A stretch of 64,000 nt of DNA from Balanoglossus misakiensis (taxonomy: Eukaryota > Animalia > Hemichordata): contig CM082578.2 of the NCBI GenBank assembly GCA_040954595.2, positions 3,826,831 through 3,890,830 of the forward strand, in the 5' to 3' direction. Below, piece after piece: positions 1-64,000 of the stretch (position 1 is the stretch's first letter; each line of letters starts with the position of its first letter). The position numbers and the translations under genes are program-made. The notes beneath the pieces were generated by a model. The model had not been told where the DNA came from and did not search any database. It was given only the letters and a program-made list of their open reading frames with translations.

Positions 1-1502
1 GGTTAAAATTGCACAGATGGCCGATGATACCACTCTATTTCTGAAAGATGAAAAGTCTATTAGAAAAGTTCTTGGTGTATTAGAAGATTTCGAAAAGTTG
101 TCTGGGTTGAAAGTGAACAAAGAGAAAACAGAAGGTGTTTGGCTTGGTAAAAATAGATCATGTAAGAAACATAATATGGGTTTGAAATGGACTGATCAAC
201 CAGTTAAAGCGCTTGGAGTCTGGTTTGGATATGATCATTCGAAATGCGAGCGGTTGAATTGGGAACCAAAAGTGGCTAAATTTGAGAAAGTCTTGAATTC
301 ATGGGGCAAGAGAGATTTAACGTTTTACGGAAAAGTGTTGATAAAGAGTTCGCTTGCATTATCACAATTATCATATCTAGCATCAATGATTGATGTACCA
401 GAGCGCGTGATTAAACAAATCGACAGGTTAATTTACAATTTTATTTCAAAGGGTCTGGGTAAAATGGCCAGAAATGTATTAGCGGGACCATTAAACGAAG
501 GAGGTTGTAACATGCCCATTTTTAAATGGAAAGTGGTTGCATTCAAGTTTATGTGGATTGTGCGTTTAACAAACTGTAAAAATGCATGTTGGAAGAACTA
601 CCCTCTTTATTTATTTGACCCATTTTCTGATTTTTCAATTCTTAGAGATGTACTTTCAAATAGTAGAATTTCAAGAGAACCTTTTGTCTCAAGATTGCCA
701 GTCTTTTATCAACAGGTCTTAAAAGCATGGAACTTTATCCCACCCCGTAAAGATACAGTCAGCACCATTTTGTGGAATTGCAAATATAATGTTTTTATTT
801 ATCTTAAACGAAATGTAAATTATATTGAAATTAAGAATAAGAGAGTGAAATTAATGAAATTGAAAACAAAAGATGTGTACAGATTTTTAGTAAACCGTAT
901 TGCACAACCAGCCAGCACATTGACCTGGCAGCACGAGTTCGGACAAATTATAGATTTAAAGAATGCTTGGTCATTAGCTTACAGAGTAACAAAGGAGAAC
1001 AAATTAAGAGCGTTTCATTGGAAATTTTTGCATAAGAAATGTATAAATAATGTAAAATTGTATCGTTGGAAAATTAGAGAAAATGCCCATTGCGTGTTTT
1101 GTAATGTAGATGACACAACTCGCCATCGCTATTTTGAGTGTACCATCGCCAAAGAAGTATGGCAAATCGTAGAAAATATTGGACATAGGTTGAATGGCTG
1201 GCACAAGGCTTTGAGTTGGCAATATATTGTATATGACTTTGAAAAGAACGATAACTTAGATGAGATGAACCTTTTAATTTTGATTGCTAAATGGTCTATT
1301 CACAAGTTTCACTGTATGGAATTACATAAAGCTCGTTTGTATAATCTTGTACAGAATGAACTGAAAATTCGAATGTGTAATTTATTGTAGATGTCAAATG
1401 TTTACGTGTACACAGCGTTAGATCACTCTGTAATGTTGTTGTTGTTGTTGTTGTTGTTGTTCTTTTTTCCTGAAGAGATAATAAAAGATGTTAAAAAAAA
1501 AA
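1..1502 (+). mobile_element. 3' part of a Tx1/L1-clade LINE: ORF2 (RT C-terminus plus zf-RVT cysteine region), 3'UTR and A-tail
   Basis: ORF 17-1390 contains ADDTT (RT motif), SGLKVNKEKT, LTFYGKVLIKS and CVFC..DDTTRHRYFEC. It is followed by (TTG)n, AATAAA at about 1480 and an A-run at about 1493-1502. Confidence 0.9.
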
Positions 1503-1540
1503 CAAGTGTTGATCATCAAATCAAAAGGTATCATGCTTAC

Positions 1541-1680
1541 CTTTGCTGTCAATTAAATGTCGTTCATCATGGAGTAACGATTTATGGGTCACATCTCCCT
1601 CCAGATAGTTGGCAATATCCTCAACAATGTCAGCGTATGCAGTGCTGCTATGCCGCACGGACCGAGCAAATATGTAGTTT
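1541..1680 (-). other. Possible orphan coding exon of unknown product
   Basis: ttacag| acceptor and |gtaagc donor bound 140 nt that are open in one frame (NYIFARSVRHSSTAYADIVEDIANYLEGDVTHKSLLHDERHLIDSK); phase 2 to phase 1. No family recognised. Confidence 0.35.
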
Positions 1681-2252
1681 CTGTAATGTTAATGAATTAT
1701 CATTATGCAACATTAACAGAGGGTTGTTTCTTTCTCTTAATATGCGATATTTCGTCGATGCTTACAGATTGTTTTTCAGGAACACACTGAAATTGAGCGG
1801 TGGTGGGCTTTGATCGTATTAGGAAACTTTCCAATGATCTTGTCTTGAGTAACTAACATTGCATCAAAACCAATGAAAACTCACAAAAGAAGCAAACATC
1901 GGTTTTACTATGCACTGCATATATTTTTTCATGTATACGACAACATCATTTGATGTTGGAAATCACTTTGTTTGCATTCCCAATGCTCAGGTAACTTGGG
2001 AAAACAAAATAATGCATTTCTGGCGCTATTTTCAACCATGGGCAAAGGATGAGACAAAGGTCAAAAGAATAGACGTGCGTGGGTCTTCATGTATTTTTAA
2101 TATACAATGCAGATTCTTATATTATGCAAAATAAACTCTTGCAAAATCAATTAAATCCATATCATGACGTTTAACAATGAAACAAATCAAGTACATGTCC
2201 CCTATCTGGCAATATGAAATCCTTGTTTTGTAATTTAAAATGTTGATTCGGT

Positions 2253-2412
2253 ATTATTCCAGCAGCGATGCAGGTCATGCTCATTGCAACACCTATGACT
2301 GACGTTAGAAAGGCCACTTTCACTTCAGCTATGCCCATTCTGACGGCTTTATACACTAAATGGGTCAGGACAATACTTTGTCCTATTAATACCAAGAATA
2401 TGTAAAGCATTA
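2253..2412 (-). pseudogene. 160-bp duplicated fragment of MFS transporter exon 3
   Basis: Matches 7156-7315 with three substitutions seen by eye; ends at a TTA that directly abuts a transposon TIR. Confidence 0.9.
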
Positions 2413-2790
2413 GGGACTGTCCAGAATTTACTTCCAGGGGGGGGGGGGCACCCATTTTCCCCAAGAAAATTTAGGGGGGGGGCAGACATAAAAATCACAA
2501 TCCTTTAGGGGGGGCATGTAAAAAACCCTCACAAACTCAATATTTGCCCAGAAGTACTGATTTATAAGAAACAAACCACCATGGCTACCTGGATGACAGA
2601 TGAACTCCACAAGTGTATTAAATAAATCTTCATAAGCTGGCATTTCCGGTAATTTTTACGGTGGTTTATTTTGTATATCTACAACAGTTTCTTGTTCTAC
2701 TACTCTGTGAAGCATAATAAAATGTCCAACTTATTTGGCCTGCCAGCACAGACCATATATGTACAATGAACAGTCAGTGTTGTTACTTTT
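2413..2790 (+). mobile_element. Left arm of a Harbinger-like non-autonomous element (family B), truncated
   Basis: TTA|GGGACTGTCCAGAATTTACTTCCAGG is the same TIR as at 18316; the interior matches 18316-18550 and 19750-19895. Confidence 0.75.
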
Positions 2791-2802
2791 TTACATAAAT
2801 TT

Positions 2803-3497
2803 TACTTTTTTACATAAATCGGTAGGCCTAATACTGACCCACACCCTGACCAATACGTCTTGGCGGAAATGGTGCATAATCACCCCAAAATAGCACTTTT
2901 CTGAATGAGTTCACAGCTTAACAAATAGGTGTCAACAATGCAAATGGCCGTTTTTCTCAGTTTGCATTTTCGCTGCTCTTGACAACTTCTGACGAAAATA
3001 GCTTCGCTCTGCGTTGGCCGAATTTGCTCAAATTTTAACTGGGGATTGTGTATGACCCATCCAACTAAACGGTATTTTTGTTAGTCGATAAAGTGTCCCT
3101 GGCGGGAATAAACTCTGATTCAATACAACTCACCGTGAATTTAATCAAATTTTACTAAAAATCTAACTTTCAAACGCTGTTACTCCTCAATGGAAGCAGA
3201 TAACGCAAAACAAAATTACCGTTTTTTTGCACGTGTACTCTAGTTTCGAATGACATATTAAGATGCATGATGCATGGTCAACTTTTTTACCTATTTTAAA
3301 TTTCATGACATAATATCAAAAAATGATTTTTTTCACCCAAAATCGCCACCATTTCCGGGGATCAATAATATTTGCAACTCAAACAAAAGTTTGAAATCTC
3401 AGCTTCCAGAATATATATTGTTTATCGGGGTTTTAACTTTGTCTTTGATGAGAAATAGGCCTCTGAAAAAGTCTCGACGGTTTCATGCAATGCCACC
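2803..3497 (-). mobile_element. TTAA-flanked MITE (Kolobok-like), inverted copy of 17035-17759, one end missing
   Basis: Ends TTTCATGCAATGCCACC|TTAA; the body is the reverse complement of the 17-kb copy. Confidence 0.8.
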
Positions 3498-4621
3498 TTA
3501 ATGCCGCATATATGACCAGTGGAAACGATAGTTTGAGGAGATCGACTGTTTGAGGGCGCTGTGAAATGAGAAAGTGCAGTTTGGCTGTAGCTAGCTTGGG
3601 CTGTAGCTGTGTAATAGTATATAGCTCTGTGCTCAGACAGTGTACTCGTCGTTACAGTTACACAGTTTCAGGATCTACATGTAAATGGCAAGAACTGGAA
3701 AGGTTTTGGTAGGTGTGGCTTGGATAGTAATGAAATTATCAAATTTTTAATTTGTGAAATGAGACATTCCTGGCGATATTGCCGTGGTTCTGTCCATGCT
3801 CAGACGCTGTACCCGTCGTTACGAATAACTTCCCTACGTGAATCCACAAGGAAGCTAACGTTGTTTAGTTGCTTCATAGAGCGTAAATTGTTAATCTACA
3901 GGACCGTCAGACGAAGTCAGGTATGTGTTTTACTCTTTTCAAATGAAGTTTGACACTACTTACGAGTAAGTTAGTGGAGACAATATGGCGGATAGTTGGC
4001 GTGCAGCCGAATCCGCGTTATGACTATGACGTGACCCATTCATCAAGACAAACCGTAAATGATTCACGCATATTGTGGTCCTCACGCAGTCAATCTCAAA
4101 ATGTCACCAGGCTTTCTATTTGTCTATTGTTCAGAGAAAAATAACATGGCGGTTGATCACACTCAACAGTAAAATCCGTTTTGTGTGTTTATAGACAGTC
4201 TGTTATCGCCAATACTATATAGCGATTGCTAGATGGCCTACCCAATATGTGATCGAGCGAGAATGATAACATTGAATGTCTGTTCAGATCTCATTCCGTA
4301 CGTCATACGTCAACATTTCGATTTCGATTTAATCCATTCATAAAGAATTTAGAGAAAGTCGTCTTGAATTGTGACCCCGACTATCAATTTTACGATGATT
4401 TTTTGGCGACGGAATACACGAGACGCCATTGCATAACTACGTCAGCTGGACTTCCAAGGTTACCATTTTGTGTGTATGGAATCTTATCACAGAGACTACG
4501 TACTTTGACAATATGCCATGCTATATCAATGACGCCCCAGAAAATGTGTCGAAAAATGAATTTGTCTTCTCATGGTGGTGCAATATATTTTAATTAATGT
4601 CTATTTTGAGGTTGATTTTGG

Positions 4622-5400
4622 TTTTTGGCTAACATGTATATCAATGTCAGCTTATAGCATAAGTTGGTGTCCGTCGTCTATGTATGTCTGTATGTGTGCC
4701 TCATACAGAATAATGTATTTTGTGAATGGATCAGTTTTCGTCTAAATGTATTGATGTATGTATGTGTATGTCCATCAACATCAACAACTTGAAACTACTG
4801 ATATTTAGTGTGTACATAGAAATTGTTATTGCGAAAAAATGCATACTGGTATTAACTGGAAAAATGTTCAAATAGTCAAAATTGAAAAACTTAATAACAG
4901 CGGATCAGATTCAGTTAAAAATTGGCGTGCATTGGTGTGCAAGTACTTTGGGAAGACCTCGTATGATTTTGTTCATGTGGAGTCAGTATCTGGCGTTTGC
5001 TATTTTTTATGAATTTTTGGGGGAATTTTCTGCAGTTTTGTGTAAAAAAATTCTTCTCTGAAATTACATGTCCAATTGATTGGAAACTTGGTATGGAGGT
5101 TCATAGGGCTTACCTGAATCACATTTGTGCAAACGGTGGTGAAATTTGCAAAAATGCATTTTTGGGCAATTTTTGGGCAATATTTTGTCAAAAAATCAAA
5201 TCCTGTGAAACTGTAAGTGCAATTGTTTTGATACTTTGTTTTGGGTTTCTAGGGGTGATCTCAGTCAGATATGATCAAATTGTAATGAAATTTGCTTAAT
5301 TGTATTTTTTGGGAATTTCTGCAGGGTTTGGCCAAATAGTCTTCAGTAAAACCACAAGTCCAATTGATTGGAAACTTTGAATGGGAATTCATATACATGT
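4622..5400 (+). mobile_element. Degenerate Helentron/HINE-like interspersed repeat
   Basis: Begins in a T-run and has a (TGTA)n-type microsatellite near the 5' end plus internal subrepeats (gtccaattgattggaaactt twice). Boundaries are approximate. Confidence 0.4.
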
Positions 5401-6986
5401 ATGTGATATCAGTCAGATTTGTCTGAATTTCCTGTTGTTTGCCAAAATGTCTTCCTTATTGAAACTTGTTAAAGAGGTTCTTAGGCATGAACAGAAATCA
5501 AGACCTGATGTAAACTCAGAATTGAAAAGAAATGTTTTCATTGAAATATTGTCGAAATATCAATATGTGTGATAGTGTACTTTTCTATCCTGGTTATGGT
5601 TTAAATATGGAGTTGTCACAATAATGAAATAATAAGAGGCACTGATCAGTATTCAACAATAAGGTTACAAGGGGGAGTGCAGGGGTTTCAAGCTAAACTT
5701 ATTTTTTGTTATTTGACATCGTCCCTAACCCCTTACAAAAATTGACAAGGCAACAATTCCACAAACATGTTTACATTTCACAATGGTGCAACACACAACC
5801 CTTACACCACATACACTATAAACCAAAATGGTTTAACACTGGTTTTTCTAATCTTGTTATTCTGTCAACCAATCACAGTACTGCACGTGAGCATATTCAG
5901 TTAATATCTGGTTTAGAATAAATCATAGTACGCCTAAAGTATTTTGTGGAGTGACTGTGAATAAAGTAAGACATAATAAATCACATTTATTTTACTTGCT
6001 AAAATAGTGGTACCCAGGTAAGAATCCAGATTTAAAGCCCTACTAGCCGTAACTCTAGTTAACTCTTAAGATTTGTTGACCTCAAAGTGTTTGTCGACGT
6101 CGATTTCTTTTCTATTTTGTTCAAAAGTGCACAATGTATAGTCAAGAATTCTGATTCCTACAAACTAAAATAATACACAATGTTTATTTTTAAAATGTCT
6201 TTTTGTTCTTCAGTCTGAATCGTGCTTGTCTACAGTTTTTGTGAGGCTCAACACAGTCGAATTTGCAATTTCTGTCTCATTGAAAATATATTAATGGCAC
6301 CCTGCTTTCTGGTAATATTAAATTTAAAGAGACATTAGCTTTAACTTTTGTCAATTTTTATCTGTATGTTTTAGTCTTCTGTGTCAAGTGCACTTTCTTG
6401 GTCTACTCCTCAGAGTATGTTCATGTGTAACAGCAAATATTCTGCCAGTGATGTACCTAATGTTTTGATTATAGTACAAACACATAAAATTATATTGTTT
6501 TGTGCCAGCCAAAATTGTTTTAAAAAATTTTTAAAAACCATAAAATTGTGCATGACTACATTATTTTTTTATTTACCCATTGAAAAACAAGAAACATTTT
6601 ATCTGTGTTTTTGCCAAAACTTGCAGAATATTTTGAAAATACTGTACAGGACACAACCTCATGTTTGATTTGAATTTTCTAAAAAAATACTTGATTGTTG
6701 ATTGTAAAAAGGAGAAAGTAAAATGTGAAATTGTTAAACAATTTACTACAATGTTCAGAATACTAGCAACAAACGCCAAACTAGCAACACCGTTTTTCTT
6801 TGCTGGGCCCGACACGTTATCTCTAAAATTGTAACAACGTCACAATTTAGTAGACAAAGAGGCGCCCCCCCCCCCCCATCCCAATTGCGCAGTTGAAGTA
6901 CGTGCGTGTTGAGAGAGACGTGTCGACTCGAACTCGGATGACGAGAGTTGTTTAGCGTGTCGAACGCTGCTCTACGAAGCTCGTAG

Positions 6987-9426
6987 TTACCTTCTGACCG
7001 GGACATGACCACGCAGTACCCCAATGATGACAACTGCTGTCATCAGCAGCGTGTATGTGTTGGCAGCCGGAAGCATAAGAGCAGTAATCCCATAGACAGT
7101 GTGGCACAAGCAATGCATGTATAGGCGGTTTTCGGCTATACCGGCACAATCGATGATTATTCCAGCAGCGATGCAGGTCATGCTCATTGCAACACCTATG
7201 ACTGACATTAGAAAGGCCACTTTCACTTCAGCTATGCCCATTCTGACGGCTTTATCCACTAAATGGGTCAGGACAATACTTTGTCCCATTAATACCAAGA
7301 ATATGTAAAGCATTAGTAGTCGTATCCGTGGAATATCTTTACATAAAGTAAACAAGAAACATTGCATCCAATTTGTCTTTGCTGCTCCGGTCGGTGACTT
7401 TGCTATGTTTACTTTCATGTTTGGAGGGCATTGGTCATGTTCATCACTCAAGTTGGTGTTTCTGGTTGTAGTTTCGCGGCACTGAATACTAACACTTTCC
7501 CGGAGTGGTATCGCTGACTGAGTTTCTCTTCTTCTATGAAATTTTAATTTGACATTGGCGCACGTACTCTTGCTACTTGAATTACGATGATTTATTTCAT
7601 TTCCACCATCACAACCACCATCCTTACCAACGTCGCCATCATCCTCCACCTCCTCCTCCTCCTCCTCCTCATCATCATCATCACCTTTGCTGATAACAAT
7701 GATATCGGCAAAAACATTCGTGTTTTCTGCACTGGAGTCTAACGCCAGATGTATTGGTCTAAGCAGTGCTACACAAACACATAGAATGGCCGCCATTCCC
7801 GACAGTACCATCAAAGCCCCTCGCCAACCATATTTTTCAATAAAGATTGCGCAGAGTGGAGGAATGGCAAAATATCCCAACCCGGTTCCAGCGAATATAG
7901 TCCCGTTTGCTGTGCTGACACGTTTATTGAAATATTCACCGAGAGTTACAAAAGATACTACCTGATATATCCCATACGATGCACCTGACGATAAAAGTAT
8001 AAATAAATATTATTTGAGAATGGTGTGGCAGTTGCTCAAGGCCAACGGATGACAAGATTTCTCATTCTCGCTGTTGTGTATTCAGCTGTACTAATACTGG
8101 TGCACATGCAACATTCGTAGATGCAACAATATGTGTAAAGATATAATAATGGTAAGTGAAGTACAATTCGCTGCTCATTGGACACGTTACTTTTGTGCGA
8201 AATGAGACAGCATTGGTTCAGTTTCTTGGTCATTCGCACACTGTATTGCCAAAATTAGTTAAATGATGCAAAAATCATTAATATTGAGTTTCCTAGATAC
8301 GGTGACGAAAAAATTGTTAAATGTTGGGCCAATGCCTACAAGTTGCCTTATTTGCGTTTGTGAATTTCACCATGAAAACAGTTTTATATACATAATTACA
8401 CAATAGACTGTGGCTATATTTTCCAGCCTGCAAAGAATTTGTTGATTGCTTTGATGCTGAATAATACTTATGGATATATTATGAAATTAGCTTGGAGTCC
8501 GGGTTGCCCGTGGCTCAGTTAGAGGAAAGTGTTACAAGTATGGAGTTCTCGATTACCTGTGACTCCAAGACTGAGACAAAGATTTATGGGACTTGTTGCA
8601 GACGCACTTGCGATAAAGGAAACGTAGGACAACACACCACCAACCATTGCGACACGTCGGTCGCTGTATCTCTTGCAAAGAAAGCCAGCAAAAGGAGCTG
8701 TATACAATCGAAAGACATAAATGACCATAATATCTGCCTGAAAAATTCTACACCTTATAATTACAGTACTCTGTCAGCGCGTCCACTTTATTTTGTTAAG
8801 ATCTTTGTTTCATTTTACAGGATTGGGTTCGTCACACTGTTGGATGCTTTGAAATTATCATATTTTGCAAGTAAACCACACGATTTGTGCCAAGAATGTT
8901 TTAACAGAAGAAGCCACGGGGATGTACTGATCAGATTTTGTCGTTCCATAACTTGGTAGCCATTTCTAATACCTATATTGGTGAGATATGTTTTTCCATG
9001 GAGTTCTGAGTCCACACATGAGCTTTCATATTTAAAAGTCTTATCAGATTGTTATGCAGCAAAACAGAGTTACATCTGAGGCTGGACACCATAACATCAG
9101 ATGCAATAGTACTGAACAGTTGTCTTGTAATAAATGAATGTTGCGAGAACAGTAAATAAACATATAAAAGTCTGCGTACCTATCACATTAGTAGCTGCCG
9201 CGTGTGTAGATATGATCCACGAAGTTGTAGTGACAGTCGAATCGAAATTATGCAGAAAACTAACAAATAGTACCGCCATGGAACTACTTATACCACGCAT
9301 GATAATTAAAGACAGCAAATTTGCAGCCATAACTACCCATGCCCAGCCAACATCCTGTGATTGTTCTAATCGCCGTGTCTTCGCTTCTCCGCCCGGGAGC
9401 CGTGTGATTTCACCGACAGACGCCAT
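6987..9426 (-). CDS. SLC16 (monocarboxylate transporter)-family MFS permease; exons 9426-9180, 8697-8557, 7984-6991/6987; last two TM helices not found
   Basis: DVGWAWVVMAA (SLC16 TM1 motif), YFNKRVSTANG, YGWRGALMVLSG, LLRP and a long acidic central loop. Two GT-AG introns are both phase 1 and keep the frame. Confidence 0.85.
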
Positions 9427-11029
9427 TTCTTTATGATGGGGTATTCAGATGTTGGTGGTCTAAGTTCCAATGTCCAGACTATTCTCCTTCAAGAGTTGAC
9501 GTGAAGTGGGTGCTTCCCATTGGTTAATTCTTCGGCAACTCACGTTTCCAAATAGTGCACATCAGGTTCATAACAAAAAGTTTATAGTCAGGTTCACACA
9601 GGGAAAAATTTGAGACACTGTTTGCCTATGGTAAACACAGAGCATTAATCCTTTATGTCGCGTTGTGTCCACACACACAACGTTTATGTATAGGCGCTGA
9701 GGCTCGGCCCCATAGACAATGGGTTGCGGAGAGGTGTTAATCCATACACCGGCTCAGATCTGGCTGGCAAAGCCGTATCGAATCTAAGCCGTTTCAGAAC
9801 CACTATGCACTGTCTGCACGTGTTTTTAAGCTGGTATCTGATCTGAGACGCTTCAGAACCGTCTTAATGGTGAATGTGTGTGACCCCCATAGAACTCAGC
9901 AATTAGCCATGTAAGCATTGTATCAATGCCTTCCTTGAAACGAACTGGGCCACTGAAGGATTATTCAGTCAGAGTTATCAGTAATAGTTAACAGGTAATG
10001 AATATGTCACTATCGCCGAATTGTTCTTTAACGGGTACTTAAAATGGGGGCGTTGCAGTTGCATTATCGAACGTAAACAGTATTGACGACTGACCGTGTG
10101 ATCGGCTTCAAGCAATCAGTTGTGCTGTCATGCAAGTAGTCATAAATATCCACGCAGTGTCAACCAAAGGTCACTTATACAAGGTCGACAAGATCACACG
10201 ATAACATTCAAACCAACAACAATTTGCTTAGCGCTATGTACTGTAACCAATATTGGTAACTTTTGTATTAAAATAATAAATAATAGAGTCAAAAATAGTC
10301 GTACTTTAAAATTTCGATCAAAACAATAACACCGCTAGTTCCGATCATTGGGTCCTATGGTAATGTATTGGAGATCATTTACTTCCAAGTGCCAGGTCAT
10401 CCTTTCAGCAAATTAGTAATTGAATAAGTTATTTCAAATTGGCCATATTTACGACATTTAATTTAATGCGGCTTGTGTGAGAAATACAATCCAATGTCCT
10501 TTGGAGTGTGATATTCTATTAATCCACGGCTATAGAAGTTGGCTGCTTTGGTAGCTAACCTCCATTCCTTTGTTGGCCGAAAGCTACCTTTTGATCAGTT
10601 TGCCTTACTCACGCACCTAAACAGCAAAAAGTATGGCTATGAATTTTGTTCAATTCAATGCAAGCTGCAGCTGTCCAAAATATCTGCAAAGATTGGAAAC
10701 AGTATTTACAAGGGCGGATCGAAGGGGTCATGTACATAAAAATCCTTTCATAAAAGAAAATCCTTTGGGGATGAATGACAGCTAGGCCTCAAATTGTTGT
10801 TAAAATGGCATGTTGTGCAGTTAAAAGCTGCAGAACAGAACTGATGTGACTGTTATCGAGAGACCAACTTTTCTCATGAAATTAAAACTCATATTATAAC
10901 ATATGTAGTACAAGCATTGATTATATGCATTGTGCAAAGCTAGTTGTTACCAAATTTCTTCTCATACTTTGGTTCTCATCATCATGCACTTTCAGCTCAC
11001 ACCTTTTATCAACATTTGTTGATTTGACT

Positions 11030-11480
11030 GATAATTGCCTGAAAAAATCAACCTACCTATATATTACCAGCTTACCAAGGTCAATTAATGAGCATTTGAA
11101 ATATTGGAAAGCTTCTGAACTGCGAGCATGGCTATTTTTCTATTCTCTGCCCATACTTGTTGACATAAGGTCTGAATTTTCCTTGTAACATAACTTACTA
11201 TTCCGAAGCAGCTGGTCTGGCTTCTTTCTCAAAATTCTGTTTCTGAAGATGATTTGAACCAAAGTCAACGGTTAAGTACTTTGATTAAATGCTTAAGCCC
11301 TTGTATGGCAGCAGATAGTTGACCCTCAATGTACACTCCCAGCTGCATTTACCAAAGTGTGTTAAAGACCGAGAGCCATTATGGGCACATTCCTGTGTTC
11401 CCTTTTGAAGACGCAAATAGAGAACTCTTAAAACTATTTCACTGTACACAAGCCATGGATATTCAAATCAAATGTTCTGT
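11030..11480 (+). mobile_element. Decayed CACTA/Mirage-type transposase fragment
   Basis: PRSINEHLKYWKASELRAWLFFYSLPIL and FPFEDANRELLKLFH motifs occur in different frames, with stops. Confidence 0.7.
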
Positions 11481-11770
11481 CAGCAGTATTCATATGTTGC
11501 CATGCCAATACGTGCTGAATCACATGCTAGTGTTTTGGAGAAGGCAGTTGCAGCTGAGCTTCATCGGCATCTGAAAGCAAACAGCTTGTATACAAAGATG
11601 CAGTCTGCATATCGTAAACATCATAGTACGGAAAAGGCAATTGTTCGCGTTTATAAAATTCTTCGAGCCATGAATGGACAACAAGAAGTCATCCTTGTAC
11701 TTTTAGACCTAATCTTCTGCATTTGAAACAATTGACCACCAAATTTTACTTGATTAGACCATGAGCCAGT

Positions 11771-12347
11771 ATAGGTTTACCTCCCCACGGGAGAATTTTT
11801 GAGACAATGTTTTTCTGAAAGCCCATCATATACTGAGTAAAATTCACTTTTTTGCCATCTGGGCACCGGGGCGTTTTCGAGTTATTGGCTTCTAAATTAT
11901 ATTGGGTAACGTATGCAGAAAACCCTAAAAGTGCATATAAATTGACGTGGGGGGCAAAATTACAATTTCAGAAAATGCTAGAGCCACCAGTTATACGGAC
12001 TCTTGATTGTAGGATCTTCTAGTGTTGTGCCCTTGAGCAAGGCACTTTACTTCTCATTACTTCTCCCCACCCAGGAGGAATGGGTACCGGGTAGGACAGA
12101 GATTGCAATGTGTGTGTTTAGCTCTGCTGTGCTTATGGCTGCACATGTGTGCTGTTGTTTGCTCTCTGCGGAGTTAAATGGAATTAATTCAAGTCTAATG
12201 ACTACGGGTAATAATTGTTATAAAGCGCCTTGAGCACAAAACATTGTGGGTATGTGCTCTGTATAAGAACTATTATTATTATATTTATTAACTTTTATTT
12301 TTTTTAATACTTTGACGAAATTTTGGCGTGGGGAGGTTCACCTATTT
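11771..12347. mobile_element. TIR MITE containing a SINE-like insert
   Basis: ATAGGTTTACCTCCCCACG at 11771 versus CGTGGGGAGGTTCACCTAT at about 12328-12346. Confidence 0.6.
12015..12285 (+). mobile_element. SINE-like element with L2-type tail
   Basis: gttgtgcccttgagcaaggcacttta core; 3' aaagcgccttgagc...tataagaac followed by (TAT)n. Confidence 0.55.
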
Positions 12348-13335
12348 TTTTTACCACGGAACACACTCAAAACCAGCATCTCTCTTGTTTGAAACATACC
12401 CTTTTATATATAAACGTACATCATCAAAGTCATTATAAAATCCTAACTGAAAACTAGTAAAACTGTAATTTTGCTTCAGCAAAATTGTGACGATATATAT
12501 CTTTCCATAAACCGTCTTATCTGAATTAGTGTATCTTTCCCAATTAGCCTTGTCAACAAATCATTGCTCCGATTTTCAGATAACTTTAGACTAGTATTTC
12601 ACAATAACAGAAGCGTTTTTCAGTTCATACGGTATAGCCATTGATCTGTGTACTCTGGAAGCCATTGTGATCATTTGGGATTCATTTGAGAGTCGTAAAC
12701 TGCAAACAATTCCAAATTCGCCGGCTCGACTTGTTACCCAGGAAGAAAAGAAGTGACCATATCACTCGAATCGTTCGTGACATTCATTGGCTCTCTGTTG
12801 AGCATCTAATCGAATTCAAACTTCTTTGAATCAGTTTCAAAGTTCTACGCGGTCTTGCATCAGTACATGCAGTAAGCTTACAGGATGCACGGTCGCATTC
12901 AAAAATGGTGATATAAATTAACATCAACCCATCAGTACGTCACACTGCCTTTTTATGGTGACAGGGCCTTTTCCGTCTGCCAGGTGAACCTATATAGGTA
13001 GTGGAATGGCAAGTACTGTTACTACTTCTACATTTGATGATTTTGAAGAAGGGTTAATAAAACCTACCTTATAAAATCATCTTATACGTAATTGCCCGTT
13101 TGTTGACCTTTATTTAACCACACTTTTGATTTTTTTTTCTCTTTTCTTCACTGTTGTCACTTTTAGTTTTTACTTTATTGTAAAGCGCATTGAGATAACT
13201 TATTATGTAAAGCGCTAAGAAATAAAATTATTAATAAAATAAAATATTAAATAGATAGTCAAGGTTGTAACACTATAGCAGTTCGGTAAAAGTTACTATT
13301 ATTAAGGCTTTTAAGGCGGCTTCGCTAATCAACAG

Positions 13336-13419
13336 AAGAAAATGGACACAGATCGTTGTAAAAAGCGTGTGATACATAAGAAAATGGACACAGATCGTTG
13401 TAAAAAGCGTGTGATACAT
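13336..13419. repeat. Exact 42-bp tandem duplication
   Basis: AAGAAAATGGACACAGATCGTTGTAAAAAGCGTGTGATACAT occurs twice in tandem. Confidence 0.9.
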
Positions 13420-14329
13420 AACCTGACTGTAAAGGTCATTGCAGGAGTTGCCTGATCAGTGTGCAGTTCCAGGTTTGACACAATACATCACTAACCAGTT
13501 TTACATGGGTTCAAATAATAGAAAACCATTATGATTGATTAAAGTTTTCTATATTGTGTAATGCTGTAATACCAAATAATCCAACATGACGTCACCAGCT
13601 TTTACTGCTTAATGTATACTAAGGTGAGCATATCGAAGGGAATTTTAATTGAGAAACAATGTTTAACGCATGATTTTGAAAGTAATGCACTGCTTTTTAA
13701 CCATGAATCAACGCGCAGTGGCCTGCCATTATTCGCAAATGTTTTGATGGAGAACAGTATATCGAGTTTGACATTTACATGTATCCCACGCGTAGATTAC
13801 AAAGATAGTCATTTTGGAATATAGGTCATTGATAAATTAAAGCCTCAAGAGCTACCACTTTTTGCATTATCTTCAGGATTTTATTTTCCAACTTAAATTG
13901 GTCCATCTAAATAAGCTTACTGATAAGTATACATGACCGCCTTATCGATACCCGATTTTGGATGTATGCAGCGATTTGAAAACGCTTTGTATTAAAACTG
14001 TGTCTCACCAATTTGATCAGCCTCCATACAAACAGTACACTCAGCTATATATCGTGGTATATGTCGCGAAGAGATGACAAACTGATGCAATTGTAAGTGA
14101 TATGGTAAGGATTTTAGAGGATATATATCTGAAGTGTTTTACTGTTGAAAAATATTTGTGAAATTTTCTAGGCAGCTATAGGGGCTTGAAAACATTTGCT
14201 CGAACCTCTCCATCACAGACTTCAACTACTCTAGTGTCACGAGAATACCGCATAGTTCCTGCAATTTCGGGACAGCAGACCACGTCAGTCAGTTCAGGTA
14301 AATGTCCATTCCATGGGCATGGATGCTGT

Positions 14330-14862
14330 GTCTGATTTAATTATTGAAGAAACGAACGATATAACAAAACATTTTTCGCACTTGACTGCATCGCACATAT
14401 ACCCTTTCTCCCATCTTCATCGGTTCTGGTTATTTCATTATTATATGGATATGAACTTTGTGCAGCTATTTATATCAGAGAAATATTTCTCCCATAACAT
14501 AGCTGTATACTCCTTAACATTTCCAAATAATAATGGTCTGTAAATATACTTGCTCATCCCATTCTCAACACACATTCTACCGTGGGAAATCTTAACCCAG
14601 CTAAGGAGTCTTGATATAATAGTGAACGCCGGTAGTCAAATGTAAGTTCAGCCAGCCACCACGTAAAATTCTTCATGCTGATTTAGGATGGAATTTCTGG
14701 CGTTCTCACAACCCCTATCCAATACTAAATTAATGTTCTGACACATGCATAGATGTTTGTCATTTTTTGAACGTTTTGCAGGTGTCACCAAAGTTCGACC
14801 TCAATTCTTCCCTTTGTCTGTGTAGTCACCTAGGAATGATGGGAATCGTTTCATCTGATTGA
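14330..14862 (+). pseudogene. Degenerate paralog 1 of the CTL-GAIN gene (3' exons); terminal GPS exon 14782-14862
   Basis: ttgcag|VSPKFDLNSSLCLCSHLGMMGIVSSD*. Upstream FHYYMDMNF-VQLFISEKY..YSLTFPNNNG weakly resembles FHYVTDLVF..IFLPEA..YYIVFDLTSG of the main gene. Confidence 0.7.
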
Positions 14863-15299
14863 CGATGCTACGATTAGCACAGGGGCGTCCGGCTGTCCTA
14901 AGATATAACAATACCAATCACAGGTTATGGTTTACTGTTCAAATGTTTCAATTATTTTAGATGTCTATTTCGATACACATCATTGAAAGCAACCGAATGC
15001 TTTTTGTGCCAAATTGTAGGGCGCAGATATGTTTTGTATACATGGTTCTTTATTGACTCAAGCTATGAAAAATGGAATAGTCTTATAGTGAGACAAGCTA
15101 TGAGAACAAGTGAAGTGGGAATAGAGGCGCTCTGATGATGACTGTTATACAAGGCACTCAATGTATTCTTGTAAGATGCTTATAAATATATATATTGCTT
15201 GATCGGTGGGGAAGGGTACAATGCATTTGACAATTTTGCATTCCTCACATAGTGGGAGACGATCGACTTTTGGAATGTTGATATGGGAGGCTTTGTCGT

Positions 15300-15415
15300 A
15301 TTTGGGTAAATTTTGCAGATACTTTTGTACCAATGTGCTGAATTCATATTTGCATATTTCTTCACCAACATATCTCGCAGCAGAAGTAAGTCAATATCTG
15401 AATAATGCAAATGTT
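15300..15415 (-). pseudogene. Inverted degenerate copy of CTL-GAIN exon 50091-50161
   Basis: Minus strand reads attcag|atattgacttacttctgctgcgagatatgttggtgaag (DIDLLLLRDMLVK) versus attcag|atgatgacttacttctgctgcgggagagattggtcaag (DDDLLLLRERLVK). Confidence 0.8.
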
Positions 15416-16257
15416 AAAAGTGGGTGACATGTATTTCTATAGCTACAAAGTTTGAGGAAAAGAAATGTGACCATAAATAAATTAAAACCACTCTCTCAGT
15501 ATCTACCCCGGAGCCCCTTACCGGTTGGTTAACCTCTGGGAACCGTGCATTGTAGCGTCATTGGTGTGGACAATGCACGTAAAGCAAGGCATTAAATATG
15601 GATATCACATGTACACTCAAGAAAAATGTATATTTGCATGACAATAAGCCGGAATTCCATTAGTTGGGTAAAATAGATGTTTTATACATAATCCCCATTG
15701 GTTATGACAGGAACACTTTAATGATTAATTCCCCTGTATTCAATTTATTCGTTTACCGCACGTCACAATTCTATTCATTCCTTCCTTTTCATTTTGTGAC
15801 TGTAATAAATACATAAGTAGTAATTTCCCGCATTGCATGCTGTACTGGTGCATACTTAATTAAGTAGGGAAAACAAATCGCATACATGATTCATCGCTAG
15901 ACACAAGTTTGCTATTTGCATGTCACTCCACATGTGGTTAAAGGTCTCCGGCCATAGCAATTCAGCCCTGCCAATTAATTCAGCCAATCTTTTGTAGATC
16001 ATGGTGACCTGTGACCTGAGTTGCTGCGGTTTGAGTCCTTTTGGCATACAAATAGAATTTCGAAAATGAAGACCAAAATGACAGACACAAGTCTGGATTC
16101 TAGACTACCATGTCATAGACCCCTATGCAGTGTGCATTCAAGGTCTCGCTGTACTGTCATGATATAGGGCCTTCATTCTATCACCTGATCTTTACGCCAT
16201 TGTGAGGTCACGGTGATCAAGTTTAATATTTCGTGATCGGCGCTGGTGTTAGGTTGA

Positions 16258-16495
16258 ATATTCCGAATAACAAATTTACCGAAACTTGCTCTGGCCGTTA
16301 GACGGTGGTCGACAGTGGCACCGTTCTCCCAAACCAGCAGAAACGCCGATACGACAGACGACATCAAGTCGTTTGAGGACATTCCCCGTCCAAGGAAGAA
16401 ACTCCTCTCGTACATCGATATCTTCCGCAAATACCCCAAGTGGCGCCGTGAGATCTTTGAATCCATGTGGCGGGAAAAATTCGGGATAGTCAATT
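16258..16495 (+). pseudogene. Orphan first-exon-like fragment resembling a mitochondrial-clan cytochrome P450 N-terminus
   Basis: IFRITNLPKLALAVRRWSTVAPFSQTSR (transit-peptide-like) is followed by KSFEDIPRPRKKLLSYIDIFRKYPKWRREIFESMWREKFG, matching the 'F.EIP.P ... KYG' pattern. The start codon reads ATA. Confidence 0.5.
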
Positions 16496-16670
16496 GTGTT
16501 GTCGTTGCAGATCCCGTCACCGCTGCACTCGAGCTGTAGGCACATATCAGCGTCGTGTGCCTGCGTGTGCCAATATTATGTAGATAGTGATCTCTTTTAA
16601 CTGACATGTGACAAAACTTGTACATAGTAGTAATTTGGTTATTTTGTTAATACCAATATACCACATTCAT

Positions 16671-16771
16671 TTGCTGCAGTTTTGCAGCCCCTGCGGCCGG
16701 CTCCCCTTGACGACTCCCCGCAAAAACAAAAATATTCCAGGGGAGCCGCAGGGGCTGCAAAACTGTAGCAA
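16671..16771. repeat. Small hairpin MITE
   Basis: TTGCTGCAGTTTTGCAGCCCCTGCGG...CCGCAGGGGCTGCAAAACTGTAGCAA inverted arms. Confidence 0.75.
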
Positions 16772-17034
16772 CACATTCATATGCTCCATACATCCACTGT
16801 CATAGGATAGGGTCTTGATCTCCAAAATTTGTTAAATGCAAATCACACGCTTTTGCCAAGTAGCTTTAGAAACATTCTTAATGGTCGCTAGCAATTGTTC
16901 AATCTGATTAAAATCAGATGTAGGGAACGGCGACGTGTTTTTTATGCTGTCGTCTCACACTACATCTGACCAACTGCTACTGAAGCTCCCGTTGAAATCG
17001 CGCATTCAGACCTGGCCAATTCTGGCTGTCTTAA

Positions 17035-17759
17035 GGTGGCATTGCACGAAACCGTCAAGACTTTTTCAGAGGCCTATTTCTCATCAAAGACAACATTAAA
17101 ACCCCTATAAACCATACATATTCTGGAAGCTGAGTTTTTGAACTTTTGTTTGAGTTGCACATTTTATTGACCCCCGGAAATGGTTGCGTTTTGGGGTTAA
17201 AATCATTTTTTTGTATTATGTCATTCAATTGAAATTAGGTAAAAAAGTTGACCATGCATCATGCATCTTAATATGTCATTCGAAACTAGAGTACACGTTC
17301 AAAACAACGAAAATTTTGTTTTGCGTTATCTGCTTCCATTGAGGAGTAATAGCATTTGTTAGATTTTTTGAAAATTTGATCAAATTCACGATGAGTTGTA
17401 TTGAATCAGAGTTTATTCCCGGCGCCAGGAACACTTTATCGACTAAAAAAAAAACTTTGTTGGATGGGTCATACACAATCCCCTGTTAAAATTTCAGCAA
17501 ATTCGGACAACGCAGAGCGAAGCTAAATTCTTCTGAAGTTGTCAAAAGCAGCGAAAATGCAAATTGAGAAACGAGGCCATTTGCATTGTTGACACCTATT
17601 TGTTAAGCTGTGGATTCATTCATAAAAGTGCTATTTTGGGTGATTATGCACCATTTCCGCCAAGACGCTGTTGTCATAATGTGGATCAGTATTAGACCTT
17701 CCGATTTATGTAAAAAAGAAAAGTTTGGCAAAAATCACAACTTTTCATGCAATGCCACC
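17035..17759 (+). mobile_element. Complete TTAA-flanked MITE (Kolobok-like)
   Basis: TTAA|GGTGGCATTGCACGAAA ... TTTCATGCAATGCCACC|TTAA; second copy at 2803-3497. Confidence 0.85.
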
Positions 17760-18315
17760 TTAAATAGGTACGGACATTGGAGGCATCCATCTTGTTTATG
17801 ATCACGTGGTCTGCCCAGGTTTCTTGGCATGATATCAGGCCGTACCTGACCCCTTTCCCTTTAGCGTAGCGCAGCCAGCGGGATTGGGGCAGGGGACCAG
17901 ACTAATACAAATGATGAACTGTCGCTGATCATTCATAAAATCTCCTAAGAAGTCGTCATGTTCGCCCTCGAAGTCATGCCGCCAGTCGGGAAAATGACGT
18001 GCTTCATGTAAAAGTTAATAAAAAACAATTTCCACTGCCATGCCATGTATCCCAAATCCATTAATGTGACAGGATTTTTAAAATGACGCTAACTTCGGCT
18101 AAGGAAGGTCAAGTCAGGGCAGTCGGTCGGTACGCGTTTCCGCAGAAATACAAACGATCGTGGCGACAGAATATCACCCTGGGACGGCCTTAGGCTGCAT
18201 TCACAAACACCTCTGGGGGGGGGGGGGGGGGTTCGAAAAAATGTAGGTTATGTAAGGGGGGATTTGAAATAATTTATGTACTGAAACGTGGGGACTTGAA
18301 AACTTTTCGGACTAA

Positions 18316-20600
18316 GGGACTGTCCAGAATTTACTTCCAGGGGGGGGGGGGGGGGGCTGGAGGATTTTCAGGGGGGGGGGCACCCATTTTCCCCAAGAAA
18401 AATTAGGGGGGGGGTCAGACATAAAAATCACAATCCCTTAGGGGGGGCATGTAAAAAACCCTCACAAACTCAAAATTTGCTCAGAAGTACTGATTTATAA
18501 GAAACAAACCACCATGGCTACCTGGATGACAGATGAACTCCACAAGTGCATTAAAGTGGAACGACACCCACAATTTTGGGCTTCAAAGTACAAACCGGGT
18601 GTCAAAAACGGCAACGTTCCGATGGGTTAATTCACTTTCACTTCCTGCGCAAGCAGAAGACGCGAGTTGAAAATACTACAGTGACGTCAGCAACTTGCGT
18701 TGCAGTCGACGCGCAGCGCTCTTACACGTTTGACGTGTCATTTCCAATAAACAGACACATTTTGCGCGGATCTGACATGGCGAAATGTCAAGTTCATGAT
18801 TTTAAAAACATATTCGGAAAATCGACGGGGATAAGTTTCTTTCAAAGGCAATGCTCTACGTGTATTGTATTTGTCGATGCGTGCAGACATAGACCCTGCA
18901 ATGTCCACGATGCCATGCATGTCGACGTTTATGAACAAACCAAACCGTAAGGCCTATACAAAGTTGTTCTAACTGCCGCTGATAATAATAAACGTACCGT
19001 TTTAAATCCTTCCTGCACGTTTTTTGGTACACGTGTTTGGGTTTAATTTCCATTTATTGACGATCGCATAGTTATCAAATGAAAGCAACTAAAAGGGGCA
19101 GTTTTAATACATTTCAAGAGACGAAACATGCATAGAATAACTATGGTATTGGCTTCCATTATACTACGGACGTACTACACCTGGAGAGCAGGACGATGCA
19201 CCTGCGTTCTTTTCAACTCCATAAAAGGTGACAAAGTATTTTTGTAAGAAAAGTGGTTCGAAAAGGTGACAACGAGGGAGAGACAACGAGGGAGGGTATT
19301 GTTTAATAACAGCATTGTCTGTTTCACCATAGACCCTAGGGTCTATGGTTTCACTGAAACCACACCAAGTGTAAGCCTTGACAAACGGGACCCATCGGAG
19401 ATCAGAACTGCATGAACTTTTGTCCTCTGTAAAATTCAGTCGCTTGGTCGTAGAAGGGAATCTCTGGTTCAAAATTGTAGCCTACTACCCGAGAATATGT
19501 TGCCATGCTAACGTCGTCGGTCGCGTGAGTGCAGGCGTGTATAAGCATAAGCTCGCTCCAACGCGTCGGCAGCGGACAACGGTACCACAAGTTGCTGACG
19601 TCACTCACTTCCGGGTTCGCGCACTTTTTGGCTGGCTGTAGCTCTGTTATGCGTAAGTGAAAGTGAATGAAACCAACGTTTTTCATAGTACTTTTTAATC
19701 GCATTTCGCAGAATTGGCTCAAAAACGGATCACAACGCTCACTTTAAGCTTGAATTTCCGGTATTTTTTACGGTGGGTTATTTTGTATATCTACTACAGT
19801 TTCTTGTTCTACTCTGTGAAGCATAATAAAATGCCCAGTATTTGGCCTGCCAGCACAGACCATAAATGTACAGTGAACAGTCAGTGTTGTTACTGTTGAC
19901 GAGCTCAATTCAAGTCCAGACTAGAATTCGTTAATTTTCTCATCAATCATTCATATATGTATATAAAAAGTTAATTTGCTTTTGGGTTCATTAAAATGCA
20001 GCTTTGAGCTCTGTATTTTATAACATTTTCTTACGTCGGAGGGGGACACCCCCTCCCAAACCACCCCCTTCACTTCTCGGTTTACAATATCTGCCAACAC
20101 AGAATACAAATACTTAAAAATATAAACAATGTTCAGTTTTAATATACACGGATGAGGAAAAACATCAGTTTCAAATTATTTTCATGGGAGCGCTGTTTTT
20201 CTTTTTTTACAAGATAGATAGGTGATGTGTTTTGCTGTGTGAAAGAAAATGGGGGGTGGGATTTCAAAATTTTAAGCCGTTCGGAAGGGGGTACTTGAAA
20301 ATATTTCGGGTTGTGCACGGGGGGCATGTGAAAATTAACGGTAAAAAAATTTAATTCTCCCGCCCCCCCCCCCCCACTCCAGAGGTGTTTGTGAATGCAG
20401 CCTTATCAGACTGTTTGTGTCGTAGTCTGTAAGCATGCATGTATATATTGGGGGAAGGGGGGGTTCATGGAAAAAAAAACAGGAAATTTAAGGGGGGCCA
20501 CAGATTTCCCCCACAATTTACAAGGGGGCCATGGAAAAAAATCACCAGGAAAATAAGAAATCCTCCAGCCCCACCCTGGAAGTAAATTCTGGACAGTCCC
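18316..20600 (+). mobile_element. Harbinger-like non-autonomous element family B
   Basis: TAA|GGGACTGTCCAGAATTTACTTCCAGG ... CCTGGAAGTAAATTCTGGACAGTCCC|TAA: perfect TIRs and a 3-bp TAA TSD. Confidence 0.85.
18555..19743. mobile_element. TTAA-flanked insertion inside element B
   Basis: TTAA on both sides, AGTG...CACT termini, and absent from the family-B copy at 2413-2790. Confidence 0.6.
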
Positions 20601-21661
20601 TAAATATTGATTTTGAGTCCACAAAAATGCAGTTTTAAACCCTTCATATTTTTTTTTCTTTTGTGCGAGGGGGACACCCCCTCCCACACCCAACCACGTC
20701 ATTCTTCAACACCTTCCAATCATTGACTGGTTTATCTAGTGTCCCCGGTCAGGGGATTTACCCCCCCCCCCCCCCCCATGCTAACTTTGAGCGGCGAAGG
20801 TTAAATTTGTCCTCCCCAACATACCAGTAGTTGAGTTAATTTGCTTTTGGGTTCATTAAAATGCAGCTTTGACTCTTTATTTAAAACATTTTCTTACGTG
20901 GCAGGGGGACACCCCCTCCCAAACCCACCCCCTTCACATCTCGGTTTAAATGTCTGCCAACACAGAATACAAATACTTAAAAAATATAAACAATGTTCAG
21001 TTTTAATACCCACTGATAAGGGAAAACATCAGGTTCAAATTCTTTTCATGGATAGATAGGTGATGTGTTCTGCTGTGTGAAAAAAAATGGGGGGATTTCA
21101 CAATTTTAGCAGTTCGAAAGGGGGGTGAAAATATTTCGGGTTGTATACGGGGGGCATGTGAAAATTAACGGTAAAAATGAATTCTCACCCCCCTCCAGAG
21201 GTGTTTGTGAATGTAATCATTCTCTGACAATTTTACTGCGGCTTGTTGCCACGTCTTATACATTTCATTGGCCGGTGGAATATACATGTAGAGGTTCAGT
21301 CGTCACGCTGAACTGGCTCGAAACCGTTCCCCACGCTGACTCTCGCGCCTGGGATACGTCTGTGGTAGCTCCATGGTAACAACCGCAAGGGGCCAGGTCA
21401 TGTGATAACTGGATACATATCGTACGCTATAAGGCGCCTTTTGATTGGTTTACTGGCCCAGTAAATCCCGAAGATTTCAACGGGAGCTCCAGTGAGAGTT
21501 GGTCAGATGTAGTGTAGGCGACAGCATAAAAAAACATGTCGCCGTTGCCTACATCTGATTTTAATCAGATTGGCAATTGATGTACTGTTTAATTAAAGGA
21601 ATGTTTCAATGAACACGGTACATGTACGTCTTTGCTTCGTATTTTAATGAACATTTTGAAG

Positions 21662-21757
21662 GTGTCACCAAAATCCGACATCAATTCTACCCTGTATTTG
21701 TGTAATCACCTGACTGCTTTCAAGGCAATAGTGGGAATCGTCACATCTGGTGGATGA
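21662..21757 (+). pseudogene. Orphan terminal GPS exon, paralog 2 of the CTL-GAIN gene
   Basis: ttgaag|VSPKSDINSTLYLCNHLTAFKAIVGIVTSGG*, followed by the same ttagcacaggggcgtcc 3' motif as the other two copies. Confidence 0.8.
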
Positions 21758-23317
21758 TGCCACGTTTAGCACAGGGGCGTCCAATTTGGTTGTAGAGGTA
21801 ACAACACGAAACGCATGCTGCAGAAGTTATGGGTTATTGTTCAAGATTTATTTCGGTATTTTAGATGTCTTTTCAAAATACGTATCATTGAACGTAACTG
21901 CATGCTTTTTGTCCTAATTTGTAGCAAGTAGATATGTTTTGCACATGGATCTTTATTGGTCCAGAGTGGAGTACAAATCTTGTCGTCCATGGCTAGTCAG
22001 TCCTTTTTAAAATAAAGCCATCTAAAGAAATCTAGACTCTACACGTGTCCCGTCTCTCCTACATCCCAACCGCCACCCTGACCAGAAAGACTCTACGAAT
22101 GTATCCCACCATTAAAGGAAGACACGATAAGACTATGAAATATTTTCCTTGATGACGTAAGTTACAAAGCTTTTAAAAATGTTGCATTCTCTACAATAGT
22201 GACAGTCGATCAATTTTTAAATGTAGATATCTGGGAAAACTTGTGTGAAGAAGGCGTTAAAGGCAAGATATTAAACATATATCGAACGTGCATTCCAGAA
22301 AACAAATATGTTTCGAGACAATATGCTGAATTTTCCTTTAGTGGGTCCAGCAAATGTTTTCTACAAAATGTCCGCTGGTTATGACTCGAACACATTGATG
22401 ATTAATACTACTTTTGTTTTATGTATCCATTTACCGGAAGCAACAATTTAATATTCATTCATTTCTTTTCGTTTCATGACAATGAGAAATACATTAATAG
22501 TAAAGTCACGCATTTCTTACTATAACTGGCGAATACTTAATGAAATAGGGGGAAAATTCATCGAGAGATACAAAGCCCGAATCATCAAATTAAACATTAA
22601 TCATTTTGAATGCAACTTCGTTACACGTGGATAAATGTATTTATCATGAGTATGCCTTCGTCTAAGTTGCATGTATAATGGCATATTGAAAGTATGCACA
22701 CGGCAGGACTATATACAGGTGGTCAAATATGCTGTAAAGTGAACATGTATGATTTTAACTTTTTGCTGACGTATCAAGAATGCTTTAACTGTTAGCCTCG
22801 CGGTCACGTGGGCAGCTAAACCCCAAATTTTGGCATAATTGTGCACTTTGGGTTAAAAGAATGAAACTTGGTACAGTTATGCATGGACCTTTCAATACGA
22901 GTAGCCCTTTTCAAGAGGTCAGTGGTGCTCTCCTTACATTGGATAGCAAGGGCACTCAGACAACATATCTTCAACGGCTGGCAGCGGTAAAACGGGCCCC
23001 TGAACTAGCATGCAGCAGGGAAAATGTGCGGTTAAACCACTGTCGTGTGAGGTTAAACAAACTAAATAAAATAAAAATACTAATTGAATTTACGGACGTT
23101 GTATTTTGGAACTGCTCTGGGGGAATATTTGGCATTTTGCATGCGCGCTGCCTGTCTTGTCACTTTTTGTCGTCTGCTTCATGTTTAATGCTCGATCCCG
23201 GCCACTCGTGTTTACATTCATGGTCGCCATGTTGGTTCACGATCGCAATTTCTCTTTCTGACGCTGTTTCGTTAAGAAAATGACACTGATATGCCACAAA
23301 ACCAAAATAGCAATAAC

Positions 23318-23440
23318 CCCCGCCTCAGTCCGGTGTACATTCGATTTTGGTACAATTCGCTGCATTCAGCACTTGGCTAACGGCTCGTGCTATATGTGTC
23401 GAATTGTACCAAAATCTCGTGTATACGCGCCTGCGGTGGT
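23318..23440. repeat. Palindromic MITE-like hairpin
   Basis: gtgtacattcgattttggtacaattcg ... cgaattgtaccaaaatctcgtgtatac. Confidence 0.65.
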
Positions 23441-24363
23441 TTTTTTTTTGCTTAATACACCGGTGTTGTTAATTCACTTTTGTTAACACCATTTGTTTGC
23501 TGTCTCCCACATAGATAATAGTTAGTCCAGTCGCCCCCGTAAATAATGGTACAGCCCTATACGAAGAATGTAATATGAGACTTCACATGCGCCTAACAGT
23601 CGGATCCCGGACTCAGATTTATCCTGAATGCCACAGTGAACATCCCAAAAAGTGAATCATTGGTGGCCAAATCGATTTGGTTTGTGGATGCAAGCGGCGT
23701 ACACCAAGATGCAACACAGGACTATATGTTATGCTCAGTTGCACAATGCTTACTTCTCAAACGACGATGAAATTAAATCGTTGATGAAGTGCGCACGGAC
23801 CAACAAATCCTCGCTTCGCGCGGGAACTAAAAAATTACAGACAAGAAATGATCGCAGTGTAACAATGACAAACAAACAAAGAATGCAACATTTCAACATG
23901 CAGATAATTTAATCTGTCAAGTTCATCTTGTCAACCCCTCCTTATGTTTGTGACTTTTGAAGAATGCGTGCCAGTATGTCTTACATGGCAATGCACACCT
24001 AACACTTGTCGGGCACCCTTTATTATCTTCGCAATACAGAAGACTGTTTTGTAACTTACTTTTAATTTAAGAATTTTAATTGTTCCAGCATGCACTCTAG
24101 TAAATTGTTCGTTAAGTCCTTCGGCAGGAGACTTGCGTACATGGACAAAAGACTTTCTCCTTGTTGTCTCCAAGAAAGTGTAGGGGTTGGGGCAATTGAC
24201 GCCGCAATGTTACGGTTGTCAACGATTGATCCAAACAACCCCGGGAGGTAACTGCTAACACATAAATAAAGGAACACGACGTAGCATCTCCATTTGGCTC
24301 CTGATCTCTCTCTGCAGTGGTTACAATTCTTTGTAAAACACGCATTATTTGTCAAGTAGTTCT

Positions 24364-24372
24364 TGTATAAAA
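24364..24372 (+). promoter_or_regulatory. TATA-box candidate for the CTL-GAIN gene
   Basis: TATAAAA about 35 nt upstream of a strong-context ATG (caaccATGg at 24403). It would imply a very short 5'UTR. Confidence 0.35.
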
Positions 24373-24402
24373 TGATCGCAGATTAGCCGTAAACTCGCAA
24401 CC

Positions 24403-25604
24403 ATGGCTTGCCGGAGAAGCTGTAAAATGTTACGAGATTGTCGTGAAATACCTTTGAAGTTAACGCTCGTCGCTTCATTCGTAATGTTTTCCATGGCATT
24501 ACTGCAGCAAGCAGGTAAGACACCAATTTTTGGTTTAGCACGTTCAGAAAGTTTGAAGTTCCTCAAAACATAAATGTTATCATTATTTCATGTATGATTG
24601 TAATTAAAATAACGATTTGATATCCAGATTGCAAGAGCGTTTACGGGTGGATGAATAACGATAGAGCTTACACATTTTGTGAGCGATTGGGTCTTCGCCT
24701 TGTTAAAGATGACAGCGAAAGAAAACACGCAGCTATACAAAAGACTTTAAGAGAACGAGGCGTATTAGGCGTGTGGTTCTGGATAGATGGACGGGTAACT
24801 GACAACGGAACCGTAGTCACGACAAGAGACGGGGAAATTTTAACCTACAAGCCAAGAACTTACAAGAGATTGGGAGGACAGTGCGTCTCACTGGAGTGAG
24901 TTGAGCCTTTTGACGATATAATTAAATATGAAAAATGATGTTTTTGTGGTCATTTTAATACAGCTTAACTTAAATCAATCACAGGGAATCGTGTGCAGAG
25001 GCATGAGATCTTTGAAATTTATCAGTATTGACAGAATTGATATACATTTGAATAATATCCAGATGTTACAATTGGCAATGTCTTTAGAAGAACATTATTG
25101 ACAATTGCACACCCATATACCTCGATTTTATGAGAAATTTAAAAATGCAACTTTGAGATATGTCCAGTTTCATCTCATCGTTACCTTTGAACACCAAACT
25201 TTCTCTGAAAAACGTGGTACAACATTTTACCTCATTTGTCTATTTTTTTCAAAATTTTCGATCAGGTTCACCTAATTCTCAATTATCCGTGGGTCTTAAT
25301 CAAATTATGGGGAAAATGTAGAAAACGTTTCTATAGAAATGTACGGGTTGACAGGCGTTAAGGGGTGAAACTTATATATACATGTACTTTCATAACTTTT
25401 TAATTCACAGAATTGATTGGCTATATCTTAAATGTTGGAAAATGATTTTAGCTTTATGTGAAAATGCAAGTAAGTTATACTTGAATGAAGTTTGTTTAAT
25501 GTTTTTATTTTGCATTCTATAACATTTTTTTTCTGTTTTATCACGGGAGTGATACCGTCGCCTTTAGCTCGCGTGTGACAGGTGAGCTAATGTCGCCACC
25601 TTTT

Positions 25605-25636
<32 letters not shown>

Positions 25637-28600
25637 TTGTTTGTGTGTGTGTGTCTGTCTGTCTGTGTGCACGATATCTCAAATACGGTTTCGATCAGCT
25701 TTGGTACACATGTTCTATATGCAAATGACAAGAAAAGATTAGTTTTTGTTGTGTGTGACTTGCGAATTAATCGAGTTATGAAAAAAATAGAACAAAAATG
25801 ATGACTTGACGAGGGTGCTATAACTTATTGAATAGGCGGTCGAGACAAACGTAACGCGAACGTGGAATCATTGACGCGCGTGCACAAACAGGGATTTGCC
25901 TAATGTTCGAGTGGTACACGATTACTTCTGACCATGATTGAGAGAAAACAGAACCAAAGGAGGTAAAGAAGTTTGATGTATTGTTATTTCGGGCAGCTTA
26001 CAGTAACAGCCAAGATGGCGGCTGCAATCCGGACAGTGACTTAGCAATATCGCCACCGATATCGCTGAACTCTGTTTTAGTAGGCCTAATTCAATCAGAA
26101 CTCAGCTAGGCATTTGAACCCATGCATTGGATGCATTTATCTCGCAACTCTTATCAGATCATGGAATTGTTACATCTCCTGGTACAGCTCATTTTGCAGG
26201 GTAGGTTATGCTCAGTGCATAAAAGCGACTAACAAAAGATTTAATAAAACATACCCGATATGCTGTTTTTTCAACAGTGTCATTAATTTTTGTGTAGGTA
26301 AATACCATGTAAGGTGTACAATATCACTATACTTGCTTACGTCCGCTGGGACTTCAAGCAGATGGTGCCTTCCAAGTTTGAACTCGGCGCGTGACACATG
26401 TGATTGTCCAACGAGTTAGGTCACGTCCCTGACCCTGACGTTTGTCAAAGTCGTTGACGGTTGTGCTGTGAAAAGGACACCGATTTCAAATTTCATACCG
26501 CGGTTTAACGCAGCAGACGTACGCTCAAAACAACTGCACAGCGCACTGATCTGTGAAAATATACTGTCGCTTCAAAGTACGGATTCACGGTTTATGTCCA
26601 CAACATAGAATCGGGCGATCGGAAGAAACCCCGGGCCAACGGTGCACCGAACAACACCGTTCCCGCGCTGAAGTGGATCCCACAATGCAATGTCTGTCCA
26701 CACCACAAAGGCCACGCAAAATACCTTTCATACATGTGACATTTTAAAATGCGTCTTATTGAAAACAGGGTTTACTGTCTTACCTTATGATAGAAACAGT
26801 GTTGCAAGGATTTTTTCAAAGCTACTATTCACAGTAGTTTTTGTTCTTTAAGTGGAAAAACTGTATTGGTTTATTATCGGTGTGTGGTTTTTGTCCTCCT
26901 TTTCCTGGAATACTAACAGTGAAGTGCATGTGCTAGATCAAAATAGATTTTTTTATTCTATTTCGGGAAAGAAATGGCGTTGTTTTCTATTCTGCAGCAT
27001 CGTTCGACTTAACCACCACACTGAATGGTATGGTGGCTACATACCAGCTATGTGAGAAGCTTGGGTTGCGTCTTCTAACTGACACCACTAAATGGAAAAC
27101 CGACCAGTACTGTGTGCCCTTTAGAGCAGCTGCAGATCGACAGTGGGATATAAAAATATGGATTGATGCCACCATCACGGCAGATGGCACTGTGAAGACA
27201 AGCAGCGGTTTGATATTGGAACACACGCGTTTTGCTCCCAATCAGACTCTTGACGTCGGATCGTGTATTTACGTAATGTGAGTTGCTGTCTCTTCAAGCT
27301 AATTTCCACATTGCCAGACAGTAGATACTAGTATAGTTTGTCATTGCTTTCATTATGTTGACTGTTATAGAGTTTGAACTTTTGAGATTACATAGGAGAA
27401 ATGATGGCAATTGAATAATTTGAATATGTGTGTAATTAGAATATGTGTGGGGGGAGTTAGTAGGTAGGCAATGGACTCCCTCGCGTATGGTTCTTTGAAA
27501 CCCCATTGGAACAGACAACAAATTGGTGTCGTATAAACCTTCAGTGTATTGTGTCGAAACGTTTAACGGAGGACAGAACGACACGTGCAAGGACGCTTAC
27601 ACATGTAAAGTCTTGTCAACTACAAGCCTATTCGAAAAACTAACGTGGCTACTTCTACCCCCCCCCCCCCAAAGTAGCAATTTTGCGGGAAAAAACACTC
27701 AGCGGTGATTGGGCACTACTGCAGCATCTCTGGCAGGGCGTCTACGGGTAGAATCTTCTGCCTTTCGGTTTGTGAAGTGCGGCGTTGGTGTTGTGTCCAC
27801 GGGTATACTTCAACGTCCGTACTGGATTACAATCCGTCATCCATCGGACTATGATTCGCGAAAGAGAGTTCCTTAGAGACGACTTGCAATGGATACAGCT
27901 TGTGTATGGGTATGTTTGTTGGACCATTAACAGTGTCTAGTTTGGCGGAACATGCAAGTTTATCGTTCCCGTAAATAAGCTTGCGTACCGTTCCCAAATG
28001 CCATTTCAAGCGTTTGTCGGTGTAACTATGGATAATTACAACGTCCCCGACTTTGACAACATTGACCCCCCCCCCCCCCCCATTGTCTATATTTCCGGTT
28101 GCTCCGTGTCTCTCACGGACCGCAGTCAAATACTCAGGCGACCATCTTCGCCAAAACTGTTCGTGCAGTCTGGACAAGTGTTCATATCTCTTGTTGACTT
28201 GGTGATTGTCAGAGTACGTTGGATCAAGTGTCTCTTCTTCAGTGACCACTACGTAGGGTAGCAAGGTCAACATTCTGCCGTGAAGCAGGTGATTTGGGGT
28301 CAGCGCTAGACGAAACATACATTTGTAAGTTAGCGGTCGGTAATTCAAGACTGTTTCAATTTCAGTCACGACATTGGCGAGTCCATCGAATGACATCAGC
28401 GCACGACCAAGCGTTTTCTTTATCGCGTTTTTGTCAGACCAATTAGCCTCTCCCAGAAGCCGCCGAACCAGGGAGCTCGCTTTGGTATAAACATCTAAAC
28501 ATCCACTGTACTCGATGTGCGGCGAAAAAGTCATTGACTTCGGGAGGTCGAGCAATTCTTTGATTTCCTCGGCTGTAGACAAATAGGTTGAGGCGTTATC

Positions 28601-31600
28601 AGATAACATGCGACTCGGCAAAGAGAGCATCTCGCGACAAATCTTCTGAACGCGTGCATAAAAAGTCTTTGTTGACATGTCTGGCACCAGCTTAAGGTGA
28701 ACGGCACGCGTCACTGCGCACGTAAACAAACAGATATACATGTATGCTTTGCCTCGCGTTCCATCTTTCGATTTGGTATACAGATTTCCAGTGAAGTCTA
28801 AGTCCGTTACTGAAAACGGACGAGCTATATTCACACGGTAGCTCGGCAACGGAGCTTCTACGGGTTTTGTGTAAGGTTTCCCGGTAACCTTGTCGCATAC
28901 CACACGTTTACGTAAATATTGCGTACGATGATGCGTATTTTGGGGATCCAACATGTTTGTCTAATTCGTGTCACTGTAGATTGGACTCCCTCGTGTAACA
29001 TCAATTTGTGCGCCTTCCATACGATTAAAGCGGGTAGATCGTCTTATTTTATCCTTTGTTGATAAACATTATTTTTACCCACAATGCACCTGTTTCCATG
29101 TGTGCAAGCAAGATTCAAGATGGATGCGGCTTAGGTGGTGTGGGTCACGCGCAACACACCATGGGGGTTCCAACGTCAGTAACCGTTCATTTGACTTCCG
29201 GCTCGCCTCGAGTACACACGTTAGCAGTGTCTGGACGATAGCTTTCTTTGGACCTTTTACGTAGGATATTTTCGATTTTTGTGACACCGGACATTTAGTT
29301 GCGCACAGATTGGTACCAAGTTCGTTCTCTGTGATATTTTCGGCTCGCTTGACAGGTTTAACCGTCTATTCGGATCGATGTACTGGCCGCGGGGCTATGC
29401 GCATACGCTGGCGGGGCGCGCGTAGCTGCATGATGGCCGCCGAGCGTGAAAAGCTTTACCGTAGGCCAACATACCTTTGCAGCTTTTCGATTCGTTCTAT
29501 TACAGCTTAGTTTTCTTCTCAAATATGTACAGTATTTTTTAAATATCTCACACCAAACCGCAAATAAACGAAAACCAGAAGACTTTTTTTATTTTACGCA
29601 CAATTACAAGAAACCTACATACATGTTTGTAAATATGTGCTGGTTAGTTACGCAAGTCAAACGGCGCACGGTCTTAACTACCACATAAAAAATCCTATGT
29701 AAGTGCTTGAAAGAAAATTGTATTGCCACTGGAATGGTACCGATTGCGCACAGAAAGCTACACGCGTGACACTGCTAGGTCGACCATGTTTTGCTCATGA
29801 AGAGCGGGTTAAACCGGAAGTGACGTCGTGACCCACACCACCTTGATGCGGCTGAATGTTTTTTCTCGCTAAAAGTTCGAAAGGGGCCGTTGTACAAGTT
29901 TTGAGCTGTTTTGGGGTGCTTCTATGTGCCGTATGATTGAGGTGTTCTCGGTAACGGCGATTTGTCCATGGGTTTTGTTTTGAAGTTGGAAATTCTAGTC
30001 GAAACTACTGCGCAACAGATCGGTTGGGGCGGCACTGGCCATAAGACACAGCTTGCCACAAATAGCATGGTTTCCACAATCAGCTTGTGCTTTTTGATCA
30101 TTCACACTAAGTTCATCTTGAACCCAAATGATTCTTTTAGTGACAAACCGCCCACTATTCAACAATTGTGTATTTCTGACAGTGCACGCGCCTGTTTATG
30201 CGGCGCAATTTTACGATGATATGTACATGTATTCCCCTGTAGCGCGAATAAGCCCTGCTTTGCCGGGAGCACGCAGACCTATATCAGGGCTAGTACTACC
30301 GTAACGAGATTAAATTGCTCAACGTCCCACACCAAAGACGACCCCGTAACATTGCCGACCTCACTACGAACTGAAAGCACCCCTTGGAATAAACCTTAGC
30401 TCAGTTCTTTAACGACATTTAATCTTCAAACAAATTTGTTTTAGCTGGCGCAGAGACGCCAAAACGTGTGACACTGTAAATCATCGCTGCGCGGAGCTGC
30501 CTAAGTGACATCGACTGTGTCCTGACCGCGGCTGCGCCCGAGCATACTTAGCAATTATCGCTGCAAATCTCAGCCAATTCGTGCAGTTTTCCTCTCGGTC
30601 GGTTATCATTTCTTTCGGGCAGAATATACTGGTAGTTTGTACAGCGTCATAAAATATACGTCAAACGCAGTCTGCCTCCACGAGAGCGAGGATGATTACT
30701 GTACACGGCAGTGGTACTTCTATCTTCCGGGCCCAGCTTACAAGCTGCCCGGTGTTCTGTGTGCGATCTACACTGCCTGGGAATACCCTTTCTCGTACGC
30801 AAAGCGAAAGAACCATCTTCAGTTTTCCTCTCGGTCGATTATAATTTCTCTGTTCGAACACAGAATATACTGACATTTTGTAAAACTTCATAAAATGTAC
30901 GTCAATCGCAATCTGCCTCCACGAGAGCGAGGATGATTACTGTACACGGCAGCGGTACTTCTATCTGCCGGGCCCAGCTTACAAGCAGCCCAGTGTTCTG
31001 CGCGCGCTCTACACTGCCTGGTAATACCTGTTCTCGTACGCTAAGCGAAAGAACCATCTTCAGTTTTCCTCTCAGTCAATTATAAAATCTTTCCGATCGA
31101 TCACAGAATATACTGACATTTTGTAAAGCTTCATAAAATGTACGACGTCAATCGCAGTCTGCCTCCACGAGAGCGAGGATGATTACTGTACACGGCAGTG
31201 GTACTTCTATCTGCTGGGCCCAGCTTACAAGCAGCCCAGTGTTCTGCGCGCGATCTACACTGCCTGGTAATACCTGTTCTCGTACGCTAAGCGAAAGAAC
31301 CATCTTCAGTTTTCCTCTCAGTCGATTATAATTTCTTTCCGTCCGAACACAGAATATACTGACATTTTGTAAAGCTTCATAAAATGTACGTCAATCACAG
31401 TCTGCCTCCACGAGAGCTAGGATGATTACTGTACACGGCAGTGGTACTTCTATCTTCCGGGCCCAGCTTACAAGCTGCCCGGTGTTCTGCGCGCGAACTA
31501 CACTACCTTGGAATACATTTTCTCGCACGCAAAGCGAAAGAACCATCTTCAGTTTTCCTTTTAGTCGATTATAATTTCTTTCCGATCGAACACAGAATAT

Positions 31601-34600
31601 ACTGACATTTTGTAAAGCTTCATAAAATGAACGACGTCAATCGCAGTCTGCCTCCACGAGAGCGAGGATGATTACTGTACACGGCAGTGGTACTTCTATC
31701 TTCCGGGCCCAGCTTACAAGCTGCCCGGTGTTCTGCGCGCGATATACACTACCTGGGAATACCTTTTCTCGTACGCAAAGCGAAAGAACCATCTTCAGTT
31801 TTCCTCTCAGTCGATTATAATTTCTTTCCGATCGAACACAGAATATACTGACATTTTGTAAAGCTTCATAAAATGAACGACGTCAATCGCAGTCTGCCTC
31901 CACGAGAGCGAGGATGATTACTGTACACGGCAGTGGTACTTCTATCTTCCGGGCCCAGCTTACAAGCTGCCCGGTGTTCTGCGCGCGATCTACACTGCCT
32001 GGGAATACCTTTTCTCGTACGCAAAGTGAAAGAACCATCTTCAGTTTTCCTCTCAGTCGATTATAATTTCTTTCCGTCTGAACACAGAATATGCCCTGAC
32101 AATTTGTAAAGCTTCATAAAATGTACGTCAATCGCAGTCTGCCTCCACGAGAGCGAGGATGATTACTGTACACGGCAGTGGTACTTCTATCTTCCGGGCC
32201 CAGCTTACAAGCTGCCCGGTGTTCTGCGCGCGATCTACACTGCCTGGGAATACCTTTTCTCGTACGCAAAGTGAAAGAACCATCTTCAGTTTTCCTCTCA
32301 GTCGATTATAATTTCTTTCCGTCTGAACACAGAATATGCCCTGACAATTTGTAAAGCTTCATAAAATGTACGTCAATCGCAGTCTGCCTCCACGAGAGCG
32401 AGGATGATTACTGTACATGGCAGTGGTACTTCTATCTTCCAGGCCCAGCTTACAAGGTGCCCGGTGTTCTGTGCGCGATCTACACTGCCTAGGAATACCT
32501 TTTCTCGTACGCAAAGCTGGTCCGTTGAGAAATAGTTTATAGCTATTGGAAGCCCGCCCTCACATACCGGAAATGAGCACTTATATGTGACCTCTTATGA
32601 ACCCTGTTTTTACCGCCATTTCTGTTTACACGTCGTGAACACTGTACGGACACTGTTCCTGTGAAACCTGTTGGTTTACTGTTTTGCTCGCCGATTTACT
32701 GTTCTGGAGTTACAGTGGAGTCTTGCCAAAGAAGTAAGAACTCTTTGCTATTGTTTTTAGATGTTTCAGATGTTAGATCGTGTTGTTTAGACTGTTCGAG
32801 AAATGCTATCAAATATATCAGACTGTCAGTTCAGTTGATTATGGCCGTTTGCACGCCTGTTATCCGTTTTTCAGTATTGAAAATATGGTCGGTTTTCGTG
32901 AATTACTGATAGAGACTGTTGAATCAGTGAATATAGACTGCCTGTTTTCAGATGTTATTCAGAGCGATGGACATGAACCGGCTGTCCGTTTGAGAGGACC
33001 TTTCAGTGTTGAATGCAAACAGCTATCTGGCCATGTCGATTTTGTGTTTAGTTACACAAACGAGGATTGATGGTCACGCTTGTGTAGAGGCGTGTTTTGG
33101 ATTCACTTGTACTTATTGTGAATTGTTGTGATTGTTACGTTTTCAGATCGAATAAAGTAAAGTATCTCAGAGCGAGTTTATTTTAACTTATACGGTTACC
33201 AAGACTCTGCTGCCTGTTGTTTGGTCAACATTCCCTGAGGGTCGCATCATTCAATTTCTATAAACTGCTAATCCGGATCCTAGAGAGTGTGGATATATGA
33301 TGGCGGACACTGAGAATCAAGCGAACGAAGCAAAGAAGAAAAGAAGGAATGCCAAATCGTCACTGACTCGTCACGGTAATGGCCTGAGAACTCTGATAGA
33401 CAATTACCGTCCCAGAAATGAAATTGATCAGTCACTGCAGAAGTTTATTGAAGTATATGATGACCTGATTCAGAAACATGAACAATATATTCAGTATATT
33501 GATGATGATGAAGAGTTTGAACATGAAGAAATATGGGTAGAAGAATGCCAACAGAAATTCATAAGTATGAAAAGTCAAGCAATAGATTATGAAAACAGAA
33601 GTCACAATGAACACTGATGATGTAGTGAATGCTAATGCTGAGACAGAAGACAACAATGAGAATGAAGATGCACATGAAGTGATTGAAAACAATGCTGGTG
33701 CCCCAAACCCTGCAACAGACAATACTGGACATGATGATGATGTGATTGTACAACATGCTGAACTGCCCGCTAAGCCCCACCTGTCTTGCAGTTTTAAAAT
33801 GGAAAAGCCAAAGCTTCCGAAGTTTACAGGTGATGTCCGTGAATATTTCACATTCCGAGCTGATTTCAAGCACATGGTTGACAAGAGATACAGTAAACGT
33901 GATGATGTTGCACTGCTGCGCACCTGTTTGCAAGTTAAACCACTTGACCTGATCAAAGGCTTAGGCACAGATTATGATGCTGCATGGGAATACCTAGACT
34001 CAATTTACGGGGATCCACGGTTTGTAGCAGACATTATTATGCAAGATATTGTGAAGTTCAAGACGTTACGAGATGATGAAGACGGTCGCTTTTGTGAATT
34101 AGTACACCTAGTGAGACGCAGTTACAATGTATTGAAATAAGTAGGCAGACCACATGATATGGACAACAATCACATTCTGGCAATGATAGAAAAGAAAATG
34201 AGTGCTGATGACTGGAAAGTTTGGTGTCGTTTACTTGAGACTGAAAACCAGCCTGCATCAATGGAAGCGCTTATGGAGTGGATGACACAAGAAATGAAAT
34301 CCCGCATGAGAGCAACTGCCCCATTACGTAATCCAGCGCAAAATACATGTATGTATGCTAAGCAGTCAACTACATATCAGAGACCAAAGCTGCAACGCAT
34401 TACAAGTGTTGGATATGCCAGTCATCCGATCACTGAGTAGATCAGTGTAGAAAGTTGATGTCTATGTCTCCGGATGAACGGTTGAAGATGATAAAAGATG
34501 GTCATGCATGTTTCAGCTGTCTGAAGAAAGCCGGTAAGAACCACAGTGCAAAAACCTGTACTAGACGCCGTCAATGTCAAGAAATGAACAATGGTATGCG

Positions 34601-37600
34601 ATGTAACCTGTTCCACCATCCCCTGCTACATACTGGTAGAAAACCTGTCGCAGCAGCTAGGTCAGACAACAACACTGTTGGCGTGGCAACCATATACAGC
34701 AAAGAGACACTACTGCCTGTCGTCTTAGTAAATGTGATTGATAACCAAAGTAGACAGCAGACCGCCAATGCACTGTTAGATTCTGGTGCACAGATCAGTC
34801 TGATCAAGACATCACTAGCAGAAAGTCTGCAGCTCAGAGGTAAAAATATGAATACTACTATTACGAAGGTAGGAGGTGAAGAGGAAGAGCTCTGCACAAA
34901 GATGTATGCCGTCCCTGTCCGCCCCATTAACAAGAAGCAGATTTTCACTGTCAAAGCAGTTGGCATCCCCTCAAACAGTGGAGACATAACGGAAGTGAAT
35001 GTCGTTGAACTGTCACAGCAACTGAACATCAAGCCATATGAAGTCCACCGAGGAAGTGGATCAGTCAACCTGTTGATTGGCATCGATCATGTTAAGATGC
35101 ATGCTGGAAAAACTGTAGAAACTGATAACCTGATAGCCCGTCAGTCACCACTGGGTTGGGTGATATTTGGCGCATGAACTGGAACGCAGTCTAGAAACTG
35201 TCAAGTACTGCATATCAAGTTCTCAGCACCTGTTGGCTTGACTGATTTCTGGATGACTGAAGCCATGGGAGTAGCTGTGAAGTCATGTACATGTAAACCG
35301 CATAACCTGAGTCCTGCAGAAGCAGAAGAAGCAAGAATTATTGATGAATCCTGTATCAAAGTTGGAAACCAGTGGTTTATACCGTATCCTTGGAAGAAGA
35401 ATCCGAGTCTGCTACCTGATAACAGAATCCAAGCTGAGAAGAAACTGTATGCAACTGAGAGAACCAGACTGGTCCTGTTGACTATATTGCGCATCATGAA
35501 GTCCTGAAACGAGAAAGTAAAAGTACGCCGATCCGTATTGTTTTCAACTCGTCAGCTGTATACGAAGGACATTGAATGACTACTGGATGAAAGATCTAGA
35601 TCTGCTCAACAATCTGTTCGGAGTCATGCTGAGATTCCGTGAAAATGAAACCGCAGTTATTGGTGACATATCGAAGATGTACCACAGAATCCTGATACCA
35701 GAAACTGATCAGCATGTACACAGATTTCTATGGAGAAATTTGGATGTCAGTAAGAAACCTGAAATCTATGTGAAAACTGTTCTCACGTTTGGAGATAAAC
35801 CTGCACTCGCCATGGCTCAGACAGCCCTGATACGTACAGCGGAGGAAGGACAGAGGAAGTATCCTGAAGCCGCACGTATACTGAAAGAAAACACATACAT
35901 GGATGATATTTGTGATTCTGTCCATGCTGTAGATGAAGCCCAGAAACTGACAAAGCAGATAGATGAAGTCCTGGCTGAAGGTGGATTCAAAGTGAAAGGA
36001 TGGATGTCAAACATGCCACTGAATGAAGAGCCACCCGATGCAGATGAACCGAAACTGAAGACTCTCCCAAATGTAACAGAAGAAAAAGTACTAGGAACAG
36101 TATAGGAGCCGAGAGAAGATGTTCTCAGCTTCAAAGTTAGCCCAAACTTTGACAGATATGTAAACCCAGAAGAACCTGATGATCTGAAGCTGACAAAGAG
36201 AAGAATTCTGAGTGAAGTTGCACGTATTTTCGACCCTATTGGCTTTGCCACAGCTTTCCTGATTCGGGCAAAGATAGGTATGCAACAGTTATGGCAACAA
36301 GGTTTTGACTGGGATGAGGAGTTACCAGAGCAATTACAGTACCAATGGATGAAGCTGTTCAGAGAGATGAATGAGCTAAACAATGCAAGCTTCAACAGAT
36401 GTCTTACACCGCCCGATGTTGCTGGAGATCCGATACTCTGTATATTTTCTGATGCCTCTGATGAAGCTTTTGGTGCCTGTGCGTATTTGAGATGGCAACT
36501 GATTGATGGTACATATGATGTGAGATTCATAGCAGCCAAATCACGTGTCGCACCGCTGAAGAAACTGACAACGCCGAGACTGGAACTACAAGCAGCAGTC
36601 GTAGCCAGTCGTCTGTACAAGACAATCACTGAAGAAACCAGATTCCAGATCCTGAAACCGATATTTATGACTGATAGTAGAATAGTGTTAGCCTGGATTC
36701 AGAGCCTGTCCAGAAGATTCAAGCCGTTTGTATCGAACCGAGCTGGAGAAATTCAGAGTAATACAAATCCGTCTGACTGGAGACACATACCTGGAGAATT
36801 CAATGTAGCAGATGATGTATCCCGTGGTATATCTGTTCAGCAGTTGACCAAACGCTGGCAACATGGCCCACAGTTCCTGTATTTACCAGAGTCAGAATGG
36901 CCACGAGAAGACTCTTGTACCGACCAGACTGAGATAGATAAGGAAGAGCGTAAAGTACAGCAGATCCTTGTCACACAGGAGAAACCTGAGATTATTGACT
37001 GTAGCAGATTCTCATCATGGGTGAGACTGATCAGAGTAACCGCATATGTCCAGAGATTCATTCAGAATCTACAAGCCAAGAAAAACGCAGCAACGATGAA
37101 GAATGGTCCCCTGTCACCTGAAGAACATGAGGACGCAGAAACATACTGGATAATCAGAGCACAGAGAAGTCTGCATGAACGCGTCACAGCTGGAGATTTC
37201 AAGACACTGAGTCCGTTCACAGATGAAAAGGGAAGACTGAGAGTTGGAGGACGAGTAAATGCCTCTTTCATGTCATATGAGTCAAGGCATCCAGTTCTGT
37301 TACCAAACCAACATCCTGTATCACTGTTGATTATGCAATACATGCATCAGATTGGACACACAGGAGTTGCAGTCACAGTAGCTAAAGCCAGAAGAAAGTA
37401 CTGGATCCTGAAAGCACAAAACCTGGCCAAGAAGATAAAGTTCAGATGTGTATACTGCTGAAAGAGAGACAGCAAAACTGAGACGCAGATCATGGGAAAT
37501 CTACCGATGCAGAGATTAGCCCCATACACACCGCCGTTTCACTACACCGCTTGTGATTACTTTGGACCGTACCAAGTGAAAATCAGCCGCAACAAGACAA

Positions 37601-40600
37601 CCAAGCATTATGGAGTAATATTAACCAGAGACCGATAGGAAGAATTCCTACAGATCCTGATGATGGAGCATATTTATGTCCGAATGACATGCTATTGGGA
37701 AGAGCATCCGCAGCGATTCCACAAGGACCGTTCCGAGAAACAAAGAACCCCAGACACAGAGAGGAATTTGTACAGAAGATTATTGATTCATTTTGGAAGA
37801 GATGGAGCAGAGATGTATTGCCGCATTTAGTACCGCACAGAAAATGGAGGCTAGAAAGACGCAATGTTCAAGTTGATGACATCATCACCGTAGCCGATTC
37901 TAACGCGATCCGAGGTAAATGGTATGTTGGTCGTATTCTTGAAGTTTACCCTGGACCCGATGGAAAAGTACTTAATGTGAAAGTGAAGACTGCCACAGGA
38001 GTCTACAAGAGACCAGTTACGAAGATAGCAGTTATATACCCAGCAGAAGGTTATGAGGATGAGACAGATGCCTCATCGGGGGGGAGCAAAATGGTCCGTT
38101 GAGAAATAGTTTATAGCTATTGTAGTGGAGCGGCCAAACCCCAATTTTCATCGCGATTGTGCATTTTGTGATAAAAGCACCAAACTTGGCTCAGTTGTGT
38201 GTTACTGTGTACTAAGCAAATTCAGATAGCGAGCCACTTAATATCTGTTAACGGGTAGCCATGGCAACCATTTTTAGGTCCCATTGGTATAGGCCTATAT
38301 ACCATGGGACCTTATGGGATGGGTTGCGTCTGTATGTATGTATGGATGGATGTATGTATGGATGTATGGATGTATGTCTGTATGTCCGTCCACATCAAAA
38401 ACTTGAAAACCGCTGCGCGTATCACCTCAATATTTGGTGTGTAGGTGCAGGCTGGGCTGTAGATGGGAGTTTGTCCAAACGAAGTTGCCAGGCCCAAAAA
38501 TATGCAAATTAGCTGGGAAAATGTGAAATTGATCAAAACTCTGTAAGTCAACAATTACTGGTGAGATTGCTTTGAAAATTGGTATGTATGTACCTTATGT
38601 CAACCTCACACCGACCTGTAAGTGTTAAGTTGATATCATGGATGTTTTATTTTTTATGAATTTTTTAGTCTTTTTATTAAATTTATACCTTTACTTATAC
38701 CTCTATGGTTAAGCTATGTCCACGTCTTATTGTGGAATTCTGGTCTGTGCAATAGTCCTGTACAGTGACTGTCTATTGGTCAATGAGCACAATGGGGCCA
38801 AAATAAAAGGCAAATTTTTGGGCTCACCTGTAACACCTGCGTAACACATTAATTATGTGCATACCTAATTCCGGGCTAACTAATAAGGCTAGAGGTTTCG
38901 TTCTTGTGGGACATGGACCAGTATAGGGTCAAAATTTCTTGCCCAAATTTTGGGTGACCTCAGGTGACCTTTGACCTACTTTCCTATATCTCAGCATCCA
39001 GAGCAGGTACAGACTTGGCGTTTGGAGGATTCGCACTAAATTTGAAAAGCCAAAATTGGGGGTCACCTGTGTCACCTGCATATCTCATTAATTATGTGCA
39101 TACCTAATTCCAGGCTAACCAATAAGGCTATAGGTTTGGTTTTTGTTGAACATGGACCAGTATAGGGTCAAAATTTCTTGCCCAAATTTTGCATGACCTT
39201 AGGTGACCTTTGACCTACTTTACCATATCTTGGCATCCAGAGCAGGTACAGACTTGGCGTTTGGAGGGTTGGCACTAAAATTGAAAAGCCAAAATTGGGG
39301 GTCACCTGTGACACCTGCATATCTCATTAATTATGTGCATACCTAATTACAGGCTAACCAATAAGGCTATATGTTTGTTTTTGTTGAACATGGACCAGTA
39401 TAGGGTCAAAATTTCTTGCCCAAATTTTGCATGACCTTAGGTGACCTTTGACCTACTTTACCATATCTTGGCATCCAGAGCAGGTACAGACTTGGCGTTT
39501 GGAGGGTTGGCACTAAAATTGAAAAGCCAAAATTGGGGGTCACCTGTGACACCTGCAAATCTCATTAATTATGTGCATACCTAATTCCAGGCTAACCAAT
39601 AAGGCTATAGGTTTGGTTTATATTGAACATGGACCAGTATAAGGTCAAAATTTCTTGCCCAAATTTTGCATGACCTCAGGTTACCTTTGACCTACTTTAT
39701 CATATATTGGCATCCAGAGCAGGTACAGACTTCGCGTTTGGAAGGTTGGGACTAAAATTGAAAAGCCAAAATTGGGGGTCACCTGTGACACCTGCATATC
39801 TCATTAATTATGTGCATACCTAATTACAGGCTAACCAATAGGGCTATAGGTTTGGTTTTTGTTGAACATGGACCAGTATAGGGTCAAAATTTCTTGCCCA
39901 AATTTTGCATGACCTCAGGTGACCTTTGACCTACTTTTCCATATCTTGGCATCCAGAGCAGTTATGCTTATTGCTATGTTGCTATGTGCTATGTCCTCAA
40001 ATGGGACCACAGTGTCCTTGACGCTATTTTTCAAAATGGCCGCCACTACATTAATCTTTCCCACAAAATAACGACTAAAGAACACCAAGGTACTTTCAGA
40101 TTATGATATTTGAAACCAGAAACTATAGAAAGGATGATTTGCAAAGTATTTGTGGTCGTCGAAATAGTTCTGAATATAGAATAAAGGATAAAACACAGTT
40201 TAACGTCTACAGTACAGCGGCATAACAAATCGATTGTGCATTTTGTGATACAAGCACCAAACTTGGCTCAGATGTGCATTAATGTGTAATAAACAAATTC
40301 AAATAGTGAGCCACAATATCTGTTGATGAGTTTCCATGGCAACTATTTTTTCATTTTTTTCAAAATGGCCGCCAATACAGATAATCTCACCCACAAAATA
40401 ACAATTATAAAACTCCAAAATAAATTCATATTACAAAATTTGAAACAAGAAACTGCTCAAAGAGTAATTTTCAAAATTTTTATCATCACTAAACTAGTTA
40501 AAGGGGTAAATACAGGATCGAGATTCAGTCGCTAAAGAAATTCAAGTTTGGTAATAACCACGATTATTATACACCTACTGCTGTAACCTATGGAGTTCCG

Positions 40601-43600
40601 TAATACAATAATTCGCGGTATCACCGTCCAATAATTATTCAAATGAGGACGCGGAGTCCCATAACCCACAGGGTTATTGGACGCATATTTGACCTTTGAC
40701 CTCACAGCTGTCTGATGTAAACAATGATGATATTGCACCCTACTCTCACAAAAAATTATATAAAAAGTACACAGTCGTTATTAAACAAAATTATTGGTGG
40801 CCCAAAATGCGAAATAAGTCAAAATCCTCGATGAAATTTCAGTCGAAGGAATGTGTGAACGAACAGGCGAGCGCGTTCATCGCTGCAGCGTAGAACGTCG
40901 CGCGCGAGACATGGCAGCTCGACACTAGCATCACCTGATGCGCGAGGTGAAGGCGCGTTCGATATGCAAATTACATCATGGCGGCGTCTGAAAACGAGAA
41001 AGTCCGATAGCGGCCTATTTATTCTTTATCGTTCATCAAGGACGTCCGGAAAAGGTGTATAATAATAAGGTTATTCACAAAATACCGGGATTTATGTCCT
41101 CGTACATCGTACGCTTCGGTATTGTCCTCGACGCTGCGCGTCTCGGACAATACCTGCGCTGCACGATGTACTCGGACATAAATCCCGGTATTTTGTGAAT
41201 AACCTTATATTACAACAAACTTAGTTAAAACACTGTATAACCATAGATATATTATAATAGTATATCGTACGCTTCGGTATTGTCCTCGACGCTGCGCGTC
41301 TCGGACAATACCTGCGCTGCACGATGTACTCGGACATAAATCCCGGTATTTTGTGAATAACCTTATATTACAACAAACTTAGTTAAAACACTGTATAACC
41401 ATAGATATATTATAATAGTGACCTGGCATACACAACATTTTCATAAAATTTGGGCATTTTGTGATAAAAGTTTAACAGGTAAACCTCAGTTGATTCGTTA
41501 TTTTCCCCATAAAAATATCTTTCATGAACAAAATTCCAAATTTAGTCAACCCAGGAAAAAACGGCATCTTGTTTCTCAACCTTATAAATTGATCTGACCA
41601 GTTTGAATCAGTGCAGAATCTAGCTTTTCTATTTTATCTTTATCAAATGATTCATGCAAATAAAGAATCACTTCCCCATAAAATGATGGCAGAAAGCCAG
41701 TATCATGACAGTCGATTGGTTTGTTAAAGTTACTATAGAAACTAACTATGTCTAGGTTGTATGTACATAGATAGATGTTAGGAATCAAAATCAAAATCTG
41801 TTTCAAACTTTTCATCCAATACTTGTCCTTCGGAAAGCGTTTTGATGAAGTCGCTTGAAGTGCTTTGTATTGCTCATGTTATCGATAATTTTAATCGCAC
41901 CTTGATGATAGTCAGCAGTTCTATTTTGACATGTTATTTTGTGTTTTTTGAACCCCCAAAATCAAAGAATAAAATGATAAAGTGAAAATAAGCTTCAAAA
42001 CATCAAAAGTCTTCAGGATCACAGCTTTTCTGTAAAGAGTAAGATTTCGCTTACTTCATGCTATTAAATGAAATGAAGTTTTCCGTAATATCTCTTGCAA
42101 AGTTGGATCTTCACACATTGAGATATTAGAATGAAAGTACTTTCCAAGTGACTTGTTGGGAGCATTGGGCCACCTAATCCCAGAAAATTGCAATAATACC
42201 TGTTTTTCCATTTACCAATCTAAAGGCCAACTGCTTGTATATTTAGTTGGGTTTTTATAATTAACACACATTTTTGACAATATTTATGGCATGATGAACA
42301 CTATTCTCGACAAATAAAATAATGTTGTGTCCCCCGGTGTAATTTTTATGAGTTTGGAATCATAGACACCATTTATCTTTTGGTCAACTCTGTTAACAGT
42401 CGCCAAAATTGCTGGAGTCGAACTGATACATGATCTAAAGTATCAAGACATATGGTCGATTATTAACGTTTCAGCAATTCGACTTAAGTTTTTTTAATTT
42501 CCTATGGCATTTTGACAAACATCAACGCCCCGAAAAAACGTTGTCAACGCTGCGGTCGCGATTGTGGTCGAAACAAAGCCAACATTTTCGCATGGTTTGT
42601 TACCCGGGGTCCATTTAGATTGCATTGCGTTTGAGGCCCTATGTGTATGTCTGTCGACCAATAATCGCGACGACCGTGGACTCAGTTTGGATCAACGTCT
42701 ATTTCGGGCAGTAGACTCTCAGTTGATAAGGAAATTTTACCAGTCACGAGTAAGCTAAGCCCACATCCGTGTGCAATTCGAATATATCGGTGATCTGTTA
42801 ATATGATTATCATTGGCTAAGGTGGTAAACTGTTGTGATTCATATGTGTAATTTATGTACTTCAAGTTAAATATCGCAATTAGCCTAATGTTTGACCATA
42901 GACAGTATGGTTTCACTTCTAGAGGAGCACCTATTAATCCGAGAACAAAGGGATTAAAAGTTGCGCCTTTAAATTGTGTTTTGATAACTTACTTACCCCT
43001 ATAAGTAGTTTAGTAACCATAATATCTTTGCAAATCATTCTTTACACAGTTCCTTGTATCAAATATAGTATTCTAAATTTATTTTGGTGTTTACAGTTGT
43101 TATTTAGTGGGTGAAATTATCTGTATTGGTGGCCATTTTGAAAAATCGGTTGCCATGGAAACTCATCAACAGATATTTAGTGGCTCGCTATCTGAATTTG
43201 TTTAATTCACATTAACACACATCTGAGCCAAGTTTGGTGCTTTTATCACAAAATGCACAATCGCTATGAAAATTAGGGTTTGGCCGCTCCACTATTGGAA
43301 GCCGCCCTCACATACCGGAAATGAGCACTTATATGTGACCTCTTATGAACCCTGTTTTTACCGCCATTTCTGTTTACACGTCGTGAACACTGTACGGACA
43401 CTGTTCCTGTGAAACCTGTTGGTTTACTGTTTGGTTCGCCGATTTACTGTTCTGTAGTTACAGTGTAGTCTTGCCAAAGAAGTAAGAACTCTTTGCTATT
43501 GTTTTTAGATGTTTCTGATGTTAGATCGTGTTGTTTAGACTGTTCGAGAAATGCTATCAAATATATCAGACTGTCAGTTCAGTTGATTATGGCCGTTTGC

Positions 43601-46600
43601 ACGCCTGTTATCCGTTTTTCAGTATCGAAAATATGGTCGGTTTTCGTGAATTACTGATAGAGACTGTTGAATCAGTGAATATAGACTGCCTGTTTTCAGA
43701 TGTTATTCAGAGCGATGGACATGAACCGGGCTGTCCGTTTCAGAGGACAATTTCAGTGTTGAATGCAAACAGCTATCTGGCCGTGTCGATTTTGTGTTTA
43801 GTTACACGAACGAGGATTGATAGTCACGCTTGTGTAGAGGCGTGTTTTGGATTCACTTGTACTTATTGTGAATTGTTGTGATTGTTACGTTTTCAGATCG
43901 AATAAAGTAAAGTATCTCAGAGCGAGTTTATTTTAACTTATACGGTTACCAAGACTCTGCTGCCTGTTGTTTGGTCCACATTCCCTGAGGGTCGCAAAAG
44001 CGAAAGAACCATCTTCAGTTTTCCTCTCAGTCGATTATAATTTCTTTCCGTCCGAACACAGAATATACTGACATTTTGTAAAGCTTCATAAAATGTACGT
44101 CAATCGCAGTCTGCCTCCACGAGAGCGAGGATGATTACTGTACACGGCAGTGGTACTTCTATCTTCCGGGCCCAGCTTACAAGCTGCCTGGTGTTCTGCG
44201 CGCGATCTACACTGCCTGGGAATACCTTTTCTCGTACGCTAAGCGAAAGAACTATCTTCGTTGTAGGGAGTTATTTTTCATACCAAACAGTGTAAGAATC
44301 CCTAAGTAAGGTTCTAACCAGGACCGTTCAGTTTTTACGGCTGGGGGCGGCAAAATCCAGGGGAGGTCACTTAAAGTTTGAAGTCCAAAAGGGGGTCATC
44401 TTTTTTAAAATCGTTTAGGGGGAGTCCTCAAAATTGCAGTTTCGCGCCCTTTATTTTACAAACACATTAGAAGATTCTAGGTTTATCACTTCTTTACACC
44501 CCATTTGCTGACGTTTTCCGATCTCGAACTTGTGACACAGACTTTGGTCGCCGCCATCTTCTCTGTTGTTAGGACAGAGCAATGCCTTATCGAATTGACT
44601 GTTCACTAAACGTCTGTGACCGAGGCTACGGCTGGAACATGGCATTCGTGTGAGACGAGCTACGCGCTTTAACGCGGGGAACTTCGTGACGAAGTCAAGC
44701 GCTGCATTATGAATTCTACTGCCACAACGAAGTACTTCATCTTCGTCTACGAACAAGTTCAGTTGTCGGACGATAGGGGCACGTTTACTCAAGTTCAACT
44801 TAACAGATTGGACAGTGTCCCCATAATACTGGTATTGTACAGCTTTAACTTGCTCCACTATCAAATTTGACACAAGCACAATCTACATTTCCACCAGATG
44901 ACAACCAGCTGTATCTTTCATTTTCTCATCGTGACTCTCCCTCAGCCCTGTCTTCGATTGAAACCTGCATTCTCGATATCATGGAATGGATGACCCATAA
45001 TAAACTCCAGCTCAATGACAGTAAAACCGAAGTACTTCTGATTCACTCCAAGTTTAACAGCTCACCAGATCCTGTTAACAGTGTCAACATTGGTTCCACT
45101 TCTGTCATACCAGTTTAATCTGCTCGCAATATTGACATGATCTTCGTACACCTGCAAATCGATCTACAGTCACCTTCGCCGAATTGGATCTATACGACGT
45201 TACATCACCAACGAGACTTGCCAAATTTTAGTCTAACTTGACTACTGTAACTCACTCCTGCATGGTCTCCCGGAAAACACAATCGCCTTATTACACAAAT
45301 AGCTCAGAACACTACAGCCAGAATAGTCATACAAACCTGGAGACTTTCAAAAGAAAACTGAAAACTCATATGTTCAAAAAAGCATACAGTGTGGTTTAAC
45401 CATGAGCGTCATTGGCACGATTTCTTGTTTTGGATTTTGGCGCTATATAAACCTTTGTTTGTTTGTTTGTTTGTTTGTTTGTTTGTTTGTTTGTTTGTTG
45501 GTTGTGATTCTGTTCATTCTTCCGTGCCTTATATAGGTAGGTTTCCGCAACCGCGCGATGAATCGGAGAACGTAAGTTGTCACTCGCAACAACTTATCCA
45601 AAGCGTTGAATCGGGAAATATCGACCACAGTAAAATTTCCGAAATCATTTCAATCAATTAGTGGCAGTAACTTCCGCTTCAAGAAGTAGTGGTGTCCCTG
45701 AGTGGACGCGGAATCTCGGAGTTTGCGCCGGGTACATGTCAAGTCCGCTTTGTTCAAGATAGTGTACCATGTCGGTTTCGTTTGGTACGGTTCCGGAATG
45801 TAGTGCGCGTGTATCGACCACAGAACTGGGCCATTCAATTGTCGATTTCAATCTGGTAGAAATCACGTGCAGTATGCGCGCGTTCGGATCAGCTGACTTA
45901 CAGGGAATACGTGCGGGCCCAGAAAGCAAATAACCAAACTTAGACGATACCGTGGTTGGGCCGTTCGCGCCCGAAATAACATGCGAGCCAACAAAATTCC
46001 AATACTGGTCGGCACCATTAGTACACAGGCCACGATTCATCACTGAAGACTGGATGAGCGAACGGCAAACCCTTCAAGTGACTAAAATTGTGAATTTCGT
46101 GGGTGATGATGTTGGTCAAGTCCGATGATATTTCAGGGGTGATCATTATGTCAATTGTTGGAGTATTCCCGTTTAATTCAAGCTCCGTTAATTCGGTAAA
46201 CGGCACGGTGCGAACATTTAAGGATTTGTCACCGAAAGTAGACAGCTTGATGTGTTCATAATGCGTAATTTTTGCAGACATCATGGGAGCAAATTTCTCA
46301 GTCACGAATGTTTTGTTTGCTCCCACATCAAACAATATGACAGCACGAACGGGGGAATTCTTTCCCGCGGACAACGGAACGAACGCGGTCTTGAGTAACA
46401 CCGGTCCTGGGTTTCGCGGCTTATCGTCCGGAGATGTAGAGATTTTGGTAAAAGCTACGGTGCGTTTGTTGTGTCTGGGCAGATGACGCGGTCGGTTGAC
46501 CCCTTGGTCGGAGTCGTTGCGGTGGCAGCTGTATTATGTTGTAGCGTGGAGTGGTGGCGTTTCTTACAGATTCTGCGGGAGTATTTGGATTTACATTCTT

Positions 46601-49600
46601 CAACTCTGTGTTTACCCAAGCAATTAAAGCAAGGTCCGCCTTTCTTGACAATATCTAGTCTCTGATGTGTATTTGTAATCACGGTGCAGTTCGATGCGAA
46701 ATGTGACCCCTGGCAAAATGGAGAGGTCTTAGGCGTGGATCTCGGTTTTTGTTTAGTCCTACGGTGGACGATACCGACACTCCTCTGCTAACTTAATCTG
46801 CTCTGCTAACTATACCTGCTTTGCTGTCGACCTACTCTGCTATGCTAAGTCTGCTCTGCTGAGTTAATCTGCTCTGCTAACATAATCTGCTCAGCTGACT
46901 GCTCTACTGTCGACCTGCTCTGCTATGCTAAGTCTGCTCTACCATGGAGGTACTAGTACCCCCATGGCTCTACTGAGTTAACCGGAAGTACTGGAGTACA
47001 TTTTATGGATAAGATATTCACATGTGTTTTCTATTATCACTTACCGCTTTCTCCGTTCTCCGGCCGTCCAAATCAGTGTCCGAGTATATAACAACTTCAG
47101 CAAGTCCGTGAGACGAGCGTATGTTTGTTCGTAAAAATGTACTCCAGTACTTCCGGTTAACTCAGTAGAGCAGACTTAGCATAGCAGAGCAGGTCGACAG
47201 TAGAGCAGATAGTTAGCAGAGCAGATTATGTTAGCAGAGCAGATTAACTCAGTAGAGCAGACTTAGCATAGCAGAGCAGGTCGACAGTAGAGCAGATAGT
47301 TAGCAGAGCAGATTATGTTAGCAGAGCAGATTAACTCAGTAGAGCAGACTTAGCATAGCAGAGCAGGTCGACAGTAGAGCAGATAGTTAGCAGAGCAGAT
47401 TATGTTAGCAGAGCAGATTAACTCAGCAGAGCAGACTTAGCATAGCAGAGCAGGTCGACAGTAGAGCATAATGACTTAGATATAGTTAGCAGAGCAGATA
47501 TAGTTAGCAGAGCAGGTTATGTTAGCAGAGCAGATTAACTCAGCAGAGAGCAGGTCGACAGCAAAGCAGGTAGTTAGCAGAGCAGATTAAGTTAGCAGAG
47601 GAGTGTCGGTATCGTCCACCGTAGTATCGTCCACCGTATGATTTTGGGTGAAACGATGCTGTGAATTCAGCGGCCGGGTGTACTGAAGTGTCAGCTATTG
47701 ACATCTCACCTGAATGTTTTCCGGTTTGAAGGACGTGTATCTCGTGAAGAATGGCTTTCCTCAGAGCCGCGCGCTAGTGTCCATGGAGAATTGCCGTGGT
47801 CTCTCGCGATATGTTCTCGTATGTTGGGCGGCAATTTCTCTCGTATCATAGGCACTAAAAGTTCGCCATAAGTGTTTCCTCCTTGCCCAGCGACTGGAGG
47901 CCCCGTACGTGATTTTAGATACAGTCGTAAAAGTCGTTCAAACTTTGTGCATCTCCGTTTGGTTTCTGTAGATTCCATAACGCGGTCATGTGAGCGTCAA
48001 CTATGGTATGGTTTTGTCCGTACCTTTCTTTGAGCATTTCAGTCGCGTGTGAGTAGTTAGCCTCGGTGAGCGACAGTCCGCCAACGGCTCTCGCTGCTTC
48101 GTCTTTCAGCACACTTCTCAGATAGGTAAACTTCTGAATGTTATCTAAATGGATGTCCGAATCGATCGAGGACTTGAAAACTTCGAAGAAAGATGGCCAC
48201 TCTATCACATTTCCAGAGACAGTTTGTAGCTGGAGTTTCGGCAATGTTACAGTCTTTTGCTGGGCGGGAGCGTTTGGGTTGACGACGACTGGATTGGCTG
48301 TGTTTTGCATAGGAGCGGATGTTTCTAGTTTCATTCGATTTCTCCTCATAAATGTTGTGATGCGATGGATTCGATCAAAAATTGATGCTTGGTAATCACC
48401 AGAATTTCGTTTTCTTCATCAAATTGAGCATCGTCTGTCAACTCTAGTATTTTGATTTCAAGATCGGAGAGAAGTCGATACTTGCTTGAAAGTTGATTGC
48501 CAGGCCCCTCTAGTGTGTCGAGTGTATCTGCTTTTTCGATACTTTCGTCTTCAAAATTGTTCAGGAAAGTTTCAGATCGGTTGAGTAGTCGAGTCAATTG
48601 TCCACGTTGACCACGATGTGATCTCCTGAGCTTCAACAATGGTGCGGCTGCATGATTGATCCTCAGTATGTCCCTCTGCCTTGGCGTTTGATTCCTCTTC
48701 CGTTGTGTTGGCTTCGAGTGTATCCTGGTCTCGGCGCCAAAAAATGTGGGGGATTTATTAGGTAGGCCGTGGACTCCCTCGCGTATGGTTCTTTTAAAAT
48801 CCACTGGAACAGACAACAAATTGGTGTCGTATAAACCAAAAGATTCGGTTTATTGTGTCGACACGTTCAACAGAGAACAGAACGACACGTGCAAGGACGC
48901 TTACAAGTCTTGTCAGCTACAAGCCTATTCGAAAAACTAACGGCTCCTTCTACCCCCACCCCCAAAAGTTGCAATTTGTGTATGCAAATATAGTTTGAGC
49001 GGGAAAAACACTCAGCAGTGATTGGGTGAAAGTGATAACGGCCAGAACAACATACCTCCTCAGAATCAAAACAAGAACATGAAACTCATTTCTCTAAAAT
49101 GTGTGTATTTTTGCGTTTTCTTATCCCAAAGGTTACACTATGCTGCTAAAAATCACTACCTTTGCACTTCTGGTATTTTGTCAAGTTTGAGTTTTATGTT
49201 TTGGTAACTAACTTTACCTGCTATATCGTCTGAATTACGAAGCGCAATTTGAGCATGATACTTTACAGCTAACGCTCATTGCAATATCATTCCAACATGT
49301 GCCTTACAGCATAATACACATAGGATGTAGGACATTTATCGGACCCATGCCCATACAAAATTCGACTTTTAATATTCAACGATTTTTAGAAAATAAAGGC
49401 AGGGTATGGCTGCACGGTTAACGATTTTTTCGATAATGCAAACTTTGCAGGTTGGTCATGAGGCCATTCTGTAGCGATCATTATACACCGTATGATGATC
49501 ACTAAAGACACTGTACAGTAATCATTGTAGACATCGTAAACTTCAATAAGCATTGATCAGCGAATCTTTATACAGGTATCGCTCAGGTAAATGTGAATGG

Positions 49601-52600
49601 TTCACTGAAGACTGTAGTAAACCACTGGGTTTAATGTGCGAGGATAACGGTAAGTATATTCAGACAGTCCTTTCCAACACAATTGACCACCTGTGTAATT
49701 ATGTGGTGTGTATACATTCAACATATTCCATTATACATGGAACGTAAATAAAATGCATACGCATGGTAAATACATTTATCCGCGTGGAAGGGAGTCACAT
49801 TGGAAATATCAAAATGAATCACGGACCATTATTTGTTGCTTTTGGTAAATGGATAATTCAAACATCTTTGACCCAATTTATGGAAATTCGGTATATTGTC
49901 ATGCAAACATACATTTCCCTGGGGAGATTATGTTTCAATACATTTGTTGTATTTCATAGAAATTTGGCATTGAATGGCAAACATGTCTCTTGAGAGAACG
50001 TGTAATATATTCCTGTGCTACTTTAAGTCATGAGTGCATTCGCACTTTTAGAAATTCAATTTATATGCATTTTACATTTGCAACATTCAGATGATGACTT
50101 ACTTCTGCTGCGGGAGAGATTGGTCAAGATAAGTGCCGATGAATTCAGAACAGCAGATGGGGTAAGAAAGGTGTCAAACATTTGAGACTGATGTAGTTCA
50201 CTGTATTGTATAAAGCCACGGGTTAGTGAAATGCACTTAAACGTACTATTTTGTTGACATCTAAAGCTACATACTAAATGATTCCATATAAAGCCACGTA
50301 CTAAATTATTGTCTTCTCTTTTTCCAGGGTATTAGTGTAATTGACAAGTTGGACACGATAACCTCTGACCTTTCGAAGGAAAGTGTTATATTTGAAGGAA
50401 CAATTCTGTTTGCAAAAGGTATTGTTATATGTTGTTGTTTTAACCAAGATGATTATGTGACATCGGTTTCCATCACAACACCGTCCGCATTCAATATCAT
50501 CCAATGATGTAAATAGGATACTCGTATCAGACGCAGAAAAAATAGCACCTTGCAATTATTGAGCGCATCGAAAATGCGTTCATTGGTTTCCACAAATCAT
50601 GCAAATTATCGGTGACCGTCAGATACCTTACATGTAGCTAAGAGAAACTTTTAGAATTGGACGGGTCCAACTGTTGAATGATACGCTGAATTCGAAGTGG
50701 GAAGATAGGTCTCCATTATCTCTTCAAAATTTTCCCCTCATCATTTTCCCCAATGGTTACAAGAAATGGAACTCACTTCAGATTTTTCGGGCATTGGTGT
50801 AAAGCCGAGACTGACAGTCAGACAGAGTAAAAAACCTTTTAATGCCAATGATTACACATTTCAGAAACACTGAATGTCATGCAAAAAGTGATTGACAGAA
50901 TGCAGAACCTAATTGACACCAATCCGAGCGAGAAGCTGAATCCTGGGCAGGCAAACCACATGACAAAGATAACAACGAAAGTATTCGACCAGTTATCAAT
51001 GTTAATACTGAACGAGTCTAATTATGGACACGGACCAATCATCGTGAACACTTCTTCTCTTGTGCTGCATCTGGAAAAGAACTTTGTGCAGGACTTGTGC
51101 GACACCAATGTAATGATTGGAGATGGAAGTGGATTCAATATTCCACCAGTAGACAGTATGTTTCCACAATTGCCGCGGGACTCAGTCTTGAACAGGATGG
51201 TTTGTATACAAGTCGATAATCAGAAGACAATCTCACTTTCGTTTTCTATCGTACATTGCTCTATTCTTTTATATTGATATTTGTCTAACTGTTGATCTTT
51301 AGGCCAGTCAAGTCATTATGGGAATGAATTATACGCTGATATTTGCATCGAGTTAGTGCTTCTGTTGTCATATTTTACAAAATAAGTCCATAAACATTTT
51401 TAATTATGATCTTTGGTTTAATGTACGATTGCGTTGTTGTCACAATGCATTCAGATGCTCGAGGAATATTTTTTTGTAGATTTTCCGTTTTGGTGGGAAC
51501 CCCCACGGATTGGCAAATAAGACACATGGCTTCACTACCGATATACTGTCCCTGGAATTCAGAGATGAAGATGGTAATGAGATAAAAGGTTGGTTTTCAT
51601 TAACGCCATCAGTGGCGTCCTAACATTCGCATGGAACTCTCAAAAATACTTAGAAATCTTTGGAAATGACGTGCATTTCGGTTATAGATTGGGCTTGGGC
51701 ATCAGCAGTGTCATAATGAAATACTTAATATTGTGGATATAATCAGTTACGGAGAAATACATCATTTTACTAGTTAATGTGGCACCATTAAAACTAGATT
51801 GAAATGGCTCATATCTTTTTTAACAACTGTACACAGAAAGCCAGCGATGTATTAGTATAACAATGCTCGCTCATATTTTCATCGTGCGGGCGGAACTCGA
51901 GTAATGGCCCAATTGTGAGTTTAGTGTTGACATCAGTTTGAATTATCACAGAATATTTTCATTTTCAGTGAAAAATGCATCAGAGGATCTCGGCGTATGG
52001 CTTGGTAATTTTCAGACACCTATAAATGAAAGCACCGTCTCCGGATTGTACGTGGACAGTGAATCAGTCACCCACTATGCATTGGCAGTAACGGTAAACC
52101 TCAAACACTATATACAACTAAGCGACTTTTGCATGTTAGCAACTCTACTCTTTGAAAGTACCATCAAACAACCCATCTTGGAGTGATGCTCAGCCCCCCC
52201 CCCCCCCCGGGGGGGGGGGGGGTAAAGCCATATGTAAAAGCGCACAAATCATAACCATGGGGATTTATTTCTTAGCATGCAGCATGAACCATGCAATCAC
52301 CATCCTCTCTGTCATCATGATCCCAGATGTGATGCCCAATGACACAACACGTGAATGTAACTCGCAAAACCAAACACAGCCAAGGTTTACCTCAAAAAGT
52401 TCATTTGTGCCAATTGTTGAGTTCATTTTGTATTGATCTCTTATCGTTGTAGGCACTATCAAGGTTCTTTGCAATGCAAATCACCATGGAAACATCAGCG
52501 CCTGTCTTCGAGACTACTACAGCATACGTGTCACTGGAAAGACCTGACGCTGTCGGTGGCAACGTTGGTTTCCATTATGTAACTGACTTGGTATTTGCAG

Positions 52601-53634
52601 GGTGTACATCATCCATATTTCTACCTGAAGCAAATATCACCAGGACGGGCTTGTATTACATAGTCTTTGACCTTACCAGTGGTAAGATTGTGGAATATTT
52701 TCATGATTAATGCAACTATTGTACAATGATCCTTGATTAAAATATATATAGTTTTTCTTACCTTTTTGGCTGTTCATGTTACTGTTAATTTCAAAAATCA
52801 ACATGCATATGTAGAAAGTTATGCTACAATCTTGCGGTTGTAATATAGAGCTGCCATTTGTTTTTTAATTTTACTATTCAACTTAGACCGGTCCATCTAA
52901 ATATGCTTACCAATTTATACATTTACATCTTGTTGATGCCAGATTATGACTGTATGTTGCAATTTGAACAAGCGATAACGGCCGCTGAACCCGTTCAATC
53001 GTCCTGCATACACAAGTGTACACAAAACACATGGTATGCGTCCTGTATTTCTTTTGCCATTAGCAATATCAGTAAAAAAATGTTAATGAATGTCATTGTC
53101 TGGGTGCACACTACCAGTTGATTTTATATGGAATCGGTTAATGTAACTGTTCTGTATTTCTTTTTCTCTGCAGCCCATGGGATTGACATCAAGGTTCTCA
53201 CTACTCAACACAGATGTAGCTACTTTGATGAGAATAATTGGCAGAATGATGGTTGTAAGGTATGCAACTTGATTAATATCTTCTAAATTTTGCAAACAAA
53301 TTGAAATGCTCCATGTACTTCCAAGTGATGAAACTAAAGACAAGTGGCAATCAGTGTGATTTTAGGGGATACTAATCATAAATATGCAGCAGAACTAAAA
53401 CTGCAGAAGGTGATGCACCTTCCGATTAATGTCTACAAGTTCTATTTAAAGTAACGCTGGGACGTGAACCAGGTGTTTGATCTTGTTTTAATTGCAAAGA
53501 AACACCCACTGATGTGTCAATACGTATTTTCTCTGCTTGATATCGTGCAGGTGTCACCAAGATCCAACTTCAATTCTACCCTGTGTCTGTGTAATCACCT
53601 GACTGTTTTCAGTGCAATGGTCGGAGTTGTTTAA
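24403..53634 (+). CDS. Secreted C-type lectin + GAIN/GPS protein (polycystin-1/REJ-like ectodomain, no TM). Exons: 24403-24514; [24628-24895 OR 26998-27277]; 49576-49649; 50091-50161; 50328-50418; 50865-51199; 51480-51588; 51969-52093; 52453-52681; 53174-53259; 53551-53634
   Basis: All junctions are GT-AG with compatible phases and no internal stops. Signal peptide LKLTLVASFVMFSMALLQQA. CTL motifs CE.LGLRL / WID / C...CEW...C...LMCE. PKD1-like NPH..DILSLEFRDEDGNEIKVKN. Full GPS: CSYFDENNWQNDGCKVSPRSNFNSTLCLCNHL|TVF, then stop. Confidence 0.8.
24628..24895 (+). CDS. C-type lectin N-half exon, variant A
   Basis: tccag|...|gtgagt, phase 1 to 2; DCKSVYGWMNNDRAYTFCERLGLRLVKD...WFWIDGR...GGQCVSL. 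Confidence 0.8.
26998..27277 (+). CDS. C-type lectin N-half exon, variant B
   Basis: ctgcag|...|gtgagt, phase 1 to 2; ATYQLCEKLGLRLLTD...IWIDATITADGTVKTSSG...GSCIYV. Confidence 0.8.
30586..32517 (+). repeat. Tandem satellite, ~241-247 bp unit, about 8 copies; resumes at 43997-44258
   Basis: Unit anchored on agttttcctctcagtcgattataa...gtctgcctccacgagagcgaggatgattactg, recurring at about 30821, 31063, 31308, 31551, 31797, 32043, 32288 and 44017. Confidence 0.95.
38275..40026 (+). mobile_element. Helentron-associated (HINE-like) element carrying about five 240-bp repeats
   Basis: Inserted in a T-run; 5' GGTCCCAT..ATGGGACC hairpin, (TGTA/TGGA)n, 3' subterminal ATGGGACC and a short stem-loop; tandem units at about 38820-39960. 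Confidence 0.75.
41065..41419. repeat. ~144-bp palindromic MITE plus tandem re-duplication of its right part and flank
   Basis: TAAGGTTATTCACAAAATACCGGGATTTATGTCC ... GGACATAAATCCCGGTATTTTGTGAATAACCTTA; 41105-41260 is repeated at 41264-41419. Confidence 0.85.
44870..45498 (+). mobile_element. 5'-truncated L2/CR1 LINE fragment inside the outer BEL
   Basis: DDNQLYLSF..WMTHNKLQLNDSKTE; L2-like 3' end gcgctatataa followed by a (GTTT)n tail. Confidence 0.8.
46760..47638. mobile_element. Foldback element with modular repetitive arms, inserted in the outer BEL gag
   Basis: TACGGTGGACGATACCGACACTCCTCTGCTAAC and its inverse at the right end; inner inverted GAGTTAACCGGAAGTACTGGAGTACATTT; the right arm has an 87-bp unit about 3.5 times. 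Confidence 0.85.
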
Positions 53635-55194
53635 TCTGATGGACGATTCCACGTTTAGCACAGGGGCGTCCGTTTGGTCTACAGAAGTGACTAATCAGCT
53701 GATGCGACGAGTTCCAAACAAATGATGTACCATTCAACATGATTTCGTTTTTTCTTCTCAGATTTATTTTAGACTTTATGAAGCAAAAGATGTTCATATA
53801 AGCGTTTTGGAAATCGATTTTTCTTGATAATGCATTAAATGTAAAAATCATAGATTAGTTAGAGGTGCCCATAACTTTTCCGAAAGACAAGCGTTCCGTT
53901 GAGAATTTGATATGTCTTTAATAAGAATGCATTTTGTAAATTGGTTGCATGCGTCTATGATTGAGTTTGTTCATAAAAGACATGTACGATGTAATTTATT
54001 AATTTCTTTGTAATCTGTCGGGATATGATATCTATCCATGTATACATGTATACATTGGTCAATATTTCTGTTTTGTAAAAAACAGTACTGTCACTTGCCA
54101 TTTTAATAATCCGTAATTGTACTAGTCATTAATTGGTGGACTTATAGTATTCTGAAACTTTAAAACAAATTGTATGTGTTTGTCTTGGATTGCTCTGGAT
54201 TATTCTGGTTGACATTAAAGCGTACGCTTACTGTTCACTATGTTTGTGTTGCGCTTTATTTTCCACGAATCAAATTATATTTAATTGATGAAGCCCTCTT
54301 CCGCCATTTCCATCCCTTTTGGGGGCACAAAACAACCGTGCAAGTTGTGCATAGTTTTTTTCCTGAATAACTGAAATCAAACGTAAGAAATATGCAAAAT
54401 CAACTGAACTGAACTTTTCCTTTGAGAAGAAATAAACCACAGAAATCACAGTAATCATGACCATCACTAAAAACTACTTATACCATTGTTTGTAAATGTA
54501 TCCCAATATTGACCACGAAAAGTGTTAACGAACAATAACAGGTAAAGAAAACGATTCATGTTCCCTCTGTATCTTGGTTAGAATTCTGAACCAAATCATC
54601 TCTTCAGTATGTGATGAGAAATTCCTGATGTGTGTAAGCTTTGATATAAAGTCTACTGAATCACGTGTTTCATTTACAAATACCATTCAGAACAGTGTAC
54701 CTTATTCATTGGTGCATAAGGCCAAGGAATTACACTATCCAAGTGTTCTAGTGGATGAGGTCAAGGTGGGCAATGGAACCTTTTTCATACAATTTAGCAT
54801 TTTCCAAAAGTGGCGGCCATATTCCTTAGCGGCAAAGCTTCGTTATTTATCTGGTTAAAACGTTTCTGGGTAGATTTTGCAGATACTTTCTGACCATATG
54901 TGCTGTGTTGAATTCATAAGTGTTGTGATTGCCGATGTCTCACCTTAGTGGGTAAAGGATACTAATCAAAGGTTTCTAAGGGTCTCTTGGAGGTCAGTAA
55001 AAGGCGTGCTGCTTGGTCTCTGTTCTAAGGTGGAAGAGGTAGAATAAACTATTTCCGCCCAAGGGGTGGGTAGGGTCAGTGACGTCATGGGCAGATCCAC
55101 AACACTCATCCCCACCATATTTTGAAGGGCTTCGTCTTCTTCCCCCAAAACACCGGGGGATAACACAACATAGAACACAGCGATAACAAAATAG

Positions 55195-57130
55195 AAATAT
55201 AGCTGCAAGCAGCGATGACGGGCACAAGCTTAAGCCGAAGGTCAAAGGTCATATGTGGTCACCCAAAAATTGGCCAAAAAGTTTTGACCCCCATACTAAT
55301 CCAGGTCCAACAGAAACCAGACCTCTAGCCCTATTGGTTTGTCTGAAATAGGATATGCGCATAATTAATGATGTAAAGTGTAAGACTCTATCAATAGTTC
55401 GATCCATCCAAACACAAATGCTGTACCTGTTCTGGATGCCGAGATATAGGAAAGTAGGTCAAAGGTCACCTGAGGCCATCCGAAAGTTTAGCAAAAAAAA
55501 TTGACCCCATACCAGTCCAGGTCCAACAAAAATCAGGCCTCTAACCCTATTGGTTCGCCTAGAATTAGATATGCACATAATTAATGAGGTAAAGTATTAG
55601 GCTTCATTAGGAGTTCCATGCCTTCAAATGCCAAGGCTGTATCTGCGCTGGTTGCCGAGATATGGTAAAGTAGGTCAAAGGTCACCTGAGGTCACCCAAA
55701 ATTTGGCAAGAAATTTTAACCCCATACTGGTCCATGTTCAACAAAAATCAAACCTCTAGCCCTATTGGCTAGCCTGGAATTAGGTATGCACATAATTAAT
55801 GAGATATGCAGGTGTCACAGGTGACTCCTAATTTTGTCTTTTCAATTTTAGTCACAACCCTCCAAACGCCAAGTCTGTACCTGCTGTGGATGCCGAGATA
55901 TAGGAAAGTAGGTCAAAGGTCACCTGAGGTCACCCAAAATTTGGGCAAAAATTTTTGATCCCATACTGGTCCATGTCCCACAAGAACAAAACCTATAGCC
56001 CTATTGGTTAGCCTAGAATTAGGTATGCACATAATTAATGAGATATGCAGGTGTCACAGGTGACCCAAAAATGTGGCTTTACATTTTGGTCCCATCCTAC
56101 CAAATGCCTTGGCTGTACCTGCCCTGGGTGCCAAGATATGGTAAAGTAGGTCAAAGGTCACCTGAGGTCATGCAAAATTTGGGCAAGAAATTTTGACCCT
56201 ATACTGGTCCATGTTCAACAAAAACCTAACCTATAGCCCTATTGGTTAGCCTGGAATTAGGTATGCACATAATTAATGAGGTATGCAGGTGTCACAGGTG
56301 ACCCCAAATTTTGGCTTTTCAATTTTAGTCCTAACCCTCCAAACGCCAAGTCTGTACCTGCTCTGGATGCCGAGATATAGGAAAGTAGGTCAGAGGTCAC
56401 CTGAGGTCACCCAAAATTTGGGCAAGAAATTTTGACCCTATACTGGTCCATGTCCCACAAGAACGAAACCTCTAGCCCTCTTAGTTAGCCCAAAATTAGG
56501 TATGCACATAATTAATGAGTTAAGCAGGTGTTACAGGTGAGCCTAAAATTGTGCCTTTTATTTTGGTGCCATTGTGCTCACCGACCAATAGACAGTCACT
56601 GTACAGGACTATTGCACAGACCAGAATTCCACAATAAGACATGGACATAGCTTAACCATAGAGGTATAAGTAAAGGTATTATTTAATAAAAAAATTAATA
56701 TAAAAAAATCGGTCGATTTTTCATACTATTTTTTTTCGCTTAAAATTATTGACAAATGCTAGGCTAGCTGCACACCAAAGTTGGAGATGATCGGCCTAAC
56801 AGATTTTGAGATATGTATGCATATTTATCCAAACTAATATGTGGTCATGGCTTTACTATGGAAAGTATAGGCCCAGGGCTGGGTGAAAAAATATGAAAAA
56901 TAATACTTACAAATCTTCTTCTCAAAATTGGCATGGCCAATGGCCTTGACATTTGGCATGTAGGACACTGACCACATGGTCCGCAAAAGTTGCTAAAAGA
57001 ATTTTGATATCTCCATTCATATGCAAATAAGGCCGATTTGAAAATTTTGCCCATATATGGTCATCAGGTCATGTGACTAATTAAACATTCACAAGGGTAC
57101 TGCACTAGCTCTCATTGACCTGCACCATTG
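55195..57130 (-). repeat. HINE-like element with 240-bp satellite, minus orientation
   Basis: Reverse complement of the repeats at 38680-39960 and 57830-58890. Confidence 0.85.
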
Positions 57131-60100
57131 TGCCAATGATGAATGTGGATTAGTGTGTGATCAAAATATTTTGCTACTTTTCATGACCCCTTTGACCTCT
57201 GCTGACCTCATTAATTATGTGCATAGCTAATTACAGGCGAACCAATAGAGCTAGAGGTTTGGTTTTTGTTGGACATGGACCAGTATGGGATCAAAATTTT
57301 TTGCCCAAATGTTGTGTGACCTCTTGTGACCTTTGACCTACTTTCGCATATCTCAGCATCCAGAGCAGATACAGCCAAGGCATTTGGTAGGATGGGACCA
57401 AAATGTAAAGCCACATTTTTGGGTCACCTGTGACACCTGCTGAACTCATTAAATATGCACATACCTAATTACAGGCGAACCAATAGAGCTAGAGTTTTGT
57501 TTTTGTTGGACATGGACCAGTATGGGTCAAAAAAAAAATTGCCCAAATGTTGGGTGACCTCAGGTGACCTTTGACCTACTTCACCCTATTTCAGCAGCAA
57601 AAATACACACATCCTTGTTATGTCATGAGATAATACATACGATAGAAAATTCTGTTTCTTCTCTTTCATACTGTGCATATATAATTCAAGATCAGCGCTT
57701 GGGCCCGACAATGCTGCTTGCAGCTTTAATTCTTTCTTTCTTTTTTCTTGTGTCAATTTCTTCGGCCAACGAGATCTCTGAAACTACTGCAGGTACACTT
57801 CTCAAACTTGCTACAGTGGTCAAGGTCTACTGGTGCAGTACCCTTGTGAATGTTTAATAAGTCATGTGACCTGATGACCATATATGGGCAAAATTTTCAA
57901 ATCGGCCTAATTTGCATATGAATTGAGATATCAAAATTCTGTTCAGATGCTTTGTGGACCATATGGCCAGGGTTCTACATGCCAAATGTCAAGGCCATAG
58001 GCCATGTCAATTTTGAGGAGAAGATTTTTAAGTATTATTTTCCATATTTTTCGCCCAAGCCATCGGCCTATACTTTACATAGTTAAGCTATGACCACATA
58101 TTATTTTGGATAAATATGCATACATATCTCAAAATCTGTTAAGCCGATCATCTCAAACTTTGGTGTGCAGCTAGCCTAGCATTTGTCAATAATTTTAAGC
58201 AAAAAAAAATAATATGAAAAATCGACCGATTTTTTTATATTAATTTTTTTATTAAATTTATACCTTTACTTATACCTCTATGGTTAAGCTATGTCCATGT
58301 CTTATTGTGGAATTCTGGTCTGTGCAATAGTCATGTACAGTGACTATCTATTGGTCAGTGAGCACAATGGCACCAAAATAAAAGGCACAATTTTAGGCTC
58401 ACCTGTAACACCTGCTTAACTCATTAATTATGTGCATACCTAATTCTGACTAACTAAGACGGCTAGAGGTTTCGTTCTTGTGGGGCATGGACCAGTATAG
58501 GGTCAAAATTTCTTGCCCAAATTTTGGGTGACCTCAGGTGACCTTTGACCTACTTTACCAGATCTTGGCATCCAGAGCAGGTACAGACTTGGCGTTTGGA
58601 GGGTTGGGACTAAAACTGAAAAGCCAAAATTGGGGGTCACCTGTGACACCTGCCTACCTCATTAATTATGTGCATACCTAATTCCAGGCTAACTAATACG
58701 GCTATAGGTTTGGTTTTTGTTGAACATGGACCAGTTTAGGGTCGAAATTTCTTGCCCAAATTTTGCATGACCTCAGGTGAACTTTGACCTACTTTACCAT
58801 ATCTTGGCATCCAGAGCAGATATGCTTATTGCTATGTTGCTATGTGCTATGTTGGCTTGGGCCCGCTATTGCTGCTTGCAGCTATATTTTCTTCTACTTC
58901 TTCTTCTTCTTCTTGTGTCGTTTTTTTGTCCAGCTAGATCTTGAAAACGGCTGAACCTACAAATTTCAAAGTTGGCACAATGGTGCAGGCCTATGAGAGC
59001 TGGTGCAGTACCCTTGTGAATGTGTAATTAGTCATGTGACCTGATGACCATATATGGGGAAAATTTTCAATTTGGCCTAATTTGCATATGAATGGAGATA
59101 TCAAAATTCTGTTCAGATGCTTTGTGGACCATATGGCCAGGGTTCTACATGCCAAATGTCAAGGCCATAAGCCATGTCAATTTTGAGAAGAAGATTTTTA
59201 AGTATTATTTTCCATATTTTTCGCCCAAGCCATGGGCCTATACTTTACATAGTTAAGCTATGACCACAGATTATTTTGGATAAATATACATACATATCTC
59301 AAAATCTGTTCGGCCGATCAATTCCAAAGTTGCTGTGCAGCTAGCCTAGCATTTGTCAATCATTTTAAGCGAAAAAAAATAATATGAAAAATCAACCGAT
59401 TTTTTTTTATTAATTTTTTTATTAAATTTATACCTTTACTTATACCTCCATAGTTAAGCTATGTCCACGCCTTATTGTGGAATTCTGGTCTGTGCAATGA
59501 TCCTGTAAAGTGACTGTCTATTGGCCAGTGAGCAGAATGGGACCAAAATAAAAGGCAAAATTTTGGGCTCACCTGTGACACCTGCATATCTCATTAATTA
59601 TGTGCATACCTAATTCCAGGCTAACCAATAGGGCTATAGGTTTGGTTTTTGTTGAACAGGGACCAGTATAGGGTCAAAATTTCTTGCCCAAATTTTGCAT
59701 GACTTCAGGTGACCTTTGACCTACTTTACCAGATCTTGGCATCCAGAGCAGGTACAGACTTGGCATTTGGAGGGTTGGGACTAAAATTGAAAAGCCAAAA
59801 TTGTGGGTCACCTGTGACACCTGCCTACCTCATTAATTATGTGCATACCTAATTCCAGGCTAACCAATAGGGCTATAGGTTTGGTTTCTGTTGAACAGGG
59901 AGCAGTATAGGGTCAAAATTTCTTGCCCAAATTTTGCATGATCTCAGGTGACCTTTGACCTACTTTACCAAATCTTGGCATCCAGAGCAGGTACAGATAT
60001 GGCGTTTGGAGGGTTGGGACTATAATTGAAAAGCCAAAATTGGGGGTCACCTGTGACACCTGCCTACCTCATTAATTATGTGCATACCTAATTCCAGGCT

Positions 60101-63100
60101 AACCAATAGGGCTATAGGTTTGGTTTTTGTTGAACATGGGCCAGTATAGGGTCAAAATTTCTTGCCTAAATTTTGCATGACCTCAGGTGACCTTTGACCT
60201 ACTTTACCATATCTTGGCATCCAGAGCAGATATGCTTATTGCTATGTTGCTATGTGCTATGTGCTATGTTGGCTTGGGCCCGCTATTGCTGCTTGCAGCT
60301 ATATTTAGGGCCCAAGCGCATACCAGCGCTTGGGCCCTATTGGTTTCGTTGGGGTTTTTCAGTCTTTCTTTCTTTCCTTCTTTATTCTTGGTTCCATTTT
60401 TCGGCCACCTAAATCTCAAAAACTGCAGCACCAACCAGGCTGAAACTTGGTAGGCAGATACGGGCCAATGAGTAGATGTGCAGTGGCTCGTGAATATTTA
60501 ATTAGTCACGTGACCTGGCGGCCATATTGGATTTTCTGAAAAAATGCAAATCTCAGATCTCAGAAACTACAAGTCAGATCGACTTCAAATTTGGCGTGCA
60601 GGTAGACTACCTTCTGCCCATCATTTTTGTAATTGGAAATTATGCTGTCAATGTTGCAGTTTTTTTGCCACAATTTTTTTCTTAAATCTGGTCAAAATTT
60701 CAAAAATCTTCTTCTCCAGAACCGGTGATAACCGAGACACGGGGTTTGGTGTATGTGGTCACCTAACTGATGTCTATCAAGTTTGCGAAGATCATTGTGA
60801 TTGGTCGAAGATTATGGCGGCCATATTGGATTTTCGAAAAACCATAGTAAAACTCAAAAAATCTTCTTCTCCAGAACGGGCGATAACTGAGTCGCAAGAT
60901 TCGGGGAGTTTGGTCACTTCACTGATGTCTATCAAGTTTGCAAAGAGCATTGTGATTGGTCGAAGATTATGGCGGCCATATTGGATTATGTAAAAAGCAG
61001 TGAAAAATTGAAATTCCTTTTCCTAGTGTAAAAATTGATAGCATACAAACTCTTTTTATGGATATCAATCGTCATGTGACTAAATTATGTTACAATTTTT
61101 TGGCGATTTTTCACATGACCTTTGACCTACTTTTCACACGTTATTATTTCTGCATATCTATTTCCAGGCTAACCTATAGGGCTAGACGTTTGGTTTTTGA
61201 TGCATGTGGATTAGTGTGTGATCAAAATATTTTGCTACTTTTCATGACCCCTTTGACCTCTGCTGACCTCATTAATTATGCACATAGCTAATTACAGGCG
61301 AACCAATAGAGCTAGAGATTTGGTTTTTGTTGGACATGGACCACTATGGGAACAAAATTTTTTGCCCAAATGTTGGGTGACCTCTGGTCACCTTTGACCT
61401 ACTTTCGCATATCTCAGCATCCAGAGCAGATACAGCCTTGGCATTTGGCAGGATGGGGCCAAAATGTACAGCCACATTTTTGGGTCACCTGTGACACCTG
61501 CTGACCTCATTAAATATGCACATACCTAATTACAGGCGAACCAATAGAGCTAGAGTTTTAGTTTTTGTTTGACATGGACCAGTATGGGTCAAAAAATTTT
61601 GCCCAAATGTTTGGTGACCTCAGGTGACCTTAGACCCACTTTCGCATATCTCAGCATCCAGCGCAGATACAGCCTTGGCATTTGGCAGGATGGGACCAAA
61701 ATGTAAAGCCACATTTTTAAGTCACCTGTGACACCTGCTGACCTCATTAAATATGCACGTACCTAATTAAAGGCGAACCAATAGAACTAGAGTTTTGGTT
61801 TTTGTTGGACATGGAACAGTATGGGTCAAAAAATTTTGCCCAAATGTTGGGTGACCTCAGGTGACCTTTGACCTACTTTACTCTATTTCAGTAGGAAAAA
61901 TACATACGTCCTTGTTACGTCATGAGATAAAACACCCGATAGAGCATTCTGTTTCTTCTCATTCATACTGTGCATATATAATACCGGATCAGCGCTTGGG
62001 CCCGACAATGCTGCTTGCAGCTTTAATTAGGGCCCAAGCCAAGCCAGGCTTGGGCCCTATTGGTTTCGTTGGTATTTTTCAGTCTTTCTTTCTTTAGGGC
62101 CCAAGCGCAAGCAAGCGCTTGGGCCCTATTGGTTTCGTTGGGGTTTTTCTTTCTTTCTTTCTTTCTTTATTCTCCTGTCCATTTTTTATCGCTCTAGATC
62201 TCAGACACCGCTGCAGGTTCAGTTCTCAAACTTGCTACAGTGGTCAAGGTCAATGAGTAGTCGTGCATTGAACCCATGAATTTTTAATTTGTCACGTGAC
62301 ATGGCGGCCATATTGGATTTTCTGAAAAAATGCAAATCTCAGATCTCAGAAACTACAAGTCAGATTTACTTCAGATTTGGCGTGCTGGTAGTGTACCTTC
62401 TGCCCATTATTTTTGTAATTGGATATTTTGCTGTCAATGTTGCAGTTTTTTTGCTACAGTTGTTTTTCTGAAATCTGGTCAAGATTTCAAAAATCTTCTT
62501 CTCCAGAACCGGCGATAACCGAGTCACGCGGTTTGGGGTATGTGGTCACCTAACTGAGGTCTATCAAGTTTGCGAAGATCATTGTGATTGGTCGAAGATT
62601 ATGGCGGCCATATTGGATTTCCGAAAAACTATAGTAAAACTCCAAAAATCTTCTTCTCCAGAACGGGCGATAATCGAGTCACAAGATTCGGGGAGTATGG
62701 TCACTACACTGATGTCTATCAAGTTTGCAAAGAGCATTGTGATTGGTCGAAGATTATGGCGGCCATATTGGAATTTGTAAAAAGCATCGAAAAATTGAAA
62801 TTCCTTTTTCTAGTCTAAAAATTGATAGCATACAAATTCTTTTTATGGATATCAATCGTCAGGTGACTAAGATATGTTACAATTTTTTGGCGATTTTTCA
62901 CATGACCTTTGACCTACTTATCACGCGTTATTATTTCTGCATATCTAATTCCAGGCTAACCTATAGGGCTAGACATTTGGTTTTTGATGCTTGTGGATTA
63001 GTGTGTGATCAAAATATTTTGCTACTTTCCATGACACCTTTGACCTCTGCTTACCTCATTAATTATGTGCATAGCTAATTACAGGCGAACCAATAGAGCT

Positions 63101-64000
63101 AGAGCTTTGGTTTTTGTTGAACATGGACCAGTATGGGTTCAACATTTTTTGCCCAAATGTTGGGTGACCTCTGGTGACTTTTGACCTACTTTCACATATC
63201 TCAACATCCAGAGCAGATACAGCCTTGGCATTTGGCAGGATGGGACCTAAATGTAAAGCCAAATTTTTGGGTCACCTGTGACACCTGCTGACCTCATTAA
63301 ATATGCACATACCTAATTACAAGCGAACCAAAAGAGCTAGAGTTTTGGTTTTTGTTGGACATGGCCCAGCAAGGGTCAAATTTTTTGCCCAAATGTTGGG
63401 TGACCTCAGGTGACCTTTGACCTACTTTACTCTATTTCAGCAGCAAAAATACATAAGTCCTTGTTATGTCATGAGATAATACATGCGATAGAAAATTCTG
63501 TTTCTTCTCATTCATACTGTGCATATATAATTCAAGATCAGCGCTTGGGCCCGACAATGCTGCTTGCAGCTTTAATTCTGTCTTTCCTTCTTTCTTCTTT
63601 CTTTCTTAGGGCCCAAGCGCATACCAGCGCTTGGGCCCTATTGGTTTCGTTGGGGTTTTTCTGTCTTTCCTTCTTTCTTTAGGGCCCAAGCGCAAGCCAG
63701 CGCTTGGGCCCTATTGGTTTCGTTGGGGTTTTTTAGGGCCCAAGCCCAGCAGGCTTGGGCCCTATTGGTATTACTGGGGTTTTTAGGGCCCAAGCGCGCG
63801 CAAGCGCTTGGGCCCTATTGGTTTCGTTGGAATTTTTCTTTCTTTATTCTCCTGTCAATTCTTCGGCCAACTAAATCTCTGAAACTACTGCAGGTACACC
63901 GCTCAAACTTACTACAGTGGTCAAGGTCAATGAGTAGATGTGCAGTGGCTCGTGAATATTTAATTAGTCACGTGACCAGGCGGCCATATTGGATTTTCTG
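57130..64000 (+). repeat. Head-to-tail stack of related HINE/Helentron-like elements with 240-bp satellite units and GGGCCCAAGC..GCTTGGGCCC hairpins
   Basis: Repeated 3' ends gcttgggcccg..tgctgcttgcagct at about 57700, 58860, 60275, 61995 and 63545; (CTTT)n heads; repeated bodies. Confidence 0.85.

Follow-up and report, generated by a model that had tools for sequence, protein, structure and literature searches.

We consider it rather probable that the window, by which we mean the whole stretch of 64,000 nucleotides from Balanoglossus misakiensis, carries an intact gene of 13 exons whose product, likely secreted, has two C-type-lectin-like domains followed by a predicted GAIN domain of polycystin type, and that this gene is one of a likely acorn-worm-specific family of free polycystin ectodomains. 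A preliminary description of this DNA had already proposed a lectin-GAIN protein that lacks a membrane part, and on this point it was right: the stop codon lies ten codons after the HL of the GPS, and none of the 30 relatives scanned has a PLAT, channel or 7TM domain.

Structure of the gene

The gene lies on the + strand, spans 29 kb and has GT-AG introns throughout; its predicted product of 640 aa runs from a likely signal peptide through the two lectin-like domains and the GAIN domain to the stop. AG and GT are found at each exon edge, the phases are consistent, and the sole stop is the final codon (TAA, 53632-53634). The exon chain described earlier was sound in its phases and its stop, but it had 11 exons instead of 13 and overlooked a 59-nt exon at 25411-25469 (AG...GTAAGT) that bridges 24628-24895 and 26998-27277. 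Likewise, the order of putative signal peptide, lectin and GAIN holds, with two lectin-like domains instead of one.

Exon 1 (24403..24514) contains the ATG and, judged by hydropathy, a likely signal peptide, and ends in phase 1. The first lectin-like domain is divided between exon 2 (24628..24895; N-terminal part, Pfam Lectin_C E 0.004, 43% to residues 54-141 of the likely orthologue, P0001) and exon 3 (25411..25469), which encodes the end of the domain and restores colinearity with P0001. The second follows in exon 4 (26998..27277; N-terminal part, 40% to P0001 177-262) and exon 5 (49576..49649; end of the domain), the latter preceded by a transposon-filled intron of 22 kb with BEL/Pao pieces. 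The idea of mutually exclusive lectin exons was dropped after the middle exon turned up. The GAIN domain starts with its helical subdomain in exons 6 (50091..50161) and 7 (50328..50418), passes from helices into the beta subdomain in exon 8 (50865..51199), and continues with the beta subdomain in exon 9 (51480..51588; 61% to P0001 777-812) and exon 10 (51969..52093), where a jelly-roll insert begins that is carried on, inside GAIN, by exon 11 (52453..52681). Exon 12 (53174..53259) provides the first half of the GPS, and the coding part of exon 13 (53551..53634) the second half, the ten-residue tail and the TAA. Beyond the stop, 53635..55048 is the likely 3' UTR, with poly(A)-type hexamers at 53834, 54214, 54431 and 55043; an intron at 53687-53761 may lie within it.

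The surroundings of the gene raise the question whether it might be a recent pseudogene from a family that evolves by birth and death. Decayed remnants flank it, its long intron contains BEL/Pao pieces, and the HYR repeats present in the likely orthologue are missing from it (HYR exons were searched for in the window and none were found). We regard a pseudogene as most improbable, because the frame and all 24 splice sites are intact and the truncation is shared with the orthologue, which is only 46% identical. In a simulation of neutral decay, a frame of 640 codons stayed intact in 156 of 2000 runs at 2% substitution and in 0 of 2000 at 8%; between the last exon and its remnant copy, 26 of 136 sites are different.

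At the N-terminus, hydropathy places a hydrophobic core of 15 residues at aa 19-33 behind a long basic N-region, and P0001 has the same arrangement. Such an N-terminus could be an uncleaved signal anchor, making a type II membrane protein that displays the lectin and GAIN domains. This is very unlikely in our estimate, as exon 1 ends just past the core, and signal-peptide exons commonly end just after the hydrophobic core; furthermore, P0004, P0019, P0028 and P0035 have the short N-terminal cores typical of signal peptides. The models of four of the 12 complete relatives start without a signal peptide.

The lectin-like domains have the sequence of the C-type-lectin fold (Lectin_C matches exon 2 by itself at E 0.004 and the orthologue at E 8e-10). 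EPN or QPD and WND are the sugar and Ca motifs of Ca-dependent C-type lectins, and EPN, QPD and WND are all absent from both domains of the window protein and from five relatives. The glycan-binding carrier of the preliminary description is therefore not borne out by the motif content.

The GPS and the sequence downstream

The GPS of the window gene reads C..W...GC, then an intron, then C.C.HL/TVF, followed by SAMVGVV and the stop, with all four cysteines and the H-L/T-x-F intact. The last exon (27 aa) matches Pfam GPS at E 4e-4; since the exons were scanned one at a time, this score and that of Lectin_C on exon 2 stay slightly below the curated cut-offs. The best PDB match of the last exon is the GPS of ADGRG6. 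A complete GPS ending in SAMVGVV-stop, as reported before, is thus confirmed.

Two further last exons exist upstream on the + strand, as had been noted, at 14782..14862 (a 12-nt deletion removes the T-x-F strand) and at 21662..21757 (a GPS Cys is changed to Tyr, and the stop is at codon 32). Each has its own stop, 9 and 14 codons after HL respectively. A search of the window with the family profile found no upstream GAIN exons for either. Since these copies are lone and decayed, and the stops of the three last exons fall at different aligned codons (28, 31 and 32), they do not prove that truncation is a family trait. That claim draws its support from the database relatives instead, where all 12 that reach the GPS end at it.

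Could the gene be just the 5' end of a normal membrane-bound PKD1L, with a transcript that exits the last exon early and splices to TM exons past the window, and with relatives that are incomplete models? There is a weak in-frame donor after 53619 (score 2.7, against 3.0-11.4 for the true donors), and models in this family frequently lack parts. If spliced to the strong acceptor closest to it (53762), however, this donor adds only 21 residues and then a stop; the catalytic His, lost in five of the 12 complete relatives, lies upstream of any such donor; and a TM-bearing form is absent among the 31 matches and among the long proteins searched. We rate this possibility as unlikely. The earlier observation that no TM exon is visible in the 10 kb past the stop is borne out by repeat mapping and by a test of hydrophobic frames. 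In 53635-64000, 85% of the sequence occurs elsewhere in the window and 53679-55238 is the sole unique stretch. A hydrophobic frame at 54148-54285 was rejected as a TM exon, as 72-125 of 300 shuffles reach the same level; its acceptor is weaker than all 12 true acceptors of the gene. All three last-exon copies have an open +1 frame behind the stop, which may resemble the segment before TM1 in PKD1L proteins; it gave 0 PDB matches and was left unsupported. A GPI anchor was ruled out by reasoning, as GPS cysteines lie within the hydrophobic end of the protein and the tail is missing from the orthologue.

Relatives and their ends

A search with exon 8, run with no length limit, retrieved 31 proteins, and 27 of the 30 looked up are from Ptychodera flava. 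They are automatic RefSeq gene models. The domain scan took in 30 of the 31, leaving out P0006, a 102-aa fragment. REJ was found in none of the 30, and the window gene model has no room for it. The N-terminal heads are C-type lectin, HYR, F5/8 type C, SUEL and PAN; NCBI names three relatives polycystin-1-like 2 or 3 and one 'sperm receptor for egg jelly-like'. The window protein is colinear with P. flava XP_070568693.1, at 37% over both lectin domains and 45% over 363 GAIN residues. Other searches yielded little: word-based protein searches with single exons gave no matches, the Atlas search with exon 8 gave only matches below 0.9, NCBIfam gave 0 of 7, and the one metagenome match to a degenerate last-exon pattern was taken as chance. 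Among 7989 candidates of 672-2000 aa, the family profile matched only P0001 and P0034, which is weak evidence, with 623-671 aa and lengths above 2000 aa outside the range.

The 12 relatives that reach the GPS, 21-52% identical to each other, all stop 0-8 residues after it, and seven end at most two residues from the scissile position. All four GPS cysteines are present in 12 of 12 and the -1 Leu in 11, while the His is kept in seven. The T/S-x-F strand is absent in eight, and a cleavable H-L-T/S-x-F with its strand is found in three. HLK-stop is the ending of P0001, the likely orthologue, and also of P0034, the longer isoform of P0001. A single clade of strand-less members is rejected (p-AU 6.5e-6), and strand-less ends appear from the tree to have arisen at least twice. 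Among the short relatives, 14 of 19 end within five columns of a window exon junction, so the family models often run off into introns. A phase-2 donor would likewise yield endings such as HLT-stop or HLK-stop.

These ends bear directly on the function proposed in the preliminary description, a self-cleaving carrier of a caged ten-residue Stachel peptide (TVFSAMVGVV) acting as a lectin-targeted agonist in trans. The motif and the four cysteines are intact in the window gene, and synthetic stalk peptides can activate PC1 and aGPCR fragments, according to the available part of PMC9672506. The relatives speak against it: the tail is not conserved in the orthologue or in the other five complete members of the window gene's clade (100/99), and past T-x-F it differs in every member. 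Moreover, GAIN cleaves better when tethered to the membrane, and cleavage of an ectodomain lacking the tether was poor (PMC12488864), and a cleaved strand remains tightly bound (PMC3321182). With a cleavable motif in so few relatives, the caged agonist goes unsupported and strikes us as remote.

Fold and ancestry of the GAIN domain

The GAIN fold, claimed earlier from the sequence, is supported by AlphaFold models of two relatives, P0031 and P0005 (sharing 29% and 44% identity with the GAIN of the window protein), which both have a helical A and a beta B subdomain, with pLDDT 89.3 and 88.0. The top six Foldseek matches of P0031 are aGPCR ectodomains with GAIN, and P0005 superposes on ADGRG6 with Z 18.0 and rmsd 3.3 over 219 aligned residues. 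In the Atlas structure search, where both sides are predicted models, the top three rows are PKD1L2, REJ-like and PLAT clusters (TM 0.73-0.80), the PKD1L2 cluster giving 0.80 over 333 residues; aGPCR clusters give 0.51-0.59. These comparisons suggest that the GAIN domain is of PKD1L type by ancestry. PDB searches returned no solved GAIN structure of that type.

A strand-less relative still models as a full GAIN domain (pLDDT 88), which invites another explanation: the vacant groove of strand-less members might capture, in trans, the Stachel of cleaved polycystins or aGPCRs and so silence them or add a lectin head, the strand-keeping window member being the closed form. The seven ends near the scissile position, with at least two origins, are consistent with this, and aGPCR fragments are reported to reassociate and exchange (PMC12300799, in the part available). 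On the other hand, erosion of a dispensable tail explains the loss equally well, loss of the last strand is predicted to unfold the GAIN domain (PMC3321182), the strand-less ends could be run-offs at an intron, and the window gene itself keeps its strand. We find this explanation doubtful, and are similarly hesitant about its wider form, in which acorn worms would have divided the polycystin receptor among several genes, and secreted lectin-headed GAIN proteins, many of them ending right at the cleavage site, would hold the exposed Stachel of cleaved polycystins or aGPCRs in an empty groove and so silence these receptors or re-arm them with interchangeable heads. On that reading, these would also be natural, stable strand-less GAIN domains.

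Proposed origin and function

Our best reading is that of secreted polycystin ectodomains with interchangeable recognition heads and vestigial cleavage. An ancestral PKD1L gene may have lost its whole 3' part, starting with the first membrane helix, and its descendants may then have multiplied and exchanged N-terminal heads. Since no membrane part is left to be released, neither cleavage nor the Stachel strand would still be under selection, so that the stops could have moved back as far as the structure allows, to the C-x-C and the -1 Leu. We infer a physiological role from domain content only: the proteins may act as a gene-encoded version of the shed polycystin N-terminal fragment, with heads that would bind extracellular surfaces or partners (mucus, microbes, gametes, or glycans on a polycystin channel) and a GAIN domain that would serve as a disulfide-locked stem or docking module. 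The available parts of two reports describe the free PC-1 N-terminal fragment as a soluble agonist (PMC7728438) and the N-terminal part of LOV-1 as secreted into the matrix (PMC9829181).

Comparison with known systems

According to the paper that defined the GAIN domain, every such domain analysed lies directly before the first transmembrane helix (PMC3321182). Here the stop comes ten codons after HL, no TM exon is seen in the next 10 kb, and 12 relatives end at the same place; neither the 7TM region that follows GAIN in adhesion GPCRs nor the TM1, PLAT and channel-like TM of PKD1 is found in the window gene model, the 30 relatives scanned or the long proteins searched. The family thus appears to break this rule outright, and possibly also the prediction that the strand is needed for folding (PMC3321182). 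A family of TM-less genes that end at the GPS is not described in the papers searched, though supplements and most subscription papers lay outside the search and hemichordate domain tables could mention one. Its members form a natural series in small soluble proteins (strand and His, strand without His, no strand), which opens to test GAIN roles besides tethered-agonist release, the stability of an empty GAIN and the rebinding of Stachel in trans. They are also the first foldable stand-ins seen here for a PKD1L-type GAIN.

The closest systems are PKD1L2 and PKD1L3, which also have a C-type lectin followed by a GAIN domain with GPS and whose PKD1L2 cluster is nearest in fold; PKD1L3 is likewise without REJ (PMC1934368). 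Unlike them, the window family has no TM1, PLAT or 11-TM channel, stops at the GPS and has often lost the His and the Stachel strand. Compared with the soluble forms of aGPCRs and polycystins treated below, the GAIN domain here is PKD1L-like and carries a jelly-roll insert that is about 110 residues long. In a related phylum, the sea urchin genes SpREJ1, 8, 9 and 10 are C-terminally shortened members of the PKD1 family, and SpREJ1 resembles the window protein in having two lectin domains and a GPS (PMC1934368). However, SpREJ1, 8 and 9 keep one TM, SpREJ10 has neither TM nor GPS, and all have REJ (PMC1934368), whereas the window family keeps the GPS and is without TM and REJ. Finally, in soluble or shed N-terminal forms of aGPCRs and polycystins, a free ectodomain acts extracellularly as well (PMC11039983, PMC7728438 and PMC9829181, in their available parts). 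Those forms derive from a receptor gene, through splicing or cleavage, while here separate genes appear to encode the ectodomain only.

The window gene

We begin by considering the exon chain of the lectin-GAIN gene (24403..53634, plus strand). The eleven exons implied by the preliminary description, rebuilt from coordinates, do keep a frame open over 527 or 531 residues, and every junction is GT-AG, but the count was incomplete, a 59-nt exon at 25411-25469 having been missed. This linking exon, found by comparison with a relative, joins the two lectin exons and rules them out as alternatives. The lectin intron holds 58 open AG..GT segments of fitting phase; the W..C..CE pattern occurs in three, all overlapping the linking exon. 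With this exon included, the gene model comprises 13 exons (640 residues) and encodes, in order, a likely signal peptide, two C-type-lectin-like domains (with no EPN, QPD or WND motif), GAIN, the peptide TVFSAMVGVV and the stop codon TAA (53632-53634). Under simulated neutral change, the frame survives 2% in 156 of 2000 runs and 8% in 0 of 2000; together with a likely orthologue having the same end, this indicates a frame under selection.

The remainder of the window contains pieces of an MFS_1 (major facilitator) transporter gene (2174-9444, minus strand), in which 2174-2470 repeats part of the exon 6990-8009. The first bases of the window (2-1387) carry a fragment of a reverse transcriptase. 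BEL/Pao-type retrotransposon pieces lie in the 22-kb intron (27830-28960, 33586-37458, 46021-49000). Arrays of tandem repeats, about 246 and 239 bases per unit, are found at 30620-32517, 38824-39961 and 55239-63837, and the 239-base family occupies most of the last 9 kb, on both strands.

The sequence beyond the stop

As previously described, the 10 kb past the stop is mostly repeats: 85% of it recurs within the window, and the sole hydrophobic frame of the unique part is equalled in 72-125 of 300 shuffles. A splice out of the last exon near 53620 had also been considered; the donor is present after 53619 but scores only 2.7, below the 11 true donors of the gene (3.0-11.4, by a generic matrix made for this analysis). 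Another donor, 136 nt into the last exon (+136 nt), is common to the copy of that exon at 21662, and a strong acceptor lies at 53762. This pairing suggests an intron of 75 nt (53687-53761) within the 3' UTR, beginning 52 nt downstream of the stop codon. Likeness among the three last-exon copies (the third is at 14782) falls off at the +136-nt donor. In all three, the +1 frame of 53603-53722 is open across the stop region; it has no match in PDB.

The two extra copies had been taken as a sign that truncation is a family trait, a point that they support less well than was supposed. Their stops lie at aligned codons 31 and 32 versus 28 in the main gene (TAG at codon 36 is common to all three), one copy lacks 12 nt spanning the T-x-F strand, the other has lost a GPS cysteine, and a family profile search finds no other GAIN exon near either. 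The main gene and the 21662 copy differ 4, 4 and 5 times at the three codon positions, an even spread as expected if this remnant is decaying. What the copies record is turnover of genes at the locus rather than conservation of a stop. The minus strand also carries inverted remains of exon 6 together with the intron preceding it (15334-15437, 15624-15682, 22603-22739, 54861-54918), two of them directly downstream of last-exon copies; they read as traces of tail-to-tail paralogues.

Relatives with the same truncation

Is the truncation nevertheless carried by the family? Exon 8 (50865..51199), used as query against 1.84 billion representatives of any length (E up to 0.001), gives 31 matches, the best 43% identical, a level that points to another acorn worm as the likely source of the window. 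All but one (P0030) were classified: RefSeq models of Ptychodera flava make up 27, with one match from Glandiceps talaboti and two fragments. The domains that Pfam finds in 30 of the 31 matches are HYR, Lectin_C, F5/8 type C, SUEL, PAN, NHL and GPS; PLAT, REJ, channel and 7TM domains are absent from them. Twelve relatives extend as far as the final C-x-C of the GPS, and each of them terminates 0-8 residues past the -1 position, which upholds the family trait on evidence of a different kind. The truncation is old, since pairwise identity among these twelve is 21-52% in the GAIN region. The 19 other matches end earlier, 14 of them no more than 5 columns away from an exon junction of the window gene; intron positions are therefore shared with the window gene, and gene models of the family frequently continue into introns. 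The likely orthologue P0001 (XP_070568693.1, P. flava) is colinear with the window gene except for its HYR repeats, and it and its longer isoform both end HLK-stop. A profile search over 7989 candidates of 672-2000 residues returned only these two isoforms, which is weak evidence by the tool's own note. Loss of the membrane part is very probably real.

Fold, strand and cleavage

The suggested AlphaFold check, run on two relatives, supports a GAIN fold. Mean confidence (pLDDT) is 89.3 for P0031, which has the strand after HL (residues 354-358 in the model), and 88.0 for P0005, which does not. The top six Foldseek places are all aGPCR ectodomain structures, and a wide structural search finds ADGRG6 at Z 18.0 (219 residues aligned, rmsd 3.3), with another six aGPCR chains at Z 13-18. 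In the Atlas search, a PKD1L2 cluster comes first (TM 0.80 over 333 residues), followed by REJ-like and PLAT clusters and then by aGPCRs at 0.51-0.59; from this order, the modelled GAIN is of polycystin type. Inside the GAIN beta subdomain of P0005, a jelly-roll-like insert makes up a unit of its own (residues 206-321, corresponding to window exons 10-12); it matches a carbohydrate-binding module at a middling score (Z 8.8) and could be a second binding surface. Ciliary doublet-microtubule chains (9y6s_9f, Z 13.0; 9fqr_Hn, Z 11.6; 8glv_AE, Z 10.2; 8j07_k3 by Foldseek) also match the GAIN model across some 220-230 residues, which suggests a membrane-free GAIN-like fold inside axonemes.

The four GPS cysteines are invariant in the 12 complete relatives, with Leu at -1 in 11 and His at -2 in 7. 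H-L-T/S-x-F plus strand is present in only three; the T/S-x-F strand is absent in eight, and seven end at most 2 residues from the scissile position. A tail-free tree of 13 rows (the 12 and the window gene, the 19 short matches left out) groups the window gene with five others, all of them strand-less, in a clade supported at 100/99, and a single clade of strand-less members is rejected (p-AU 6.5e-6); a larger tree (23 of 32 rows) agrees. The HLT-stop and HLK-stop endings also match the outcome of a phase-2 splice donor. No intron occurs at that position in the window gene and four relatives, and the His losses sit upstream of any such donor; we consider the strand-less ends probably real.

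The terminal peptide, absent from P0001, is not the family's shared product. The earlier idea of a caged 10-mer as a trans agonist is not supported, in view of this, of the strand in 3/12, and of the poor cleavage of untethered GAIN: PMC12488864 describes poor cleavage of the untethered ADGRE2 ectodomain and higher cleavage with membrane proximity across several aGPCRs. A bolder alternative, by analogy with the exchange of fragments that part of PMC12300799 reports for aGPCRs, is that empty GAIN grooves would capture Stachel strands of other receptors; we regard it as unlikely. The most likely reading, held with somewhat better than even confidence, is that the family would be gene-encoded, secreted polycystin ectodomains in which a GAIN stem carries varying recognition heads and GAIN cleavage may now be vestigial. 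Such proteins would act like a shed polycystin N-terminal fragment, which PMC7728438 and PMC9829181 describe as a soluble channel agonist when free and as a matrix-secreted product, respectively.

Comparison with known systems

We find no account of such a family in the literature searched, nor a description in passages of PMC13197933, PMC9672506, PMC12716839 and PMC4890752. By membership tests it falls outside both PKD1L channels and aGPCRs, although structural models point to descent from PKD1L. All GAIN domains analysed in PMC3321182 sit immediately before the first membrane helix. The sea urchin proteins SpREJ1, 8 and 9, by contrast with the present family, retain one TM, while SpREJ10 is without TM and without GPS (from a portion of PMC1934368). 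Soluble aGPCR N-termini differ in their origin, being made, according to a passage of PMC11039983, by splicing of receptor genes.
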